From Candidatus Woesearchaeota archaeon (GTDB lineage: Archaea; Nanobdellota; Nanobdellia; CAYMVK01; CAYYFB01), in the NCBI GenBank assembly GCA_964471255.1, contig CAYYFB010000001.1, forward strand, positions 37,923-101,922: a stretch of DNA of 64,000 nucleotides, in the 5' to 3' direction. Made by a program: the position numbers and the translations under genes. The notes beneath the pieces were generated by a model. That model worked only from the letters and a program-made list of their open reading frames with translations, ran no database searches and was not told where the DNA came from. Positions 1 to 64,000 of the stretch are shown piece after piece. How positions within the stretch are numbered: the stretch's first letter is position 1; every line of letters starts with the position of its first letter.

Positions 1-1
1 C

Positions 2-418
2 TCAGTTCTTGAAATAGAAGGAATTCTTCCTCAGAAAAAAGCAATCCACTTTATAGCTGATCTGGAGCGGAAAGCTATAGAAATATCAGGGATAAAATAC
101 CCAGATGTAGTTATATATTTACGGATCCCTCCAGATATGCTGGAGGACATATTTAACAGCAGATCATTTGAAAAAGTTCCTAAGGACATTTATGAAATAA
201 GCTTGGAACTGCAGAGGAAGGTAATTCAGGCTTATGATTACGTCTACAAAATTGCAAGAGATGGAGATGATATTTTGGGTGGTAATACTAAATGGATAAA
301 AGTAGATGCTACAGAGCCTGTTCCTGTTGTTCATTTTGAAATTTGGGAATCCATTTTCGATCTATTTGAAAAACATGCTGAGGAAGTAAGAAATTATAAA
401 AGAAAATTAAAGCCCTAA
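2..418 (+). CDS. 3' part of a gene entering from the left edge; possibly a P-loop nucleoside/nucleotide kinase-like protein
   Basis: The frame of ORF 137..418 stays open back to nt 2 (SVLEIEGILPQKKAIHFIADLERKAIEISGIKYPDVVIYLRIPPDMLEDIF...). The segment DVVIYLRIPPD weakly resembles dTMP/deoxynucleoside kinases. Confidence 0.45.
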   Translation, partial: SVLEIEGILPQKKAIHFIADLERKAIEISGIKYPDVVIYLRIPPDMLEDIFNSRSFEKVPKDIYEISLELQRKVIQAYDYVYKIARDGDDILGGNTKWIKVDATEPVPVVHFEIWESIFDLFEKHAEEVRNYKRKLKP

Positions 419-967
419 TTTATCGCTAATTCCCTGGAGCGCTTTCAAACTTATTTCTATGAACTTATCAAGTTCGATAATTCCATCTATCATTTTTAAT
501 ATCTTTTCTCTATTCACTCCTCTTGCAAAAGCTTTCTCTTTAAACCTATTTTTAACATTTTTTACCTTAACACTTCTCAATCTCTTGTCTGGCATTACAA
601 GCGCTGTGGCTATAATTAAGCCAGAAATTTGATCAGCAGCTACAAGCATTTTTTCCATTAGAGTTTCTGGAGCGGGCTCATTGTTTAGTCCATATGCATG
701 TCTTCTAATTGCTCTAAGAATTTTGCTAGAAATAGATGGTATTTCCTTTCTTAGGATTTCTTCAGCCAGTATTCCATGCTTTTTTGGATTTTCTTTAGTT
801 ATTTCATAATCTATATCATGAAGTAATCCAGCTATTCTCCATTCCCTTTCATCTTCTTTGAAATATTTGGCTAGCTTTTCCATTATTGCAGAAACAGCTA
901 GGCAATGTTTTACTATTTTTTCATTTTTCAAATGCTTCTCTAAGATAGATAAGTATTTGTTGAGCAT
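407..967 (-). CDS. HD-domain metal-dependent phosphohydrolase
   Basis: 186 aa with H..(CLAVSAIMEKLA)...GLLHDIDYE...KKHG, the typical HD/HDIG signature. Confidence 0.8.
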   Translation of the reverse strand: MLNKYLSILEKHLKNEKIVKHCLAVSAIMEKLAKYFKEDEREWRIAGLLHDIDYEITKENPKKHGILAEEILRKEIPSISSKILRAIRRHAYGLNNEPAPETLMEKMLVAADQISGLIIATALVMPDKRLRSVKVKNVKNRFKEKAFARGVNREKILKMIDGIIELDKFIEISLKALQGISDKLGL

Positions 968-973
968 AAAAGG

Positions 974-1591
974 TTATTTGCTTTTTGATCCTTCCTCTCC
1001 TTCTTCTATTCTCCTTTTGAGCTCCTTTAATGCTTTCTCAACTTCCTCATCGCTTACCGAAACTTCTGCAAGTCTAGGTAAGGATTCAACAAGCAACCTA
1101 TATGACCTGATAATCCCTTCATTTGTTTCTTCCAAGAGATTTGTCATATTCTTAACCATTTTTTTCAATGCTGGGGGAAGTTCATTAACTTTCTTTAATA
1201 TTCTGCCTTTCCTACGAATTCTACCATACTGGATTAGCAGATCAATAGAATCCGCAGCATTTAGAGCCGCTTCTCCTTCTTCTATAAGTCTTCTCGCTAA
1301 AGTCCTATACCCATTGACGATATCTTTAAGAAATGGAGAGGAGGGATTTACCCCTCTTAATCGTGCTAACATTAGGCTTCCTAGCAATTTAAGATTCACT
1401 CCTAAGATGGTATATCTGCTCCTTACTTCGGAGAGCTGCTTGTATTTGCCAGCATCAATATACTTTAAAATTTTCTCTGAGGTACCATGTTTTAAGAGAT
1501 AATTTATGTCCTCATCGATTTGGGAAGCTATCTGTTCATAAAAGGATTTACGCCTTCTAAAAGGCCACATGATAATTTGATCTTTCCCCAA
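974..1591 (-). CDS. hypothetical protein (helical, K/E/R-rich)
   Basis: 205-aa ORF packed directly against valS (stop/start adjacent). No recognisable motif. Confidence 0.6.
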   Translation of the reverse strand: MGKDQIIMWPFRRRKSFYEQIASQIDEDINYLLKHGTSEKILKYIDAGKYKQLSEVRSRYTILGVNLKLLGSLMLARLRGVNPSSPFLKDIVNGYRTLARRLIEEGEAALNAADSIDLLIQYGRIRRKGRILKKVNELPPALKKMVKNMTNLLEETNEGIIRSYRLLVESLPRLAEVSVSDEEVEKALKELKRRIEEGEEGSKSK

Positions 1592-3961
1592 TTAAAGAAC
1601 TTTCTTATTATTTATTCTGTGCATTGCTACCAGATCTTTTCTAAATTCTAGTAAATCTCTTGGTATGGTCACTCCGGTTATAGGTTCTGATAGTTTAATT
1701 CCCTTTTTTGACTTTTCTTCCCAAACATATGAGTTGAATGCGATTATTTTTTCTGTATAAGAGGTAAGGTCAGGAATTCCTTCTATAGGTCTTGGAAAGC
1801 TTTCTGAATGAATAGATCTGTTCTTATAAAGCGCTCTCCAGACTTTATCAGATAGAGCAGGAATTATTGGTGCTAATAATAGAAGTAATGACTTAAGAAC
1901 TGTGTGCAGTGTCCACCAGCATGATTTTGCCTCTTCTTCTTTAAATCCATCAATTTTAGCTCTTCTTTTTGTCATTTCGATATAATGATCAGCAAATATA
2001 TTCCATGCAAATTTCCTTATCCTTAGAGCAGCACTATGGAAATCAAACCTTTTATAATCTTCAATACATTCCTTAATAAGTTTGTTTAGTTCAGATAGTA
2101 TCCACTCATCTGTTTTTTCCAATTTCTCTGGTCTAGAAACTTGAGGAAAACTTGAAATATATCTAGCTATGTTCCAAAGTTTTACTAGAAACTTTCCAGC
2201 ACCTCTAATTTTTCCTTCAATAAATCTATAATTTTCTCCTATATTGCACTCCAGAGCTATCCACATTCTTAGTGTTTCAGCTCCATATTTCTCAATAAGC
2301 TCCATTGGAGGAATTAAGTTTCCTAGAGATTTGCTCATTTTCCTTCCTTTCTCATCCAATCCCATCCCGTGGATAAAAATGTGATCAAAAGCTCGCTCTC
2401 CAGTTAATAGATAAACTCTTAACAGGGAGGAAAATAGCCAGGTTCGTATTATATCATATCCTTGGTGTCTTAATTTTTCTCCGTTTAAAAATGTTTTCTT
2501 AAAGAAATTTTCATCCCTTTTCCATCTGGTTAGATAAAGAATTGTAATAGAAGAATCCATCCATGTGTCTAAAGTTCTCCATTCTCCTTCCCATTCCTTA
2601 TTTCCACATTTTGGACAGGGAATATCTAGTTTTTCCTTCCAAGGTTTTACATAGCGATCTGGAGCGGCCACATATCTGTATCCGCATTTTTTGCAGTACC
2701 AAATAGGAAGCTCTGTTCCATAATACCTTCTTCTCGAAATACACCAATCGATTGAATTTTCTTTAACATTTTTTATCCAATCAATTAGCCTCTGGAGATG
2801 CCATCTAGGGTACCAATTTGCTTCCTTGGCTATTTTTTCAATTTCATCAATAACATGCAATTGTTTTAGATAATATTCCTTCATTAAAATTATCTCTATA
2901 GGAGTTTTGCATTTGTCGTGTACTGGGACCCTGTGGCTTATTATTTCCTCTTTTACAAGCAAGTTTTTCTTTTTTAATTCTTCTATAATTCTTTCTCTGG
3001 CTTCTGGAGCGGCCAAACCTGCAAATTTTCCTGCTGCTTCTGTTAATCTTCCATCAGCCCCAATATACTTTACTGGTTCTATTTTAAGATCTCTAAGCAC
3101 TCTTACATCTGCAAAATCTCCAAATGAGCATACCATTTCTATTCCCGTTCCAAATTCTGGATTGGCCTCCGGATGAGAAAGAATTGGGACTTCATACTCA
3201 AAAATAGGGACAATAGCATTCTTTCCTTCTAAGTGCTTATATCTTTCATCTCCAGGATTGAAAATTATAGCTCTGCAGGCACCAAGCAATTCTGGTCTTG
3301 TAGTTGCTATTATTATCTCCTCCGCTCCAGAACGGAATTTTATATAATAAAGCTTTGTCTCTCTTTCTTTATACTCAACCTCCATATCGGAAATTGCTGT
3401 TTTACAGTGGGGACACCAATTGATAGGTCTTTCGGCTTCGTAGATCAGTCCTTTTTCCCAAAGTATTTTGAAGCTTTTTTGAGTTAAAGCTCTATAAGCA
3501 GGGTCATCAGTTCTATAATAATCCCACTCTCCTACTATTTCAAATCTTTTCATGATTTCCTTTATCCCCTTTATCCATTGGGTTAATCTCTCCCTACAAA
3601 GCTTCTCAAATTCCTCCCTATCCATTTCCCAGGGGGTTATTCCCTCATATTTCTCTAAATAATGCTCTATTGGAATTCCATTTCCATCAAAGCAAATTGG
3701 AAATAGTACATTATATCCTAGCATTCTTCTTATTCTTGCTATAATATCCAGCATTGCATAAGCAACTGCAGCCCCTACATGCCATTCTGGAGCGGGATAT
3801 GGCGGAGGAGTATCAATTACGAATATTGGTTTATTTGAATCTAATTTAAATTTCCACCAATCTTCTTTTTCCCACTGTTTTATTAACTCAAGCTCAAATT
3901 CTTTTTTCCATCTTTTTTCTTTTATCCTCGGCTCGAAGTTTGCTTCAAATTGGGAGGTCAT
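1592..3961 (-). CDS. valS: valyl-tRNA synthetase (class I aaRS)
   Basis: 789 aa with IDTPPPYP..., DWCISRRRYYG and KMSKSLGN, an archaeal ValRS-like layout. The HIGH position reads HVGA (see findings). Confidence 0.8.
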   Translation of the reverse strand: MTSQFEANFEPRIKEKRWKKEFELELIKQWEKEDWWKFKLDSNKPIFVIDTPPPYPAPEWHVGAAVAYAMLDIIARIRRMLGYNVLFPICFDGNGIPIEHYLEKYEGITPWEMDREEFEKLCRERLTQWIKGIKEIMKRFEIVGEWDYYRTDDPAYRALTQKSFKILWEKGLIYEAERPINWCPHCKTAISDMEVEYKERETKLYYIKFRSGAEEIIIATTRPELLGACRAIIFNPGDERYKHLEGKNAIVPIFEYEVPILSHPEANPEFGTGIEMVCSFGDFADVRVLRDLKIEPVKYIGADGRLTEAAGKFAGLAAPEARERIIEELKKKNLLVKEEIISHRVPVHDKCKTPIEIILMKEYYLKQLHVIDEIEKIAKEANWYPRWHLQRLIDWIKNVKENSIDWCISRRRYYGTELPIWYCKKCGYRYVAAPDRYVKPWKEKLDIPCPKCGNKEWEGEWRTLDTWMDSSITILYLTRWKRDENFFKKTFLNGEKLRHQGYDIIRTWLFSSLLRVYLLTGERAFDHIFIHGMGLDEKGRKMSKSLGNLIPPMELIEKYGAETLRMWIALECNIGENYRFIEGKIRGAGKFLVKLWNIARYISSFPQVSRPEKLEKTDEWILSELNKLIKECIEDYKRFDFHSAALRIRKFAWNIFADHYIEMTKRRAKIDGFKEEEAKSCWWTLHTVLKSLLLLLAPIIPALSDKVWRALYKNRSIHSESFPRPIEGIPDLTSYTEKIIAFNSYVWEEKSKKGIKLSEPITGVTIPRDLLEFRKDLVAMHRINNKKVL

Positions 3962-4079
3962 ACTTGGAATTCCATCATAATATTATAATCTCATATCAAC
4001 CGGGAATATATAACTACAATCAAATCAAAGCTGGAGTGGTCTATGGAACATATAAAATAAGTTCATGGTACATGAGAAG

Positions 4080-4106
4080 AGGGCCCTACTGTTTGAAAAG
4101 GGCCCT
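4080..4106. repeat. two copies of the self-complementary octamer AGGGCCCT separated by 11 nt (potential 8-bp hairpin)
   Basis: AGGGCCCT at 4080..4087 and 4099..4106. It lies 12 nt downstream of the tRNA-Thr 3' end on the minus strand and upstream of valS. Confidence 0.6.
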
Positions 4107-4118
4107 ATGTCATTTGAA

Positions 4119-4189
4119 GCCCCCGGCGGGATTTGAACCCGCGACCTCCCGCTTACGAGGCGGGCGCTCTGCCGCTAAGCTACGGGGGC
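4119..4189 (-). tRNA. tRNA-Thr (anticodon CGU), no intron, CCA not encoded
   Basis: Reverse complement is GCCCCCGTAGCTTAGCGGCAGAGCGCCCGCCTCGTAAGCGGGAGGTCGCGGGTTCAAATCCCGCCGGGGGC. It shows a cloverleaf with a 7-bp acceptor stem, anticodon loop CTCGTAA and T-loop GGTTCAAATCC. Confidence 0.9.
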
Positions 4190-4219
4190 ATATTGGTATT
4201 TAGCTAACCTTCCCGATAG

Positions 4220-4230
4220 TATATATATTA
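4220..4230. promoter_or_regulatory. palindromic TATA-like element (TATATATATTA) in the divergent spacer between tRNA-Thr and the 4249 gene
   Basis: Alternating TA run about 25 nt upstream of ATG 4249, suggesting a leaderless mRNA. It sits about 31-41 nt upstream of the tRNA 5' end on the other strand. Confidence 0.35.
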
Positions 4231-4248
4231 CCATTATAGGGTAATAAC

Positions 4249-4860
4249 ATGGTAGCTCCACTCCAAAGAATTAGAAAATGGAGGCTAAATAGAGAAATAG
4301 AAAGGAGATATCAAGAGCTTTCTAGAAGCTATGAAGGCCTTAGAAATCAAGTTAGAAGAGGAACTAGTACTTTGGAGTCCATACTTACTAATATTGAAGA
4401 AAATATTAGCAGAGGAGAAATAACAAACACCTTTATTCACTTAGATAGTTTTCCGGGTTTCTTTAGAACGTATAACTTAGCTGCACTATATCTTCTAGTA
4501 TTGGCTCATACCTCAGCTTCCTTATTCTTTAGATACCTTGATCAAATGAGAGAACTAGAATACAGTAGGGAAGAGATAAGAGAGAAATTGGCCCTATTTA
4601 TACGCACAGGGTATTTAGCCCTTAGGCATTATCGCAATTATTGTAATAGAGTTAAAGAAATTATTGGAGGCATATACCACTGCATAGACGAAATGCTTGC
4701 TAGGGTAAGGGGGAGAGAGGAACTGGAACGAAGACTAGTTGGATATAGAGAAGCGATAGAAAGAGATTGGAAAAATTTGGTGCGGGGAAGGGTTTATAAC
4801 TACATATCACGCTTGCTATTTCTAGCTAGGATTTCATTACAACAAAGGGAGTATCTTTAA
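4249..4860 (+). CDS. hypothetical protein (Arg-rich, helical)
   Basis: 203-aa ORF with no recognised motif. Confidence 0.6.
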   Translation: MVAPLQRIRKWRLNREIERRYQELSRSYEGLRNQVRRGTSTLESILTNIEENISRGEITNTFIHLDSFPGFFRTYNLAALYLLVLAHTSASLFFRYLDQMRELEYSREEIREKLALFIRTGYLALRHYRNYCNRVKEIIGGIYHCIDEMLARVRGREELERRLVGYREAIERDWKNLVRGRVYNYISRLLFLARISLQQREYL

Positions 4861-4893
4861 CATACTTCAAGCAAATTAGAGTTCATTCTAAAT

Positions 4894-5424
4894 ATGAGAA
4901 AAACTTTGGCCTACAGGCTTTTGCATCCAAGACCTACAGTTTTACTCATATCAAAATATGGAAAGAAAACCAATGCAATGGCGCTTGCCTGGTCCACTCC
5001 AGTAGAAGAGGATGTTGTAGCGGTTGCTATCTATAGAGGAAACTATTCGTATGAATTGGTAAAGAAATCTGGAGAATTTACTTTGAATATAATCCCAATA
5101 GAGAATCTAGATATTCTTTGGAAAGCAGGAACAATGTCTGGAAGGAAAATAGACAAGATAAAAGAGTTAGGGATAGAACTGGAGCAAGGGGTTAAAATAA
5201 AGACACCACATGTTAAGAATTGCTTAGGATTTCTAGAATGCAAAGTGGAAAAGGAAATAGAAGAGGAAGAGCATTCTCTATTTATTGCTGAGGTTGTTTA
5301 TGCTTGGGCCGCTCCAGAATGGTTTAAAGAAACTTGGAAAGAAGGTATAAAAATTCCTTTACACGTAGGAAAAAACATATTTGCGATCCCTTCGCAATAT
5401 ATGAGAACAAAAAGAGTTAGATAA
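4894..5424 (+). CDS. flavin reductase-like FMN-binding split-barrel protein
   Basis: LLHPRPTVLLISKYGKKTNAMALAWSTPVEEDVVAVAI...FTLNI is typical of the flavin reductase domain (COG1853-type). Confidence 0.75.
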   Translation: MRKTLAYRLLHPRPTVLLISKYGKKTNAMALAWSTPVEEDVVAVAIYRGNYSYELVKKSGEFTLNIIPIENLDILWKAGTMSGRKIDKIKELGIELEQGVKIKTPHVKNCLGFLECKVEKEIEEEEHSLFIAEVVYAWAAPEWFKETWKEGIKIPLHVGKNIFAIPSQYMRTKRVR

Positions 5425-5836
5425 CTTCTATCTCTGCTGTTTTTTCATTTATTATTAAATATAATCTGGGAAGAATTTCTATCCACAATCCAAATTCATC
5501 TATCCTTAATGAGAATTCTGAGAACCCTCCTTCTAAAACTGGTTTATATCCATCTTCCCAAACTACTTTTATGTTCTTTAATCTAATTTTCTTCGCTGTC
5601 TCAAATAAGAATTCTTCAAAGTTTTTATCCTTTAGTTCTACATCGGATCTTTGGAAATACGAAAACCCTCCCATGTTCTTAATTTTATCTAAATTTTCTT
5701 CCTTTTTCTTTTTAATCTTCTCTGATATATGCACAAGAGATAAAACTTCCCTATTTTTGTCTATTTCTTTTTCTAGCTTATTTATCCTTTCTTTAAGCCA
5801 ATCTAATGTTTCTTTTGTCTCAATAAGAAGCGACAT
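5417..5836 (-). CDS. hypothetical coiled-coil protein
   Basis: 139-aa ORF, K/E-rich at the N-terminus, no motif recognised. Confidence 0.5.
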   Translation of the reverse strand: MSLLIETKETLDWLKERINKLEKEIDKNREVLSLVHISEKIKKKKEENLDKIKNMGGFSYFQRSDVELKDKNFEEFLFETAKKIRLKNIKVVWEDGYKPVLEGGFSEFSLRIDEFGLWIEILPRLYLIINEKTAEIEVI

Positions 5837-5862
5837 ACTTATAGGAGAGGAAAAGAAGTAAA

Positions 5863-5920
5863 TTATTGTGATGAAACCATTCCATCCTGAGCCGTGATGA
5901 ACGTCGGTGATGCTGAGAAG
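5863..5920 (+). ncRNA. C/D box sRNA (2'-O-methylation guide)
   Basis: Layout is GTGATGA (C, 5868..5874), 12-nt guide AACCATTCCATC, CTGA (D', 5887..5890), GCC spacer, GTGATGA (C', 5894..5900), 12-nt guide ACGTCGGTGATG, CTGA (D, 5913..5916). This is canonical archaeal 12-nt spacing, and the element is intergenic. Confidence 0.85.
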
Positions 5921-5932
5921 AGGGTAAGCTGA

Positions 5933-6502
5933 TTAAAGTTTTTTCAGTTCTATCCTAATTCTTTCTCCTTTTAGAGTAATTTTTATATAGGTGGGCGCTC
6001 CAGTTAACCATCCGCAAAGTTCTCCAGGATTTATGGCCATGGACTTAAAATCATGAATATTAATCTCTATTGCCTTCTTTTCTAGTTCCTTCGTATAATT
6101 AATAACCTTACTTTCCTTTGTCAGAAAAAGGGAATACCTATGAGTATGTCCAAAGAAGATGAATCTATATTTTGATAGTAAATATTTTGAGAACTCTATC
6201 GTCTGATCTATTGATCCAAAATTATGGAAAATGAATGATTTTTCTCCAAAGAGATCTATTTCTCTTGGATAGCCAATTTCTATTTTACTTCCCTGGATGT
6301 TTTTTAGAATTGAAGGTCTATCTCCCTCATTATTTCCCCAAACCCCAATTATTTTCTTTCCATATTTTGCCATCTCTCTTGCCGTAAATGGAGAAACAAA
6401 ATCACCGCAAAATATTCCTAAGTCAAAGTCCTTCTCTCTTTCAAATAACTTTCTTAGGTTTTCTAAATGATCATGTACATCGGAGAAGACAATGATCTTC
6501 AT
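5933..6502 (-). CDS. MJ0936/YfcE-type metallophosphoesterase
   Basis: MKIIVFSDVHDH...CGDFVSP...WGNNEGD...FFGHTHR. I place the start at ATG 6502..6500, which overlaps the stop of the upstream GT2 gene (TAATG); the longer track ORF would overlap by 67 nt. Confidence 0.8.
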   Translation of the reverse strand: MKIIVFSDVHDHLENLRKLFEREKDFDLGIFCGDFVSPFTAREMAKYGKKIIGVWGNNEGDRPSILKNIQGSKIEIGYPREIDLFGEKSFIFHNFGSIDQTIEFSKYLLSKYRFIFFGHTHRYSLFLTKESKVINYTKELEKKAIEINIHDFKSMAINPGELCGWLTGAPTYIKITLKGERIRIELKKL

Positions 6503-7230
6503 TACCTTATTGGGTTGTAATTCCATGCTTTCATCCCTATTTTTTGCCTTATGTATCCTCCCCACCACTTTAAAACTGTAGAATAGAGTCCCAAGTAATT
6601 AATTCTTCTGGAAGAAGCTATTACTGAGGTTGTTTCTAAAAAGGTTGATTTTCCAATTTTTCTCTTTATTAACCTAAGACTAAAATCTATATCTTCCCCT
6701 GGAAAAATTTCTTCATTAAATCCTCCAACTTTCCAGAATATTTCTTTCTTTATCCCGAAACATATTCCAGGTAAGATGGCCTTTCCCACTTTTCCCAGAG
6801 TATTAGATAGGAAATTAGCTAATGCATGTTGAATTAAGTATTTCCCACTTTCTGGGATAATTTGGCAAGTAGTTGCTACTACATCCTTCTTGCTTAATTC
6901 AAAGTAAAACTCCCTTAATAAGTTCCTTGATGCAATTGTATCGGCATCGATAAATATTATAAAATCCCCAGAGGCATATTTTGCTCCAGCATTCCTTCCA
7001 GCTCCAGCCCCCCTCTTCTTTGTTAAAACAATTTTATTAACATATTCTCTTGCAATTTCTAGAGTCCTATCCTTACTGTATGAATCTCCAATTATTATTT
7101 CATAAGGCAGGTTAAAATCTTGGTCTTTTAAGGAAAATAAGCATCTTCCAATATACTTTTCCTCATTTAAAGTAGGAACAATTATAGAAATAACCGGATT
7201 TTTTACTTCTTTGATAATTTCTATTTCCAT
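6502..7230 (-). CDS. family 2 glycosyltransferase
   Basis: ISIIVPTLNEEKYI...DQD...IIIGDSYSKDRT...IFIDADT, the GT-A fold DxD signature. Confidence 0.8.
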   Translation of the reverse strand: MEIEIIKEVKNPVISIIVPTLNEEKYIGRCLFSLKDQDFNLPYEIIIGDSYSKDRTLEIAREYVNKIVLTKKRGAGAGRNAGAKYASGDFIIFIDADTIASRNLLREFYFELSKKDVVATTCQIIPESGKYLIQHALANFLSNTLGKVGKAILPGICFGIKKEIFWKVGGFNEEIFPGEDIDFSLRLIKRKIGKSTFLETTSVIASSRRINYLGLYSTVLKWWGGYIRQKIGMKAWNYNPIR

Positions 7231-7241
7231 AAAAATAAATC

Positions 7242-7841
7242 ATGGAAATAAAGATTTCTCTTCCCCCTCCGGTTAAAAAAGGAAAGCTGAGTCTTGAGGA
7301 AGCTATTGAAAAAAGAAGAAGTATCTGGGAGTACTTGGATTTGCCATTAGAGCTCAGAGAAATTTCTCAAATCCTATGGGCTGCGCAGGGAATAACAGAC
7401 AAAAGAGGATTTAGGACAGCACCTTCGGCTGGAGCAACCTATCCTTTTGAGGTTTATATAGTCGTTAAAAAGGTGAATGGATTAAAGCCAGGAATCTACA
7501 AATATATTCCAGCAGAGCACTCAATAGAATTAATCAAGGAAGGAGATTTCTCAAATGAGCTTTGTAGAGCATGCCTAGGCCAGGTTTGGGTAAAAGATGC
7601 TGCAGTTAATATTATTTTGGTTGCTTTTTATGAGAGAACAACTTGGAGATATGGAGAAAGGGGAAAGAGATATGTTCATTTTGAGGCAGGACATATAGGT
7701 CAGAATATTTATTTGCAGGCCACAGCTCTTGGTTTAGGAACCGTAGCAATTGGGGCTTTTTATGATGAGGAAGTTAAGAGAATATTAGAGACTGAAGGGC
7801 ATCCTCTTTATATATTCCCGGTTGGAAAAATCAAAAAGTGA
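7242..7841 (+). CDS. SagB/ThcOx-type nitroreductase-family protein
   Basis: LSLEEAIEKRRSIWEY...ILWAAQGIT...RTAPSAGATYPFEVYIVV...GHIGQNIYLQA. Confidence 0.75.
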   Translation: MEIKISLPPPVKKGKLSLEEAIEKRRSIWEYLDLPLELREISQILWAAQGITDKRGFRTAPSAGATYPFEVYIVVKKVNGLKPGIYKYIPAEHSIELIKEGDFSNELCRACLGQVWVKDAAVNIILVAFYERTTWRYGERGKRYVHFEAGHIGQNIYLQATALGLGTVAIGAFYDEEVKRILETEGHPLYIFPVGKIKK

Positions 7842-7983
7842 AAGAGATAAAAAATATTCCATGATTAAAAAATATTACACGCCTAGAAAATGATCTCTCT
7901 GGAATTATGTGAAAAGATCCTATAAGGAGAATTCTTGAATAAAGCAATTACCTCCAAGTAATAAAAAATACATAAAAAATAAT

Positions 7984-8823
7984 ATGGATAGAAAGGCTCT
8001 AAGGAGGGCCTGGGATAACACATTAGAAAACTCCACAAATAGCTTGCCTTCCCCCCTTAACTCTCTAGATGACATAATTAAAGAGTACGATGCTACTTGT
8101 GATTCTCTTATCAAAAATATTCCCAGCCCTTTTGGAAATTGGATGGGAGGAATGAGTTATTATCCTCTCGTTCTTACAACTCTTTTTGGGTTTGGGATCG
8201 CTTATAAGATACTTGGTATAAGAACTAAAAGAAAAGAGGAAGAACATTCTCCATATACTAGTTTAATAGTAGCACCTGTGATTGAAGAACTGCTTTTTAG
8301 AGCCCTTCCAGCAGTAGTTGGGTGGATGGTAGGAGGGCCGGTTGGTGCTATGATAGCTTTAGCAGTTTCAGGTATAGTGTTTGCTTTGGGGCATCTGTGC
8401 TACTATGAACAAGGGAAAATGGCTGCATTACCGATTTACTTACTTCTAAGCTTCTTCCTTTCTCATGTCTATGTGCATGCGGGAATTTTTGGTTCCATAG
8501 GCTTACATCAGCTACAAAATGCGGTTGCATTTCTTATTGGATACATTAAGAAAAAAACGGAAGAATTGAGTCTAGAAAAAACATTTCTGGAATTTAGAGA
8601 CAGAGTGGTAGGGTTTAAGGATAAAATAGTAAGTTTTTACCGAAGATTGAGAAGAAATGTCAAAACATTTTACACTTCAATTAAAAATAAAATAGAAGGG
8701 ATAATATTGAAAAAAGACAAGCATGGTAAAACAGATGGTTACAGAATAGGCTCTTTTGGTTTAAAGCGCTTAGGTACTGTCTATACCTTTGCTAGGTCAA
8801 TGGATTATCAAACTGCTTGTTGA
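7984..8823 (+). CDS. CPBP (CAAX-type) intramembrane metalloprotease family protein with a basic C-terminal extension
   Basis: All three CPBP motifs are present: EELLFRA, FALGH and HQLQN, within hydrophobic segments. Confidence 0.75.
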   Translation: MDRKALRRAWDNTLENSTNSLPSPLNSLDDIIKEYDATCDSLIKNIPSPFGNWMGGMSYYPLVLTTLFGFGIAYKILGIRTKRKEEEHSPYTSLIVAPVIEELLFRALPAVVGWMVGGPVGAMIALAVSGIVFALGHLCYYEQGKMAALPIYLLLSFFLSHVYVHAGIFGSIGLHQLQNAVAFLIGYIKKKTEELSLEKTFLEFRDRVVGFKDKIVSFYRRLRRNVKTFYTSIKNKIEGIILKKDKHGKTDGYRIGSFGLKRLGTVYTFARSMDYQTAC

Positions 8824-8842
8824 CGAACCCCATAATACATTA

Positions 8843-10039
8843 TCATCTACAAAAAAGATCCAAAATATTATCGATTAGTACTACAAAATGCCCTGCCTTT
8901 TTTCTTATGGGATAATCATTTGTGCTTAAGCCAATTTCGTTCAATTTTTCTTCTAAGATGGAGAGGTCTTTCCTCGGTATGCCAATAAATCTAGCATAAG
9001 AAGGTAAAAATTTAAGTTTAACTTTTTTCTTTTCTATTTTTCTTTTCAATCTTTCACGTAAAGGGCCCCAATCAAGAGCCTCGATAAGGATTTCCTTTGA
9101 AAAGAGAACGTCCAAAGCTTCCCCAGTGTAATTCTCTTCGCTAAGTTCCTTAGGGGAAGGTATCCAAGTTTCATACCAAAGTATTTTTAGTTCTTTTCCT
9201 AATTTTTCCGATATTCTCTTCGTCAATTCAATTACAAAATCAACAAATTGGCAATAATGTTCTATAAGACAATATCTAGAGTAGAGGTGGAACCTAATGG
9301 CTTGCAAGAGTTCTGAATGTGAGAGTTCTTCTCCGTAATATTTTTTTCGTATTCTTTCTAGTGTAACGGGTTCACAGGAAAACCTTGCACCTTCATTATC
9401 CCCCCAACGGGGGGCGGTGGCTATTACTATTGGTCCGATGTCCTCTGTGTAGATGCTTTTGAAGAGCCTTAAATGCCAATTAACCCACGCCCTTGCTTCA
9501 GAGAATGCTCCCTTTCCTTTTACGGAAAGAGTTGGAAGAGCTGTGAAAGCTATCCATAAATCCTTTAGGTAAGAAATATTGTTTTCTTTTAAGATGTCAT
9601 GAAACGCCTCAATTAGTTCTACCATTTTCTCTCTTTCCATCCTTATGCCTTCTTCCCAAGGCGATTCTATTCCAAAGCTAGGGGGACTAATATATTTACC
9701 AATGAATTTTCTTCCAACTAACCTCTTTATGCTATGAAATTCTTTCACAACCTCTTTTGGAGCGTTCTTTTCGATGTATACGTTAAAATGGGCATGATAG
9801 AATTTAGTTCTATTTGTTATTCTCTCTATGATCTTGCTACTTACTTTTGTATACTTCTTATAGAATTTTTCTTTATCTACGCTCTTTAGAAAGTCTCTAA
9901 GAGCCAATAGGTAAGTTTTTAAACAGATCAGCCAAGATTTAGGACGGCTCTTTCTCGGATAAACTACTAGATTTGCACTATTGGCTCTGTCTGTTGCAAA
10001 GATAGGATCATAATATGCCCAGAAATTCCTTTTTGTCAT
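8843..10039 (-). CDS. hypothetical protein, translationally coupled (ATGA) to the giant gene upstream
   Basis: 398-aa ORF whose start codon overlaps the stop of 10036..13875. No recognised domain. Confidence 0.65.
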   Translation of the reverse strand: MTKRNFWAYYDPIFATDRANSANLVVYPRKSRPKSWLICLKTYLLALRDFLKSVDKEKFYKKYTKVSSKIIERITNRTKFYHAHFNVYIEKNAPKEVVKEFHSIKRLVGRKFIGKYISPPSFGIESPWEEGIRMEREKMVELIEAFHDILKENNISYLKDLWIAFTALPTLSVKGKGAFSEARAWVNWHLRLFKSIYTEDIGPIVIATAPRWGDNEGARFSCEPVTLERIRKKYYGEELSHSELLQAIRFHLYSRYCLIEHYCQFVDFVIELTKRISEKLGKELKILWYETWIPSPKELSEENYTGEALDVLFSKEILIEALDWGPLRERLKRKIEKKKVKLKFLPSYARFIGIPRKDLSILEEKLNEIGLSTNDYPIRKKAGHFVVLIDNILDLFCR

Positions 10040-13000
10040 ACCAGCTCTTTAATAGGGATAAAGTACGCTTTTTTTCCTAAGTATGGATCAAACACAAGTA
10101 TTTCTTTTGCATTTTCTTTTTCTAGAAGGGCTATTAACTCATCTAGCTCTTCTCTTACAATGGCTTTCTTCTGTCTCAATATTTCTACAATGGGCTCTGG
10201 AATGCCCAACGTAAGAGTCTTTCCTTTTAGTAGTTCTCTCTCCTGTTGGGTCCCTATTCTCTTTACTTCCTTAACCCCTTTTATTTTCTCATTAAGATCG
10301 CCTATAAGATTATCTAGCCAAGTATCAAGACGTTTTTTTCCTGTTCTAAAGTTCTCAATATTTTCCTCAAACTTTTCCAAAGTTTTTCCAGTTCCTTTTA
10401 TTTCAATTATTCTAGTAGAGGTAATTATATCGACCTCAGTTATTTTTGGCTTACCAAATTCATGCATAACATCAAGAATGTCTTCTTCGAGAGAAACACT
10501 TGATAATATCTCAAATATTTTTCCTTCCTCACTTGATTCTATTCCCCTTTCCAATAAAGCTTCTAATAGACTCTTCTTTTCTAGTTTTATCTCCCTTTCT
10601 AAAGCCTCTTTAATTATCTCTCTAACATTTCTTCCTCCTTTCCTCTCTATCTTCTTTAAAAGATGAGAAACCAAAGTTTCTAAATCAGTTACTGTTTTAA
10701 GCGATGGGCTTCTGAATTTCCTTATAACCTGGACTGCTAGATCCCACCCTATTTCTTGAGAAATACTATTCAGCTTTATTAGAGCAGTTTTGATGTTGGT
10801 AGGTATTCTAATTACCTTATTAAGTTTCTGTAAAGCCTCAATTCCCCCTTCTTCTTTTACAATCCTATTTACTATTCCCAAGACATCTCCTAATTCATCC
10901 CCGCTTTTTACAGTCTTAAAAACTAACTCAGCAATAAATTCTGCCGTTTCATCACTCTTGCTTCCAATTCTGATTAACTCAGATATTTCATCTGCATGTT
11001 TTGCAATATATTTCTTCAATGCATCAATTAATTCATCAGATACCCCAAGCTTCTTTCCTATTTTTGTAATCTTCTTTATAAATCTTAATTTCCCAATTTC
11101 TCCAACTCCTCCAAAAATAAATATGCTCCCAAGAGTTGCACCTATAAATCCCAAGTCTATTAATGCATTTTCCTTTTCTTTTGCCCTAACAGATATCCAG
11201 AAATCTAAAACAAGATAAGTAAGGTCAGTTATATCATCAATAATACCTAATCCTGGCAAAAATCCTATTGGAGTTAAGTAAATTGATACCTCATTAAGCT
11301 TTTCAATAGCCTCAATAACTTTTGGACTTACCCCTGCCTTTGAAGCTCTATCTACAATTCTTGCTAATGCAATTCCTTTTGAGAGGATAAAAATATTTCT
11401 AGAGATTTCCTCCAATCTTTTACACTCATCCCATCCTCTAATTTTCCCATAAAGCCTATTAAAATCAGGATTAGGCATGAAAACTAGGAATGGATTAGAT
11501 GGGAAAAGACTAGCAATTAGAATATTTCTAAGCTCATTTGGGGATAAACCTATCTCTTTTCTCGCCTTTTCCTCCAATTTTCTATAAATTTCCTTTTGCT
11601 TTTCCTGGAGCGCTGAGAGGTAAAGACCAACTTTAAAATCAAAGTATTCCTTAAAGTTTTTTAAAATATTATATCTCTTTTCCTTTAGTAGCTTCGTCAT
11701 TACATAGATATCTTCTAATACCCATCCTGTCCCATCCTTTTCAATTATTTCTTTTCCATTGGCCTCCTTTATTGAATAATTTTCCCTATATATCTCAGCC
11801 AAGTCCTTTAAATCCCTAGGCAAATTCTCTGAATCTTTTGACAGGAAGTAGGGAACAAAATCTTTTCCAGATCCTTCAGCAATTATCTTTCCTCCTTCAC
11901 TAGGATTCCATTTCCAAACGACTGATCCATCTTTGTCCTCATAAATTTTTCTCTCTATACCAATAATTCTCTCTACTCTTTTCCTTATTCTTCTGGAGCG
12001 GCTATCAAATATTCCTGAAATAACTTTCCTTAATCCAAATCTCCTTATTCGGTTTAGAGTCCCAGTAGGTCCATATTTTCTAAAGCAAGTGTATAAATCA
12101 AGAATATTTCTTGCTGGAACGCTATTTAAATAAGATAGAATCTTATTTTCTATTAAGAAGCTTATGAATCTTCTATCAAAGCCGCATAGGTTTCCTATTC
12201 TTAAGATTGTAATTGCCTCTTCCCTGTTTATTCTTTTATGGAATCCATAAAGGAATTCCCAGTTGAGGAAGTAGTAGAGTTTATTCCTTAAAATGAATTC
12301 TACAAACTCCTTGTCTGGAGGAGCCTTTCTTAAAACTTCAAGCGCTATTCCTCCAAATCTTTGCTTTAAATCATTTACATATTCCTTTCCCCATAATCTG
12401 TAGACATTTGAATAAATTAAGAAGGAAAGTTTGAGCTTTAATTTTCTCTTTATCCTACTCGCTAAACTGGAGCGGGGATGAGCTCTTTTTATGAATTTTT
12501 CCCTTAGAAGCAAAATATTTGCTTTCCCTGCTCCAGAATTCTGGAGCGGATTTTTTGAATTAATCCCTCTTAATCCATTAATTCCAAGGTAAGCTAAAGC
12601 TGGAAGCGCCGCTCCAGAAATTAGTATTGATGCCTTAATTGAGACTGGAGCGCCAGAATTAAATTCACCTCTATTGCCTGGAGCGGGAACTAAGGGTATT
12701 GATTTATATATTCTATTTATTATTGAATATTCTATCTCTTTTGTTCCCCAGTAATTATGAGCTAAGATTCTCAAATTGTGCTCTCCAGGCCCTAATTCAA
12801 TCCTTTTTTCAAAATAGGAAATACCCTTTCCTATTTCTTTCCCATCAATAAATACTTCAAAACTATCTGTATAATTGGCCAATATTTTTAGAGTGAACTG
12901 ACTAGTGTTAACTAATACACCGTCGCTAATTCTGGAGCAGGAATTTTTATTACAAATTTTTATTTGAATTAAGGGCTCAGCATAGATTTCTATCTCCCGC

Positions 13001-13875
13001 TCCAGAACCGAGTGATCATAGCTTGGGTCATCGCTAAGATCCCATACTTCTATCTGGAGCGGGTAAACACCTGGATTAAAGTTATTTAGATAAATCTCAT
13101 AGGTAGGTCTGTCTATAATCTTATCTATTATTTTTGCTTTTCCCGCTCCAGAAATGAGGGCCCTAATTCTTGCTTTTATTGGATATTCTAAATTATTAAT
13201 TTTTATTTTAATTGCCTCTCCAGGTGAAATTCTCTCTTTTTCTAGAAATATTCCCGGCTTTTTGTCACATAGGATTTTGTACTTGCAAACTGTCCTATAA
13301 TCGCACCTTTCATCATAAATCTTATCACAAAACTCTATTGTTTCCTTAAAAGCGCATTTGTCCCATTTTTTTCCATATTCTACGCAATATTTCTTTTTCT
13401 TAACGCATTTACTACAAGTTGAGCATACATATATTGTCTTACATTCCTTCCGGATAATTCTTCGAGTGCATGTTCCCCAACTCCTACAATAAGAATAACA
13501 AACCTTTCCCCAGCTAAGACAAAAGCTAAATCTCCAAATTCTTATTCTCCACCTACAATATCTATAACAATACCTCCCATAGCTTTTGCAACAGGTGTAT
13601 CGAACCGTAGTAATCCTAGGTCTGCAGCTACTTCTTGGTCTGCAGTTACATCTATAATAGCTATATTTAACACACTTTTCTTTCCATTCTTTGCAATAAG
13701 ATACATATCCTCCTTTACAAATAGTTTTTGGATAACATCTTTCATCTACAATAATTTTCCTACAATTTACAGGAATTTTTTTGCAATCATATGGTTCTTT
13801 CCAACAATGAGAGAAAACTGGAGCGGAAAGAAGGAGAACAGAAACAAGGAAAATTAAAAGGAAAAGTTTCTTCAT
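10036..13875 (-). CDS. giant (1279 aa) envelope protein
   Basis: Signal peptide MKKLFLLIFLVSVLLLSAPVFS, followed by a block of about 190 aa with many Cys (CYRYC, CYSYC, CSTCSKC). Then come beta-rich repeats, hydrophobic segments (ILISGAALPALAYLGI, GFIGATLGSIFIFGGVG) and a near-C-terminal ITEVDIITSTRIIEIKG (D..ExK pattern). Confidence 0.8.
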   Translation of the reverse strand: MKKLFLLIFLVSVLLLSAPVFSHCWKEPYDCKKIPVNCRKIIVDERCYPKTICKGGYVSYCKEWKEKCVKYSYYRCNCRPRSSCRPRITTVRYTCCKSYGRYCYRYCRWRIRIWRFSFCLSWGKVCYSYCRSWGTCTRRIIRKECKTIYVCSTCSKCVKKKKYCVEYGKKWDKCAFKETIEFCDKIYDERCDYRTVCKYKILCDKKPGIFLEKERISPGEAIKIKINNLEYPIKARIRALISGAGKAKIIDKIIDRPTYEIYLNNFNPGVYPLQIEVWDLSDDPSYDHSVLEREIEIYAEPLIQIKICNKNSCSRISDGVLVNTSQFTLKILANYTDSFEVFIDGKEIGKGISYFEKRIELGPGEHNLRILAHNYWGTKEIEYSIINRIYKSIPLVPAPGNRGEFNSGAPVSIKASILISGAALPALAYLGINGLRGINSKNPLQNSGAGKANILLLREKFIKRAHPRSSLASRIKRKLKLKLSFLIYSNVYRLWGKEYVNDLKQRFGGIALEVLRKAPPDKEFVEFILRNKLYYFLNWEFLYGFHKRINREEAITILRIGNLCGFDRRFISFLIENKILSYLNSVPARNILDLYTCFRKYGPTGTLNRIRRFGLRKVISGIFDSRSRRIRKRVERIIGIERKIYEDKDGSVVWKWNPSEGGKIIAEGSGKDFVPYFLSKDSENLPRDLKDLAEIYRENYSIKEANGKEIIEKDGTGWVLEDIYVMTKLLKEKRYNILKNFKEYFDFKVGLYLSALQEKQKEIYRKLEEKARKEIGLSPNELRNILIASLFPSNPFLVFMPNPDFNRLYGKIRGWDECKRLEEISRNIFILSKGIALARIVDRASKAGVSPKVIEAIEKLNEVSIYLTPIGFLPGLGIIDDITDLTYLVLDFWISVRAKEKENALIDLGFIGATLGSIFIFGGVGEIGKLRFIKKITKIGKKLGVSDELIDALKKYIAKHADEISELIRIGSKSDETAEFIAELVFKTVKSGDELGDVLGIVNRIVKEEGGIEALQKLNKVIRIPTNIKTALIKLNSISQEIGWDLAVQVIRKFRSPSLKTVTDLETLVSHLLKKIERKGGRNVREIIKEALEREIKLEKKSLLEALLERGIESSEEGKIFEILSSVSLEEDILDVMHEFGKPKITEVDIITSTRIIEIKGTGKTLEKFEENIENFRTGKKRLDTWLDNLIGDLNEKIKGVKEVKRIGTQQERELLKGKTLTLGIPEPIVEILRQKKAIVREELDELIALLEKENAKEILVFDPYLGKKAYFIPIKELV
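12530..12547. repeat. perfect 18-bp palindrome GCTCCAGAATTCTGGAGC, made of two inverted copies of the over-represented motif
   Basis: Read directly. It lies inside the giant ORF and encodes NPLQNSGAG. Confidence 0.9.
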
Positions 13876-13912
13876 AATTCTAATTCATATTTGATTAAAA
13901 TATAGTAGCAAC

Positions 13913-14506
13913 ATGAGGAGATTCCTCATTTTCTTTAACGAAGCAAGAACCAATGGAAGATGGAAAGACCTAATGAGGGCGGGTAGGATGGATATACTTT
14001 GCCACTCAATAATTTCTGCCCTATTTGTTTCGAATGCTATGAGAGGAAACATTGAGCTTCATTTAATTCTTAATGGCCCTCCAGACCCCCCTAAACATAT
14101 AGAGATAAAATCGGATCCTAGAACCCCTTATTCAAAGAAAGATATTGGGGAATTAATTCGTATAGTTCTCTGGAAGTATAGAAAAGGAAGAAAAGTTAGG
14201 GCCCTTCCAGGAATTTGGATAGAAAAGAAGAGTTTTGAGGAAGTTTTTAGTGAACTCCCAGGTCCAAAATATCTTTTAGATGAAAAAGGAAAGTCCTTAT
14301 GGGAGATTGAAATAAAAGAAAATCCTCTCTTCATACTTGGTGATCATTTGGGGTTGCCTAAAAGAATAAGAAGATTCTGCCAAAAAAATTGTGATGAAAT
14401 GATATCCTTGGGTAAAGTTACCTATTTTACATCCCAATGCATTACGATTCTTAATTTTTGGCTTGACAAATTGGGGATTGAAATAGAAATTACTCCAAGA
14501 GTATAG
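13913..14506 (+). CDS. trmY: tRNA (pseudouridine54-N1)-methyltransferase TrmY (SPOUT, DUF358)
   Basis: MRRFLIFFNEA...RMDILCHSIISALFVS...ILGDHLGLP...ISLGKVTYFTSQCITILN matches the Mja_1640/TrmY pattern. Confidence 0.8.
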   Translation: MRRFLIFFNEARTNGRWKDLMRAGRMDILCHSIISALFVSNAMRGNIELHLILNGPPDPPKHIEIKSDPRTPYSKKDIGELIRIVLWKYRKGRKVRALPGIWIEKKSFEEVFSELPGPKYLLDEKGKSLWEIEIKENPLFILGDHLGLPKRIRRFCQKNCDEMISLGKVTYFTSQCITILNFWLDKLGIEIEITPRV

Positions 14507-14515
14507 CCTTATAAG

Positions 14516-14575
14516 GTTAACGATATCGTTAACACTTTTATTTAACGATACCCTTAACGATAGGTTTACGATAGG
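14516..14575. promoter_or_regulatory. array of TAACGATA boxes (an 18-bp perfect palindrome plus three direct copies) upstream of trpS
   Basis: GTTAACGATATCGTTAAC (14516..14533), then TTAACGATAC (14542..14551), TTAACGATAGG (14554..14564) and TTTACGATAGG (14565..14575). Confidence 0.6.
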
Positions 14576-14635
14576 GTACAAAAAGGATTGAAGGTTATTT
14601 TTATTATTACACCCTATCTTCTCTTTCTATGAAAG

Positions 14636-15784
14636 GTGAAGAAGTTTGGATTTAAAATAACACCTTGGGAAGTCAAAGGAAAAATTGATTACGAGAGATT
14701 AATAAAAGAGTTTGGGGTTCAAAGAATTACAAAGGATATAATTGAAAAGATAAAGGAATTAGTTGGAGAGGTTCATCCATTAATTTACAGAGGAATCTTC
14801 TTTGCTCATAGAGATTTTGATAGGATTTTGGAAGAATATGAAAAGGGAAAGAAATTTTTCCTCTATACTGGAAGAGCCCCAGGGAAAAGTTCAATGCATA
14901 TTGCTCATCTAATTCCTTTTTTACTGTGTAAGTGGCTCCAGGAAAAATTTGAAGCAAATTTCTATATAGAAATACCTGATGAGGAAAAATTTTTAGCAAA
15001 GAAGGTAGATTCAATAGAAGAATTAAGAGAAAATGTTAAAAAGGACATTTTACATCTATCTGCCCTGGGATTAGATCCAGATAGAACATTTATTTTTAAA
15101 ACAACAGAATTTATTTCAAAGCTCTATAGACCAGCAGTTCTAATCGCAAGACATATTACTTACTCAATGGCAAGGGCTACTTTTGGATTTACGGGAGAAA
15201 CATCCATAGGTTTAATTTTCTATCCAGCTCTCCAGATAGCTCCAACCTTTTTCGAGAGAAATAGATGTTTAATTCCTTGTGGAATAGATCAGGATCCATA
15301 TTTTAGACTTCAAAGGGATATTGCACCAAAACTTGGGTATCCAAAAACTGCGGAATTATTGAACAAGCTTATTTGGGGATTAGAAGGTCCTGGATCAAAA
15401 ATGTCAGCATCAAAACCAGAAACAGCAATATTTTTAGAAGGAGATCCAGAACGAGAAGCAAGGAAGATATTTGAGGCATTTACTGGAGGGGGTGGAAGCT
15501 TAAAGGAGCATAGGGAAAAAGGAGGGAGACCTGAAGTGTGTTCAGTATTCTATTATTATTCTATACTATTCGAACCTGATGAGGAAAAGCTTAGGGAGAG
15601 ATACAATAGATGTAGATCAGGCGAACTAATTTGTGGGGATTGTAAACAAGAGCTATTTGAAAGAATAAAAAAGTTCTTAGAAAATCATCAAAGAAAATTA
15701 AAAAGTGCTGAGAAAATGAAAGAAAAATATATGTATGATGGAAAACTTGCAAAAAGAATGTGGGAATGGGAATTTTCTTTGTGA
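14636..15784 (+). CDS. trpS: tryptophanyl-tRNA synthetase (archaeal/eukaryal type), GTG start
   Basis: TPWEVKGKIDYERLIKEFG..., HIAH (HIGH position), KMSASKPETAIFL (KMSAS). Confidence 0.9.
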   Translation: MKKFGFKITPWEVKGKIDYERLIKEFGVQRITKDIIEKIKELVGEVHPLIYRGIFFAHRDFDRILEEYEKGKKFFLYTGRAPGKSSMHIAHLIPFLLCKWLQEKFEANFYIEIPDEEKFLAKKVDSIEELRENVKKDILHLSALGLDPDRTFIFKTTEFISKLYRPAVLIARHITYSMARATFGFTGETSIGLIFYPALQIAPTFFERNRCLIPCGIDQDPYFRLQRDIAPKLGYPKTAELLNKLIWGLEGPGSKMSASKPETAIFLEGDPEREARKIFEAFTGGGGSLKEHREKGGRPEVCSVFYYYSILFEPDEEKLRERYNRCRSGELICGDCKQELFERIKKFLENHQRKLKSAEKMKEKYMYDGKLAKRMWEWEFSL

Positions 15785-15844
15785 TGAAATTTATGAGTTT
15801 AAAATTTATGAGTATAAAACTTATAAGTATAAGGTAAGTTAGGA

Positions 15845-16249
15845 TTAGCTCCCTTCTTTCTTCTCTTCCTTTTTAAAGAATTCACTTAAATCTTTTTTTC
15901 CATATTCTACGATTACTACGTTTATTTGGGAAATATCTTCTGCAATTGTATTCCCTCTTACTCTCTTCCTCCTTCTTTCTCCTTTTCTCTTTGGTCTATA
16001 GCCCGGCCCCTTTGCTAGTAAAACCTCTGGCCTAGCTGTTCCTGGAATTGCTGGATGCATTGGAAATCCGTCTCTGTCAGTTCCACCAGTAATTTTTAGC
16101 TTATAATCATCATCTAACCCTACAAGGCTTCCAGAAACTATATCTCCTATTTTCTTTCCAATAAAGAAGTTTGCCATTTCATCCTTTACTATCACTGTTT
16201 TAGCCCTTCCTGATTTTGGGTCTGAGACTACTACTTTAAATTCCACCAT
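15845..16249 (-). CDS. rps6e: ribosomal protein eS6
   Basis: MVEFKVVVSDPKSGRAKTV...LKITGGTDRDGFPM...RRRKRVRGN. Confidence 0.9.
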   Translation of the reverse strand: MVEFKVVVSDPKSGRAKTVIVKDEMANFFIGKKIGDIVSGSLVGLDDDYKLKITGGTDRDGFPMHPAIPGTARPEVLLAKGPGYRPKRKGERRRKRVRGNTIAEDISQINVVIVEYGKKDLSEFFKKEEKKEGS

Positions 16250-16256
16250 TTATCAA

Positions 16257-16556
16257 TTACCTCCTTTTTCTTTTTTTATTTTCCTTTATATAGAACCTTG
16301 GAGGTATTATCCTTTCTGATTTACATCTTGGGCATTTCCATGGGGTGGATATCTCTTTTTTACTGAACACATATCCACAATTTTTACATACCGCCGGAAC
16401 AATAACAAGCTCTTTGTTCTTTTTCTTTAAAATTCTCCTTACAATTTCTAATAGAACCCTAACTCTCCTGTTGTTTATCTTAAAAGTATCTCTTAACTCT
16501 TTTGGAGTTACTTCCTTTTCCTCTAACTTCTGAATTAATGCTTTAAGATATACCAT
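16257..16556 (-). CDS. small HTH + zinc-ribbon transcriptional regulator (COG3357-like)
   Basis: 99 aa with an N-terminal helical HTH-like part, then CKNCGY...CPRCKS. Confidence 0.6.
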   Translation of the reverse strand: MVYLKALIQKLEEKEVTPKELRDTFKINNRRVRVLLEIVRRILKKKNKELVIVPAVCKNCGYVFSKKEISTPWKCPRCKSERIIPPRFYIKENKKRKRR

Positions 16557-16564
16557 TTATCCTT

Positions 16565-17131
16565 CTAGAATCTTAGAACTTTATCCAAACTCCTTCCAGA
16601 TTTTATCCATCTCTCAAATATCTTATACCCTTCTTTGTAACCTTCAATGATCAAATCAACGCAGATTTGTGGAACCTGAGCTATTATGTATCCTCTATAT
16701 CTAAAAGAATAAGAGAAGGCATGTTTATCGAAAAAGATAATTCTACCATTCTTGCTTTCCTTCAAAACCAAATTTTCTTCCCTAGAATAGATTATTCCAA
16801 GGCTATTTATTTCTCTTCCTTTTATAATATCGTTTGCAATGCTTCCAGAAACAACAAATCTTCCTCCCAATCTGAGTAAATCATTATCTATTTCAACTCT
16901 TTTTATCTTCATCCTTCCCATAGCTTCCTTTTTAATCCTTATCCACTCATTTAAGAGAGAAAAAGGATCATATCTTATTTTCCTATACCCATAAATTAGC
17001 CCCTTATTTCTTAATCTTCTTAAAAATCTCTGCACAAAATTACGCGGCAATTTTGAGTTTTTCATTACAGTATAAAGGTCAGTTTCCTCTTTTCTGAATA
17101 ATTCCCTTAAAACCCTCTCGGCTTTTATCAC
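16565..17131 (-). CDS. hypothetical protein with an N-terminal winged-helix-like segment
   Basis: LPRNFVQRFLRRLRNKGLIYGYRKIRY. It is vaguely AbiEi-like, but no partner gene is present. Confidence 0.45.
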   Translation of the reverse strand: MIKAERVLRELFRKEETDLYTVMKNSKLPRNFVQRFLRRLRNKGLIYGYRKIRYDPFSLLNEWIRIKKEAMGRMKIKRVEIDNDLLRLGGRFVVSGSIANDIIKGREINSLGIIYSREENLVLKESKNGRIIFFDKHAFSYSFRYRGYIIAQVPQICVDLIIEGYKEGYKIFERWIKSGRSLDKVLRF

Positions 17132-17140
17132 ATAGAGTAA

Positions 17141-18574
17141 TTGAAGGATGTCTTATATTTTCATTTTCCTAATATGGGAAAAACAACCTCCTTCCTAGCT
17201 GGGCTACTAACTGGTTTTCTAATATTCTATGGCTTTTACTTCCTAAAGGAGAAAGTAATTTATCCAGAGATAGAAGAGGAGGAAAAAATTAAAGAAAAGA
17301 ATCAAATTTCAATGTATTTGAGATGTCTGATTGAAGAAGAGAAATCATTTGATCAATGTTCATATTTAATACTTAATATTACCTTTTGGGAAAAAGAAAA
17401 GCTTATTGCTTTTGGGAAACTTTTTACAAATCTAGCTAAAACCTACAGAGAATTATTGGATTTAGCTAATTCAATAAATTGGAGTGAAAAACCCGAACTT
17501 ATAGCTAGCAAAATTGCTGAAATAAGAAGAAAATCTAGCGAAATAGAGGATTTTATAAGTTCTCTTAAGAATCTTATCTCTCTTTTGCAGAATTTCGGAG
17601 TAGACATTTCGGATTATTTAACGAAAATAGAGACTGAAAAGGAAAAAGTAGAGAGCATTTGCAACAATTCTTTTCCTAGCCTAATTATAGAGCGAATTGA
17701 GATAATAAATATTTTGCCGCTCGCCTATTATCATTTGGATTGGGCGGCTCCAGCTAAGGTCTATCTCAGAAACCCTTTTAATGAGAGCCTAAACTTAGAT
17801 ATAAAACTAATAATTGGAGATTGGAGCAGCGAAGTAAAGACAATTTTATATCCAAATTCCAAACAAAACATTACTTTAAAGCCGAAGATTTCTATCAAAG
17901 AACCCAGACTGGAGCAGGCTTTAATCGAAATAAGGATAGATAAAAGACTCATATATACACAGCAAGTCCCGATAAAGATTTATCCTAAAGATTATTTCAT
18001 TGCTTTAGAAAGGATTGGTAATAGAAGTCTGAATTTTAGCCTATTACCTGCAGTCTTTGTAATGCCTAATTCAAAAGAAGTGCTGGAATTTATCTCTTCT
18101 ATTTCAAAAAAAGAAAATATAGATTTTGTTGGATATCAGAGGGGAGAAGCTGAGGTGAAGAAGCAGATTGAAGCCATTTGGAATAATTTTAGGGAAGACA
18201 TACACTACTTATCCCCTCCAGTAACCTTTCTGGAGCAGCGAGTGAGATTACCACCCGAGGTTCTTTCAAGAAAGATGGGAAATTGCTTCGATTTATCAAT
18301 AACATTTGCTAGCATATTGGAAGCCATTGGAATTAAACCTGGAGTGGCAATTATTCCTAATCATGCTTTTCCTTGCTATTTCTTAGACCAAGACAAGAAA
18401 AAAATCGAATGTATAGAAGTTACAGCCTTTTCTTCAAGCTATGAAGAAGCATTAAAAATTGGGATGGAAAAATTTGAGGAGAATAAAGAAAAATTATATA
18501 ACAATGTTCTGGAGGACGGATTCTTTTGCGATATAGATTCAGCAAGGAAAGAAGGAATATATCCAATAAGCTAG
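17141..18574 (+). CDS. membrane-anchored transglutaminase-like cysteine protease superfamily protein
   Basis: N-terminal TM (FLAGLLTGFLIFYGFYFL). The C-terminal core is GNCFDLSITFASILEAIGIKPGVAIIPNHAFPCYF (Cys...His spacing of the transglutaminase fold). The track start is TTG; ATG at 17174 is an alternative. Confidence 0.65.
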   Translation: MKDVLYFHFPNMGKTTSFLAGLLTGFLIFYGFYFLKEKVIYPEIEEEEKIKEKNQISMYLRCLIEEEKSFDQCSYLILNITFWEKEKLIAFGKLFTNLAKTYRELLDLANSINWSEKPELIASKIAEIRRKSSEIEDFISSLKNLISLLQNFGVDISDYLTKIETEKEKVESICNNSFPSLIIERIEIINILPLAYYHLDWAAPAKVYLRNPFNESLNLDIKLIIGDWSSEVKTILYPNSKQNITLKPKISIKEPRLEQALIEIRIDKRLIYTQQVPIKIYPKDYFIALERIGNRSLNFSLLPAVFVMPNSKEVLEFISSISKKENIDFVGYQRGEAEVKKQIEAIWNNFREDIHYLSPPVTFLEQRVRLPPEVLSRKMGNCFDLSITFASILEAIGIKPGVAIIPNHAFPCYFLDQDKKKIECIEVTAFSSSYEEALKIGMEKFEENKEKLYNNVLEDGFFCDIDSARKEGIYPIS

Positions 18575-19086
18575 ACAGCAATAACTTTCCCTATTTCAAC
18601 CTTTTCTTTCTTTTCTTTTATAAGAAGACTATTTTTAACAAAAATTGGGATTTTTAATCTTACAGCCACAGCTATACAATCACTTGGCCTGCAATCAACT
18701 GGGGAACCATCTACCCAAAGCGTAGCTATGTATACATTATTAACCAAGGAGTCTATAGTCACGTATTTTCCCCTAAAGGGCTTTAATATGTCCGAAAGCA
18801 AGTCATGGGTGTTTGGTCTAAATCCCCTTTCTCCCCTAATTCCCTTTTCTATGGATATTGCTTGGGATATGCTAATGATAATTGGCAATTCTGCATTTTT
18901 TGTTTCTAAAATAATTACGGCATAATCAGGAGTATATTTTATAGTAATGTTTTTAACTAATGAATAATCTTTCATTTCCAAATATTCCCGCTCCAGCTTA
19001 GTTAGATGAACAAGGTTTAAGAGAAAATACATTAGAATAAATAACATTCCTGTTTTTGAAATATATTCAATCAAAATTCTTTTCAT
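18571..19086 (-). CDS. bifunctional nuclease (BFN/DUF151) family protein with an N-terminal TM helix
   Basis: LPIIISISQAISIEKGIRGERGFRPNTHDLLSDIL.... Confidence 0.7.
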   Translation of the reverse strand: MKRILIEYISKTGMLFILMYFLLNLVHLTKLEREYLEMKDYSLVKNITIKYTPDYAVIILETKNAELPIIISISQAISIEKGIRGERGFRPNTHDLLSDILKPFRGKYVTIDSLVNNVYIATLWVDGSPVDCRPSDCIAVAVRLKIPIFVKNSLLIKEKKEKVEIGKVIAV

Positions 19087-19090
19087 AATT

Positions 19091-19468
19091 CTAATAGGTT
19101 TTTCTTACAAATGTACAATTTTCATCAAGAATTATCGCCGGTCTGTTGCATTCACCAATGCAGCATGAATAATTCCATTTCCATCTAATTTCCTTCCATT
19201 GGGTTATTTTTCCTTTTAAGGTTGAGCTAATTGGAAATTTCAATACTGGATAAATATCTGAAAGTACAGTCCCATTAGTTAAATTAACATGATCCAAAAT
19301 AGCTTTTTTACAAAGCAATCTGCAATAAGCTATTGAATAGCGCTCCTCCAGTTCGGGACTTGGCTTTATTTTAAAGAAATATAAATATGCCATGAGTAAG
19401 TAGATAAAAAGGGCTGGTAGGTAGACAAGCAGTTTCTTCAAAAATTTTTCATTATTTTTGTTATCCAT
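19091..19468 (-). CDS. small membrane-anchored Cys-containing hypothetical protein
   Basis: 125 aa with TM LLVYLPALFIYLLMAYLYFF and Cys pairs (CCIGEC). It is divergent from the giant gene at a 3-nt spacing. Confidence 0.5.
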   Translation of the reverse strand: MDNKNNEKFLKKLLVYLPALFIYLLMAYLYFFKIKPSPELEERYSIAYCRLLCKKAILDHVNLTNGTVLSDIYPVLKFPISSTLKGKITQWKEIRWKWNYSCCIGECNRPAIILDENCTFVRKTY

Positions 19469-19471
19469 AAG

Positions 19472-22400
19472 GTGAATATCTATATGAAAAAGATTTGCAT
19501 AATCCTAGCACCAATCGTCTTTCTTACTCAGACCTTCCTGTTTTCACTTAAAATAGAAAACTATGATATTTGTATCATTGAAAATGTATATCCAGACAGA
19601 AAATGCTGTACGCCCTTTTGTCAAGCACCTGTCCATTGTTATTGTGCTGCTAGTTGCGGTCCTGGGTATTGGGACTGTGGTCCTTGTATTCAGGCTTGCG
19701 AGCCGATTATACCTTATTTGTATCTAGTGGATGTAATAGGGCATACTAACTGCAGAAGTTGGGTATCCGGCGACACCTGGTTCTGTACGGTCGATCGAAA
19801 ATATATTTCAACATGTAATGTTAATGTAAAAAACTATTGGAAATTATCCGCAGATGTTTGTAAAGCAAGCTATCAAGCTGCTTATTGGGGAATGAAAAAT
19901 CGTGGAGTATATGATAGATGGGGAGGAGATCTATTTGGATGGGGCCAAGATGCAGTAGGACATGAGGTGTGGTGGGCCAGCTGTGGGTCTGCTTGTAGCA
20001 ATGAAAGGGCTTTGGGAAAAATAAAGCCGATTTGTGCTGATTATTATTGGGCGTATAAGGAGATAAATATTACTTATAATCTAACCGATACAGATATAAC
20101 CCTAAGGAAATCTGATTATACTCCTGGACCCTATCTCATAGGATGGGCCATTAATGGAAATTCGGATTATCACATAATTGTAAGCGAGGATACAAAGACG
20201 TTTAGATATGATAAAGAAAAATGCGGTTCTGAATCCTGTTGGCAAAAGTTTCAAAGAGATAATTCTGAATTTAATGCAATTTCTGGTATCGATCCTAATG
20301 AGGGAGAAGAGATTGTATTAATAATTGACCAGGATGCCTTTGAAGTATTAAAAACTGAGGAAGATAATGGAAATACAGTTTTATACTATCTTATAAAATT
20401 GGGATATTTGGATCCTAATGTAAATCCTGGGGAAGCAATGGGTAGCTGGACAAGATTGGATAGTTACAAGAATCTCTACAAATTCATTTATTGGGCAACT
20501 TTGGCTGGAAAGGAGATAAAAAACAATTATAATAACTTTTTGGATCTAATGCCATTTTCAAGAAGATATGGTGTAGACAAGCCAATATGTGGAGGGGAAG
20601 GTTGGGAATTAACTGAAGATTATTTCGGAGATCAATATGTAGTAAAGAGCGGGAGCAATCCATCTTGTTTCTGTAAAAAAGAGAAATTATTACTTACCTA
20701 TTATGAAACTAAGTGGAGAGATAGTGCTGGATCTCCTACAGGATTAGGAAATTGCTATAATGGATATTGCACAGATGTTTACCTGCTCCAGGATGCCCAG
20801 ATTTATATCGATACAGAAAAAAAGAAATCCTGGGAATGGATGGATGGAAGTGTAGATTATTACAAATGGAAAGGGAAGTTTGTAAAGCTATCAGCAGATT
20901 TAGTAATATCTGGGAATTACAAACCAAGTGGGACTTATAAGTATTATTATATCCAAATACCTGAGACTGGAGAGCCAGTAATAAAATACACACCTTCAGG
21001 AAGGAAAGTATACTGGAGAAATAAGTATGTTGATGACTTAATTGACACCATATCTTTTAAGATTGAAAGGACTACGGAGTGCGAAGAGAATGAGTGGGGA
21101 GACGTATTCTGTTATACAAGCTATGATATGTATTTAAGAAACAATCTTGGATCAGAAAGAGTCTGTAGAGGTAGAGATGGTGCCTTTATTGTGAATGAAA
21201 AATACCCAGATCCTGCTTGTATTAAAAAAAGCCTTTACGATTTGTTAGAAGAAGAATTTAATAAAAGCTATTTCCTTAATCGAAAAGTTCCTGAATATAC
21301 ACTAAGAGTTCCTCTTAATACAAGCTTTCTTGTTGGATTTGAAGTAAGGAATGAAGGAGAAGGGGAGATAACATTTGGTTATTATTTCCAAATTGCAAAG
21401 GGTAATCAGCTGCTCCAGGAAAAAAGCTCAAGAGAACCAGATAACTGTTTTTGGGTTGATGAGAACGGAAATATAGGAACTGGAGACGTATCCCTTCCAG
21501 CCGATTCAAAAGCCTACGTATTCTGTAAATTTGATGTTCTAGAAGAGGAAGGGTGTTATGATCTATCTTTTGTGGTCTTTCTCAAACTAAATGGAAAATA
21601 TATAGACTTTGATGGGGATGGATTAGATTTCTCCAAAGCCGGCACTCCAGACTTGCAGGATGGTTTCCTCTTTGCTAGAGTTATTTTAAATGCTGGTAGG
21701 ATAATAAATGAAACAAACGTAGGAGCGGTCAATGAAAGCCTTCAATTAGTGACAAAATTCTGGAGAAGAATAGAACTAGACGCAAAACAGTTTGCTTCAG
21801 GTTTTAGAGATGAACCTTTCAATTCAAGCTCAATTTCTTTTAATAAAGATCCACTTTCAGAAAGATTTGCTTACTTATTTACTGATACAGGAGACATAAC
21901 CGTTACTTTTTCTACGAACAAAAAAGCAGTTTTTCTAAGAGTATGGAGAATTGATCAGGACAATGAAATAGAGGAAATAGAATCAATTCTAAATATTAAT
22001 GGAATAAATAACACCGAAATATATTTATCAGAAGGGAATAGTTGGTACATAATTGATGTTGTATTTGCTGGATCTACTGCAGGAAAAATATACCTAAATG
22101 GGATGGAAATACCTCAAAGATTTGCAGGGAACTGTACCTGGCCCCATTTCAATTATGGCTACTGCAGATACTCAAAAGGAGAGATCGGGGATACTTTTAA
22201 GTATCAAACAGGCTTAGACTGGAACCAATCCTGGAGAATCTTGGATTGTGTCTTTCAAGAATATCCGGATTGTATGCGAATAGATTATAATCCAGCAATT
22301 TATCATTTGGAACACAGAATTTCCGCATTGCTCTGGAGTGCAGCATATTCGCCAACTTCTGTTCCAGTAAAGGTTTATGAAGCAGAAATAGAGGGCCAGA

Positions 22401-23731
22401 AATACATATTTTCTTATCTATTTGCTGGATGTGGTGATAAGATTTGCATGCCATTTAGAGGGGAAAGATGCTATGTTAGGGTCTGCCCTGAATGTTCTCC
22501 GGCTTCTATTAGCCGACAATATGGGATAGATTACTACTATCGCAATTACCAAGATCTCTACAATAAGTATTGTACCCAAGGAAATTGCTACAATATCGAA
22601 TACTGTTATTGTCCAGATTATAATGAGGAATGCGATTATAGGGTAAGAGATATATTTGGTTGCGTAAAAATAAAGGGAATTGGGGAAGAGGCTTCAGCAA
22701 AGTGCCAATGCGATTGGATAAGAAATGTAACTCTAACTAAAAAAGACTATTGTTGCCCAATTGATTCCCAAATAGCATTTTCCCATAAACCCGGAGTATT
22801 TAGATATTTATCAACAGAATTTCTGACTTTAGGAAGAATAGGAGAAGGGGATTATTATACCACCAGAATCTATCTTGAGAATTCTAATTGCGGAAATATA
22901 ACTACCGGATTCTATGGATTTACTGCTGCAAACTTGGATATACTTACTGATGCTTACTGCGAATTATCTCCAAGCAAAGTATTAGAATTATTTGGGGATT
23001 GTCTAGGAAGCTGTAATTGGTGGGATATTGGATGTTTGCTAACCAATTGCTGGAATGAATTGACAAGTTATGCAATTGATTGTTCACGGATCGTTCTTCT
23101 TCCAGTCCTTCGATCAGTTCCAGTAGGAGAAATTCCAGGTTATGTATTATCCAAAGTGAATATTACTTATTTTGACCCGGAAGACAAAGATTTCAAGAAG
23201 CTGGATTGGGATACATTAGCTAGCAGTTATGGAGATAATATAAGGAAATATCGAGAAAAATCAGATCAAGGAAAAGCAGATATAGTTGATATAGGAGGAG
23301 AGAAATATCTATTGCAGGATTGTACATTAAAGGAATGCACTTGTGTAGATGGGGAACCAGTAAATTGGGAGCCAGAACCAATTTGGTGGGGGATAATTCC
23401 TGTGGGATTAAGAGTGCATATAGAGAAGTATAGATGCCATGTGTGGGAGTGTAAAGGGGCACATATAATTTATTCGGAGGTAGACGTAACTCCAAAGGAA
23501 ATTGGGACCTTTTTATTCCTCTCATTGGAAATTGTGCAAAGAGGCGAAGAACCTCTTGCGTTTTCTAGAACTTGTGGCTACAGAACTGGGGAAAATGAAA
23601 CTGAGTATTGTAGTATTTCTTTACCAGAAGGCTGCCGAATTAATTGGGGGAAGGATCCAAGCGGAGAGTTTGTAGAAAATATAGCTTGTGGCTGGAGAGT
23701 GTCACCACCTTTGGGTTATCCTACTGCTTAA
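19472..23731 (+). CDS. giant (1419 aa) secreted cysteine-rich protein
   Basis: Signal-like N-terminus (MKKICIILAPIVFLTQTFLFS from ATG 19484). Cys is dense throughout (CCTPFCQAPVHCYCAASCGPGYWDCGPCIQAC ...) and the protein is W/Y/G/N-rich. No recognised domain. Confidence 0.8.
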   Translation: MNIYMKKICIILAPIVFLTQTFLFSLKIENYDICIIENVYPDRKCCTPFCQAPVHCYCAASCGPGYWDCGPCIQACEPIIPYLYLVDVIGHTNCRSWVSGDTWFCTVDRKYISTCNVNVKNYWKLSADVCKASYQAAYWGMKNRGVYDRWGGDLFGWGQDAVGHEVWWASCGSACSNERALGKIKPICADYYWAYKEINITYNLTDTDITLRKSDYTPGPYLIGWAINGNSDYHIIVSEDTKTFRYDKEKCGSESCWQKFQRDNSEFNAISGIDPNEGEEIVLIIDQDAFEVLKTEEDNGNTVLYYLIKLGYLDPNVNPGEAMGSWTRLDSYKNLYKFIYWATLAGKEIKNNYNNFLDLMPFSRRYGVDKPICGGEGWELTEDYFGDQYVVKSGSNPSCFCKKEKLLLTYYETKWRDSAGSPTGLGNCYNGYCTDVYLLQDAQIYIDTEKKKSWEWMDGSVDYYKWKGKFVKLSADLVISGNYKPSGTYKYYYIQIPETGEPVIKYTPSGRKVYWRNKYVDDLIDTISFKIERTTECEENEWGDVFCYTSYDMYLRNNLGSERVCRGRDGAFIVNEKYPDPACIKKSLYDLLEEEFNKSYFLNRKVPEYTLRVPLNTSFLVGFEVRNEGEGEITFGYYFQIAKGNQLLQEKSSREPDNCFWVDENGNIGTGDVSLPADSKAYVFCKFDVLEEEGCYDLSFVVFLKLNGKYIDFDGDGLDFSKAGTPDLQDGFLFARVILNAGRIINETNVGAVNESLQLVTKFWRRIELDAKQFASGFRDEPFNSSSISFNKDPLSERFAYLFTDTGDITVTFSTNKKAVFLRVWRIDQDNEIEEIESILNINGINNTEIYLSEGNSWYIIDVVFAGSTAGKIYLNGMEIPQRFAGNCTWPHFNYGYCRYSKGEIGDTFKYQTGLDWNQSWRILDCVFQEYPDCMRIDYNPAIYHLEHRISALLWSAAYSPTSVPVKVYEAEIEGQKYIFSYLFAGCGDKICMPFRGERCYVRVCPECSPASISRQYGIDYYYRNYQDLYNKYCTQGNCYNIEYCYCPDYNEECDYRVRDIFGCVKIKGIGEEASAKCQCDWIRNVTLTKKDYCCPIDSQIAFSHKPGVFRYLSTEFLTLGRIGEGDYYTTRIYLENSNCGNITTGFYGFTAANLDILTDAYCELSPSKVLELFGDCLGSCNWWDIGCLLTNCWNELTSYAIDCSRIVLLPVLRSVPVGEIPGYVLSKVNITYFDPEDKDFKKLDWDTLASSYGDNIRKYREKSDQGKADIVDIGGEKYLLQDCTLKECTCVDGEPVNWEPEPIWWGIIPVGLRVHIEKYRCHVWECKGAHIIYSEVDVTPKEIGTFLFLSLEIVQRGEEPLAFSRTCGYRTGENETEYCSISLPEGCRINWGKDPSGEFVENIACGWRVSPPLGYPTA

Positions 23732-23761
23732 GTTTTTAGATCTTATCTAGGTAGTAGTAAT

Positions 23762-24859
23762 ATGGCGGAACTTATAAAGGAAGTCGTGCCAGAGCAATTA
23801 ATAGCACTAGGCAATCAGGAATTATCACATTTGTTAGTAAGGACAAGTCATATTCTCAAACTTAAAAAGACTCTAGAGGGGATACTTGCTTCAGGGGCAG
23901 CGGGAGGTGTGATAAACGGTGGTATTCCGGCTTACCCTGTTGTAGAGACGGGAAGGAACTTAGATATAATTGTTACATCGGCAGATGTGCCAGGATATGT
24001 ACCTCTCCAGACTTTCGTGAACTATGGACCTAAAGATTTAATTAGAGATACACTTCCCTATTTGGGAATCTTTGGAGCTATGGGTTTTGCCTTATTTTCG
24101 TTGATTGCAGGAATTCCTGCAGCTTTAAAGTGGTTTAAAGATAGAAAGAGATTTTACACAGAATATCCTAAATTAGTGAAACGAGCTAAAAGGCTAGAAG
24201 AGATTGGCAAGTCTCTAGAAGAACATCACCCTGATATGGCAAATTACTTCATCTATGTTTCAGGGGTGTTTCGCAGATTATTAAATGAAATGCGTAGCTT
24301 TTATGAAAGTTGGAAATATAGAGCAGTAAAATATGCGGACATTATTGGAAAAATACTTGGAATTGCTTTGGGGATATATGTACTAGTAACCTTGCTCCCT
24401 CCATTCTTCGGCCTAATAATACCAGCATATAATGCAGTTAGGACTGTACTCTCTTTTCCCACAAAGAAATCTATAGTAGGGCTTGTTTACGTTGCTCCTT
24501 CTCGTGAAGCTTTAGCGAAAATTCGTATACCCTTTGATATCCTTAAATCAAAAATAGGAGGTCTATTAACCCTTGATAAAATAATAGCAACCTGCCTTGC
24601 AATAGTCTCTACAGGCATCGGAATAGCCTCAGGCTATCTTGATAGAGCCATAGCAAAACTTGCAGAGAGAGCATATCAAGAAATTTTCGAAAGAGCTAGG
24701 GCTGTTGGATTGGACGAAAGAATATACAGAAGAGTTATTGCTGAATTAGAAAGAGCAAAGGTTCCAAAATCAACAAGAAAATACATAGGAAAAATCTTTG
24801 AAAGAGTAAGGAAACGTTTTAGATTCATAAGGGCACCAACAGTTCCTGCTTATTCTTAA
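23762..24859 (+). CDS. hypothetical polytopic membrane protein
   Basis: 365 aa with several hydrophobic helices and a basic C-terminus. It lies immediately downstream of the giant gene. Confidence 0.65.
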   Translation: MAELIKEVVPEQLIALGNQELSHLLVRTSHILKLKKTLEGILASGAAGGVINGGIPAYPVVETGRNLDIIVTSADVPGYVPLQTFVNYGPKDLIRDTLPYLGIFGAMGFALFSLIAGIPAALKWFKDRKRFYTEYPKLVKRAKRLEEIGKSLEEHHPDMANYFIYVSGVFRRLLNEMRSFYESWKYRAVKYADIIGKILGIALGIYVLVTLLPPFFGLIIPAYNAVRTVLSFPTKKSIVGLVYVAPSREALAKIRIPFDILKSKIGGLLTLDKIIATCLAIVSTGIGIASGYLDRAIAKLAERAYQEIFERARAVGLDERIYRRVIAELERAKVPKSTRKYIGKIFERVRKRFRFIRAPTVPAYS

Positions 24860-24876
24860 TTTTTATTATTTAGTTT

Positions 24877-25800
24877 TTATTTTCTATTTGACTCTAAATA
24901 TTCTCCCATACCTACTTGTTCAAGGAATTTTCTTGAGATATTCCTATATCCTTCTTCTATCACAACAAAGTACTTCTTATATTTTATTCCCAAGAACGAA
25001 TTAAGATCATATAGGTTTTTAATTGTAAGGATAGAAACAACTAAAGCAAGATCGCTAGGCATCTTTAATAGTTTCTCTCTTAACTCGTCACTTTTTTCTA
25101 TTAGTGCAATAAATTCTTTAATGCACTTGTTGATGTTTTTTAATCCTTTAATCCATATCTTTAGTTCCTCTTTAAGAGTCTCCAAATCTGGAAATGGATT
25201 GGAAAGCAAAAATTCTGGAAATTTTTTAGAAAGCCATACTAGATCAATTGTAAAAACAACATTTTCAAAAATATCTTTTTTCTCTAGATAAGAAAAAGAT
25301 GAAAGAAATTTTGACGGATAACTAATAAAAATATCAATACTTTGTCTTAATATTTCTAAATATTGGAAATACACACTGGAATCAATAATGAAATAATTTA
25401 TTCTTTTTAATCCCGATTCTTGAACTATTTGATTTACAGTTTCCTTTAAGCTCATTTCCTCTTGAACCACCAAAGCCAGTGGTCTGACTTTCCTAAGATA
25501 CTCTGCTATAGAGTGAGCAAGGGAAAGAATATCTTCAACAACGTTTTTAAGGTTTGAAAAGCTAATTTTTTCCCTATTTCTTAATAAACTCTCTAGATTT
25601 GGAGTAGGAGAAACTGGAATGTTTTCTCTTATCTCCAGATATGTCTGCAGAGCAGAGTAGAGATCATCTCTAATAATATAATTTAATAAGTCTACAATTT
25701 TTCTAAAAGGAATAAAAGTATGTCCAAATAATAATTCATCTAAAATAAGAATGGGATATGGATCATACGAATAAATAATAAAAGATAGTTTCCTTTTCAT
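24877..25800 (-). CDS. hypothetical protein
   Basis: 307-aa ORF, no motif recognised. Confidence 0.55.
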   Translation of the reverse strand: MKRKLSFIIYSYDPYPILILDELLFGHTFIPFRKIVDLLNYIIRDDLYSALQTYLEIRENIPVSPTPNLESLLRNREKISFSNLKNVVEDILSLAHSIAEYLRKVRPLALVVQEEMSLKETVNQIVQESGLKRINYFIIDSSVYFQYLEILRQSIDIFISYPSKFLSSFSYLEKKDIFENVVFTIDLVWLSKKFPEFLLSNPFPDLETLKEELKIWIKGLKNINKCIKEFIALIEKSDELREKLLKMPSDLALVVSILTIKNLYDLNSFLGIKYKKYFVVIEEGYRNISRKFLEQVGMGEYLESNRK

Positions 25801-25807
25801 TCTGTTT

Positions 25808-26242
25808 TTAAGTATACGATTCTCTAGCTTTATCCACTAATCCTAAAAGCCCATAAACAAAGGAGGAAATGTTTTCTAAGTAATAGATTGTCCCCGTTGC
25901 CCTTACTAAAGCTTTAACAATGTCTTCTCTTAAAGCTACATATTCTCTGCCCGCTATGTAATCCGTTTTTATAATATTTCTAAAATTCTCAAGAAATTTT
26001 CTTTCCTCCTCACTAAGCTGCTCTGATGATATAATCATTCCTTCAGCAATTTTCCTTAGGTTAGAGTATTGGGAGGAATAATATTGTGGATTAAAAGTAC
26101 ATGCAAAAAATTTTGCTATTTCCTTTCTTTCCTCTTCTGAGAATTGAGGAGAAGGAAGCAATGTTTCAATAACTTTTTCTGTTATTGGTTCTAACAATTT
26201 CACTAGATTTATATCTGGAGGCCTTGCAGTTACTATAGTCAC
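25808..26242 (-). CDS. hypothetical protein
   Basis: 144-aa ORF upstream of, and co-oriented with, 24877..25800. Confidence 0.55.
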   Translation of the reverse strand: MTIVTARPPDINLVKLLEPITEKVIETLLPSPQFSEEERKEIAKFFACTFNPQYYSSQYSNLRKIAEGMIISSEQLSEEERKFLENFRNIIKTDYIAGREYVALREDIVKALVRATGTIYYLENISSFVYGLLGLVDKARESYT

Positions 26243-26423
26243 AATTAATACTAGGAATAATCCTATAATAGCTTAGCCATAAAGATTTTCCAAACCTAAA
26301 TGATTGGAAGGAAATGAAAAATATTTCCTAAATAAGGACATTCGATAAATCCAAATTAGCTTAGGCGCTCCAGATTTTATTCCCTAAAACATTTTTGCTG
26401 TATTTTCTAATATCTAAACGAAT

Positions 26424-26885
26424 TTGTACAAAATAAATAAATACTTGCCAAGAAAGAACCAAAGAATGACCCTGCTAACAAAAGACCCATATACTGGGAA
26501 GCTAATTGATGTAAGGAAGATAATCCAATATGCAAAAAACCCACCAGCTAGGAATACCAAGTACCTAGAATCAACAGGGTTTGCATATCTAGATGAGCAT
26601 TTTGGATTACCATATGTCCTAGCATACAAAGCAAAAGAACTGGAGCGGGGAAGTGTTCGGAGAAATATGAATCTTGAAGAGCTTATAGGAAGGAAAAATA
26701 AGTTAGAGGAAGGATTAGAGCTTATGTTAGCGGACTGTACAAGTTGTCCATCATTTTTCGGAGATAGAATTACATGTCCATGTACTTGTGGGAGGGATTT
26801 AGCCATAAGGGATACTATAAAGGAGTTAGGAGAAATTGAGGAAAAAATATCTAAAGCTGGATCTCAAAAGAGGATTGTTTACTAA
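26424..26885 (+). CDS. hypothetical protein with a Cys cluster (CTSCPSFFGDRITCPCTCG)
   Basis: Its K/E-rich composition is normal for this genome, unlike the overlapping minus-strand ORF. The real start may be Met15 (26466). Confidence 0.55.
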   Translation: MYKINKYLPRKNQRMTLLTKDPYTGKLIDVRKIIQYAKNPPARNTKYLESTGFAYLDEHFGLPYVLAYKAKELERGSVRRNMNLEELIGRKNKLEEGLELMLADCTSCPSFFGDRITCPCTCGRDLAIRDTIKELGEIEEKISKAGSQKRIVY

Positions 26886-26905
26886 TTTCTTTTTCCTTTA
26901 TTTTT

Positions 26906-27421
26906 ATGAAAATTTTAATCTCAGGCACTCCAGGTTCTGGAAAGACAACCCTTTGTAAGAAAGTTTACGAGCAATTTAAAGATAGGATAAATATATCTGG
27001 AGTAATAACTGAGGAAGAAAGGGTCTCTGGAAAAAGAGTTGGATTTAAAATTAAGAAATTAGGAAGCAAAGATTGGGTTTGGCTAGCTAATATATGGGGG
27101 CCTGGAGCGCGATTTGGAAAATACTATATTTTCTTAAAAAATATAAACAAGATGATAGAATGGATTGAAGAAGTTGAAAAGAATTCAGATTTGTTAATAA
27201 TAGATGAGTATGGCCCTATGGAGCTTATGAATCCTAACTTTAAAAGAAAGATAATAGATCTAATTGAAAGCGATAAAAATATTATCCTAACAGCCCATAG
27301 GAAGAGGTATAGGGAACTTCTGGAGCGGGAGGAACTTATCCTAATCTGGTTAACTCCCTTAAATAGAAAAGAGGGCTTTGAAAGAATAAAAGAGATTATT
27401 AAGAGGGAATTCAATTTATAA
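26906..27421 (+). CDS. THEP1/MJ1559-type nucleoside-triphosphatase (COG1618)
   Basis: MKILISGTPGSGKTTL (Walker A) ... LLIIDEYGPMEL (Walker B context typical of THEP1). Confidence 0.8.
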   Translation: MKILISGTPGSGKTTLCKKVYEQFKDRINISGVITEEERVSGKRVGFKIKKLGSKDWVWLANIWGPGARFGKYYIFLKNINKMIEWIEEVEKNSDLLIIDEYGPMELMNPNFKRKIIDLIESDKNIILTAHRKRYRELLEREELILIWLTPLNRKEGFERIKEIIKREFNL

Positions 27422-27422
27422 C

Positions 27423-27584
27423 ATGGCAAGGAAAAGAGACAGAATAGTTATCCCTGGGAGCATAGGGGGACTTTACGCTGTTTCTGAAGCTGAGAAATTT
27501 GGAATAAAACTTAAAAAAGAATATGTAATTGTTCTTACGATAATAGTTGTTGCTTTAATTTGGTTAGTAAGAATTTTCTTCTAA
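27423..27584 (+). CDS. preprotein translocase subunit Sec61-beta (SecG), 53 aa; not in the ORF track
   Basis: MARKRDRIVIPGSIGGLYAVSEAEKFGIKLKKEYVIVLTIIVVALIWLVRIFF: a basic N-terminus, a GGL.. segment and a single C-terminal TM, as in archaeal Sec61-beta. Confidence 0.6.
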   Translation: MARKRDRIVIPGSIGGLYAVSEAEKFGIKLKKEYVIVLTIIVVALIWLVRIFF

Positions 27585-27630
27585 CCTTCTTAATTCTTAA
27601 TTTAAGAGGTTTAGTAAAAAGGAAAAATTT

Positions 27631-28974
27631 ATGGAAAGTAATGATATACTTTTCAAATTTCTTTATCCTAAAAGAATAGCTGTTATTGGGGCCTCCAGGA
27701 ATCCTAATAAGGTAGGAAGAATAGTATTTGAGAACCTGCTCCAGAGTGGGAAAGAAGTAATACCAATAAATCCAAATGCAGAAGAAATAACTGGAATAAA
27801 ATGTTATCCAAGTGTTTTGGATTATCCAAAAGAAATAGACTTAGCAGTAATTTGTGTTAGGAATTTTATAGTTCCTAAAGTTTTGGAAGAATGTGGAAAG
27901 AAAGGGATAAAGGCCGTTATTATTATATCCGCTGGATTTTCTGAAGCAGGAAATCAAGAGCTTGAAAAGGAGCTAATTGAAATAGCCAATAAGTATGGAA
28001 TAAAATTTTTAGGTCCGAACTGCTTTGGAATTGTATTTCCAAAAGAAAAACTTAACACAACTTTTATGAAATTAAAAATTAAGGAAGGAAAGGCCGCATT
28101 TATTTCCCAAAGCGGAGCATTGGGTGCTGGGCTGCTCCAGAAATTTGAAAGGGAGGGAATTGGAATTTATGCATTTATCTCAGTTGGAAATCAAGCAGTC
28201 TTAACTCTTGAAGATTGGATAAGATTTTTTGACAAGACTGATTGTTCTGGAGTGGCAGTTTACATGGAAAGCACAAAAAATGGGAGAGTTTTCTTAGATA
28301 CTTTAAAACAAAGTAAAAAGAAGATATTTATTCTTAAGGCTGGTAGGACAGAAAAAGGAAGTAAGGCAGCTTTAACTCATACTGGAGCAATAACAACCCA
28401 GGATATTCTCTATACTGCAGCAATAAAACAAGCAAAAAAAGTAAGAGTGGATTCTCTGGAGGAGCTAGTAAATCTAATCTATTTTCTATCTTTTTACGAG
28501 GAAATTTCTGGTAAAAGAGTGGTAGTTGTGACCAATTCTGGAGGGCCTGCAGTAATACTTACAGATGAGCTTGAAAGTGCTGGACTAGAATTAATAGATC
28601 TTCCAAAACCTCTTTTAGATTCTTTAAATAAGATTTTACCGCCCAGATGGAGTCATTCAAACCCTATTGATTTGACTGGTGACGCCACTCCAGAAAGATT
28701 TAAGCGTGTGTTTGAGCTGCTCCAGCAGCATGCCAATTTATTTAATATTTTAATATGTATACTGACGCCACTCCAGATGACTCAGCCAATGGAGGTTGCA
28801 AAGTTGTTAGGAGAGTTTAAGGAAAAAACTGGAAAAATGGTAATAGCTAACTTTATTGGAGTAAAAAAAGAAGTAATAGACCTCCTAGAAAGGAAAAACA
28901 TACCCAATTTTGAATTACCAGAGCTAATATCAAAAACTCTAAAATATCTGGCTCAATATACTAAATATGAGTAA
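27631..28974 (+). CDS. ADP-forming acetyl-CoA synthetase, alpha (CoA-binding/ligase-CoA) subunit
   Basis: FLYPKRIAVIGASRNPNKVGRIVFENL...GPNCFGI...ISQSGALG... Confidence 0.8.
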   Translation: MESNDILFKFLYPKRIAVIGASRNPNKVGRIVFENLLQSGKEVIPINPNAEEITGIKCYPSVLDYPKEIDLAVICVRNFIVPKVLEECGKKGIKAVIIISAGFSEAGNQELEKELIEIANKYGIKFLGPNCFGIVFPKEKLNTTFMKLKIKEGKAAFISQSGALGAGLLQKFEREGIGIYAFISVGNQAVLTLEDWIRFFDKTDCSGVAVYMESTKNGRVFLDTLKQSKKKIFILKAGRTEKGSKAALTHTGAITTQDILYTAAIKQAKKVRVDSLEELVNLIYFLSFYEEISGKRVVVVTNSGGPAVILTDELESAGLELIDLPKPLLDSLNKILPPRWSHSNPIDLTGDATPERFKRVFELLQQHANLFNILICILTPLQMTQPMEVAKLLGEFKEKTGKMVIANFIGVKKEVIDLLERKNIPNFELPELISKTLKYLAQYTKYE

Positions 28975-29155
28975 GAAGCGTGGCAGGGAAACAAGAGTAA
29001 AATGCGGCCTTTGTGGCCGATTAGTTCCAAGATCTAAATGTAAGATTGTATATAGGAGGAAAAGAAAGGAGTACATATGCCCAAAATGTGCTAGGTTCCT
29101 TTCTTTAAGAGTGAGAAGAAGAAGGGTCTTTAGACCATCTATTAGGCCACCCTAA
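28967..29155 (+). CDS. small basic zinc-ribbon protein, possibly a shortened ribosomal protein eS26
   Basis: MSKKRGRETRVKCGLCGRLVPRSKC...YICPKCARF...RRRR follows the KKR..GR..V.C..CGR.VP..K ... C..CA pattern of eS26, but it is only 62 aa. Confidence 0.4.
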   Translation: MSKKRGRETRVKCGLCGRLVPRSKCKIVYRRKRKEYICPKCARFLSLRVRRRRVFRPSIRPP

Positions 29156-29433
29156 TCCTGTTCTATTTTGAAATATTTCCTAGTCTTTCTTGGAGTTATT
29201 AATCCTAGAATTGCTAGACAGTCAAGAAATCCCCAGATATAGCTACAAAGTTCAAAACTTTCCAAATATTTTCCTTTTTCATAGAAAAATTTTGAATCTT
29301 CAAAATATGCTTTAACAAAAGCTAGAATATTTTTTGAACTTTTGTAGAGCTCTGATTTATCCCTTACTGGTATTATTATATCCGAAAAAACTTCCTCCAG
29401 CTTTTTAAGCTCTTTTTCACATATCTCCTTCAT
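29152..29433 (-). CDS. DUF357-family protein
   Basis: KAYFEDSKFFYEKGKYLESFELCSYIWGFLD matches the DUF357 (COG1849) helical signature as I remember it. Confidence 0.5.
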   Translation of the reverse strand: MKEICEKELKKLEEVFSDIIIPVRDKSELYKSSKNILAFVKAYFEDSKFFYEKGKYLESFELCSYIWGFLDCLAILGLITPRKTRKYFKIEQD

Positions 29434-30162
29434 ATGGAAAATATAGTAAGGGCTCTAAGTTCATTAATCCAGGAACCAAAAGGAAAAGTACGTACGCTTT
29501 TAAAAAGAAAAATTAGAGAATTTGAGGGGTGGATAAATTCACTTGCAGCAGCATATTTAATTCTTCAGGAAAAGGGAATTCCACCCCAGGAACTAAAGAA
29601 ATATCTTAGCTTAAGGGGTCCATTGGAAGGAGAAATTATTAGGAAGTTCCACCAGAGAAAAAAATTACCATTTGTATTTGTCCTTAACTGGAGGGGTATT
29701 AATTTAAAATGTGTAGTATGGTCTGAAAGCCTCTCCAGAAAAGTAAAGGAGATCCCTGAAGGAAGTATAATAAGAGTATTAAATTTTAGAGAGAGGCTTG
29801 AAAAGGATGAGATACATCTAGACTCTAATTCAAAAATATTGCTTATTAAGAAAAAGAAGGCCTATGAAAGAACATTTATTACTGAGCTTAGGAATGGAAA
29901 GAAAGGATATTTGATCGGTATCATAAGAGAAAAAATAAAGGAAAGAGATAGCAGAATTGGAAAATTATACATATATCTCTTTGATGATGGAACAGGTGTT
30001 TGTAAAATAATTTCAAAAGAAGAATTGCCTTTATGGAAAGATCTAAAGATTTTTGGAAAGGCTTTGTTTAATAAAAGAAGAAAGAAAATTGAATTTTGGG
30101 TGGATAAGGCAGAAATGTTTGATCCAAAAGCCGAATTGCTTTTAGAGGTTGGAATGAAATGA
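29434..30162 (+). CDS. hypothetical protein, possible OB-fold nucleic-acid-binding protein
   Basis: 242 aa. Two beta-rich segments (FVFVLNWRGINLKCVVWSE...; LYIYLFDDGTGVCKIISKE) resemble OB folds. The function call is weak. Confidence 0.35.
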   Translation: MENIVRALSSLIQEPKGKVRTLLKRKIREFEGWINSLAAAYLILQEKGIPPQELKKYLSLRGPLEGEIIRKFHQRKKLPFVFVLNWRGINLKCVVWSESLSRKVKEIPEGSIIRVLNFRERLEKDEIHLDSNSKILLIKKKKAYERTFITELRNGKKGYLIGIIREKIKERDSRIGKLYIYLFDDGTGVCKIISKEELPLWKDLKIFGKALFNKRRKKIEFWVDKAEMFDPKAELLLEVGMK

Positions 30163-30671
30163 AAATAGCAATAATAGGAGACATACATTTCCCGGATAGA
30201 GCTGATGACTTACCTACGGATTTTTTAACCAGAATAAAAGAAGAAAAGCCAGATCTTCTAATTTACACAGGAGATCTTACTTCTGAGAAAACTTTGGAAG
30301 TATTAAAGTCGTTAGAGATTCCTTTAGTAATTGTTGAAGGGAATGTTGACTATCTTAGCTTTCCAAAAAAAGAAATTATAGAAAGAGATTGGGCAAAAAT
30401 ACTAGTTTTTCATAGTACTGAAGTTTATCCTAGAGGAGATTTGGAAAAAATTTATAAAATTGCAAAAAAAGAAAACTGCAACGTAGTTATATTTGGCCAT
30501 ACCCATTTACCTCTTTTTACTTTCTGGAAGGATATTTTCTTTATAAATCCTGGATCAGCTACTGGAGCCTACTCTGGGGAGGGAGTACTCCCTCCAAGAT
30601 CCTTCTGTATTTTGGAGATAAATAAAAATGGCCTGAAAATATCTTTCGAGGTGATTAGGAAATGGAAATAA
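30159..30671 (+). CDS. MJ0936/Vps29-type metallophosphoesterase (second paralogue)
   Basis: MKIAIIGDIHFPDRA...YTGDLTS...VEGNVDY...FGHTHLP...NPGS. Confidence 0.8.
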   Translation: MKIAIIGDIHFPDRADDLPTDFLTRIKEEKPDLLIYTGDLTSEKTLEVLKSLEIPLVIVEGNVDYLSFPKKEIIERDWAKILVFHSTEVYPRGDLEKIYKIAKKENCNVVIFGHTHLPLFTFWKDIFFINPGSATGAYSGEGVLPPRSFCILEINKNGLKISFEVIRKWK

Positions 30672-30877
30672 TAGAACTGAGGGAAAGGAAGGTTTTAAAA
30701 GTAAAATTAGATGGAAGAAAGAAAATTGGGGAGGTATTAAAGGAAATTGGGATTTTACCATCCCTTTATGTAATACTCAGGAATGGGAAAATAATAACTG
30801 AAGAGGATGTTGTCGAAGAAGAAGATAAGATAGAACTTTTCCCCGTTACGAAGTTTAGGCTTAGATATTTCCTATGA
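30662..30877 (+). CDS. ThiS/MoaD-like beta-grasp protein lacking a C-terminal Gly-Gly
   Basis: 71 aa: ...KIGEVLKEIGILPSLYVILRNGKIITEEDVVEEEDKIELFPV follows the ThiS pattern but ends TKFRLRYFL. It overlaps both neighbouring genes. Confidence 0.5.
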   Translation: MEIIELRERKVLKVKLDGRKKIGEVLKEIGILPSLYVILRNGKIITEEDVVEEEDKIELFPVTKFRLRYFL

Positions 30878-31785
30878 AATGTTCTTTTTGCTCCAAAAAA
30901 GCTATTTACTATGCAAAGTATAATCAGAATTTTTACTGTAAAAGACACTTTGAGGATTTTATAAAAGAAAAAGTCCTAAAAACAATTCAAAGGTTTAAAT
31001 TGGCTAGAAAAGGTGAAAAAATAGGGATTAGCCTTTCTGGAGGGAAAGACTCAACAACCTGCTTGCTAATTCTTAAAGAAATCGGGAGATATAAAATAAA
31101 AGGGTTGAATCTTGAAGAAGGAATAGGAAAATATGAAGAATATTTAAAGAAGTTTATTAAGGAAATAGAAAGAAGGGAAGGAATCGATGTTGCTAGGATT
31201 TCATTCAGAGAGTTCTTTGGTAAAACTTTGGATGAAATGGTAGCCATAGCTAAAAAGAAAAAATTGCCTTATAGTGCGTGTTCTATTTGTGGGGTTCTTA
31301 GAAGGTATTTAATTAATTTTTTAGCAAAAAAAGAGAGGGTAAATAAAATCGCTACCGGACATACTTTGAATGATGAGGTTCAAACCTTCTTTATGGACCT
31401 TTCCTCAAATAATATAAAACCTCTAACCAGATTAGGTCCAAGGACTGGGGTTTGGAGGATACGGGGTTTTGTTCAAAGAATAAAGCCATTATTTTTTGTC
31501 TATGAGAAAGAAAGCACAACCTATATCCTAAGCAAGGGATACAGGCCTCCATTAAACCTTTGTCCCTATGCTCCGCTCGGATATAGATGGAAAATAAGAT
31601 TAGCACTTTACAAATATGAAGAAAAGAATCCTGGTTTCCATTTGAAAATTGGAGAATTTATTGCTAGGTTTCAAAGAAAATTCAGGAAAAAACCAAAAAT
31701 TAGGAAATGTGAAATATGTGGACAACCCACTAACAGAGAAATATGCAAGGCATGTGAAATATTAGCAAGATTAGGTATCTATTAG
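30874..31785 (+). CDS. TtuA/Ncs6-type PP-loop tRNA 2-thiolation ATPase with Zn fingers and Fe-S Cys ligands
   Basis: CSFC..., SLSGGKDS (PP-loop), CSICGVLRR, TGHTLNDE, LCPY, C-terminal CEICGQPTNREICKAC. Confidence 0.8.
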   Translation: MKCSFCSKKAIYYAKYNQNFYCKRHFEDFIKEKVLKTIQRFKLARKGEKIGISLSGGKDSTTCLLILKEIGRYKIKGLNLEEGIGKYEEYLKKFIKEIERREGIDVARISFREFFGKTLDEMVAIAKKKKLPYSACSICGVLRRYLINFLAKKERVNKIATGHTLNDEVQTFFMDLSSNNIKPLTRLGPRTGVWRIRGFVQRIKPLFFVYEKESTTYILSKGYRPPLNLCPYAPLGYRWKIRLALYKYEEKNPGFHLKIGEFIARFQRKFRKKPKIRKCEICGQPTNREICKACEILARLGIY

Positions 31786-31940
31786 GATTTCTTTCTTTTG
31801 CTCTCAATTTTCTTTTTAATCAAATCTATTTCTTTCCATATTGCCTTTATTTCATTTCCTATTCTATCTACCTCATCTTCTAGTATTTTTAACATCCTAA
31901 GAACCTCTTTCAGTACTTCTTTCTTTATTTTCTCTCCCAT
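31782..31940 (-). CDS. possible 52-aa coiled-coil protein at the end of the pilin-like operon; not in the ORF track
   Basis: MGEKIKKEVLKEVLRMLKILEDEVDRIGNEIKAIWKEIDLIKKKIESKRKKS. It overlaps the upstream ORF by 16 nt. Confidence 0.3.
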   Translation of the reverse strand: MGEKIKKEVLKEVLRMLKILEDEVDRIGNEIKAIWKEIDLIKKKIESKRKKS

Positions 31941-32353
31941 GCTCTCCAGTAGCTCAAGCAGGCTTTCAAGTTTTCCGAGCGGTTAATCCACTCACAAAGA
32001 GTTGTTGCCTCCCTTACTTCAATTTTTTCCTCAACTCTATCTTTAAAATCATAATAACAGCAAATTTGGGGCCCTCTTATCAAACAAAGCATAGTTTCTA
32101 TTGGATCTTTTTTATAAAGCAAATAAACTTTTGAAGTGTTAGTACTGGAGATATTAGAAGGGCAATTTTCCGAAATATTCTCAAGCTCATCTTTTTGGGT
32201 TTCTGCTAAGATTTTCAGGAATCTAGAATAGTAGGTATATAAGTAATAATTCACTATTTGCTCATAGGCCCCTCCAGAGATAGGTAGGAAGTAAATAATT
32301 ATGAGCAGAATTATCCAAAAAAGAAGGATATAAATTACCTCCAAATCTAACAC
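31925..32353 (-). CDS. pilin-like / pilus accessory protein (N-terminal hydrophobic helix)
   Basis: MLDLEVIYILLFWIILLIIIYFLP...; overlapping series of small genes downstream of the major pilin candidate. Confidence 0.5.
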   Translation of the reverse strand: MLDLEVIYILLFWIILLIIIYFLPISGGAYEQIVNYYLYTYYSRFLKILAETQKDELENISENCPSNISSTNTSKVYLLYKKDPIETMLCLIRGPQICCYYDFKDRVEEKIEVREATTLCEWINRSENLKACLSYWRAWERK

Positions 32354-32664
32354 CTATAAAGCATACCATAATTGCTATTATTAATAAGTACTGGCAAGCC
32401 TATGCAGTATTGGGATTTATTTTCAGGTAACCTTTCTCCCTTGGTTAAATCTAATAGAATAAATGGCTTATTAACTGAAGAGTTTATTCTTAAAACATTC
32501 CCAGTATCTTTATAGCACTCAAGTTCTATGCTAGTGATGTTCCATCTAAATTCAACCATTTCAGCTATTTCTAAGAAGTAGTGGCTCAATTTTAGTTCTA
32601 GAATAAAAATTGTTAGAAAAACGAGGAAAAATAAAAATACCAGTTCAATGTACCTCTCTAACAT
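32347..32664 (-). CDS. pilin-like / pilus accessory protein
   Basis: MLERYIELVFLFFLVFLTIFILEL... N-terminal helix followed by a beta-rich part. It overlaps both neighbours. Confidence 0.5.
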   Translation of the reverse strand: MLERYIELVFLFFLVFLTIFILELKLSHYFLEIAEMVEFRWNITSIELECYKDTGNVLRINSSVNKPFILLDLTKGERLPENKSQYCIGLPVLINNSNYGMLYRC

Positions 32665-32974
32665 CTAAACATGCACCATTTCTGGATATAGCAACCTTGT
32701 CCCCGTTGTTAAGCTGAAAGGAAGAGCAGAGAGCAGGAACCTTGCACTCTAATGTATCAAAAGAAATTTTATTGGCCTCTCCAGCAATTGGAATTCCAAC
32801 CTCCTTTGTTACATTTCCTTCCTTTATGTACACATCCCAAAGTAAGGTGCAAAATAAGGAAAACTCCAAATTATTTTTTGCCCGCTCCAGTGCCCTTAAC
32901 AAATTATAAGAATATAAAATAAGGTAAATCAGAATAACAAAATAAAGAGTATCTACTAGATATCTGAATAGCAT
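32645..32974 (-). CDS. pilin-like / pilus accessory protein
   Basis: MLFRYLVDTLYFVILIYLILYSY... N-terminal helix. Confidence 0.5.
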   Translation of the reverse strand: MLFRYLVDTLYFVILIYLILYSYNLLRALERAKNNLEFSLFCTLLWDVYIKEGNVTKEVGIPIAGEANKISFDTLECKVPALCSSFQLNNGDKVAISRNGACLDVREVH

Positions 32975-32976
32975 AT

Positions 32977-33387
32977 TCAGGAATAATAAACAATATTTGT
33001 TTTATTCTCTTCTGGAGCGGCATAGGCAAATGTAATGAGATAAGAATTCCCTTCAGAAAAATTTCCATTTACCCTTATTAAGGTTATGTTTATCTCTGAG
33101 AGGTTAATTATGGCCAATTTCCCATCACATCCAAATTTTATGGTATTATTATCAGTATTAAATTTTAACTCACACTTCTTTGGGATCTTTACTCTTTCTT
33201 GAAAAAAAGATGGTTTATCAGATATTTGCTTTGTTTGTGACATTTTAATGCATATCTTTTCTACTGATTTATAGAAGTCAATTATTTCTTTATCTCTTAG
33301 AAAAGAAGATATTAAAAATATTGAAAGAAAAGAGATTAGACCCATAGATAACGTAAGGATAAGGTATCTTGCTACCTCTTCTTCCAT
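32977..33387 (-). CDS. pilin-like / pilus accessory protein
   Basis: MEEEVARYLILTLSMGLISFLSIFLISSFL... N-terminal helix. Confidence 0.5.
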   Translation of the reverse strand: MEEEVARYLILTLSMGLISFLSIFLISSFLRDKEIIDFYKSVEKICIKMSQTKQISDKPSFFQERVKIPKKCELKFNTDNNTIKFGCDGKLAIINLSEINITLIRVNGNFSEGNSYLITFAYAAPEENKTNIVYYS

Positions 33388-33394
33388 GCAAGAA

Positions 33395-33583
33395 TTATAT
33401 AGTTTCGTTAATTCTTTGCGCTATTTTTTGAGATGCATTAGTTACTGCTCCAGAAATATTTCCAACCGAATAGCCTACCTGGGTCCTTACAGTAGTAAAG
33501 TAGTAAAGCAACAATGAGATTGCAAGAACCGCCGCTAGGGCTATTATTATATATTTAAGAGGCAAGGCCTCTACCCCTCTCAT
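33395..33583 (-). CDS. candidate major type IV pilin (class III signal peptide-like)
   Basis: 62 aa: MRG/VEALPLKYIIIALAAVLAISLLLYYF..., with a short charged leader ending in RG followed by a long hydrophobic helix. It lies directly downstream of the TadC/FlaJ-like gene. Confidence 0.55.
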   Translation of the reverse strand: MRGVEALPLKYIIIALAAVLAISLLLYYFTTVRTQVGYSVGNISGAVTNASQKIAQRINETI

Positions 33584-35241
33584 CCCACACCCCTTAATGC
33601 TATGGTTATAATTGTAAAAAGAAGTGATGTAATTAAAACCCCTTTGCCCACTTCAATCTTACTTGAAGGAACTTCTCCCTTTTCTAAATAAGTGGCTAAA
33701 TCTAGCATAAGATATGATATAAAAATAATATAAAAGTGCAACAGTAAAGAAAGTAAGTACATTTCTTTCTTTTCCATTGCTGTGCCTATAGATGGGAAGA
33801 ATATTGGAAGTTGGACTTCCCTTATCATTGAATAGCTCTTATGATAAACCGAGAAAATCATGAAACTAATCTTTATAACTAGGGCTCCTAGGAAAGGTAA
33901 AATAAAAATTGCAGTAAATTTAAGACTATTTGCTATTGAATAGACCTTCTTAATTATTTCCTCCTTTACTTCACCAATTGTCCTTAAAATCTCTCTAAAA
34001 GTTCGGCAGAATGAAGTTATTACTTCTTTTCCTTTTTCCCTAAAGTCAAGGATCCTTTTTAAGGCTATAGAGAAGTTTTTTGATTCTATTTTTTCTGTAT
34101 TTAAATTTTCTTCTTCCAAAACCTTTCTTAATGCCAACTCTGGGCTCATACCCATCTTTAAGTAACTTTCCATTCCCTGCAAGAAGGTAATAAGCTTCTC
34201 GTTCTCTTCTTTTACTTTCTTTTCTACTCTCAAAGCTGGCCGGTATTTAGAGTTAAGATAGAGAAAAATAAGGATAGAGAATGAAATGGGAATAAAATCC
34301 AAACCTATCAAATCTAAGATTTTAATCTTAACAAATATCCCAAAATAAGAAAAGGAAAATAATATACTCGGAAATGAGATGGCAATAGGAATCACAAGCA
34401 ATGTTTTATTGAATTTCCCCCTTTTTTCAATTTTCTCAGTTATTTGTCTTGCCTCATGCTTAAGATTGCTTGAGAGGACTAAGGACAAAAATCCTACAAC
34501 TATAAAAAAGATAAGCAAAATAAGATATTTCGTAGCCCCTTTTACTATTAGAAAAATTACTGGATAGGAAGAGATTAAGATCAAAGGTACAACGCATGAG
34601 CATAAGAAGAGAAGAACGATTTGAAAGTAAAGTTTTCCAATTCCTTTTATTTTTTCCTTTCTAACCCTTTCCATAAAAATTCTAAATCCTTCTTTAATTA
34701 CTTCCGATTTTCTCCTTCTTCCAGCTTTAAAACTTAGATTTATAAAATCAAAATAGGGAGCAAGATCAGGATCATCTATTAGTATCCTCTCCCTCCCTTC
34801 CTCCTTTCTTTTTGAAATCTCTTTATGAAGCTTAGCTATTATTGAATTTTCTGAAAAAAATTTTCTACAATCCTCAAAACTTTTTTCAAAATTATGGGTA
34901 GTAGAATAGCTTGCTGAGAGGGCTGAAAGAAAATAGGGAAGCTCTTCAAATTCTTCAGCCATTTTTCGATGATAAAGTATCTTTGGATATTCGGAAAGGA
35001 AGAAAGGATAAACATAAAGGATCAATAGAATTGGGATTGATACTAGTTTAAGAAATATTATAAGGAAGGGTGTTAAGATCAATGCAATAAGAATGGAAGA
35101 GAAGTATTTTGATAGGACTTCTTCACAATTTAATTGATAAAATTTACATGCCAATCTAAGTTCCTTAGATCCTCTTTTTATCTTAAAGATTTTTGGCGTT
35201 ATTCTTAGAAAGAACTTATAGATTTTAAGGCTCAATCTCAA
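33580..35241 (-). CDS. TadC/FlaJ/PilC-like polytopic membrane platform protein
   Basis: 553 aa with two cytoplasmic helical modules alternating with TM bundles. It sits next to the pilins and is encoded divergently from the secretion ATPase. Confidence 0.65.
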   Translation of the reverse strand: MRLSLKIYKFFLRITPKIFKIKRGSKELRLACKFYQLNCEEVLSKYFSSILIALILTPFLIIFLKLVSIPILLILYVYPFFLSEYPKILYHRKMAEEFEELPYFLSALSASYSTTHNFEKSFEDCRKFFSENSIIAKLHKEISKRKEEGRERILIDDPDLAPYFDFINLSFKAGRRRKSEVIKEGFRIFMERVRKEKIKGIGKLYFQIVLLFLCSCVVPLILISSYPVIFLIVKGATKYLILLIFFIVVGFLSLVLSSNLKHEARQITEKIEKRGKFNKTLLVIPIAISFPSILFSFSYFGIFVKIKILDLIGLDFIPISFSILIFLYLNSKYRPALRVEKKVKEENEKLITFLQGMESYLKMGMSPELALRKVLEEENLNTEKIESKNFSIALKRILDFREKGKEVITSFCRTFREILRTIGEVKEEIIKKVYSIANSLKFTAIFILPFLGALVIKISFMIFSVYHKSYSMIREVQLPIFFPSIGTAMEKKEMYLLSLLLHFYIIFISYLMLDLATYLEKGEVPSSKIEVGKGVLITSLLFTIITIALRGVG

Positions 35242-36523
35242 TCACTCTTCCATTAGCCAATGCAAAGCAATTTTTTCCAATTTCATATCCTTCTTCCAAA
35301 GCCAATTCTAGCGCGTGGGCTTGTTTTTCTATCCCTGCGTGAGTCGGAATGAAATATTCTGGATTAGTGATCCTGATTAAATCCCTTAGATCTTCCTTAG
35401 CGGCATGGCCTGAAACATGAATGTCTTTCAATATTCTTGCTCCTTTTTCTTTTAATTTAGATTCTAATAAATACCTATTAGCTGCATTTATCGGTGAGGG
35501 AATTATTCTATTGCAGAAGATCACATGATCCTCTTTGGAAAAGTTAAAATGAAAGGTTCCTTCAGCAATTCTTCTTAAGATAGATCCTTTTTCTCCCTGA
35601 CCACCAGTACAAATAATCGTATAATATTCCCTATTTTTCCCGACCTCATCCAGAACCTTTTTTATGCTTTTTTCCTTTCTATACATCCTTATTCCTTTTA
35701 GATTAACAAAATTCAACTCTTCAGCAGCCCTCATATACTTCAAGAGACTCCTTCCTAGCAGAATGGGTTCTCTTCCAAATTGGAATGATAGATCTATCAT
35801 CCATTTAATTCTTGCTATGTGGGATGAGAAAGTTGTAAGAAATACCGCTCCAGCATCGATTCTGGAGAAAACGTCCTCAAGCATTTTGTAGGCTATTATC
35901 TCAGAAGGAGTTCTCCTTTCTTCATCACATCTTAAACAATCTGAAATAAGGACCTTTACTTCATATTCTTTTAGTTCTTTATAAGAAATTCTTTTCCCTA
36001 ACATAGGATAAGGATCAAATTTCCAATCATTTGCATAAAGAACATTTCCTTCCGGTGTTTGAAGAAAGATCATTACTGTTTGGGGAATTGAATGGGCCGC
36101 TTGAATAAAATTCACCTCAATATTTTCTGATATCTTATAAGAACTTCCCGGATTTATTCTAATAATTGGATTATTTATCTGTTGGAGGTACTCGTCTTTC
36201 TTCATTAGAGAATAAACAAAAGGGGTTGTAATGATTGGGCAATTATAATGCCTAGCTATCCAATAAACGGCGAAATAATGGTCCATATGGCCGTGAGACA
36301 AAATTATTGCCTTAACCTCCTTATCTCTTAAGATACTATCGTCGGGTATTACACCCAAGTGGATCAATTCCTCATCCTTAGCAAAAGATCTTTCTTCTTC
36401 AGTCATTTCACTCCATCTTTCTACTTCAATCCCACAATCCAAAATTATTACTTCGTTTTCTACTTCTACTGCTGTCATGTTTCCTTCTACTCTAGAGTAA
36501 CCTCCAATAGCGTAGATTTTCAT
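35225..36523 (-). CDS. rnj: beta-CASP metallo-beta-lactamase ribonuclease, archaeal RNase J-like
   Basis: MKIYAIGGYSRVEGNMTAVEVENEVIILDCGI..., ILSHGHMDH, ...HVSGHAAKEDL (beta-CASP motif C). Confidence 0.75.
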   Translation of the reverse strand: MKIYAIGGYSRVEGNMTAVEVENEVIILDCGIEVERWSEMTEEERSFAKDEELIHLGVIPDDSILRDKEVKAIILSHGHMDHYFAVYWIARHYNCPIITTPFVYSLMKKDEYLQQINNPIIRINPGSSYKISENIEVNFIQAAHSIPQTVMIFLQTPEGNVLYANDWKFDPYPMLGKRISYKELKEYEVKVLISDCLRCDEERRTPSEIIAYKMLEDVFSRIDAGAVFLTTFSSHIARIKWMIDLSFQFGREPILLGRSLLKYMRAAEELNFVNLKGIRMYRKEKSIKKVLDEVGKNREYYTIICTGGQGEKGSILRRIAEGTFHFNFSKEDHVIFCNRIIPSPINAANRYLLESKLKEKGARILKDIHVSGHAAKEDLRDLIRITNPEYFIPTHAGIEKQAHALELALEEGYEIGKNCFALANGRVIEIEP

Positions 36524-36987
36524 CCTATCACCCTTAGGACCTTTTCAGCTATCTTTTTATCTAGCCCAATCATCCTAATAGCTCTTATTATTTTTCTATT
36601 TTCCCATCCTTCTTTCTTTAAATAGGTGATCAAAGCTATTGTAATTTGCTTTATACTCCTTTCTCTTCTTTTTTTCACCTTTTGTTTAACTTTCTCATAG
36701 GAGTAAGAAAAAGAAAAAGTTAAAAATCTAGAAAAGATAGTAGAAAAAAAGCTTAGCACAAATAAGTAAAAATATAGATACCTATCCGCTCCGGGCAGAT
36801 AGTAAGTCTTTTGAACAATCAAAGAAAAAATTACTACTAAAAGAATCAATGATATAACGTTTTGATATAGATTTGCTTTTGGTCTAAATAAGAATTCGGC
36901 GATTAATATCCCAGCTATGATTGTTAAGCTCTCAATTACCATTTTATAGGTAGGAAATACTGGGAAATAGTTCTTTCCGTTTTCCAA
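36520..36987 (-). CDS. hypothetical membrane protein
   Basis: 155 aa with 3-4 TM helices and a basic C-terminus. It is the first gene of the minus-strand operon. Confidence 0.55.
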   Translation of the reverse strand: MENGKNYFPVFPTYKMVIESLTIIAGILIAEFLFRPKANLYQNVISLILLVVIFSLIVQKTYYLPGADRYLYFYLFVLSFFSTIFSRFLTFSFSYSYEKVKQKVKKRRERSIKQITIALITYLKKEGWENRKIIRAIRMIGLDKKIAEKVLRVIG

Positions 36988-36993
36988 GCCTCA

Positions 36994-38574
36994 ATGAGAA
37001 ATAGGATAATGAAACCTATTAGAAGCAAAAGTAGAAGCACACCTAATATGGACATGCATAAGAAGGGGGAGATGCCAGAAAAATTTTTAATAAAGAAGAA
37101 TAAAAGTATTCTCCCTTTTTTTACTCCTTATGATTCTGAATTTTTCCCTCCAGAAGGTGAAATTATAGAAGAGTATTCCATTGATAAAGCTAGGGTCAAA
37201 ATAGTTAAACAAAAAGACTTAGAGAGATATTTTTACTTTTTAGATCCTCCAGAATTTCATTTAAAGACTTCTGAGATAAAAAACATACTATTAGAGTTTT
37301 TAGGGAAAAAACCCATAGAGTCTGAAATAACAAAGAGATATAGGGATGGACTAGGAATTTTAGAGATATTTTTCAAGGACGAAAATTTAGAAGATGTCTT
37401 TATAGACTCAAAAAATCCCAGAGTGTACGTTTATCATAAAAAATATGGTTTAATGGACACAAACATTATTTTCAACGAGAAAGATTTAAAAAGAATAGCA
37501 ATAAAGCTAAGAGAGATATCTGGAAGACCATTTGACGAAGGAATTCCTATTATTCATTTATCTATTGGAAAAGTTAGAGTCGTTGGCATAAGATATCCGT
37601 TCTCCTTTTCTGGAATAGGCTATGCCTTTAGAATTCACGAAAAGAAAGCCTGGACAATCCCAAAATTAATAGATAAGAAGATGTTTGATTTAAAAACTGG
37701 AGCGCTAATGAGTCTTTTGGTTGAATCCTTTTCCACGATTCTAATAACTGGACCAAGGGGTGCTGGAAAAACATCATTGCTTTCTGCACTTCTGTTTGAA
37801 GTGCCAAAAACGGAAAGAATAATTATCATAGAAGATACAGCTGAATTACCTATTAGCGAAATGATCAGAGCTGGATATAGAGTAGAGCATGTAAGAATAT
37901 CTGCTTGGGAATCCGAATATGAAATGAGCGCGGAGGATGCTTTTAGAGCAAGTTTGAGATTGGGAGAAAGTTTTCTAGTTGTCGGTGAAGTAAGAGGGCC
38001 AGAGACAAAAGTGTTGTTCGAGGCTATGAGGGTTGGAGCTGCTGGAAATACAGTAATGGGAACAATTCATGGAGCTTCAGCTGAAGATGTATATGATCGG
38101 ATAGTTAATGAAATAGGTGTTCCTCCAGCCTCATTTAAAGCAACCGATTTTATCATCTCAGTAAATAGATTAAGAGCTGGAAGTGTTATAAAAAAGATAA
38201 GGCGTTTAATTGAAATTAAAGAGGTTAAAAAGAATTGGGTAAAAAGCCCAGTCCTGGAGAAAGGCTTCTTGGATATATGCAAATATGATAGGAAAAAGGA
38301 CTCATGGAAAATATTGAATTTAGAAGAGTCCGATGCTATAGAAAGAATTCTTTTCAAAAACGGATGGGAGTTTAGAGAATTTCTTACTGAATTAGATGTC
38401 AGGAAAAAATTTCTTAGAGCGTGTATAAAAAAGAAGATCCTGGAACCAGTCTCATACTCGAAAGTAAAATCTCTTTATTATTCATTAGTAGAAGAAGGCC
38501 ATTCTGGAGTGGAGGCTCTAAATTTAATCTTTAAGTCTAAAATGGATGTGTTAAAGAAACTATTGGAGAAATGA
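36994..38574 (+). CDS. type II/IV secretion-family ATPase (FlaI/PilB/TadA-like) for archaeal type IV pilus assembly
   Basis: ILITGPRGAGKTSLLSAL (Walker A), RIIIIEDTAELP (Asp box/Walker B), FLVVGEVRGPE, GTIHGAS (His box). Confidence 0.85.
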   Translation: MRNRIMKPIRSKSRSTPNMDMHKKGEMPEKFLIKKNKSILPFFTPYDSEFFPPEGEIIEEYSIDKARVKIVKQKDLERYFYFLDPPEFHLKTSEIKNILLEFLGKKPIESEITKRYRDGLGILEIFFKDENLEDVFIDSKNPRVYVYHKKYGLMDTNIIFNEKDLKRIAIKLREISGRPFDEGIPIIHLSIGKVRVVGIRYPFSFSGIGYAFRIHEKKAWTIPKLIDKKMFDLKTGALMSLLVESFSTILITGPRGAGKTSLLSALLFEVPKTERIIIIEDTAELPISEMIRAGYRVEHVRISAWESEYEMSAEDAFRASLRLGESFLVVGEVRGPETKVLFEAMRVGAAGNTVMGTIHGASAEDVYDRIVNEIGVPPASFKATDFIISVNRLRAGSVIKKIRRLIEIKEVKKNWVKSPVLEKGFLDICKYDRKKDSWKILNLEESDAIERILFKNGWEFREFLTELDVRKKFLRACIKKKILEPVSYSKVKSLYYSLVEEGHSGVEALNLIFKSKMDVLKKLLEK

Positions 38575-39632
38575 TAGAAGAAGGCGGAATAAAATTATGC
38601 CTAAAAAACATTGAAATAACAAAGAAAGCTGAAACTTTCTATAATCCTGAAAAAAAGATAGATAGGGATATCTCGATAGAGCTGTTAAGGGAACTTGGGA
38701 TGGTTCGATTTAAAATGCTGGATTTGTTGGCCGGAAGCGGAATATATTCCTTGAGAATTGCAAAGGAGTTATCACCATCTTTGATCATAATGAACGACCT
38801 AAATCCAAAGGCTGTAGAGACTATTAAAAGGAATATAGAAATAAACAAAGATAAAATAAGACCTTCAACAGAGATTGAAGTTACATGTCAGGATGCTAGA
38901 ACTTTTTCCTATCCAGAAAAATTCGATTACATAGACATAGATCCTTTTGGCTCTCCAGTTCCTTATCTCCCCGCAGCTTTCGTTAATTTAAAAAGACACG
39001 GTGTAATTTCTATAACTTCTACTGATATCGGATGCTTAATTGGAAAATATCCATTGGCGTGCAGGAGGAGATATGGGGCTTCTGTTTTGAGATGTTTTGA
39101 GGAAAAAGAGCTAGGAATAAGAGTTCTAATAAAAAGATTTGCAGAAATAGCCTCGATGTATGATTATGGGATAAAAAAAGTAATTTTGTCCTACTGGTAC
39201 AAACATATTTTTAGAATATTTTTTGAGGTGAAAAAATCAAGAACACTAGCTTCAAGCAATTATGAAAAGATTCTTTTTTGCAAGTACTCAGAGAAAGAAG
39301 GATGGATATTTCTAGAAAAAAATTTAAATATGTGCTCGGGTCCTTTATGGACGGGAGAAATTTGGGATAAAAACTTTTTCCTTAAGATAGGCGGTTTATT
39401 TAAGAAACTATCTATAAAAGGAATATTAGGCAGAATAAGAGAAGAAGTAAAAATAAATACCGATATGAATATTTTCTACGACATTAGAAGATTTGTTCCA
39501 AAAGGAAAACCACTTCCAAAACTTAGAGAAATAATTGAAAAGACCAAAAAACCAGTGGCTCCAAGTATATTCTCAGCTACTGGAATACGAGCTGAAGCTG
39601 ATTTTTGGGAGATAAAATCTTTAATGATGTAG
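38571..39632 (+). CDS. trm1: tRNA (guanine26-N2)-dimethyltransferase Trm1
   Basis: FYNPEKKIDRDISI...LDLLAGSGIYSLRIA...IDIDPFGSPVPYL. Confidence 0.85.
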   Translation: MIEEGGIKLCLKNIEITKKAETFYNPEKKIDRDISIELLRELGMVRFKMLDLLAGSGIYSLRIAKELSPSLIIMNDLNPKAVETIKRNIEINKDKIRPSTEIEVTCQDARTFSYPEKFDYIDIDPFGSPVPYLPAAFVNLKRHGVISITSTDIGCLIGKYPLACRRRYGASVLRCFEEKELGIRVLIKRFAEIASMYDYGIKKVILSYWYKHIFRIFFEVKKSRTLASSNYEKILFCKYSEKEGWIFLEKNLNMCSGPLWTGEIWDKNFFLKIGGLFKKLSIKGILGRIREEVKINTDMNIFYDIRRFVPKGKPLPKLREIIEKTKKPVAPSIFSATGIRAEADFWEIKSLMM

Positions 39633-40040
39633 CTTTTCTTTTAAGGGAATCCTAGCTTTTAGTACCCCAAGCGCTAATAAAGTTAGCACCATCGCTAATA
39701 GATATTCCTCCACACATACTAAGAGAGAAATCGCTACAGCAAACCATAGGGTAGCTGCTGTAGTTATCCCTATTACTTCTTCTCCAATTTTTTCTGGATG
39801 TTTTACAATTACTCCACCGCCAATAAATCCTATTCCAATAATAACAGAAGAAATTATTCTTGGTAAGTCACCAACAAATTTTTCTCCGATGTAAAAGAAA
39901 GTAAATACAGAAAGCGCCACAAGAATATGGGTGCCTATCCCAGCAGGCTTCCTTTTTGCTTCCCTCTCTAATCCTAATAGGCCAGTAAGAAATGTTAGCA
40001 AAAGAATTTGAAGAGGCCATTTTTCTAACATATATGTCAA
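39621..40040 (-). CDS. MgtC/SapB-family membrane protein
   Basis: LLGLEREAKRKPAGIGTHILVAL.... Confidence 0.75.
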   Translation of the reverse strand: MTYMLEKWPLQILLLTFLTGLLGLEREAKRKPAGIGTHILVALSVFTFFYIGEKFVGDLPRIISSVIIGIGFIGGGVIVKHPEKIGEEVIGITTAATLWFAVAISLLVCVEEYLLAMVLTLLALGVLKARIPLKEKLHH

Positions 40041-40252
40041 GTGATAGAAAAATAGAAAAAATTAAAGAGATCTTACGAAAGGGAAAAGAAAAAAATTGTT
40101 TAATAAATCCTTCAGTATTACTAGCAATAATTGAAAATGAGTTTAAATGTCTTTGCAAAGTAAACACAGAATGTCCTTGCAATTTTGAGGAGGATCTAGT
40201 TAGGCTTGGAAGATGCTATTGCGGTTTATATATAAAAGGAAAGACAGAGTAG
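39992..40252 (+). CDS. ferredoxin-thioredoxin reductase catalytic subunit-like protein
   Basis: CLCKVNTECPCNFEEDLVRLGRCYCGLY fits the CPC...CPC...C.C.LF pattern of the FTR beta chain. Its 5' end overlaps the mgtC-like gene on the opposite strand, so the start may be Met15 at 40034. Confidence 0.55.
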   Translation: MLAKEFEEAIFLTYMSSDRKIEKIKEILRKGKEKNCLINPSVLLAIIENEFKCLCKVNTECPCNFEEDLVRLGRCYCGLYIKGKTE

Positions 40253-40253
40253 T

Positions 40254-41279
40254 ATGAAGAGATTGTTTGTTAGCGTTTTAATTCTGTTGCTGTTACCAAC
40301 ACTCCTAGCACAGGAAGAGATAGCTCCAGCTAAGAGAGCAGTTTTCCCTGTAGGACTAAAGCTCGTTGGAAAAGGAATTGCAATTAAGAGAGAGAATCCA
40401 GAAGAATTTATCCCAGTGAAAATTGGTGTCGGGAGAGTAGCTGTTTGGTTACCACAACTAGAAGATATCGTAGAGGTTGATGTCGGAGTTTTATTTATAG
40501 GGCCAAAAAGGTTTTCGCTTAAGAACATGCAGATGGAACCTAATTACTTTTTTGCAGAAATTTACCGTAGAAGGATAAAAGTAGGAGAAATTACACTTAA
40601 CTTAGAAAGAAAATATTGGCAATTAGTGTGGAAAGGAAATCTATTCATTAATGTTACTTTAGAAGAGTTCAATAAAACAGTTCAAGGAGATTTTATTGTT
40701 TACATACTTGAACCAAAGAAAGTATTCGTACCTCGCCCAATTCCAACTCTTCCTAGAGTAAGAGCCAGGATAGCCAGGAAAATAACAAAGATAAGGCATC
40801 ACTTAGGAGTTTTAAGGAAGATAGCTGAATGTATAAAAGAACCAACAGGAAGAGGATGCAGGGCACTCTTTGAGAAGTGCTTAAGAAACGAGACAACCTG
40901 GTGCAGGAAACTTATAAATGCGTATTGCGAAAAAATAGGAGATCCAAGATGTAAAATCTTAATTAGGCCTCCAGTAAAACCACCTATTCCCGTTAATGTT
41001 ACGCCTGTTAACGTTACAACAGGCAAACCATCAATAAAGATCAATATAACACCCGGAGCGGTGAGAATAGAAATCGAAAAAACAGTTCCTTTTTCTTCTT
41101 GGAGTATGACTATTATAGGAGGAAACCAAAGCAAGGAAGTTGACGTCTTAGATCTCCTAAGAAAGGGCATTTGTACTAGTCCACTAATGTATTATGGAAA
41201 AGAATTAATTTGTAACAAAACTCTGTTAGAGGAGGAAATTGGGATACCAGTAGAAAATGTTGTTGTTGAAATAGAGTGA
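40254..41279 (+). CDS. secreted hypothetical protein
   Basis: Signal peptide MKRLFVSVLILLLLPTLLAQ; Pro/Val-rich linker PPVKPPIPVNVTPVNVTT. Confidence 0.65.
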   Translation: MKRLFVSVLILLLLPTLLAQEEIAPAKRAVFPVGLKLVGKGIAIKRENPEEFIPVKIGVGRVAVWLPQLEDIVEVDVGVLFIGPKRFSLKNMQMEPNYFFAEIYRRRIKVGEITLNLERKYWQLVWKGNLFINVTLEEFNKTVQGDFIVYILEPKKVFVPRPIPTLPRVRARIARKITKIRHHLGVLRKIAECIKEPTGRGCRALFEKCLRNETTWCRKLINAYCEKIGDPRCKILIRPPVKPPIPVNVTPVNVTTGKPSIKINITPGAVRIEIEKTVPFSSWSMTIIGGNQSKEVDVLDLLRKGICTSPLMYYGKELICNKTLLEEEIGIPVENVVVEIE

Positions 41280-41283
41280 GATA

Positions 41284-41529
41284 ATGAATTGGGCCATACT
41301 AGCAGGAATTGCCGTCCTTATTCTTGTAGGCATTATTTACTACCTCTACTCTAGTGCACCTGCTCCCACACCAACACCTAAGCCAGCTCCTCCAACTCCC
41401 CCTCCAGCTCCTTCTCCAGAGAATGCTACAGAAGCTGCTGAGAAGGTGGCAGAGGAATATATTGAGAATATCACAGAAAATTTGACTGAAAGTATAGGAG
41501 AAGAGGAAATATCAGGACTTCTGGGCTAG
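41284..41529 (+). CDS. small single-pass membrane protein with a Pro-rich linker and acidic tail
   Basis: MNWAILAGIAVLILVGIIYYLY...PAPTPTPKPAPPTPPPAPSPE.... Confidence 0.55.
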   Translation: MNWAILAGIAVLILVGIIYYLYSSAPAPTPTPKPAPPTPPPAPSPENATEAAEKVAEEYIENITENLTESIGEEEISGLLG

Positions 41530-41664
41530 TTCTTTGTGGCTTTTGTTTATATGTTTTATATATTTTTTCTGATTGGGAAATAATTTACCGCAGCGGGGGC
41601 ACTGAAGGTATTTAAATCCATCTTTGTCTCTTATTACAACAGCTTTGAATTTAATTTTTCCCAT
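41512..41664 (-). CDS. 50-aa C2H2 zinc-finger protein; not in the ORF track
   Basis: MGKIKFKAVVIRDKDGFKYLQCPRCGKLFPNQKKYIKHINKSHKELAQKS, i.e. C-x2-C-x12-H-x4-H. Its start overlaps the 3' end of the upstream gene. Confidence 0.5.
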   Translation of the reverse strand: MGKIKFKAVVIRDKDGFKYLQCPRCGKLFPNQKKYIKHINKSHKELAQKS

Positions 41665-42290
41665 ATTTTCTCCCACTCCCTCTCGACCTTACTCCCCTTA
41701 TATACTAAATTATTCTTAACTTTTTCATCAAAAGGTATAAATCCTAAATAATCAACCCCTAATTTATCTGCAATTTTTTTGAGGTATTTTTTCTCAGAAA
41801 CAAAACACTCTATTACTCCATTTATATCTATTTTTTCATATTTTAACCAATTAAAAGCTCTCATCAAACGAAAACCTGCTTTTTCATTTGATTCATCTAC
41901 ATATACATTAATACATTTCAAAAATGCATTTATCTTGAGAAAATCTTCTGAAATTCCAACCGGAAAATTTATGAACATAAGATAAATTTTTCTTTGAACA
42001 CAATCTTCTAGTATTTGTCTTATAGCAAAAAGGCGTTCTTTAACCCTCCAAATCTTAAAATTTAGGTTAATAAGGTCTTTCCATGTAATTACCCTCTTTG
42101 TATACTTCTTGAGGTCTAGAGGATTAAAAAAATCTAGATCTACCCCAATGTACTTTCTTCCCTCAGCTGATAAAAGAAGATTTAAAAATAAAGTTTTTTT
42201 GCCTACCTCCTGTTTAAGAGAAAAGAAATTTACTGCTAATATCTTTCCAATTTCCTCCAGCTTATCCTCTCTTTGTAAAGTCAACTCCAT
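41634..42290 (-). CDS. ParA/MinD-like protein with a degenerate Walker A
   Basis: KILAVNFFSLKQEVGKKTLFLNLLLSAEGRKYIGVDLDF... and C-terminal LGVDYLGFIPFDEKV follow the MinD/Mrp layout, but KGGxGKT is replaced by LKQEVGKKT. Confidence 0.4.
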   Translation of the reverse strand: MELTLQREDKLEEIGKILAVNFFSLKQEVGKKTLFLNLLLSAEGRKYIGVDLDFFNPLDLKKYTKRVITWKDLINLNFKIWRVKERLFAIRQILEDCVQRKIYLMFINFPVGISEDFLKINAFLKCINVYVDESNEKAGFRLMRAFNWLKYEKIDINGVIECFVSEKKYLKKIADKLGVDYLGFIPFDEKVKNNLVYKGSKVEREWEKIWEKLNSKLL

Positions 42291-42304
42291 ATTATTAATT
42301 TATT

Positions 42305-43246
42305 ATGATACCTAATGGGATAAAGAAGATACTTGAAAAGCAAGGTTATAGGATAGTAGGTAAGCACTCGGCCGTAAAGGTTTGTTATTGGACAAAAAAA
42401 GCTATAAAAAGTGAAGACATTTGTTATAAATGCCAATTTTATGGCATCCAAACTCATAGATGTGTTCAGATGACGCCAGCCGTAATTTGGTGTAATCTTA
42501 GATGTGTATTCTGTTGGAGATCCAACGAACTTTATGCCGGAAGAGAAAAAATGAATTTCAAGGTGGATGAACCTTCCTTTATAGTCGAGGAATGTATAAA
42601 AGCACATAAAGAGCTAATCTCGGGTTTTGGTGGTCAAAGGTTGAATCCCAAAATATGGAAAGAGGCTAATAATCCTAAACACTTTGCAGTTTCGCTTTCT
42701 GGAGAGCCCTGTTTATATCCCTTACTCTCAGACCTATTCGAAGAAATACACAAAAGGGGAATGACATCTTTTCTTGTTACTAATGGTGTCATCCCAGAAG
42801 CCTTGGAAAATCTTGAGGAGCTCCCTACTCAGCTTTATGTCTCGCTTGTAGCTTGGGATAGAAAGAGTTTCTCCAGAATTACCCGAGGAAACCCTTCTCT
42901 TTGGGATAAATTCCTAGAGTGTTTAGAGCTAATGCCTTCCCTTGATACTCGTAAAGTTATAAGGATAACAGCTGTGAAGGATCTAAATATGTTTTATCCA
43001 GAAAAGTACGCACAACTAATTAGGATTGCTGAACCCCATTTTGTAGAAATAAAAGGCTATATGCATGTAGGCTGGTCCCAACAAAGACTTTCTAAGGAAA
43101 ATATGCCATCCCATAGAGAAATACTCAATTTTGGCAGACAGCTGTCCAAATACCTAGGATACAAACTAGTAGATGAAAAAAGAAATAGTAGGGTTTGTCT
43201 CCTAGCTCCAGCAGAATATAGCTGGAGGAAAATAAAATTGAGTTAA
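42305..43246 (+). CDS. taw1: tRNA 4-demethylwyosine synthase Taw1/TYW1 (radical SAM)
   Basis: ILEKQGYRIVGKHSAVKVCYWTKKAI...CYK..FYGI.THRCVQMTP...CNLRCVFCWR. Confidence 0.85.
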   Translation: MIPNGIKKILEKQGYRIVGKHSAVKVCYWTKKAIKSEDICYKCQFYGIQTHRCVQMTPAVIWCNLRCVFCWRSNELYAGREKMNFKVDEPSFIVEECIKAHKELISGFGGQRLNPKIWKEANNPKHFAVSLSGEPCLYPLLSDLFEEIHKRGMTSFLVTNGVIPEALENLEELPTQLYVSLVAWDRKSFSRITRGNPSLWDKFLECLELMPSLDTRKVIRITAVKDLNMFYPEKYAQLIRIAEPHFVEIKGYMHVGWSQQRLSKENMPSHREILNFGRQLSKYLGYKLVDEKRNSRVCLLAPAEYSWRKIKLS

Positions 43247-43277
43247 TGATTTTAGATTTACGTTAATAGTTTATAAT

Positions 43278-44306
43278 GTGAAAGGGGAGGAAGAAACAAC
43301 TTTTGCCTGGGCTGCTATCTTGGTTTTTCTAATAGCCATAATAGTTGGAATATATTTCGTTACACCCGAATTCAGAGAAGCTTTGGGAATTGGTGTTCCT
43401 CCTCCTCCAGAAAAAATAGAAATTTTAATAAATCAGTGGATAGGAGAACCTAAAGAGAATATAGAGAGAATTTCTTTAGCCGAACCCTTTGATTTAAAAT
43501 ATCTCAAGGAGAAAATTTTAATAGAGGAAAGAACAGCAAAAATGTCCTCCAGCATTTTTAAACCCAGTTCCATTATTCTCCAGGCAGGTGCAGATGAAAT
43601 TCTAGAACTTGAGCCCATTTCTTCTACTGGAGTCATAGAAGTTCAGATAGGAGATCAAATTATGAGCCTAACTGCAAGAAAAGAAATAGTTGGGCCAAAA
43701 ATAGTGAAAGTTATCTGTAAAGTTAGTGGATTTAGGCTAGCTGCTTCTTGCCAATTAATCTATAAAAGATATAGGGTTCGGGAAATTGGGATTAAAACCA
43801 AAGAAAGAGTCTCTTTTTCATTGGAAAATGCTTACGGATCTGGAGTAGTAAGTATTTCTGGCATAGGGAGATGCGATCTAATTATTTATCTAAATAACAG
43901 AAAGATTTGGGAAGGGAACATCCTAGGCTCTAATACAATTCCTGTAGAAAATCTTCAATTAGGAAATAATGTCCTAGAATTAAAAGCTAAGCCAGGTGCA
44001 GACTGTTCTATCAGGGAGATTCTAATTACGGCGTATGGTAAGACGACGCCCCGCTCTGTTGAAAGGAAGTTTGATAAGTTGGCTGGTGATTTTAGGGTTT
44101 TTCTAGATGTTGAAAAAACAGAAGGAGATCCTATTATAACAGTGACAATCCTTGGGAAAGAAAAAGTATCATTCCGATATAACCTTACTTCCCCTGCTTC
44201 CCCGCCCGTTAGGGAAGACGTACTCCTAAGAAAAGGAAATGTAATAAAAATAGAAGTCAAAAATGGAAGAATATTGTTAGATAAGATAAGGTTGTCCGTT
44301 ATATGA
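43278..44306 (+). CDS. membrane-anchored beta-rich hypothetical protein (operon gene 1 of 4), GTG start
   Basis: N-terminal TM FAWAAILVFLIAIIVGIYFV, the rest beta-rich. Its stop overlaps the next start (ATGA). Confidence 0.65.
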   Translation: MKGEEETTFAWAAILVFLIAIIVGIYFVTPEFREALGIGVPPPPEKIEILINQWIGEPKENIERISLAEPFDLKYLKEKILIEERTAKMSSSIFKPSSIILQAGADEILELEPISSTGVIEVQIGDQIMSLTARKEIVGPKIVKVICKVSGFRLAASCQLIYKRYRVREIGIKTKERVSFSLENAYGSGVVSISGIGRCDLIIYLNNRKIWEGNILGSNTIPVENLQLGNNVLELKAKPGADCSIREILITAYGKTTPRSVERKFDKLAGDFRVFLDVEKTEGDPIITVTILGKEKVSFRYNLTSPASPPVREDVLLRKGNVIKIEVKNGRILLDKIRLSVI

Positions 44307-46189
44307 TAGAATTTCTTTCTAAAACATTTTATTATCTTTCTACTGTACCAGATTTTATTATCTTGCTGAGCAATTTTGTTGTAGGGGCATTTTTTCCACA
44401 ATTGATATTTGGTATTTCATCTTCAGAAGAAGAGAAAGGACGATTAATCGGATGTCTTTTCCTAATACTGGGTTTCCTTGTTATAAACATTGTATTACCA
44501 TATAGTCCTATTGGATTCGGAGGGCCATCTTTTTTGTCTATAGTTCCTTCTTTTATTATCTTTTCTGCACTTACAGCTATATTGGTCTATGTTCTCCGTG
44601 AATTTTCAGAAACTGAGGAGGCAGGAAAGCGCTTCCTTTTCTACATGCTCTGTATTTTCGACTCTTTCATCTTTATGTTTCCACTTAACTTTTTGGCAGG
44701 TGGAATAAATGGTCTTATTTTTGGAGGCATAGCACAGCTTCTAATGGGGGTTGCAGCAGCTGTTCCACAAGGAATTGGATTATTTATGGAATTTCCTACT
44801 GTGTGTTTAGTCTTTATTCTTACTCTCCTTTATGGCGAGATCTCCGGATGGATTTCTGAAAAGTTAGGGATTCTCTTAGTAGCATGTATTGCTGTTGTTA
44901 TTATAATATCCCTTATACTAACCCACGCTCTAGAGGCCCCAAAGGTAACGTACTTGTTTCTTGTTTTATTGATAATAGCTAATTTCACCGCCCTTCCTTA
45001 TATTTTTTCCTTTCTAAACTTGCCTGGAGAAGTGGTATATAAAGTAAGGACAGGTACAGAAGAAGCAGCAAAAAGGCTGGAGGTTTGGTATAAATACTTA
45101 GAAATGTATAGAAAAATGAAAGGGAACGAAACCTTACGTAGACTATTTGGAATGGTAAGCTACGAAAGACCGCCTCCAGGGGAATGGGTTATATATGTGG
45201 ATAAAGAGGTGGAGTTAAAGATAAATTCGGTATTTAATGACTATCGTAGTGAAAAGAAAAGGCTAAACATTACAGTTTACGGAACGGTACGAAACCCATT
45301 TGAATTTCCTGTTAAAATCAGGAGTTTAGAAATGGAGGTAAAGGACATAGAGGCTCCAATAGAAGGTGTTCTTACACCGTTAAAAATAACACCTAGAACC
45401 ATTTGCACCCCAGAAGGGGGGTTCCAACTCTCAGCTGGAGAAGAGAGGGCTATTGAATGTACTGCTACTTTAGACGGTATCGATAGTGATGCGTACTCTG
45501 AAGTATTCTATACCGTATCACTCAAGGCAAGCTATCTTATTGCAGCAGCCTCAACTCAGGAAATAACCATACTGGGAGAAGAGGAATATAAGTCAAGATT
45601 AAGATGGGGAACACTAAAGGAGGAAGAACCAAAAAGCTACTCAAGCTGGGGCCCATTACTTTGCGTTGTTAAAGAGACAAAATACCAAAAGAGCCCAATT
45701 CCAGCGAGGGACAACCAAGTGTCATTGGCATTTTCCATGTACACAATTTATGGTGCTGGTTCTGGAAGGGTGAAGAAAATGTATGGATACATACTTGTGC
45801 TCCCTCAGAAAGTCGGTAACTCCGAAATAGAGGTACCAAGTAAAGGACTTGACTCTGGCTGTGGGAGGGGGGTGACAAGCCAAATTCACGAACTAATTAG
45901 TGAATTGAAAGATATAACTAAAGAAGAGGCAATTATTTACGGGTATTCTCTTTACAATTTAGATACATTCAAAAAGGAACTAGAAGATCTAGGATGGCAG
46001 ATGGTCTCTTGCAAAATAAATGTCGGAGAATATAAAGCCGATCCTACTCAAAGAGGAGAGGTAAAACAAATAAAAGTAAATATAAAAAATATCGGAGATA
46101 GTGACGTCATTATCCTCAGACCAGTTGCTTACTTTGTGTATGAATATGAATCCATAGCTTCAAAAGTCGGGAAGGCGATACTCACATGA
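44303..46189 (+). CDS. polytopic membrane protein with a large beta-rich C-terminal domain (operon gene 2 of 4)
   Basis: 628 aa. The first 250 aa or so are strongly hydrophobic with multiple helices, followed by a soluble domain. ATGA overlaps on both sides. Confidence 0.7.
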   Translation: MIEFLSKTFYYLSTVPDFIILLSNFVVGAFFPQLIFGISSSEEEKGRLIGCLFLILGFLVINIVLPYSPIGFGGPSFLSIVPSFIIFSALTAILVYVLREFSETEEAGKRFLFYMLCIFDSFIFMFPLNFLAGGINGLIFGGIAQLLMGVAAAVPQGIGLFMEFPTVCLVFILTLLYGEISGWISEKLGILLVACIAVVIIISLILTHALEAPKVTYLFLVLLIIANFTALPYIFSFLNLPGEVVYKVRTGTEEAAKRLEVWYKYLEMYRKMKGNETLRRLFGMVSYERPPPGEWVIYVDKEVELKINSVFNDYRSEKKRLNITVYGTVRNPFEFPVKIRSLEMEVKDIEAPIEGVLTPLKITPRTICTPEGGFQLSAGEERAIECTATLDGIDSDAYSEVFYTVSLKASYLIAAASTQEITILGEEEYKSRLRWGTLKEEEPKSYSSWGPLLCVVKETKYQKSPIPARDNQVSLAFSMYTIYGAGSGRVKKMYGYILVLPQKVGNSEIEVPSKGLDSGCGRGVTSQIHELISELKDITKEEAIIYGYSLYNLDTFKKELEDLGWQMVSCKINVGEYKADPTQRGEVKQIKVNIKNIGDSDVIILRPVAYFVYEYESIASKVGKAILT

Positions 46190-47331
46190 GAGAAGGGGTA
46201 TCAGTCCTTATTTTTATTTCCATAGCTTTTATTGTAGCTACATCCGGATGCTTAAAAATGATGGGGGTAACTCAAGAGGAATTAGAAGAGCTTGGGTTAT
46301 CCGAGTCTCCTTTCTTCTCATTTCTTGCAGGGGGAGTAAAAAAGAAGGTTGTTACACCAGAAAAAAAGATAGAAGCTCCAAAATATGTCGGAATGGATAT
46401 CTTACTTATAGAATATCCAAAATCTATAATTCCGGGGTCAATTTTTGACATGACGGTTGTTATAGGAAATAATTACTATGGGAGTACTGCTGGAAATGTC
46501 GTCCTTACGGTTAGATTCCCTCCAGGCTTTAATATAAGTGTTGTAGATGCGGCAACCCAAAACATAACCTTACTTCCAGAAGGAAATCCAAACGTAGCAG
46601 TAATAAAGTATGATAAAATAGATTACAACGAGGGGGATGTCATTACTCTAACTGTAAAGGCCCCACCAAGAGAAGTAACGGGCTCTATAAGGGACTTCTG
46701 GAAGATAGATTTCTCTCTTACCTATTGGTACTCCACTTTTACTAGACTCACTACACGAATTACTTCTACTTCTTACTACAGAAATATTCTTGGAGTTGAA
46801 AACATAACTCCCATAGAAGTAAAAAGGATGGCCGGGGAGCTTTCTATTTATCCAGAATTGGAAAAGATAGGTAGAGGCCCTATAAAGATACCTGACAGTG
46901 TTTTTGGAGGAGGGGGTCTTTCCTTTCCTAAAGTTTTTACTTTTAGATTTTCGAATGATGGGAAAGGAATAGTACTAGGTAATGTTACATTTTATTTTAT
47001 AGGTATAAGAAGAGAAGGGTTTATAACAACTGAGATTCTTACTGGCGCTGGAATTTGGAAAGAAGCTGATAGGAAAGACCTTCAGAAACTCTCTTCTCTC
47101 GGGTTAGAAATGGCACACAGAATGCTTTTAGATAGCATGTCTGCAGGATATCCTATATATAAAGCTGAGGTTTCCCCATGGAGAAAGAAAATAGTCCTTC
47201 CTGTTAATATGAAAGATATTTCATCTTCCTTAAAGAACACATTAACTGAATTTCCTGTCTTACTACTCGCAGTTTATCAGTACGAAATAGATAGGACTAT
47301 ATATATTCTGATGGAGAAACAAGGTATATGA
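46186..47331 (+). CDS. putative lipoprotein with a CARDB/Ig-like beta-sandwich segment (operon gene 3 of 4)
   Basis: Signal peptide plus lipobox-like VATSGC. IIPGSIFDMTVVIGNNYYGSTAGNVVLTVRFPPGF resembles CARDB-type domains. Confidence 0.65.
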   Translation: MREGVSVLIFISIAFIVATSGCLKMMGVTQEELEELGLSESPFFSFLAGGVKKKVVTPEKKIEAPKYVGMDILLIEYPKSIIPGSIFDMTVVIGNNYYGSTAGNVVLTVRFPPGFNISVVDAATQNITLLPEGNPNVAVIKYDKIDYNEGDVITLTVKAPPREVTGSIRDFWKIDFSLTYWYSTFTRLTTRITSTSYYRNILGVENITPIEVKRMAGELSIYPELEKIGRGPIKIPDSVFGGGGLSFPKVFTFRFSNDGKGIVLGNVTFYFIGIRREGFITTEILTGAGIWKEADRKDLQKLSSLGLEMAHRMLLDSMSAGYPIYKAEVSPWRKKIVLPVNMKDISSSLKNTLTEFPVLLLAVYQYEIDRTIYILMEKQGI

Positions 47332-48329
47332 AGAAGGAATTTCCTATTTTCCTTTTTTCTCTGATTTTAACTCTTATGCTAACTGGTTGTATCCAAAAAG
47401 GTGAAAGGGGGAACATTTCTAAAACTGCTGCTATAAGCTATGCTCCTTATCCCTCATTTTATGCTGAAATAGTACTCCCACCCATTAAGAGCATTGCTGT
47501 AAACGAGAAACTCCCAGTCAAGTTAAGTATATACAACCAAGGAGAAGAAGACATGTTGATTAGATGGGTAAGAGTTGAAGGCTCTACTTCTGGACTTGCT
47601 ATTTACCCTTCCCCCAAAATTGAGATTAATAAAAAGGTAAAACCAGGAAGGTTCCTAAGGACGTATTTTAATATAACCCCTTACATCACTCCATGGGAAC
47701 AGGTGTCAAAAACCCTGTACTTTTCTGTGTGTTATGATTATAAATCAATAATTGAAATTCAGGATATTTACCTAACAACAAGTGAGGAAAGTTACTTAGA
47801 AAAGAAAGATTTAAAACTCAAATCACCAAAGTCAAAATCTCCAGTAGTTATAGAAGTAGAAGAATTTAAAAATGGAATTACCATACCTCTAAAGTCTGCT
47901 TATTTGCTAAAAAGAAAAGGAAATTACTATGAAGTCGATTTAGATCTTTCCATAAGGATAAGAAATCTAGGAAAAGGAAAAGTATTTAAGGAGTGTAAAA
48001 ATCTACAGAAAGGCTTGAAAAGTCTTATTCTAGAGTTTTGGTTTCCTCCAGAAGTTGATGTTAGCATACCTGTGGATGAAAATCCCGATATAGAACAAGG
48101 AGGAGTAAGTATAGAAGAGGAAGAAGCTTACAAGAAAGTTAGAATAGAAATAAAGAAAACCTCGTTAGAATATCTGTCTTCTTTAGATGAAATAAATCCA
48201 ATTATTCATCTAAAAATAAAAACCAAGGAAGAGTTCGAAGGAGCCTTTACAATAAGAGCTGAGACCTCTTTTTCTTATAGAGATATCATGAAAGATGCTT
48301 CATTTACCCTTACAATAACAGAAAGATAA
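47328..48329 (+). CDS. putative lipoprotein (operon gene 4 of 4)
   Basis: Signal peptide plus lipobox-like LMLTGC; LPVKLSIYNQGEEDMLIRWVRVEG is Ig-like. Confidence 0.65.
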   Translation: MKKEFPIFLFSLILTLMLTGCIQKGERGNISKTAAISYAPYPSFYAEIVLPPIKSIAVNEKLPVKLSIYNQGEEDMLIRWVRVEGSTSGLAIYPSPKIEINKKVKPGRFLRTYFNITPYITPWEQVSKTLYFSVCYDYKSIIEIQDIYLTTSEESYLEKKDLKLKSPKSKSPVVIEVEEFKNGITIPLKSAYLLKRKGNYYEVDLDLSIRIRNLGKGKVFKECKNLQKGLKSLILEFWFPPEVDVSIPVDENPDIEQGGVSIEEEEAYKKVRIEIKKTSLEYLSSLDEINPIIHLKIKTKEEFEGAFTIRAETSFSYRDIMKDASFTLTITER

Positions 48330-48332
48330 TTT

Positions 48333-49127
48333 CTATATAAAGTAAGGAGGCCTTAACTTTCTTTTTCTTTCCCTTTCAAATAAGTCCACGAAAAATTTTT
48401 CTATTTCTGCCCTTTTCCTCATCTCTTCCATCAATTTACTCTCCTTTAACTGCTTCTCTTGAAGCTCAATATCTCTATCTATCCTTCCAAAGTTTATTCC
48501 AAAACCATATACCCTGTCTAAAACCGAAAGAACGGCTTTTACAGCTTTTAATCCTATTTCTAGTGATGTTTCTCCAAGTAAGCAAATACTTGGGATTCCT
48601 TCAAGGTCGGCATATCCTACCAATAAGCCGGCTGCACCAACAACTGTACCAATCCTTTCAGGATCAAAAACCACCCCCTTCTTAGAGAATTTTATTTTAA
48701 GGGCCCTTGAGTTAGTGATACCATATACTCTAGGAGGATCTTGAGGTTTCTGTACACCATAGCCTCCTACTGTGATTATTTCCTTAGGATTGCAACGAAG
48801 CACTTCCTTAAAAATTAACATGGAAAATTTATAGCTTTTTTTCTCTTCAGCAGGCTGAGTTGAAGATGTTACCAGCAAAAAATCTCTCTTTTTTATCCTT
48901 TTTTTATAAAATTCAATCTTAGGCAAGGTAAATTTTCCATTATTATTTAAGAAAATAATGTGAGGAAGATAATCAGTATAAATTTCCAATATTTTTTCAG
49001 CTTTTAATTCACTAGCTAGATAATCAAGCGTCATCTTTCCTACATTTCCTACACCTACAAATCCGGCTATAACTGTTGGCTTTTTGATCTCCTCAAGTTT
49101 TTTCTTCTCTTCTCTTTTTATTATCAT
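48333..49127 (-). CDS. PAC2-family proteasome assembly chaperone-like protein (COG1938)
   Basis: PTVIAGFVGVGNVGKMTLDYL... with a coiled-coil tail. Confidence 0.7.
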   Translation of the reverse strand: MIIKREEKKKLEEIKKPTVIAGFVGVGNVGKMTLDYLASELKAEKILEIYTDYLPHIIFLNNNGKFTLPKIEFYKKRIKKRDFLLVTSSTQPAEEKKSYKFSMLIFKEVLRCNPKEIITVGGYGVQKPQDPPRVYGITNSRALKIKFSKKGVVFDPERIGTVVGAAGLLVGYADLEGIPSICLLGETSLEIGLKAVKAVLSVLDRVYGFGINFGRIDRDIELQEKQLKESKLMEEMRKRAEIEKFFVDLFERERKRKLRPPYFI

Positions 49128-49278
49128 ACATACCTTTTGCTATCCTCCTATATTTACCCCACCTGTCCTCGGGCGAAAATTTGGGTGGGATCTTCCTTTT
49201 TGTCTTTCTCCCACAGATAGGGCAGTTTTCCTGGAGTGTGTATCTTTTACAAAAGTTACACCATCTTATCTTTTTCAC
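49093..49278 (-). CDS. nop10: H/ACA RNP component Nop10
   Basis: MKKIRWCNFCKRYTLQENCPICGRKTKRKIPPKFSPEDRWGKYRR. Confidence 0.9.
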   Translation of the reverse strand: MKKIRWCNFCKRYTLQENCPICGRKTKRKIPPKFSPEDRWGKYRRIAKGMYDNKKRREEKT

Positions 49279-50051
49279 ATTGCCTCTATTTCAACTTCTA
49301 AGCCATATTTGCTTCCTATATTAGTAATTTCTTCTAAATACTTGGATATTTCCCTGCTTAGTTTTTTTATATTCTCCGCTTCGAATATAAGGAAATAAAA
49401 CGGGGCCCCTTGATAGCTCAAAGAAAAATTAAAGGACTTTAAAAGATCCTTAATTTCTTTCATAAAACTACGAATTTTCAGGATACCGTCCCCATCAAAA
49501 CTTATTACTTTTATTTTATATCTTAATTTCTTCTTTTTCTTTTTGAAGCTCTTTTTTAGAAAGGAGCTAAAATCTTCAGCTATCTCTCTGGGGAGAATTG
49601 AGGAAATAACTCCCCCCTCCTCTATTTCCCTCAGAAAGAGATCTACTAATTCCTCTTCCTCTAAGTATTTTCTCCAATATTTTTCAAAGAATTCTTCAAA
49701 AGAGAGTTTTCTGTTTTCGCAGTATTGTTTGATAATATTAACGAACCTCTTCAGCAGATCGAGATACCTTTTCTTATTTTTTCTTTCTAATTCATTAACC
49801 TTTTTTATTGATAAAACTGCAAATTTTTTTGGTGTCTCTGTCTTTAGAACCTTACAAAAAACCCTTTGCCCAACTTTCACCGCCTTTTTGATATCTTTTA
49901 TTTTTCTAGTGGATATCTCTGAAATATGAACAATACCCGTCCAATCTTCAAACTCTAGGAGTTCACAGAAAGCAGCTACAGGTGTTAGTTTTTTTATTTC
50001 ACAAAAAACTATGTCATGCTCTCTTGGGGCTTTTCTTCTTTTAATTAGCAT
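49275..50051 (-). CDS. eif2a: translation initiation factor aIF2 alpha subunit
   Basis: S1 domain: DIVFCEIKKLTPVAAFCELLEFEDWTGIVHISEISTRKIKDIKKAVKVGQRVFCKVL. I place the start at MLIKRRKAP (50051), overlapping the rps27e stop; the longer track ORF would run through rps27e. Confidence 0.85.
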   Translation of the reverse strand: MLIKRRKAPREHDIVFCEIKKLTPVAAFCELLEFEDWTGIVHISEISTRKIKDIKKAVKVGQRVFCKVLKTETPKKFAVLSIKKVNELERKNKKRYLDLLKRFVNIIKQYCENRKLSFEEFFEKYWRKYLEEEELVDLFLREIEEGGVISSILPREIAEDFSSFLKKSFKKKKKKLRYKIKVISFDGDGILKIRSFMKEIKDLLKSFNFSLSYQGAPFYFLIFEAENIKKLSREISKYLEEITNIGSKYGLEVEIEAM

Positions 50052-50218
50052 GGCTTCATCACCTCTATTATTTGCGCCAAGATTTTTGCCTTGCCTCCAC
50101 GCGGCTTTGCAAGTATTTCCCCACATACTATGCATTTTACAACTGTAGAGGCTTTCTCGAATATTATTTGTTCACTACCGCAGTTTGGACATTTTACCTT
50201 AAGAAACCTACCACCCAT
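50045..50218 (-). CDS. rps27e: ribosomal protein eS27 (57 aa); not in the ORF track
   Basis: MGGRFLKVKCPNCGSEQIIFEKASTVVKCIVCGEILAKPRGGKAKILAQIIEVMKPC, the C4 zinc ribbon typical of eS27. Confidence 0.85.
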   Translation of the reverse strand: MGGRFLKVKCPNCGSEQIIFEKASTVVKCIVCGEILAKPRGGKAKILAQIIEVMKPC

Positions 50219-50230
50219 ATAACCAGATTA

Positions 50231-50536
50231 CTATTTTAATTCAATTGACTTAGCTCTCCAGCCAGAAAGATTCCAAGCTTTCTTACAGACAGTACAAGTT
50301 AGAAGTAAAGAAACCTTTGTTGAAGTTTTTGACCCGTATCTTCCTTTATATCCTCCAGAAGATTTCTTCATGGTGGGTTTGACAGATCCTGTATAACCTG
50401 CGACTTTTCTTTCATATCTTCTCTGTCCAGCTTTTAAAGCACCCCTCCTTTTGCTGGGTTTTACTATTTTCACCTTATGCAAGGTGTATGTTCTACAGAA
50501 AGGGCAATATTTTCTTATTTCTTTGGGATACTTCAT
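50231..50536 (-). CDS. rpl44e: ribosomal protein eL42 (L44e)
   Basis: MKYPKEIRKYCPFCRTYTLHKV...GQRRYERKVAGYTG...CTVCKKA. Confidence 0.9.
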   Translation of the reverse strand: MKYPKEIRKYCPFCRTYTLHKVKIVKPSKRRGALKAGQRRYERKVAGYTGSVKPTMKKSSGGYKGRYGSKTSTKVSLLLTCTVCKKAWNLSGWRAKSIELK

Positions 50537-51102
50537 CTGATCACCTCCGCTTTTCCTCTTTTTTCAAGTATCTCAACAATATCTCCTGGTAATTTTACTA
50601 TATCCTCCCGAGAAAAAGGACCATATTTTTTTCCATCTAACCAGACAAATTGAGGTATATCATCTAATATTCTAACTTTTATTCCCTCCTCTTCTGGAGC
50701 GGAAGTTATTTCGCTTATTATTTTATTTCTAGTGTCATATAGTTCTTGCGCGATCTTTCTGAATAATTCGGCTTCTATTTTCAGGAAATTTCTGGTGGAA
50801 AGCATCTTTGGATTCCTTTCAGAAGCTAATAGGGCTAAATAAACACCTTTTCTGAATCTTTTTAGAAATATCTTTTCTATCATTTCTCTTACAGATTTAA
50901 GTTCTTCCTCTAGTCTTTTCACTTCTCTCTCTATAACAGGATTCTTTATCCCTTCTAATTCTTTTATCTTTCTCTTTATCTTTAAAAAATATTCCTTAGC
51001 CTTTTCTATGAAATCATCTCCGAGTTTTGTAGGTCTTAGTTCATCAGCTAATTCTTCTCTTAAGATCTCCGCGATTTCTCTTGTATACTCCTCCTTAACC
51101 AT
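50533..51102 (-). CDS. GINS subunit (Gins51/Gins15-like)
   Basis: Sits immediately downstream of the primase gene, the conserved archaeal priS-gins pairing. The C-terminal B-domain-like segment is RILDDIPQFVWLDGKKYGPFSREDIVKLPGDIVEILEKRGKA. Confidence 0.6.
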   Translation of the reverse strand: MVKEEYTREIAEILREELADELRPTKLGDDFIEKAKEYFLKIKRKIKELEGIKNPVIEREVKRLEEELKSVREMIEKIFLKRFRKGVYLALLASERNPKMLSTRNFLKIEAELFRKIAQELYDTRNKIISEITSAPEEEGIKVRILDDIPQFVWLDGKKYGPFSREDIVKLPGDIVEILEKRGKAEVIR

Positions 51103-52361
51103 TCCCTATACCTCCTTAATGTATAGGTGAGAGGGTTTTTTATACCTTCGCACAGACGATCTTTCTGGCATATATTCATATCTAGGTAGTAAGATTTATT
51201 GTCACAATTAGGAGGCATATAAGGTTCTTTCAGTTTTTTATGCCATTTTAATTGAGATTTGAGGTAACTTTCTCTTAGCGGTGGATCGTTCTTCTCGTTC
51301 CATTCCCACACAAGCTTCTCAATACTGGGAAATTTCCATCCAACTCGCCAGAGGAAATTAACTAAAATAAAGAGAGCTCTTTTTCTTCCATCTTCAAGGC
51401 CTTGGAGAATTCTTTTGATGCATGGAGGGAAAAATTCCTCTGGAATTTTCTTTTTTGTTCTTATTTTTCCAATTTTTTTCTCTGTTTCAATTTTCATTTC
51501 GAATTTCTTAATAAAGGACCATTCTGATGCCACTTTAAAAAGAAATTTTGCGTCATTTCTTTTTCCCTCAGGAATAAAAGAAAGATCCACCGTCACGTTT
51601 TCTGGAACAGCATCTTCAACTCTAAATTTTATCGGATCTTTTATCGGAATGCTAATTAACCACTTCTTCTCATTAAAAGAATACGAAGATCTAAAAAGAT
51701 GTCTTTTACTCATTGCTCCAGAATCTATCTTAACAAGCTCTTCTATCTTAAGTTTTTCCCCATCAAATATCTTTTCTTCACTTTTTCCAACCAACTCAGC
51801 CAATTCATCTAGAAAATATTTGTCTAACAAGTATTTTTCGAATGGTTCTTTGCAATAGACATAAAGGTATTCACATATGTCTCTACCTAGGTCTGGAAAC
51901 AAATTCACAACCGCTTCCCCTTCAATATGGGGAGGAAAGCTCTCAAAGGGGACTATTATATGAAAACCTGTGGAGCCGGAGAATTTGACACCGAATCTTG
52001 TAATGTCGTGATCCTTAAGAGCGTCTATCACAAATTTAGCGTAGATTTTGGAGAGAGTTAATGATGAAGAATCTATATCTATTAGCAGGTCCCATCCAAT
52101 CCTAAGTTCATCTAATTCACGGTCCTTCATTTCTTTTCTGAGCAAAAGAGGAGCTTTCCATCTCTCTACGCTGACATGAAAACTTGTGGCTTTGCGTTTT
52201 ACAATTTCTAAAACATCCTTCTCATGCAATATTTGGGAAGGTCTTTTTGAGAAAGTACCGTCATAATATCTCCAACATACTTCACGATTTTTGGCTTCTT
52301 CTGCGATCTTTTCCCTTATTTCCTTTCTTGAGTAGTAGGCTAAGATTCTGGAAAACCTCAT
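51060..52361 (-). CDS. DNA primase, fused PriS catalytic domain + PriL C-terminal Fe-S domain
   Basis: N-terminal WDLLIDIDS and KFSGSTGFHIIVP (AEP catalytic motifs). C-terminal FPPCIKRILQGLEDGRKRALFILVNFL...YMPPNCDN...CQKDRLCEGIKNPLTY (PriL-CTD 4-Cys pattern). Confidence 0.8.
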   Translation of the reverse strand: MRFSRILAYYSRKEIREKIAEEAKNREVCWRYYDGTFSKRPSQILHEKDVLEIVKRKATSFHVSVERWKAPLLLRKEMKDRELDELRIGWDLLIDIDSSSLTLSKIYAKFVIDALKDHDITRFGVKFSGSTGFHIIVPFESFPPHIEGEAVVNLFPDLGRDICEYLYVYCKEPFEKYLLDKYFLDELAELVGKSEEKIFDGEKLKIEELVKIDSGAMSKRHLFRSSYSFNEKKWLISIPIKDPIKFRVEDAVPENVTVDLSFIPEGKRNDAKFLFKVASEWSFIKKFEMKIETEKKIGKIRTKKKIPEEFFPPCIKRILQGLEDGRKRALFILVNFLWRVGWKFPSIEKLVWEWNEKNDPPLRESYLKSQLKWHKKLKEPYMPPNCDNKSYYLDMNICQKDRLCEGIKNPLTYTLRRYREWLRRSIQEKSRRS

Positions 52362-52420
52362 AACCTTGAGGATGTTTCAGTGAAATTATAACTTTAACAT
52401 CTTAAAAAGATATTTTTGGT

Positions 52421-54718
52421 GTGGGTTACCTAGAGGCCATCAAAAGAGGTATTCTAGAGGGTATTAAAAATAGACATAGGAGAATTATTGTAATTTCTGG
52501 AAATAATAGAGAAACGGAATTGATCAAAATTTTAAAAGATATATTCTCTATTTTTAAATACAAGAGATTGCTATTCTTTGGGACTTCCCTCAAAAAGGAT
52601 TTAGAAAAAAAGTTATCAGGAATTTGCTCCAGGCTAGGGGCAAGATTTGAATACCATTTATTTAAAGAAACCGATGCTTTCATGGGGACTACTCAGGAAT
52701 TTCTTATATTGGACCTAACTGAAAACCTTCTTCCAAATGATCTCGGAAGATTAATAGAAACTGTAAAGGGTGGTGGAATAATAATATTCCTCACTCCTCC
52801 GCTGGAGAAATGGAAAAAGATGAAATTAAAATATCATGAGAAATTGGTTACCCCCCCGTATAAAATAGAAGATACGAGAAATATCTTTCTATCGTGGTTT
52901 ATTAAGAAACTAAAAGAAGCCGAGGGGGTGATGATCATAGATTCCGACAAAAGAAAGATAATCAAGAGCTTTAAAAGAGAAAGAAAGAAAAAAACAAATA
53001 CAAAGCAATTAGAAATACCAAAAGAAAGAATGTTCTCTGAAAGCATATATAAACAGTGTATTACACAAGATCAGATAGATATCTTAAAAGGACTAGAAAA
53101 TGTATTAGTTGAAGACAAAATTAGTGTTATAATTACAGCAAACAGGGGGAGGGGAAAATCGGCGGTTGTAGGCATATTTATGGCAGGTTTTATTGAAGAA
53201 ATGGAAAGAAAAGTAAAAATAGGTGTAACAAGTCCTCAAATTGAAAACTTATCAACGTTTTTTGAGTTTCTTGAGAAAACTGCAAAGAAAATAGGATCAA
53301 AGGTCCGTAAATACGAAGAAAAAGGTTTTGTAAGAGTAAAAATTGGAAAAGGAATTATAGAATACAGAAAGCCACCGAGGCTTCTAAAGAGAAGATACGA
53401 TTTGGTTTTCATTGATGAAGCGGCGGGAATACCTGTAAATTTACTCTACGCTTTTCATGAAAAGTTCCCAAAAGCCATCTTCTCCTCAACTATCCATGGG
53501 TATGAAGGGGCTGGGAGATCCTTCTCAGTAAGGTTCTTGAAAAGAATTTGTGAAACCAAAGAAAAAAAGATTTTACATCTTAAGATGAAAGAACCAATAA
53601 GATATGGAGAAGGTGACCCAATAGAGAAGTTTGTTTATGAAGTGTTTTTGCTTGATGCTGAACCAGAGGAAATATCCTCAAAAGAGATAAAACGGGGTGT
53701 GAAGTATATTGCGCCAAAAGCCGAGGATCTTTTTTTGAAAAATGAGAGAATGCTGAGACAGTTTGTGGGGATATATATTTTAGCTCATTATAGAAATAGG
53801 CCAAATGATTTACTTCTCCTGGCTGATGCCCCCCACCATTTTCCGCGTGTACTCGTCGTCAATGGTAAAGTGGTAAACGCAACCCAAGTAGCTGTAGAGG
53901 GAGGGCTAGATGAAGAGTGGATTGGAAGAATGATAAAAGGAGAGGCCCCCAGTGGTAATATAATCCCTGATAGAATCCTAAAATATTACCGTTGGAAAGA
54001 ATTTGGGTATGAAAGAGGATACAGGATTGTTAGAATAGCAACACACCCAACTTTGATGGGAAGGGGGATAGGAAGTAGAATGCTAACTGAAATTGAGAAA
54101 GAAGCAAGACAACTTGGGTTTGGGTGGATAGGATCTGGCTTTGGTGCCACTCCTGAGTTATTAAGATTTTGGCTAAAGAACGGCTTTTTACCCATCCATA
54201 TCAGCCCCGAAAAAAATGAGGTCTCTGGCGAGTACTCTGTAATTGTTATTAAGCCTATAAAAAGAGATATTAAAAAAGTATTACAGGAAATAAATCTAGA
54301 ATTTAAAAAAAGATTGATTGAAAGTTTAGCTGAGGTTCACAAGGATCTAGATGCAAAAATAGCAAGGTTACTTTTATCTCCTTTCTTTAAAAACATGAAA
54401 TATAAGGAAGAGTTTTCAAAATATGAGATTCATAGATTGGAAGGATTCATTAAAGGTCTTTTTACCTATGAGACATCAATGGATGTCATTAAGAAAATTG
54501 TAAGGTGGTACTTTCTCAATCCAAAAAGGTTCCTTGATGAAAAAGAGGAAGTTCTCCTAATAAAAAAAGTATTTCAACATCTTTCTTTTAGAGAAATTTG
54601 CCGAAAAGAAAAGATCAGTGTTAAAGAGGCAATAAAGTTATTAAAACGAGGAATTCGGAAAATTTGGACTGAGTTTAAGAGAACTTATAGAAAAGCAGGT
54701 AGGAAGAAAAAGAGATAA
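52421..54718 (+). CDS. tmcA: tRNA/rRNA cytidine N4-acetyltransferase TmcA (Nat10/Kre33 homologue), GTG start
   Basis: ITANRGRGKSA (Walker A), FIDEAAGIP, HGYEGAGRSF, GNAT core RIVRIATHPTLMGRGIGSRML. Confidence 0.85.
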   Translation: MGYLEAIKRGILEGIKNRHRRIIVISGNNRETELIKILKDIFSIFKYKRLLFFGTSLKKDLEKKLSGICSRLGARFEYHLFKETDAFMGTTQEFLILDLTENLLPNDLGRLIETVKGGGIIIFLTPPLEKWKKMKLKYHEKLVTPPYKIEDTRNIFLSWFIKKLKEAEGVMIIDSDKRKIIKSFKRERKKKTNTKQLEIPKERMFSESIYKQCITQDQIDILKGLENVLVEDKISVIITANRGRGKSAVVGIFMAGFIEEMERKVKIGVTSPQIENLSTFFEFLEKTAKKIGSKVRKYEEKGFVRVKIGKGIIEYRKPPRLLKRRYDLVFIDEAAGIPVNLLYAFHEKFPKAIFSSTIHGYEGAGRSFSVRFLKRICETKEKKILHLKMKEPIRYGEGDPIEKFVYEVFLLDAEPEEISSKEIKRGVKYIAPKAEDLFLKNERMLRQFVGIYILAHYRNRPNDLLLLADAPHHFPRVLVVNGKVVNATQVAVEGGLDEEWIGRMIKGEAPSGNIIPDRILKYYRWKEFGYERGYRIVRIATHPTLMGRGIGSRMLTEIEKEARQLGFGWIGSGFGATPELLRFWLKNGFLPIHISPEKNEVSGEYSVIVIKPIKRDIKKVLQEINLEFKKRLIESLAEVHKDLDAKIARLLLSPFFKNMKYKEEFSKYEIHRLEGFIKGLFTYETSMDVIKKIVRWYFLNPKRFLDEKEEVLLIKKVFQHLSFREICRKEKISVKEAIKLLKRGIRKIWTEFKRTYRKAGRKKKR

Positions 54719-55166
54719 AAGCCAATATAGGGTACCAATTAGGAATTATAACTCCAAAAACCTTGAAACATCCCATTATTTTTGTTGTCCAATATCCTTC
54801 CTCTATCCATTTTCCTGCTGCTGGATCGTCTGGAAGAGGACAAACAATTCTCCAAACAAAGAACAGAGCATCTTCTAAAAGTACCATACTACTTAAATTA
54901 GCGATTGTTAGGAACAGAAAAGCTTTCTTTTTCTTTCTAAATAGCAGATCTATAGCTGGAAGCAATGACAGATAAAGAAAAAGTGGAAACATGTAAAAAA
55001 AGTGATAAGGGGAAATTCCCCTTAAATAGACTTGAGGAAACCATTCCTTGGACCAGTTATACACTCTCCTGTAATCCATAAATGCGTACTCCATAAGTCC
55101 GTAAAACAGGCTAACAAAAACAACAGTAATAAAGCTTATGCAAAAGTACCTTAATCTGTCACTCAT
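54675..55166 (-). CDS. hypothetical polytopic membrane protein
   Basis: 163 aa with 4-5 hydrophobic helices. It overlaps the tmcA 3' end by 44 nt, convergently. Confidence 0.5.
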   Translation of the reverse strand: MSDRLRYFCISFITVVFVSLFYGLMEYAFMDYRRVYNWSKEWFPQVYLRGISPYHFFYMFPLFLYLSLLPAIDLLFRKKKKAFLFLTIANLSSMVLLEDALFFVWRIVCPLPDDPAAGKWIEEGYWTTKIMGCFKVFGVIIPNWYPILAFISFSSYLLFYKFS

Positions 55167-55197
55167 AAAGTGTGTTTCCTACTTACTTTAAAGCATT

Positions 55198-56275
55198 TTA
55201 AAGTACTTCGCACCAAAATGCTTTTAAATATAACATATGAAAGGGTGGGAATATGTGGTCTGGGGACTGAAAAGTTGTCCATTTAATGCGGGCCTTCTTT
55301 CCTACTTTTTCGGATACTTTCTTCAAGAGGTCCAAAAAAGTTTTAAAATTAACAATTTTATCACAAAAAGATGCAATAACCCATTCTTTTGCTACCTTTA
55401 ATGCTTTTTGTAGCAACACACTATAGCTCTTTAAAGCGTTTTCCTTGCTCATATAAGAAGAGTATGCCGGGGGATCCACTATAACAACATCATATGAGGC
55501 TTCCTCTACTGGAAGCTTGAAAAAATCTTCGTTTAGTATTTTTCCCTCTACCCTATTAAGTTCTAAATTTTTAGTTAGAAATTTAACTGCCGTTTTGCTT
55601 TTTTCATTGAAGGTAACCTCACATCCCTTTAAAGCGGCATGTATGCCGAAGCCGCCACTGTAACAAAAACAATCAAGTACTTTCTCATTTCCTGAAAGTA
55701 TTTTGTAAAAAAGTAGGCGATTCTCTCTCTGATCAAGATAGAATCCTGTTTTTTGGCCTTTTATGATGTCTATGAAAAATTTTGCTTTCCCCTCTTGGAT
55801 TATTGTCTCTTTTTTTTTGACCCCATATGAAAAAATTCTTATCTTTCCGATAAATTGTTACGTTCTCGCCAAATATTGAAGTTAATCGAGACAGAAGCCC
55901 TTCATAAAGAGAAGTTTCACTAATTATGACTATTATATCATTATACTTATCTATTATTAGGCCAGGCAAGCCATCAGAATCTCCAAATACAATTCTTCCA
56001 GATTTAAAATATCCTATCTTTTTTCGATATTGGATTGCAGCCTTGATTTTGGAAAAAAATACTTCATCAATTTCCTTTTCATCTGTAGAATATATTCTTA
56101 AGCAAAATTTTTTATTTTTTTCAAAAAACCCATACCCTACAAAGGTGTTTCTATAGTAAACTTCGCAGAATGCTTTTTTAGGAGCTTTTTTAATATATTC
56201 GATAGAAAAGCTAAGTCTTCCATTCTTAAATTCCAGGAAACCATTTCTAGTTATCTTACACTTACTTGCTTTCAT
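55198..56275 (-). pseudogene. RlmI/COG1092-type SAM-dependent RNA methyltransferase (PUA-like N-terminus), interrupted by a 1-nt frameshift in an A9 run
   Basis: ORF 55733..56275 (...RIVFGDSDGLPGLIIDKYNDIIVI...) continues after the T9/A9 run at 55810..55818 in the frame of ORF 55198..55479. That frame reads ...ETIIQEGKAKFFIDIIKGQKTGFYLDQRENR...VLDCFCYSGGFGIHAA...VVIVDPPAY.... An A8 run would restore one 358-aa ORF. Confidence 0.8.
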
Positions 56276-57405
56276 TAAGGAAGAAAGATTTTATTCTCTA
56301 TTTTTTCTGGCAAATATTTTTCAGCTACAAATTCCAATGATTTAGACGCAAGGGCCTGTTGTTCTAACCTCACTTTTAGCTCTATCATTTTACTCAGTTC
56401 TCGTTTCCACTCCTCAAATCTGGATATCCAAGGATATCTTAACATTTCTTTCGCCCTTTTGACATCAACTTCCTTTAGCTTTTCTAGTACGTTTGTCAAT
56501 CTGTATCTCTTTATATCTTCTAAACACATTCCTACGTACTTCGCATCAGGGATTGCTAATTTTTCAGAGAGATACGCTAAGTTCATCGAACCGCTTTTTA
56601 GGACAAAATAGATATAGAAGCCCCAAGGATCGCAGTCATTGAACACTATTATAGGTAAGTTGTACTCATATCTTAACCTGTTAAGGAGCCTTCTCACTCC
56701 ACGAGAAGCTTGGCCTTGAGTTGTTATAAGTATTGCCCTACTCTTTTTTGGAAATCCTTCTTCTATCAATCTTTCATACATTGCTGCTGATTCTATAACT
56801 AAAACATAGTCAGCATTAATATCTTTTATCTCTATCTCTTCTATAGTCGAAGGAATAGCCCACCCCCCTCGCCCTAATTTTGCGGGCACAAACTCAGCGA
56901 ATTCGCCAGGAATACTTTTGTCAACAATTACTATGTCCCCAAAGAGAGCTCCTCTTCTATCGGCTGTGATATGAAATTGTTCTCTTATTGCTTTACCTCT
57001 AAACAACCTTTCTAAATCCTCTATTGCCTTTATTGTTTCAGCTTCACATTCAAAGGTATTTTCTTTTGAGAATGGCAAATGATGCTTAAGCTGATAATAC
57101 ATTTCTCTCTGAGAAGCATGTTTTCCGGATTCTAACAGCTTTATTACTCTTGAAGCAACTAAAATTGTCTGAACGAACCTCCTTACATGAGCAGCATTGA
57201 AAAATTCTCTCTCACTCAATTTTTCTCCTAATTTTATTAGACCTTTTACCTCATCGAACCTTATATTAAGGAAACCTCTAGAACTTAGCCTTATTTTTAC
57301 TTCTTTCCCTTCTTTAAGTAATTCGTAGATTTCTTTTAACTTTTCTAAAAGTGCATCATGTAGATCCATATCCTTGTGTAAGGATTTTTTTCTTAATTTT
57401 TTCAA
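56275..57405 (-). CDS. top6A: DNA topoisomerase VI subunit A (Spo11-like)
   Basis: SQREMYYQL (catalytic Tyr region); Toprim region VIESAAMYERL...FNDCDPWGFYIY. Confidence 0.85.
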   Translation of the reverse strand: MKKLRKKSLHKDMDLHDALLEKLKEIYELLKEGKEVKIRLSSRGFLNIRFDEVKGLIKLGEKLSEREFFNAAHVRRFVQTILVASRVIKLLESGKHASQREMYYQLKHHLPFSKENTFECEAETIKAIEDLERLFRGKAIREQFHITADRRGALFGDIVIVDKSIPGEFAEFVPAKLGRGGWAIPSTIEEIEIKDINADYVLVIESAAMYERLIEEGFPKKSRAILITTQGQASRGVRRLLNRLRYEYNLPIIVFNDCDPWGFYIYFVLKSGSMNLAYLSEKLAIPDAKYVGMCLEDIKRYRLTNVLEKLKEVDVKRAKEMLRYPWISRFEEWKRELSKMIELKVRLEQQALASKSLEFVAEKYLPEKIENKIFLP

Positions 57406-58951
57406 ATTTTCCTTTTAGAATTAGCTCTATATCATAGTCCGAAAGAACATCACCAAAAATCTTTTTCGAGATTGCCTTGCAAATTTCGAAAGAAGGATCC
57501 TCACCAAACAGTTCTTGGAATGCTCTAGAAATTTCTATGCCATATCTTACAAAATCTAAGAATTTTTCCCATTTTTGCCCCTTTCTTTCCTTTTCTCTTA
57601 TATATCTTTGCAATTTCCTAGCAACTTCTCTAACCCCAAGCTCTACCTCTTTCAATATTTCTGGGTAGGAAGCAACAGCCATCTTGCTTTCTGAAGTATA
57701 AGGGACCCAAGCAGAGTTAATTGTTACTAGAAGTAACATAGGAGCTTTTGGAAAACCTCTATCATCCGCTGGTATTCCATACGTTTTCCAGTTAATGGAT
57801 TGGACAGCTTTTGTAATAGCACATGAACTTTGCTCGTAAAGGAGAGGGATTTTGTTGGCAATTCTTATTAAAGTGAATCTTTCGATATTCCCCCCGTAAG
57901 CTACAAATACTTGGACTTGGAATGGGATACCCCTGTAGCTGCAAGGTTTACGGGTGGTCGAATATACAACCTCAGGATGAAACTCTTCAAATAAACTTTT
58001 TTCTATTTCTTTCTCATCTATTTTTTGCAAATATCTAGAACTTATAGCTCTTATTTTTGTTTTTTGTAAAACCTTCCAAATTTTTTCTGCATCTTCCTTC
58101 CTAAGCGAAGAAGGAACACTTTGTAAAATTTCTTTGGAAATTCCTTGAGAAAGAAGATGATTTATTATCTTGTCCGATATGCCATAGAAAGTCTTCTTAA
58201 GAAAATCAATTACAGTACCCTGCTTATACTCCCTCATCATTCTTAGGAATATGCCCAGCTCTATACCATGCGGATGAATTGGTATCATTTTGGGTTTTTC
58301 AGGTACTTTTCTGCTTCTTCTCTTAAAAAGATGTAAATTTCCATCTGGAGTGTATAAAACTACTCTAGCGTAAGGGCTAACCAAAGAAGAATATTTGACA
58401 TACTCTAGAACCTTCTCAGTCCATTGGGCGTCTAAAGTCACTGTTACTCTGAGTCCATGATCTCTGTGCCATTGAATTTTTCTTTTCTCTACAATTATGG
58501 GTGCGTTTCTTTTTACATCGATAAATACTTTAAAAAGATAAGGATCCGACCTCTTTGTTTTAGAAATTATAGTGGCAGGCTCTCCAGTAGTTAGCTGGGA
58601 ATATAAAACAACAGCGCTAATGCCTATTCCTTGTTGCCCCCTTGTTTGCTTTAAAGCATGAAATTTAGAACCGTAGAGGAATCTCCCAAATACATATGGA
58701 ACATCTTTGATGGGAATTCCTGGTCCAGTATCTTCTCCCGTAACTCGATATACATAACTATCTACTTTTTGAATTCTAAGAATAATGTCCCCTAACATTT
58801 CATGTTCTTCAAGCGCATCTAAGCTGTTATCTAGTATTTCCTTTACTGTTGTATATAAGGCTTTTTTCCTAGAATCAAATCCTAATAAATGTCTATTTCT
58901 TTCAAAGAACTCCGCTATTGATATTTCTCTCATCTTTTTGGACTTTTCCAT
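57356..58951 (-). CDS. top6B: DNA topoisomerase VI subunit B (GHKL ATPase)
   Basis: ISIAEFFERNRHLLGFDS...ALYTTVKEILDNSLDA...GEDTGPGIP...RGQQGIGIS. Confidence 0.9.
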   Translation of the reverse strand: MEKSKKMREISIAEFFERNRHLLGFDSRKKALYTTVKEILDNSLDALEEHEMLGDIILRIQKVDSYVYRVTGEDTGPGIPIKDVPYVFGRFLYGSKFHALKQTRGQQGIGISAVVLYSQLTTGEPATIISKTKRSDPYLFKVFIDVKRNAPIIVEKRKIQWHRDHGLRVTVTLDAQWTEKVLEYVKYSSLVSPYARVVLYTPDGNLHLFKRRSRKVPEKPKMIPIHPHGIELGIFLRMMREYKQGTVIDFLKKTFYGISDKIINHLLSQGISKEILQSVPSSLRKEDAEKIWKVLQKTKIRAISSRYLQKIDEKEIEKSLFEEFHPEVVYSTTRKPCSYRGIPFQVQVFVAYGGNIERFTLIRIANKIPLLYEQSSCAITKAVQSINWKTYGIPADDRGFPKAPMLLLVTINSAWVPYTSESKMAVASYPEILKEVELGVREVARKLQRYIREKERKGQKWEKFLDFVRYGIEISRAFQELFGEDPSFEICKAISKKIFGDVLSDYDIELILKGKFEKIKKKILTQGYGST

Positions 58952-58997
58952 TCTCTATTATAGATATACTTAAATTAAAAGATTATTTGCCTCATTT

Positions 58998-59836
<839 letters not shown>

Positions 59837-59859
59837 ACATGGTTTCACAATAGCAGCAG

Positions 59860-59869
59860 ATAAAAATAT
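59860..59869 (-). promoter_or_regulatory. TATA-like box for tRNA-Thr(UGU)
   Basis: The minus strand reads ATATTTTTAT, centred about 28 nt upstream of the mature tRNA 5' end. Confidence 0.4.
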
Positions 59870-59911
59870 CTTCTTTTTCTCTTTTTATATTGTTAGATGT
59901 TCTTAGATCTA

Positions 59912-60976
59912 TCACATTTTAAATCTTAAAATCCCTCCTATACCACAAAATCTAGAGAACTGAGCTCCTTCCTCCGTGTCCTTTGACACTATAAATACCT
60001 GTGTACCGTATTCTTTAGCCTTTCTAATAAATTCTCTTATTTTTTCTGGATCATAGTCCTCGGAGATTAGCAAATAAGAAAGAGCTCCAAACTCTAACAT
60101 TTTCATGGTTTCATCTTCCCCGTAGACAGCTAAGCCATCGTCTTTAGCTATATGTTCAAAGAAGGAATTGACGATTTTTTTCTCTTTTATTATTTCCTCA
60201 CCAGAAAGCAAATGACTCCCTCTCTGAAGTATCTCTTTCAATCCGTACTCATCCGTATAACAAGTGTCTACAACTCCCAAAATTTTCTTTTTTGTTTCAG
60301 CGTCAATATATTCCTCATAAAGCATTTCTTTGATGGGGCCTGGACCGCCTATTATAATGCCTTTCAAGTCTTCTATTCCCAAATAAAGATCCTTTATCAA
60401 GTAAGATACTTTCTTCAGCCAATCCCTCAAAAGATTTTCACGTACTCTTTGGAATCTTGGGGCACTTGATCCTCCTTTCCTTGTTTTTCCAGGCACCAGA
60501 CTTCTTTCTCTTTTGATTACATCTATCTTTTTCCCCCTTAGTATGCCGAAAGTAGCTTCCTTAGTATCTACAACAACAAGACCATAGCATCCTCTAGCTT
60601 GAGAGAGAAGCTTTTCTAAAGGCTCAGTTAAAAAAGTACTATCACACCTGTATATTTTCAAAGTAGAAGGAATGGGGGGTTCAATTATCCATATCCTGTA
60701 ATCTGGTTTCTCACCACGTCCTGCAATATTTCCGGAAAATATTACTAACCCATTGGGTGGGACTTCTTTGAAATGGCGTAAGGCATGCATTATTTTTTCT
60801 AAAGCTGTTTGAACATTTTTTCTTGTTATATCTGATTTAATATTCTGCGCTGTACTCCACTCTTGCTCTACCATCTTTTTTAAAGCGTTTATATCATAGT
60901 TGGATGGGACATAAATGGTAACTAATTCGGTTCCTCTTCCTCTTATCTTCTTAATTTCATCTAACTGGCGCTTCAA
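59912..60976 (-). CDS. prf1: peptide chain release factor aRF1 with GGS in place of GGQ; TTG start
   Basis: NIKS (AQNIKSDITRKNV) and YxCxxxF (YRCDSTF) are present. The catalytic loop reads GKTRKGGSSAPRFQR (gga gga tca at 60467..60475). The C-terminus GIGGILRFKM is typical of aRF1. Confidence 0.8.
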   Translation of the reverse strand: MKRQLDEIKKIRGRGTELVTIYVPSNYDINALKKMVEQEWSTAQNIKSDITRKNVQTALEKIMHALRHFKEVPPNGLVIFSGNIAGRGEKPDYRIWIIEPPIPSTLKIYRCDSTFLTEPLEKLLSQARGCYGLVVVDTKEATFGILRGKKIDVIKRERSLVPGKTRKGGSSAPRFQRVRENLLRDWLKKVSYLIKDLYLGIEDLKGIIIGGPGPIKEMLYEEYIDAETKKKILGVVDTCYTDEYGLKEILQRGSHLLSGEEIIKEKKIVNSFFEHIAKDDGLAVYGEDETMKMLEFGALSYLLISEDYDPEKIREFIRKAKEYGTQVFIVSKDTEEGAQFSRFCGIGGILRFKM

Positions 60977-61014
60977 TAAGAATATCTCAGCACTACTTAC
61001 AATACCTTACACCC

Positions 61015-61275
61015 TTAGTACATCTTTATTCCATAAAGAAAAATTAGCCAACCAAAAAGACCTATAAGATCTGCCAATTGGAAGGAGGAAGCTCCTAAAG
61101 AAAAAAGGCTCATTCTGAGATAATCCGAGAACACAGGGATTTTCGGAATGGGAAACACAAATTTAAAGAAAATCAGCAACTTGCCATTTCCTAAGAGGCC
61201 TATTAATATCAGGAGCACTCCAATGAATATGACAATGTTTCTCGTCCCGTAACCCATCATTAAGAAACCTTTCAT
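61015..61275 (-). CDS. small hypothetical membrane protein
   Basis: 86 aa with 3 hydrophobic helices. Confidence 0.45.
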   Translation of the reverse strand: MKGFLMMGYGTRNIVIFIGVLLILIGLLGNGKLLIFFKFVFPIPKIPVFSDYLRMSLFSLGASSFQLADLIGLFGWLIFLYGIKMY

Positions 61276-61404
61276 ATAAAGATAGAAACGGTTGAAGTTA
61301 TAATTAATACGTCATTTTGATGTGAGTCAAAAAATTTCTTTATAAGCCACAAAATATAGGGTTTTAAAAAGAAAAGTTTAAAGGCTATTCTAGAGAAAAC
61401 CAGT

Positions 61405-63309
61405 ATGCCCCAGGAAGAAAAAAATGATCAAATTAGAGAGTTTGTTGAGAATATAGTCAAAGATTACATTCAGGAGAGGGACTGGGAAGTAAAGGAAAAT
61501 GCAAACAAATTAAGATCACATGGTTGCTTTGTAGATTATCTATACAGAAGGGTTTTAGGGCAAGAATCTATATTAAAATCTGTTTTGCCTCCAGAAGCTG
61601 TTGAGGCCCATAAAAGAGGAGATATGCATGTTCATAAGCTTCCTTATTCAATCTTTATCCCCTATTGTATTGGATGGAGTGTTCCAAAGATTCTAAGATA
61701 CGGATTACGAACGGCTGGTGTGATCTCTGTACCAGCAAAGCATTTAGATGTAGCAATTTCTCATTTCATTAATTTTGCTTATATAGCTGCACATGAATGG
61801 TCTGGAGCAAACGCTTTTTCAGCTATTGACTTGTATTGCGGTGCATTTATAGAAAGAGATAGACTAACCCCACACCAAATTAGACAATACATCCAAGAAC
61901 TGCTGTATGAGGCTAATTATCCTACAAGACTTGGCTATCAATCCATCTTTCTAAACATAACTGTAATGTTAGATACAGTTGAGAGTGTTTTGCAAGAAGA
62001 AGCCATTGTTGGTGGTCATACAGAAGGATGTCTAGGCGATTATCTGGAAGGCGCTATTAAGTTTGTAAGAGAGTTAATTTTAGAGTACAACAGAGGGGAT
62101 GGGAAAGGACAACCATTTACTTTCCCTATTCCCACAGTAATGTTAACACCCAGATTTGATTGGGAAGGAAGGAGATGGGATGATATTACCAACCTTTTCT
62201 TTGAAAATCTGGCAAAAAGAGGAAGTTTCTACCTTTTAAATGGATACAAAACAAGCGTAGAAGGCTTATATGCAATGTGTTGTCGCCTTGCAATTGATTA
62301 TGAAAAGATCTGTAATTATTTGGAAGGCACGAGAAATAGAGCATATGGTACTTGGGCCATTCCAGATGCAACTGGAAGTATAGGAGTCATTACTCTAAAT
62401 CTCCCAAGAATAGCAATATTAAGCAAAGGGGAGGATGAGAAATTCTTTGATCTTTTAGAAAAGAATCTAGAAGTAGCAAGAAAATGTCTTTTAACCATGA
62501 GAAGAAGATATTCAAAGATTTTGGGACTTAATTTGCTCCCTCTTACAAAGTTCTACCTAGGAGGATATAGAGGCCATTTTAATACTTTTGGCATAATTGG
62601 CCTGCCAGAAGCAGCAGCAAACTTTTTCAGAAATCCACACTTGTGGTTAGATTCATCAAAAGAAGAAATAAGAAAAGCTATAGAATGGGAAAAGGAAGTT
62701 ATTGCTTTTATAGATAAATTTGCACAAGAATGTGAATCAAAAGATGGAGTTTTGTATAATGTTGAGGAAGTTCCCGGGGAATCCGCCTGTTATAAATTAG
62801 CACTAAAGGACATCAAAATGTTCAAAGACGAATTTGATAAAGGAGAAATTTTTATACCAGTTAATGAGGGAGAGCCTATTTATTCTAATAGCATAGTACC
62901 TTATTATACTGATCTCTCTATTTATGAAAGAGCTGAGCTTGAGGGAAAGGTTCAAAACCTTTTTACAGCAGGAGTTATGATGCACCTGTTCTTTGGTGAG
63001 GCTCCAGATCCTGAAGCAGTTAAAAAGATAGTCAGAAGGATAGCTGCTAACACAGATGTTGTTTACTTTTCAATAACACCTGCTCAAACTGTGTGTAGAA
63101 TTTGTGGCTGGAAAGCCACAGGAATCTATGAAAGCTGCGAAAGGTGTGGCAATGAAGATGTAGATATCTGGAGTAGGATAGTTGGTTATTACAGGCCTAT
63201 CAGACTATGGAACAGAGGGAGATTTCTCGAATTCAGAAGTAGAGTTCACTATCTCTCTAATGGAAAAATAATTAGGGCAAAGGATATATTAAGGAGAAAA
63301 AGTGTCTAA
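61405..63309 (+). CDS. nrdD: anaerobic ribonucleoside-triphosphate reductase (class III), NrdD
   Basis: 634 aa with a C-terminal Zn ribbon CRICGW...CERCGN followed by the glycyl-radical region SRIVGYYRPI. Confidence 0.85.
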   Translation: MPQEEKNDQIREFVENIVKDYIQERDWEVKENANKLRSHGCFVDYLYRRVLGQESILKSVLPPEAVEAHKRGDMHVHKLPYSIFIPYCIGWSVPKILRYGLRTAGVISVPAKHLDVAISHFINFAYIAAHEWSGANAFSAIDLYCGAFIERDRLTPHQIRQYIQELLYEANYPTRLGYQSIFLNITVMLDTVESVLQEEAIVGGHTEGCLGDYLEGAIKFVRELILEYNRGDGKGQPFTFPIPTVMLTPRFDWEGRRWDDITNLFFENLAKRGSFYLLNGYKTSVEGLYAMCCRLAIDYEKICNYLEGTRNRAYGTWAIPDATGSIGVITLNLPRIAILSKGEDEKFFDLLEKNLEVARKCLLTMRRRYSKILGLNLLPLTKFYLGGYRGHFNTFGIIGLPEAAANFFRNPHLWLDSSKEEIRKAIEWEKEVIAFIDKFAQECESKDGVLYNVEEVPGESACYKLALKDIKMFKDEFDKGEIFIPVNEGEPIYSNSIVPYYTDLSIYERAELEGKVQNLFTAGVMMHLFFGEAPDPEAVKKIVRRIAANTDVVYFSITPAQTVCRICGWKATGIYESCERCGNEDVDIWSRIVGYYRPIRLWNRGRFLEFRSRVHYLSNGKIIRAKDILRRKSV

Positions 63310-64000
63310 GATAAAAATAAGTTCGATTAAAAAAGACAGTCTAGTAGACGTAATTGGAAACGTTTCTTTTGTAATTTGGACTACAGGATGCAACTTCAGA
63401 TGCCCATGGTGCCAAAATGGAGACATTGTGAGAGGAAAGGGAAAATGGGTATCCGTTGAAAATCTTATCAAAGAAATAGAAGAAGCAAAAAAGTATATTG
63501 ATTTTGTTCACTTTACCGGTGGGGAACCTTGTCTCCAGGGAGATGCTTTAAAAATAATCCTTGATAGAGTTAGGGATTTTGGAATAAAAGGTTCAGTAAA
63601 TACTAATGGGTATTTTCCAAATGTAATAAGGAAATTAACACTTGACCATATAGCTATAGATTTCAAAGCGCCAAAAGAGAAATATGAAGCTGTAATAGGT
63701 AGAAAATTACCAGATGCCTTCTCTAGGCTCATAGAAAGCTTGCATATAGCTTTTTCAGAGGTCCCTTTCACAGAAATAAGAACAACTTATGTTCCAAAGC
63801 TGCTCCAGCCTGAAGATGTTCTTTCTATAGCCACAATCCTTAGAGAAATATTTGGAGAGTATGAAGGAAGGATTATATATGTACTGCAACAATTTGTACC
63901 TTCCGAAACTTTGTTATCTCCTGAATTTAAAAAAGTTAAGTCCCCCTCCAGATCTTTCCTGGAAAATTTAGCAAAAAAAGTTAAAAACAGATTACCAAAT
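63302..64000 (+). CDS. nrdG: anaerobic RNR activating radical-SAM protein NrdG (partial, runs off the right edge), GTG start overlapping the nrdD stop
   Basis: VSKIKISSIKKDSLVDVIGNVSFVIWTTGCNFRCPWCQNGDIV...HFTGGEPCLQGD. The frame is open to nt 64000, and AGGAG precedes the GTG. Confidence 0.8.
   Translation, partial: MSKIKISSIKKDSLVDVIGNVSFVIWTTGCNFRCPWCQNGDIVRGKGKWVSVENLIKEIEEAKKYIDFVHFTGGEPCLQGDALKIILDRVRDFGIKGSVNTNGYFPNVIRKLTLDHIAIDFKAPKEKYEAVIGRKLPDAFSRLIESLHIAFSEVPFTEIRTTYVPKLLQPEDVLSIATILREIFGEYEGRIIYVLQQFVPSETLLSPEFKKVKSPSRSFLENLAKKVKNRLPN

Follow-up and report, generated by a model that had tools for sequence, protein, structure and literature searches.

The DUS of Neisseriaceae (GCCGTCTGAA) and the USS of Pasteurellaceae (AAGTGCGGT) occur at about 0.8-0.9 copies per kb, as reckoned from genome sizes, and USS are rather evenly spaced along the genome. 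Copies number 1,471 (USS) and 1,892 (DUS) per genome; USS are missing from genes without homologues and occupy poorly conserved residues, at low cost (PMC2817400). The receptor for DUS is the minor type IV pilin ComP (PMC4906244), and about half of DUES are located in terminators (bioRxiv 10.1101/2025.10.24.684340). HIP1 of cyanobacteria (GCGATCGC) is described (PMC6604393, PMC6105098) as a GC-rich, CpG-containing 8-mer that recurs at least about once per kb in every frame; its role is debated, and it has been connected with methylation.

The 30-copy enrichment of an exact word in an uncultured DPANN archaeon is a real observation, and the word looks most like these bacterial DNA uptake or recombination signal words. 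Like DUS and USS, it is short (9-12 nt) and non-palindromic, lies within genes in both orientations and several frames, reaches a hundred-fold excess at roughly 0.4-2 copies per kb, and displays a bias to tolerable peptides, inflated encoded tripeptides, graded one-off variants and a lineage-specific occurrence. Unlike them, it resides in an archaeal host, has no extended AT-rich flank and, within a view of 82 kb, is clustered in patches instead of being spread evenly over the genome. Two further features set it apart from USS, namely that its densest gene is an ORFan and that it displaces conserved ValRS residues. Unlike DUES, its copies are almost never intergenic (1 of 30) and none of the 30 form terminator-like inverted pairs. 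With HIP1 it shares a GC-rich, CpG-containing word iterated across frames, but HIP1 is palindromic, cyanobacterial and genome-wide, whereas this word is asymmetric, archaeal and patchy.

Enrichment and form of the word

The window, that is, the whole 64-kb stretch of DNA, contains 30 exact copies of CTGGAGCG, of which 20 read on the plus strand as CTGGAGCG and 10 as CGCTCCAG (Table 1); the analysis extended over 82 kb (81.7 kb) of one genotype, and counts of 30 refer to the window. By chance, 100 dinucleotide-preserving shuffles give a mean of 0.30 and a maximum of 2 copies. Synonymous-codon shuffling within each gene, which leaves every protein and the codon pool of each gene unchanged, yields 2.35 (sd 1.24, maximum 7), and whole-codon shuffling yields a mean of 1.55. 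The excess of the CTGGAGCGG word over chance is about 13 to 100 fold, in unrelated genes, and the 11-mer TTCTGGAGCGG is found 13 times against 0.33 and 0.02 expected under the two codon shuffles. The exact word averages 0.44 copies per kb, rising to 1.9 per kb inside patches.

The 30 coordinates and strands listed in an earlier note on this DNA were all exact on recount, and its 13 copies of the 11-mer were confirmed. Where it estimated about 20 more core copies, mostly CTGGAGCA, there are 25, and the drop in density that it described is real (29 copies in 0-38 kb, 1 in 38-64 kb). Its gene placements required correction: the count is 4 for valS (5 in the note), 11 for the giant ORF (12 in the note) and 2 for the HD gene, and the copy at 26366 is intergenic. 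The note had allowed that the word might not exceed codon-aware shuffling, or that its copies might be pieces of one longer repeated element or of a protein module; the excess persists, and unrelated flanks and the lack of longer repeats rule out the latter.

The effective word is CTGGAGCGG(G/C), a double-stranded-DNA signal of 9-10 bases. Of the 55 occurrences of its 7-mer core, CTGGAGC, 25 are not part of the exact 8-mer and have A (18), C (4) or T (3) as eighth base. A looser word, CTGGAG-N-G, underlies the exact one (70 found vs 5 expected), with all four bases enriched at N (including A 15, T 13 and G 12). Variants are graded, as the 12-mer with 0, 1 and 2 mismatches occurs 5, 11 and 22 times against 0.12, 1.2 and 6.9 expected. 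The downstream G is strong (28/35 sites); the upstream TT holds as a weak preference and not as a firm part of the word (T at position -1 in 19/35 sites, gain <0.1 bit). Past position +9 the flanks are unrelated and carry no information across copies, and neither longer repeat families nor an AT-rich extended flank were found around them. Common codons (GGA, GAG, CCA) and favoured dinucleotides make up the hexamer CTGGAG, which is expected 46 times under synonymous shuffling vs 12.5 from base composition, and its excess is partly compositional. The word contains CpG, and the genome has a CpG observed/expected ratio of 0.40-0.45. In the giant ORFan gene, copy 12541 and a one-off copy at 12530 make up an 18-nt palindrome, GCTCCAGAATTCTGGAGC.

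Table 1 Exact copies of the word, patches and pilus-like locus in the window
Feature	Position	Strand	Host gene or context	Frame, peptide or remarks
Patch 1	1..6100			9 exact copies; 10/13 compatible-site entries converted, one copy being entered twice under two overlapping classes
Copy	62..69	+	thymidylate-kinase gene (partial, +)	sense frame 0, L-E-R
Copy	434..441	+	HD-domain gene (407-931, -)	antisense frame 1, A-L-Q
Copy	667..674	+	HD-domain gene	antisense frame 2, P-A-P-E
Copy	2659..2666	+	valS (1592-3961, -)	antisense frame 2, A-A-P-D
Copy	3004..3011	+	valS	antisense frame 2, A-A-P-E
Copy	3323..3330	-	valS	sense frame 1, S-G-A
Copy	3787..3794	+	valS, right before HIGH-type motif	antisense frame 2, P-A-P-E
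Copy	5310..5317	-	flavin reductase gene (4894-5424, +)	antisense frame 2, A-A-P-E
Copy	5996..6003	-	metallophosphoesterase gene (5933-6568, -)	sense frame 1, T-G-A
Patch 2	11500..13900			11 exact copies in 2.2 kb; 11/14 compatible sites converted
Copy	11605..11612	+	giant ORFan gene (10036-13875, -)	antisense frame 1, A-L-Q
Copy	11993..12000	+	giant ORFan gene	antisense frame 0, R-S-R
Copy	12467..12474	+	giant ORFan gene	antisense frame 0, R-S-S
Copy	12541..12548	+	giant ORFan gene	antisense frame 1, P-L-Q
Copy	12610..12617	-	giant ORFan gene	sense frame 1, S-G-A
Copy	12645..12652	+	giant ORFan gene	antisense frame 2, G-A-P-V
Copy	12678..12685	+	giant ORFan gene	antisense frame 2, P-A-P-G
Copy	12998..13005	-	giant ORFan gene	sense frame 0, L-E-R
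Copy	13054..13061	+	giant ORFan gene	antisense frame 1, P-L-Q
Copy	13144..13151	-	giant ORFan gene	sense frame 1, S-G-A
Copy	13818..13825	+	giant ORFan gene, signal-peptide region	antisense frame 2, S-A-P-V
Isolated copy	18989..18996	-	BFN-domain gene (18571-19086, -)	sense frame 0, L-E-R
Patch 3	26300..27450			4 copies; 3/3 compatible coding sites converted
Sole intergenic copy	26366..26373	-	between 25808-26242 and 26424/26466-26885 gene	
Copy	26640..26647	+	unassigned gene ending 26885 (+)	sense frame 0, L-E-R
Copy	27102..27109	+	NTPase_1 gene (26906-27421, +)	sense frame 1, P-G-A
Copy	27320..27327	+	NTPase_1 gene	sense frame 0, L-E-R
Pilus-like locus	31925..38574		type IV pilus-like	small genes with hydrophobic N-termini, membrane protein, ATPase, RNase J in between
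Patch 4	32800..37800			4 copies; 4/7 compatible sites converted
Copy	32883..32890	-	small gene (32645-32974, -), hydrophobic N-terminus, possibly pilin-like	sense frame 0, L-E-R
Copy	33012..33019	+	small gene (32977-33387, -), hydrophobic N-terminus	antisense frame 2, A-A-P-E
Membrane protein	33580-35241		pilus-like locus	polytopic
Copy	35846..35853	-	RNase J gene (35225-36523, -)	sense frame 1, A-G-A
Copy	37697..37704	+	T2SSE-family pilus/secretion ATPase gene (36994-38574, +)	sense frame 1, T-G-A
Sole copy in 38-64 kb	50694..50701	+	Gins51 gene (50533-51102, -)	antisense frame 2, S-A-P-E

Codons, ValRS and patches

Copies fall into sense frames 0 (6) and 1 (7) and antisense frames 0 (2), 1 (4) and 2 (10), with 1 intergenic. 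Frame independence, as proposed earlier, holds: the copies occupy five of the six frame/orientation classes, missing just the one that would require Trp, and are split about evenly between sense and antisense. Codon counts likewise bear out that the forced codons are rare (CGG 21/1236 Arg codons, 1.7%; GCG 86/968 Ala; CCG 57/842 Pro), and CTG makes up 6% of Leu codons. The encoded peptides are A/P/G/S-rich. L-E-R tripeptides are written as CTGGAGCGG in 6 of 19 cases (15 lie in 0-38.5 kb vs 4 in 38.5-64 kb), and the word is carried by 10/19 x-A-P-[GAVDE] sites and 7/24 [SPTA]-G-A sites. An excess that survives codon-aware shuffling, flanks without relation to one another, and copies spread over five of six classes in about equal sense and antisense numbers exclude a mobile element, a peptide repeat and a codon effect.

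The protein cost is seen in ValRS, where word-encoded residues match 120 homologues at 30% vs 53% elsewhere (P = 0.005-0.009), the columns at word sites are as conserved as others (0.67 vs 0.70), and the homologue alignment contains no insertions at word sites. Copy 2659 places A432 where 90% of homologues have P and D435 where 88% have G; copy 3323 places S211 for a consensus E (82%) and A213 for a consensus G (73%); A318 and P319, from copy 3004, are present in 0% of the 120 homologues, and E59, from copy 3787, in 0/120. The codon-aware shuffles, the near-saturation of compatible sites with very rare codons and these replacements together give strong support to a pressure on the DNA word itself, as opposed to a peptide. 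The word has been put into native genes by base substitution, whatever the strand, frame and codon preference, and in part whatever the protein conservation.

The exact 8-mer is restricted to patches of 1-6 kb, with most peptide-compatible sites converted within them and almost none between; the 2 copies in the 49 kb beyond do not exceed codon-aware expectation. A runs test on compatible sites gives 24 runs vs 40.1 +/- 4.1 (P = 1e-4), and the variance/mean ratio of 2.2-4.1 was reached by 0/5,000 random placements. One border of patch 2 lies inside the giant ORF, whose last 1.5 kb lacks a copy and has 3 compatible sites unconverted. There is no independent sign of imported tracts, since composition does not differ between patches and the rest (GC3 0.283 vs 0.285, CpG observed/expected 0.40 vs 0.45) and both ValRS halves have identical nearest relatives. 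In relatives, whose nearest ValRS is 64% identical, the word was absent from all 80 loci examined, and on this comparison it is lineage-specific. The type IV pilus machine noted earlier corresponds to a pilus-like locus, which serves as context only, with nothing tying the word to it.

Possible origins of the word

A trivial origin, from codon or peptide bias, a protein module, a mobile element (MITE/REP) or an assembly artefact, is scarcely credible, being in effect refuted by the shuffles, frame classes, unrelated flanks and lack of longer repeats. CTGGAG does arise from common codons, as its synonymous-shuffle expectation attests, GC-rich phage contigs are rich in CTGGAGCG merely as one-strand L-E-R codons, and many scattered copies of a short GC-rich sequence recall MITE/REP repeats. 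However, 30 copies stand against 2.35 after synonymous shuffling, the copies are intragenic, without conserved flanks, a hairpin unit or insertions (ValRS included), and the ORFs all stay open across them. Two other assemblies, from ENA and Logan, jointly cover most of the window and agree with it to within 0-2 positions per locus. A Chi-like 'self' signal for a helicase-nuclease, or a KOPS-like polar word guiding a translocase, is very unlikely. The word is a GC-rich octamer in excess in native genes, and its tail, AGCGG or GAGCGG, is partly like the Chi words of Bacillus subtilis (AGCGG) and Staphylococcus aureus (GAAGCGG); yet the mild plus-strand surplus over 81.7 kb (23 vs 13) is not significant and has no switch point, patchiness does not fit, enrichment and protein cost are far above those of Chi, and the cognate machines (RecBCD or AddAB, and FtsK) are bacterial, atypical of archaea and not seen in the 82 kb. 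Binding-site arrays for a chromosome-organising or partition-type protein (parS- or centromere-like, or for nucleoid loading) are also unlikely. Patches would then be loading zones and degenerate copies weak sites, consistent with the clustering in both orientations (densest in patch 2), an orientation-independent word and forms graded from strong to weak. Against this, the copies are intragenic and irregularly spaced, neither a partition ATPase nor a DNA-binding protein emerged as a candidate, and per-site selection should be too weak to replace ValRS residues conserved in 73-90% of homologues or to convert most compatible synonymous sites of a tract.

Repair- or methylation-linked biased conversion, HIP1-like or very-short-patch-like, strikes us as rather doubtful. 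An enzyme pair (methyltransferase and mismatch nickase), or a heteroduplex nickase, would turn near-matches into the word, which would be a selfish repair by-product and not an uptake signal. Near-saturated kb-scale tracts with no conversion between them are the trace expected of repair or conversion working tract by tract; the substitutions ignore protein cost, much as Dcm/Vsr repair (CCWGG) raises a word at the DNA level irrespective of coding; the word has CpG despite a CpG-depleted genome; and its CTGGAG core is the site recognised by BpmI/GsuI-type enzymes. HIP1, an 8-mer in all frames, embeds methylated CGATCG (PMC6604393). On the other side, PADLOC gave no defence or restriction-modification match among 10 large unassigned proteins, and no methyltransferase, RM, defence or Vsr-like family is among the Pfam hits gathered for those genes of the 82 kb that were searched, many of the genes being hitless. 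Repair-driven word skews are small effects in 4-5 nt palindromic contexts, and VSP shifts of word frequency are modest, far under the 13-100 fold seen here; a 9-10 nt non-palindromic word of such kind has no known precedent, and the enrichment at N of CTGGAG-N-G extends to all four bases, beyond the T-to-C pair expected of deamination repair.

The best reading, which we hold tentatively and by analogy, is that the word may be a DUS/USS-like signal spread via biased transmission in DNA uptake or recombination. It counts in its favour the enrichment, strand and frame freedom, density, protein override, variants, CpG, lineage-specificity and the pilus locus; it has against it the patchiness, the ORFan hotspot, the conserved-residue cost, the rarity of intergenic copies, the lack of imported-tract signs and of ComEC, DprA and ComP homologues, none of which were seen in the 82 kb. 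The earlier interpretation is supported in part, its DNA-level pressure strongly, while uptake, Chi/KOPS and binding or modification stay analogies. Transmission bias is favoured over weak selection on single binding sites because a strong per-site force overrides codons and conserved residues, and the graded family of 0, 1 and 2 mismatches is what a balance of drive and mutation would yield. The word would be what a sequence-specific DNA transaction recognises, one favouring the inheritance of word-bearing alleles and most likely a preferred uptake and/or recombination of word-bearing DNA acting as a molecular drive, as for DUS/USS. The kb-scale patches would be tracts where the process acted, for example recombination tracts swapped within the population, which is the weakest step. 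We know of no uptake sequence in archaea, and none is described in the literature searched. If the uptake reading is true, TTCTGGAGCGGG would be preferred over scrambled DNA.

Abundance and anatomy of the word

A direct search for the GC-rich 8-mer CTGGAGCG (core CTGGAGC) finds 30 copies in the window, 20 on the plus strand and 10 on the minus strand, and every copy coordinate listed in the earlier note proved exact. The gene table places four copies in valS and 11 in the giant ORF, where that note had counted five and 12; two copies lie in the HD gene and one is intergenic. Dinucleotide-preserving shuffles (n = 100) give a mean of 0.30 copies and never more than two. Shuffling synonymous codons within genes, which preserves all proteins and the gene-specific codon pools, yields 2.35 ± 1.24 copies (maximum 7; z ~22), and this background errs on the cautious side, as the word's rare codons are retained in the pool; whole-codon shuffling gives an expectation of 1.55. 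The proposed enrichment thus survives codon-aware shuffling, at 30 against 2.35. The 11-mer extension TTCTGGAGCGG is present in 13 copies, compared with 0.33 and 0.02 in synonymous and whole-codon shuffles, respectively. When all 8-mers of the window are ranked against the synonymous-shuffle background, the word and its overlapping neighbours stand far above every other 8-mer.

The word is hierarchical, comprising a hexamer, a looser form CTGGAG-N-G and the exact 8-mer. The hexamer CTGGAG occurs 139 times (46 under synonymous shuffling) and CTGGAG-N-G 70 times (5.0 under dinucleotide shuffling), with C at the variable position in 30 cases, A in 15, T in 13 and G in 12; the copies lacking C at this position also use all frames. 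Given the 8-mer, position +8 is informative (G in 28 of 35 sites) and +9 weakly so (G or C), upstream TT hardly exceeds the AT-rich background, and the aligned copies reveal neither information past +9 nor a periodic AT-rich flank. The 12-mer form TTCTGGAGCGGG is matched 5, 11 and 22 times with zero, one and two mismatches, against expectations of 0.12, 1.2 and 6.9. The word includes a CpG, a dinucleotide held at 0.40-0.45 of expectation in this genome; across the whole window GG/CC stands at 1.4 of expectation alongside the CpG depletion.

Two palindromes were also recorded (see table). Inside the giant ORF, two opposed word copies together make up GCTCCAGAATTCTGGAGC, an 18-nt perfect palindrome centred on an EcoRI site. 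The palindrome AGGGCCCT occurs five times against 1.0 expected, a marginal enrichment, as five copies were matched in 1 of 100 shuffles; two of its copies lie 19 nt apart, directly downstream of tRNA-Thr.

Patchy distribution along the contig

Adding the overlapping flanking loci L001 and L086 of the same genome, whose overlaps are identical or differ by one SNP, extends the examined sequence to 81.7 kb, with 36 copies (23 plus, 13 minus) at a density of 0.44 per kb. The word is distributed in patches. Its variance-to-mean ratio is 2.2-4.1, a value as high as this arose in 0 of 5,000 random placements, and a runs test on peptide-compatible sites returns 24 runs against 40.1 ± 4.1 (P = 1e-4). 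The region from 38 to 64 kb is poor in copies, which return at 65.2-72.2 kb. One patch border falls within the giant ORF, whose first 2.3 kb carry 11 copies and whose last 1.5 kb carry none despite three compatible sites. The exact word is restricted to patches that make up ~23% of the window; outside them the exact 8-mer shows no excess over the codon-aware expectation, and the hexamer and CTGGAG-N-G are still enriched 2-7 fold. Across the whole window, CTGGAG-N-G with a base other than C numbers 30 copies at 0-38 kb (0.79 per kb) and 10 copies at 38-64 kb (0.38 per kb); the latter region has about half the density, so that the thinning along the window extends to the whole word family and is not confined to the exact 8-mer.

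Features of the window and of its valyl-tRNA synthetase (ValRS); "converted" denotes a peptide-compatible site spelled with the word
Feature	Position	Strand	Converted/compatible	Observation
Tract	62-5996		10/13	
Tract	6982-10828		0/9	
Tract	11605-13816		11/14	
Tract	14873-25645		1/15	
Tract	26640-27320		3/3	
Tract	28111-32653		0/7	
Tract	32882-37696		4/7	
Tract	39963-63235		1/24	
HD gene	407-931	-		
valS	1592-3961	-		
AGGGCCCT copies	4080-4106, 13157, 14198, 48700			
tRNA-Thr(CGT) gene	4118-4189			
Giant ORF, 1279 aa	10036-13875	-		
GCTCCAGAATTCTGGAGC palindrome	12530-12547			
Giant gene, 1419 aa	19472-23731			
Small genes, pilus-like locus	31.9-33.6 kb			Hydrophobic N-termini
Polytopic membrane protein, pilus-like locus	33580-35241			
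T2SSE ATPase, pilus-like locus	36994-38574			
433-aa primase protein	51060-52361			
ValRS E59	residue 59			Present in 0/120 homologues; directly before HIGH-type motif
ValRS S211	residue 211			E in 82% of 120 homologues
ValRS A213	residue 213			G in 73% of 120 homologues
ValRS A432	residue 432			P in 90% of 120 homologues
ValRS D435	residue 435			G in 88% of 120 homologues

Patches and the remaining sequence are alike in GC3 (0.283 and 0.285) and in observed/expected CpG (0.40 and 0.45), the Jensen-Shannon divergence of their codon usage is marginally above that of shuffled partitions (P ~0.04-0.05), and both halves of ValRS, the word-bearing N-half and the word-free C-half, share their nearest relatives, at equal identity. 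A foreign origin of either the word-rich or the word-poor DNA is unsupported by these four measures; exchange between very close relatives could still have occurred. The word-poor stretches carry core genes.

The word is no piece of a longer repeat or protein module, the possibility that the earlier note had set against its own reading, as judged from flanks, repeat search and frames. Aligned flanks and the repeat search in the hotspot show the word alone, and no longer repeat family was found in the densest 3.8 kb. A dispersed repeat of the MITE or REP kind is rejected by the absence of flanks past +9 and of any longer family, and by the location of 29 of the 30 copies within genes; a repeated peptide module is contradicted by five frame/orientation classes and z ~22, and an origin from peptides or codons fails both codon shuffles and the frame table. 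At the four word sites of ValRS the homologue alignment reveals no insertion or insertion footprint, one site adjoining a 2-residue deletion. ENA and Logan assemblies, which jointly cover most of the window, differ from it at 0-2 positions per locus. No flanks, five frames, no insertions and agreeing assemblies together exclude a mobile element, a peptide module and a codon or assembly artefact, and we consider trivial causes very improbable. An abundant RNA template was likewise rejected: only two tRNA-Thr genes were found, both without the word.

The window departs from the ENA assembly at 4126, 30194, 30269 and 37848 alone, and none of these differences touches a copy of the word; the first falls in the tRNA-Thr(CGT) gene. 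ENA splits the window, with k141_2691 ending at 49559 and k141_165917 covering it at least from 51405 onward, and the Logan contig ends at 49864. A feature near 49.6-51.4 kb (aIF2-alpha, L44e, Gins51 and the start of the primase) breaks these other assemblies.

Protein cost and lineage specificity

Copies occupy five of the six frame/orientation classes (x-A-P-x in 10 copies, x-G-A in seven, L-E-R in six, x-L-Q in four and R-S-x in two), the Trp-requiring frame is empty, and sense and antisense copies are about equally numerous. The tripeptide L-E-R is spelled CTGGAGCGG in 6 of 19 occurrences, with CGG used for 21 of 1236 Arg and CTG for 126 of 2083 Leu codons; x-A-P-[GAVDE] takes the word in 10 of 19 cases and [SPTA]-G-A in 7 of 24. 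Against 120 homologues, the 20 word-encoded residues of ValRS (four sites) match at 30% and the remaining protein at 53%, a result reached in 0.5-0.9% of random sets of four 5-residue windows. Column conservation is 0.67 for word columns and 0.70 for the others. The word alters residues beside the catalytic HIGH-type motif and is therefore a clear case of DNA-level pressure beating protein-level selection. What is imposed here, by substitution, is a signal in double-stranded DNA that overrides codon preference and conserved residues.

The gene set is archaeal (Gins51, fused primase, topoisomerase VI, aRF1, RNase J and Nop10), and the closest ValRS proteins, at 60-64% identity, are those of MAGs labelled as Candidatus Iainarchaeum, Micrarchaeota or other DPANN groups; the databases hold no closer relative. 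The word is absent from 80 ValRS loci of relatives from GTDB species, and a scan of 67 loci of at least 8 kb, seven of them from this genome, shows no comparable GC-rich 8-mer at any other locus; the one outlier, L036, carries a 16-bp operator-like palindrome. The word is specific to this lineage. The lineage also appears strongly AT-shifted, because GC is 35% here and ~51-53% in the loci of its nearest relatives.

The hotspot gene has no homologue among 5.8 billion proteins. Neither of the two giant genes has a Pfam or PADLOC match: the 1279-aa protein has a Cys-rich, signal-peptide-like N-terminus, its gene carrying 11 copies, and the 1419-aa gene carries none. The 433-aa protein matches the small and large primase families PF01896 and PF04104 and is a fused PriS-PriL adjoining Gins51. 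In an Aenigmatarchaeota MAG (L036, JAVZHQ010000001.1), the 16-bp palindrome TGTTAGACGTCTAACA occurs four times (2808, 3530, 16255 and 17960) in AT-rich surroundings, and looks like the operator of a regulon unrelated to the word studied here. Viral contigs scanned for word pairs gave 120 matches, which is chance level. Two IMG/VR contigs (L175, L182) hold 8-11 copies of CTGGAGCG per 8-12 kb, nearly all on one strand; its abundance in these GC-rich contigs and in L095 reflects Leu-Glu-Arg codons of high-GC phages, which show that the word can be frequent trivially elsewhere.

Candidate mechanisms and known signal words

Transmission bias, or drive, would suit the per-site force better than would ordinary selection acting on a single one among many binding sites, and the best-documented drive that produces words is the favoured uptake and recombination of DNA carrying them, as with DUS/USS. 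Like DUS/USS, which stand at about 1 copy per kb, the word is short, non-palindromic and heavily over-represented in orientations that are about equal, and it would most resemble them in how it works. We do not class it as a member, because several DUS/USS features fail and the defining one, uptake bias, is for this word a prediction. DUS/USS lie throughout the native genome and are absent only from recently acquired DNA, whereas the word is patchy over the 82 kb examined. Coding copies of USS occupy residues of low conservation and are seldom found in genes that lack homologues (PMC2817400), whereas here the word replaces ValRS consensus residues of 73-90% of homologues and the densest gene is an ORFan. 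Uptake words also frequently form inverted pairs in transcription terminators (bioRxiv 10.1101/2025.10.24.684340); such pairs are absent here, and the one close pair (12530/12541) lies inside an ORF. Patchiness, ORFan hotspot, conserved-residue cost and absence from terminators thus all speak against the bacterial models.

The most likely explanation, put forward tentatively, is nevertheless that DNA carrying the word is taken up and recombined by preference, the patches being, more tentatively still, tracts where such exchange would have acted; the looser, evenly spread CTGGAG-N-G may be an older or broader 'dialect'. As a variant, a sequence-specific conversion machine may write the word into near-matching sites. 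With similar reserve, we suggest that this could be the first archaeal DNA uptake or self-recognition sequence, a DPANN cell preferring CTGGAGCGG DNA and its kb-scale patches recording recombination tracts. The type IV pilus machine named in the earlier note is present as a pilus-like locus, a common kind of locus, and nothing ties it to the word; ComP, ComEC and DprA have no match among the Pfam-searched genes of the 82 kb, many of which match nothing.

A repair- or methylation-linked conversion bias of the HIP1/VSP kind is rather unlikely. HIP1 is an iterated palindrome and CTGGAGCGG is not self-complementary, so the word is not HIP1-like in form. CTGGAG is a BpmI/GsuI-type recognition site; the sites of restriction-modification systems are as a rule avoided, not enriched. 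Among Pfam matches for the searched genes of the 82 kb, many of them matchless, there are no restriction-modification, methyltransferase, competence or helicase-nuclease families, and PADLOC found no match for 10 large unassigned proteins. Arrays of binding sites for a chromosome-organising protein, which would place the word under the ordinary selection that fits the per-site force less well, are more doubtful again. Least favoured of these is a Chi/KOPS-like signal. Such words are strongly co-oriented with replication and switch at origin and terminus; the 23 plus and 13 minus copies show no orientation switch, and no polarity is apparent within 82 kb. GC skew tracks gene strand, and neither RecBCD/AddAB nor FtsK was found among the searched genes of the 82 kb. 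The remaining probability falls to a mechanism not yet conceived.

To our knowledge, signal words that occur genome-wide and override coding (DUS/USS, Chi and HIP1) are described from bacteria alone, and the literature searched holds neither an archaeal uptake sequence nor a description of this word. What is new about this genome signal word is the domain of life in which it occurs and its unusual arrangement in patches. The patch structure differs from the bacterial cases and, should the patches prove to be tracts of recombination or conversion, would show directly where that process had been at work. As an archaeal example of such words, it would indicate either sequence-specific exchange of DNA or a sequence-specific repair drive in a host-dependent DPANN lineage, and would provide a concrete oligonucleotide with which to fish for the responsible protein.

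What the first reader, a model, noticed from the sequence alone, without database searches (positions are those of the whole stretch)
60467..60475. aRF1 carries GGS instead of the universally conserved GGQ
The protein is clearly aRF1, with NIKS, YRCDSTF and a typical C-terminal domain. The catalytic tripeptide loop, however, reads KTRKGGSSAPRFQR (gga gga tca). Converting Ser (tca) to Gln (caa/cag) needs two substitutions, so this is not a one-base error. The Gln of GGQ positions the hydrolytic water in the peptidyl-transferase centre and is the target of the Mtq2/PrmC methyltransferase. Mutational work on bacterial and eukaryotic factors, as I recall it, shows that small-side-chain substitutions slow release and relax nucleophile specificity. 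A natural GGS factor, also about 60 aa shorter than usual and starting at TTG, may be a specialised paralogue such as a rescue or regulatory factor. It could also mean this lineage tolerates an altered termination chemistry.
Basis: partly seen in the sequence, partly recalled or inferred. Interest (0 to 1): 0.65.

Follow-up and report, generated by a model that had tools for sequence, protein, structure and literature searches.

The report
Archaeal release factor lacking catalytic glutamine
A tiny hydrothermal-vent archaeon carries, at the normal chromosomal position of its translation-termination factor aRF1, an otherwise well-conserved copy whose "universally conserved" catalytic GGQ motif reads GGS, and the same change has arisen independently in other DPANN archaea, so the glutamine may not be indispensable in living cells.

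Summary
Window 60467-60475 (minus strand) reads GGA GGA TCA, giving GGS in a 354-aa three-domain aRF1. Contigs from three independent vent metagenomes cover the codon without any difference.

The "specialised paralogue" reading is not supported:
- The gene sits in the same NrdG-NrdD-small ORF-aRF1 arrangement as the GGQ aRF1 of its closest relatives (64-66% identity, Woesearchaeota-labelled MAGs).
- It keeps 83 of 90 highly conserved positions, and it has not diverged faster than its neighbouring genes.
- Its short length is normal for the clade, which lacks the C-domain insertion. A further 11-12 N-terminal residues are lost because a TAA follows the ancestral GTG start.

Q-to-S has arisen at least four times in DPANN aRF1. 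One pair, 81% identical, both carry GGS and show dN/dS of about 0.09.

The substituted residue lies immediately before a widespread intein insertion site. Other aRF1 clades read GG[W/F/M]SQ.

The most likely reading is a working main release factor with a glutamine-less loop that cannot be methylated. I could not test whether it is the only copy in the genome, whether Mtq2 is present, or whether it has release activity. I found no published report of a natural Gln-less aRF1.

The parts
59912..60976 (-). aRF1 coding sequence: 354 aa, TTG start, TGA stop, with N (decoding), M (catalytic loop) and C (aEF1-alpha-binding) domains
   Evidence: The AlphaFold2 model has mean pLDDT 90. The best Foldseek PDB match is aRF1 4AF1 (E 3e-37), and eRF1 5LZT gives TM 0.85.
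60467..60475 (-). GGS tripeptide (GGA GGA TCA) in place of GGQ. Ser170 is the codon at 60467-60469. It lies in the loop just before the long M-domain helix (residues 172-198).
   Evidence: Contigs of three runs are identical here.
60833..60844 (-). NIKS stop-codon recognition motif, intact
60632..60652 (-). YRCDSTF, matching the YxCxxxF decoding motif, intact
59918..59938 (-). C-terminal GGILRFK, the GILRY-type motif of the domain that binds the GTPase partner, intact
60977..61012 (-). Remnant of the ancestral N-terminus. GTG (61010-61012) sits 2 nt after the upstream ORF's stop; in relatives the GTG start follows that stop directly. Here it is followed by TAA (61007-61009), then in-frame GIVSSAEIFL, which still resembles the relatives' N-termini.
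   Evidence: The region is identical in contigs of X1, X2 and X4.
61015..61275 (-). Upstream 86-aa hydrophobic ORF with no Pfam hit. It is conserved in position directly in front of aRF1 in the GGQ relatives, so it is probably co-transcribed with aRF1.
61405..63309 (+). Anaerobic ribonucleotide reductase NrdD, the divergent neighbour. It serves as the synteny anchor shared with the GGQ relatives.
59764..59836 (-). tRNA-Thr (TGT) immediately downstream of aRF1. It is not a suppressor tRNA.

Best explanation
This is the organism's ordinary, orthologous class-I release factor aRF1. The organism is a Woesearchaeota-like DPANN archaeon from hydrothermal vents. In this gene the catalytic Gln of GGQ has been replaced by Ser, and the change is fixed in the population.

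Shown here: the decoding N domain (NIKS, YxCxxxF), the two glycines, the arginine-rich helix after the loop and the C domain are all intact. The gene occupies the ancestral aRF1 locus. It evolves no faster than its neighbours. The genome fragment uses all three stop codons normally.

Inferred: the factor still recognises UAA, UAG and UGA and is delivered by aEF1-alpha-GTP. It inserts its GG-containing loop into the peptidyl-transferase centre and triggers peptidyl-tRNA hydrolysis. In this view the loop backbone and the rRNA do most of the catalytic work, and the small Ser side chain leaves room for the water.

Expected costs, judged from mutant bacterial and eukaryotic factors: slower or less uniform release, poorer exclusion of nucleophiles other than water, and no possibility of N5-methylation by Mtq2. 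A slow-growing, genome-reduced symbiont may tolerate these costs.
For: Identity and integrity:
- All three eRF1 domains are present, and TIGR03676 scores 407 bits.
- The fold matches aRF1/eRF1.
- 83 of 90 positions that are at least 90% conserved among GGQ aRF1s are retained. The 7 deviations compare with 4-7 in GGQ relatives, and Q170S is the only deviation at a column invariant in all 92 GGQ sequences compared.

Orthology:
- The arrangement NrdG-NrdD-small ORF-aRF1 is shared with GGQ relatives L003 and L004, whose MAGs are labelled Candidatus Woesearchaeota.

No acceleration:
- aRF1 identity is 64% (window vs relatives) against 76% (relative vs relative).
- The same comparison for NrdD gives 53-56% against 68.5%, and for NrdG 45-49% against 60%.

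Real and fixed:
- Two assemblies encode the identical protein.
- Contigs of three runs are identical over the GGS codons, and a fourth run holds other parts of the gene.

Standard genetic code:
- Stop codons used are TAA 28, TGA 21 and TAG 10, coding density is 91%, and there is no suppressor tRNA.

Recurrence and maintenance elsewhere:
- P0038 and P0384 carry GGS, while their nearest relative at 81% identity has GGQ.
- P0142, P0143 and P0385 all carry GGS with the same TCC codon. P0142 and P0143 are 80.7% identical with dN 0.126 and dS 1.36, so dN/dS is about 0.09. They share aRF1-CCA enzyme-RadA-like synteny with the GGQ sister P0129.
- P0346 has GGS followed by an intein.

Literature:
- Mutations in GGQ reduce efficiency or admit other nucleophiles in vitro (PMC9589212, citing Shaw & Green 2007).
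Against: - In model bacteria, mutation of any GGQ residue is lethal (PMC9589212, citing Mora 2003), and the literature calls GGQ universal in a/eRF1 (PMC2613156, PMC6144793).
- The same gene has also lost its ancestral start: GTG is followed by TAA. It has one of the shortest N-termini among relatives, in the 2nd percentile. Two odd lesions in one gene could mean relaxed selection.
- The closest relatives (64-66% identity) all have GGQ, so no deep GGS history can be shown for this particular lineage.
- Only 64 kb of the genome was seen, so a second aRF1 cannot be excluded.
- No expression data or activity data exist.
Confidence: 0.55

Rival explanations
1. It is a secondary or specialised aRF1 copy. 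In this reading it binds stop codons without efficient hydrolysis, for example as a stalling, rescue, regulatory or hibernation factor like Pelota or Balon. A canonical GGQ aRF1 encoded elsewhere in the genome would do bulk termination.
For: - Loss of the catalytic Gln is the hallmark of non-hydrolytic relatives such as Dom34/Pelota and most baeRF families (PMC6514570).
- The N-terminus is truncated.
- Only 64 kb of the genome was examined, and neither a second aRF1 nor Pelota lies in it. That says nothing about the rest of the genome.
Against: - It occupies the ancestral aRF1 locus, the same as the only aRF1 seen on relatives' contigs.
- It shows no rate acceleration.
- The decoding motifs and the full-length GG loop are retained, unlike in Pelota.
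- The Pelota model scores below its cutoff, 107.9 against 177.65.
- Apart from contigs identical to the window gene, the only similar DNA in the four samples (at 80% identity or more) was one 2x-depth fragment at 81% identity, against 15.8x for this contig. That is more likely another organism.
Confidence: 0.18
2. It is a recently disabled or decaying allele. Slightly or strongly deleterious mutations (Q170S plus the nonsense codon at the old start) would have drifted to fixation in a small symbiont population, leaving the gene on its way to being a pseudogene or only marginally functional.
For: - Two unusual lesions occur in one gene.
- A non-synonymous variant, Y301H, is seen in one sample.
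- The nearest relatives are all GGQ.
- The in-frame remnant upstream still resembles relatives' N-termini, which suggests the TAA is recent.
Against: - The 354-codon frame is intact and has all other conserved residues.
- An organism that uses all three stop codons needs a working aRF1.
- The same Q-to-S change is held under strong purifying selection in another DPANN lineage, with dN/dS about 0.09.
- The same allele is present in several samples.
Confidence: 0.12
3. The substitution is a by-product of intein biology. The Q/S residue is the last residue before a very common aRF1 intein insertion site. The change could be a scar of imprecise intein loss, or a target-site change that blocks the intein's homing endonuclease. 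This concerns origin, and it is compatible with the protein being functional.
For: - At least 39 of 150 representative aRF1 clusters carry an intein exactly between the third residue of GGX and the following Ser. The intein starts with Cys1 and ends ...VHN|S, and some carry LAGLIDADG and HTH domains.
- One such protein reads GGS|intein (P0346).
- Against relative L003, the window's codons fit deletion of CAG plus a 3-nt insertion (GGG CAG TCA AGC GTA vs GGA TCA AGT GCC CCA).
Against: - Against relative L004 the indel reading does not fit.
- The family consensus GGQSAxRF matches the window loop with a single residue change.
- None of the four closest homologues (P0002-P0005) carries an intein.
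- Endonuclease escape could be achieved with synonymous changes.
Confidence: 0.1
4. It is a sequencing or assembly artefact, or a chimera.
For: The runs are available only as assembler contigs, not raw reads.
Against: - Independent assemblies (ENA, Logan, and the window itself) agree.
- Contigs from three runs cover the site at up to 23x with zero differences.
- Two substitutions would be needed to restore Gln.
- Other GGS aRF1s were seen in unrelated datasets.
Confidence: 0.02

Closest known systems
Canonical archaeal aRF1, short form (Aeropyrum pernix aRF1, PDB 3AGK/3VMF; also 4AF1)
   Same: It has the same three-domain architecture, NIKS, YxCxxxF, the GG of the catalytic loop, the following Arg-rich helix and the C-terminal GILRY-like motif. 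3AGK aligns over residues 3-353, so the absence of the C-domain mini-domain is shared.
   Different: Ser replaces the catalytic, Mtq2-methylated Gln. The N-terminus is 11-12 residues shorter than in its own relatives because a TAA follows the ancestral start.
Engineered Gln mutants of class-I release factors (RF1/RF2 Gln substitutions of Shaw & Green 2007 and Mora 2003; eRF1 Gln185 mutants; aRF1 GGA mutant in PMC6144793)
   Same: A small side chain takes the place of Gln in an otherwise intact factor. The predicted consequences are lower efficiency, relaxed nucleophile choice and no methylation (PMC9589212, PMC5799190, PMC6144793).
   Different: Those are laboratory mutants, reported as lethal in vivo in bacteria. 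This one is natural, fixed in a population, at the orthologous locus, and recurs in nature under purifying selection.
Pelota/Dom34
   Same: It belongs to the same superfamily, lacks the catalytic Gln, is delivered by the same GTPase in archaea, and has similar M and C domains.
   Different: Pelota has an Sm-like N domain without NIKS or YxCxxxF, and a shortened, poorly conserved loop (PMC2613156). The window protein has the decoding N domain and a full-length GG loop. TIGR00111 scores below its cutoff.
aeRF1-superfamily members with the GGxSQ loop (baeRF family 10, aVLRF1/acVLRF1; PMC6514570)
   Same: They show that the GGQ tripeptide is not the only loop solution in the superfamily. Many DPANN-type aRF1s found here read GG[W/F/M]SQ, as do 12 baeRF family 10 loci that read GGWSQ.
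   Different: Those loops keep a Gln two residues downstream. The window's loop, GGSSAPRFQR, has none.
Balon (bacterial aeRF1-like hibernation factor, PMC10901736)
   Same: It is an aeRF1-fold protein that occupies the A site without a functional GGQ. The fold search detects it at low TM of about 0.3.
   Different: Balon lacks the stop-codon decoding motifs, is very divergent (12-16% identity), and is not the orthologue of the termination factor.

Membership tests
aRF1/eRF1 class-I release factor (TIGR03676; Pfam eRF1_1/2/3) | Three-domain architecture with scores above the curated family cutoffs | tested here: met
   eRF1_1 scores 66.8 bits, eRF1_2 111.5 and eRF1_3 97.0. TIGR03676 scores 407.3 against a cutoff of 234.7. 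The AlphaFold2 model has pLDDT 90, and the top Foldseek PDB hits are aRF1/eRF1.
aRF1/eRF1 class-I release factor | Stop-codon decoding motifs NIKS and YxCxxxF in the N domain | tested here: met
   NIKS lies at residues 45-48 and YRCDSTF at 109-115.
aRF1/eRF1 class-I release factor | [quoted passage not shown] | tested here: not met
   The tripeptide is GGS (GGA GGA TCA) at residues 168-170. The column is Q in the 92 GGQ-type sequences used for comparison and in 189 of the 231 collected. There is no Gln at +2.
aRF1/eRF1 class-I release factor | C-terminal domain with the GILRY-type motif for the GTPase partner (aEF1-alpha) | tested here: met
   GGILRFK lies at residues 347-353, and the C domain aligns to 3AGK through residue 353.
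aRF1/eRF1 class-I release factor | Orthology: occupies the same locus as aRF1 in related genomes | tested here: met
   The NrdG-NrdD-small ORF-aRF1 arrangement is shared with L003 and L004, which carry GGQ.
aRF1/eRF1 class-I release factor | Stop-codon-dependent peptidyl-tRNA hydrolysis; only class-I factor in the genome | not testable with these tools
   No biochemistry was possible. Only 64 kb of the genome was available. The genome was not found among the GTDB representatives.
aRF1/eRF1 class-I release factor | Gln N5-methylation by Mtq2(-Trm112) | not testable with these tools
   There is no Gln to methylate. No NPPY-type methyltransferase lies in the window or in the fetched loci of relatives. 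The nearby methyltransferase just outside the window is PCMT-like.
Pelota/Dom34 | Sm-like N domain without NIKS/YxCxxxF, and family score above the cutoff | tested here: not met
   TIGR00111 scores 107.9 bits against a cutoff of 177.65, and matches only residues 133-354. The N domain is eRF1_1.
baeRF family 10 / acVLRF1 (GGxSQ loop) | Best family match, with a Gln two residues after GGx | tested here: not met
   Only secondary hits were found, 34 and 32 bits against 111 bits for eRF1_2. The loop is GGSSA, without the shifted Gln.

The most novel reading that the evidence does not exclude
The catalytic glutamine of the class-I release factor may not be essential in vivo. In this reading, several genome-reduced DPANN archaea have as their only aRF1 a factor whose loop carries Ser and has no nearby Gln. 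Translation termination would then run on a Gln-less factor that cannot be methylated. The change may be linked to loss of Mtq2, or to pressure from the homing intein that targets exactly this codon boundary. Together with the GG[W/F/M]SQ aRF1 clades, this would mean the 'universal GGQ' rule fails across a sizeable part of the archaeal domain.
Probability: 0.45. Interest if true: 0.85.

Novelty: new variant of a known kind. Interest (0 to 1): 0.68.

Why it matters
GGQ is the textbook example of a motif conserved in every class-I release factor across all domains of life. It even arose convergently in unrelated bacterial and archaeo-eukaryotic factors, and its Gln is methylated by dedicated enzymes everywhere it has been examined. 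In-vitro work has long suggested that the Gln side chain is not strictly catalytic, yet in-vivo mutants are lethal.

A natural, orthologous aRF1 with GGS that is maintained by selection, and that recurs independently, would provide a natural experiment. It would show what the Gln and its methylation are really needed for: rate, uniformity across C-terminal residues, or nucleophile exclusion.

It would also give ready-made sequences for release assays. Annotation pipelines and structural models that assume GGQ would need a caveat for DPANN archaea. The coincidence with an intein hot-spot adds a testable link between selfish elements and active-site evolution.

Tried and rejected
- **Sequencing error:** rejected. 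Independent assemblies and three runs agree.
- **Pelota, Balon or baeRF identity:** rejected on domain content and scores.
- **Altered genetic code or suppressor tRNA:** rejected. All three stop codons are used, coding density is 91%, and only two tRNA-Thr genes are present.
- **A compensating Gln two residues downstream (GGxSQ):** absent in this loop.
- **Second aRF1 or Pelota in the window:** none found by phmmer or hmmsearch over six-frame ORFs.
- **Mtq2 in the window or fetched loci:** no NPPY methyltransferase was found. The nearby methyltransferase is PCMT-like. This is uninformative for the whole genome.
- **Finding the source genome:**
  - The first genome-contig scan found nothing.
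  - The second scan, with an alignment, found relatives labelled Candidatus Woesearchaeota but not the window genome.
- **Recent paralogue in the same samples:** laying contigs at 80% identity showed only a 2x-depth, 81%-identical fragment.
- **Expression:** no RNA runs hold the gene.
- **Census of GGS:**
  - A degenerate DNA pattern over JGI metagenome contigs returned only 12 baeRF family 10 genes with GGWSQ and no GGS aRF1.
- **Intein-scar origin:** considered. The codon evidence is ambiguous; it fits L003 but not L004 or the family consensus.
- **dN/dS for the window lineage:** dS is saturated against the 64%-identical relatives. Relative divergence of neighbouring genes was used instead.
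- **Literature:** searches for natural non-Gln aRF1, GGW, GGS or an aRF1 intein found nothing relevant.
Full report
**The observation**

The minus-strand ORF 59912..60976 (TTG start, 354 aa) is an archaeal class-I release factor. All three Pfam eRF1 domains hit. The NCBIfam equivalog TIGR03676 scores 407 bits against a cutoff of 235. The best solved-structure matches are aRF1 and eRF1. Translation of the stated coordinates gives GGA GGA TCA = GGS at 60467-60475. NIKS lies at 60833-60844, YRCDSTF at 60632-60652 and GGILRFK at 59918-59938. In PDB alignments the loop KTRKGGSSAPRFQR lines up residue for residue with ...KGGQSAQRFAR.... An AlphaFold2 model (pLDDT 90) puts residues 168-170 in the loop just before the long M-domain helix. 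Its Foldseek hits are aRF1/eRF1: 4AF1 at E 3e-37 and 5LZT at TM 0.85.

**Is it real?**

An ENA contig and a Logan contig encode the identical protein. Four hydrothermal-vent metagenome runs hold the gene. Contigs from three of them cover the GGS codons at up to 23x with no differences. The runs are stored as contigs, so minority variants cannot be excluded, but an assembly error can.

**What kind of organism and locus?**

The 64-kb window has 35% GC and 91% coding density. It uses TAA, TGA and TAG as stops (28, 21 and 10 times) and carries only two tRNA-Thr genes. It encodes typical archaeal housekeeping genes:
- aminoacyl-tRNA synthetases, S6e, aIF2-alpha, L44e, GINS and TmcA;
- topoisomerase VI A and B, AGOG, NrdD, Trm1, a wyosine enzyme and RNase J.

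The closest aRF1 homologues are 64-66% identical and 365-366 aa long. Two of them come from MAGs labelled Candidatus Woesearchaeota. In those MAGs the arrangement NrdG-NrdD-(77-83-aa hydrophobic ORF)-aRF1 is the same as in the window, and their aRF1 reads GGQSSVRFQR. The window gene is therefore the positional orthologue of a canonical aRF1, not an extra diverged copy.

**Is it decaying?**

Among 92 GGQ homologues, 90 positions of the window protein fall in columns that are at least 90% conserved. The window protein departs from the consensus at 7 of these, against 4-7 for its GGQ relatives. Q170S is its only departure at a column invariant in all 92.

Divergence from the two relatives is proportionally no greater for aRF1 than for its neighbours:

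| Gene | Window vs relatives | Relative vs relative |
|---|---|---|
| aRF1 | 64% | 76% |
| NrdD | 53-56% | 68.5% |
| NrdG | 45-49% | 60% |

dS against these relatives is saturated, so a lineage-specific dN/dS could not be obtained.

**Length and start**

The "60 aa shorter" remark is mostly a clade property. Of the 231 relatives collected, 131 are 360-369 aa. Aeropyrum aRF1 (3AGK) aligns end to end, so the C-domain mini-domain insertion of ~415-aa aRF1s is simply absent.

There is, however, a real N-terminal peculiarity. In relatives the aRF1 GTG start follows the stop of the small upstream ORF directly. In the window the GTG is kept (61010-61012) but is followed by TAA (61007-61009). After that comes in-frame GIVSSAEIFL, still 6/10 identical to relative P0002, and then the first canonical start, TTG at 60976. 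The resulting N-terminus is in the shortest 2% of relatives. The TAA could be a recent nonsense mutation with downstream re-initiation, which is the simplest reading, or a read-through or coupling arrangement. This was not resolved.

**Recurrence**

GGS is not unique to this gene. P0038 and P0384 (Nanopusillaceae-like, TCA codon) carry GGSSALRFQR, while their closest relative (81% identity) has GGQ. P0142, P0143 and P0385 all carry GGSSSVRFQR with the same TCC codon. P0142 and P0143 are 80.7% identical and come from different samples. They lie beside ribosomal-protein genes and share the aRF1-CCA enzyme-RadA-like order with their GGQ sister P0129. Between them dN is 0.126 and dS 1.36, so dN/dS is about 0.09. 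In that lineage, therefore, a GGS aRF1 has been kept under strong purifying selection since the substitution. P0346 is a fourth case, GGS followed by an intein. One GGA was also seen (P0363). In a neighbour-joining analysis each non-intein GGS group has GGQ proteins as nearest neighbours, which indicates independent origins.

**Context that changes the picture**

Two further patterns emerged from the homologue sets.

First, of the 150 best 50%-identity cluster representatives, at least 39 carry an intein inserted exactly between the third residue of GGX and the following Ser. These inteins start with Cys1 and end ...VHN|S. They range from mini-inteins of about 135-146 aa to full inteins of up to about 570 aa. 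Pfam Intein_splicing, LAGLIDADG and HTH domains were confirmed in the two full-length examples tested, P0346 and P0235. The substituted residue is thus the -1 position of a homing-intein hot-spot.

Second, several deep aRF1 clades of about 400 aa have W, F or M at this position. They retain all three eRF1 domains and mostly NIKS. The W is a genuine TGG codon. They sit in ribosomal-protein or aEF2 neighbourhoods, and some are labelled Aenigmatarchaeota. In most, the loop reads GG[W/F/M]SQ. The same GGWSQ loop occurs in bacterial baeRF family 10 genes recovered by a pattern scan. It also matches the GGxSQ motif described for aVLRF1 and acVLRF1 (PMC6514570). Those proteins may therefore use a Gln shifted by two residues. 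The window's loop, GGSSAPRFQR, has no such Gln.

**How it most likely works**

Shown: the decoding, GTPase-binding and loop-scaffold features are intact, the locus is orthologous, the genetic code is standard, and the allele is fixed.

Inferred: the protein is the cell's working omnipotent release factor. The two glycines still allow the loop to reach the peptidyl-transferase centre. [quoted passage not shown] It also reports that GGQ mutations reduce efficiency or admit other nucleophiles in vitro, while being lethal in bacteria (PMC9589212, citing Shaw & Green 2007 and Mora 2003). In Haloferax the aRF1 Gln is methylated by Mtq2, and a GGA mutant is not methylated (PMC6144793).

A GGS factor should therefore release peptides more slowly or less uniformly, discriminate water less well, and escape methylation. 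Slow-growing DPANN symbionts may tolerate these costs. I put this reading at about 0.55.

**Rivals**

- A specialised second copy, with a GGQ aRF1 elsewhere (0.18). Synteny, rate and motif retention argue against it, but it cannot be excluded without the whole genome.
- A recently damaged allele on the way to decay (0.12). The co-occurring start-codon lesion favours it. The intact frame and the organism's need for termination argue against it.
- An intein-related origin, either scar or endonuclease escape (0.10, and compatible with function). The codon evidence is ambiguous.
- An artefact (0.02).

**Comparison with what is known, and novelty**

By descent and architecture this is an aRF1. By the catalytic-motif definition it fails the GGQ criterion, so I class it as a new variant of a known kind.

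The papers I could search describe GGQ as universal in a/eRF1 (PMC2613156, PMC6144793, PMC5799190). I found no report of a natural Gln-less aRF1, of GG[W/F/M]SQ aRF1s, or of an aRF1 intein. The library is incomplete, so prior description elsewhere cannot be excluded.

**What remains open**

Open questions are copy number in the genome, presence of Mtq2 and Trm112, expression and the true start codon, and catalytic activity. The decisive steps are listed in the decisive-next-steps field.

Noticed in passing
window 61007-61012 (minus strand), with in-frame remnant 60977-61006: The ancestral GTG start of aRF1 sits 2 nt after the upstream ORF's stop; in relatives it follows that stop directly. Here it is followed at once by TAA. 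The next 10 in-frame codons (GIVSSAEIFL) still resemble relatives' N-termini. The first usable start is TTG at 60976. This could be a recent nonsense mutation with re-initiation, or a start-stop or read-through arrangement in the release factor's own gene.
   Followed up: partly
related proteins P0234-P0346 (e.g. P0235, P0242, P0346); the site corresponds to window 60466/60467: A widespread intein insertion site lies in aRF1 exactly after the third residue of the GGQ motif, in the form GGX|C...VHN|S. Both mini-inteins (about 135-146 aa) and full inteins of up to about 570 aa occur; LAGLIDADG and HTH domains were confirmed in the two full-length ones tested. At least 39 of 150 representative clusters carry one. 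I found no paper describing it.
   Followed up: partly
related proteins, e.g. P0104 (L020:8001-9203), P0023 (L021:6001-7203), P0109, P0204: Deep clades of genuine three-domain aRF1 of about 400 aa have Trp, Phe or Met instead of Gln, and most keep NIKS. In most of them the loop reads GG[W/F/M]SQ. The W is a real TGG codon. They sit in ribosomal-protein or aEF2 neighbourhoods, and some are labelled Aenigmatarchaeota. A few read GGWSAN, with no Gln at all. Whether they are the only aRF1 in their genomes is unknown.
   Followed up: partly
L024-L035 (JGI metagenome contigs): Twelve genes of 370-390 aa belong to baeRF family 10 and have the loop VPGKH[KD]QGGWSQ[SA]RFQ. They show the same GGWSQ loop as the W-type aRF1s, consistent with a Gln shifted by two residues in parts of the superfamily.
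   Followed up: partly
window 60076: In run X2 a contig carries A>G, which changes Tyr301 to His in aRF1. It is the only difference seen among the contigs of the four runs that are at least 95% identical to the gene.
   Followed up: no
window 60831-60958: Run X1 holds a 151-nt contig at 2x depth that is 81% identical to the N-domain part of the gene. The main contig is at 15.8x. It is probably a related organism in the same sample. It does not reach the GGQ position.
   Followed up: no
window 10036-13875 (-), 19472-23731 (+): Two very large ORFs, of 1279 and 1419 aa, have no Pfam match. Several other ORFs of 300-630 aa (e.g. 43278-48329) also have none.
   Followed up: no
window 59764-59836 (-) and 58998-59783 (+): The tRNA-Thr(TGT) gene overlaps the last 20 nt of the convergent AGOG-like glycosylase ORF. 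The listed end of that ORF may be too long.
   Followed up: no
window 57356-57405: The ORFs listed for topoisomerase VI subunit B (57356-58951) and subunit A (56275-57405) overlap by 50 nt. The gene caller on the ENA contig places the A start further downstream, so the overlap is likely a start-codon choice.
   Followed up: no
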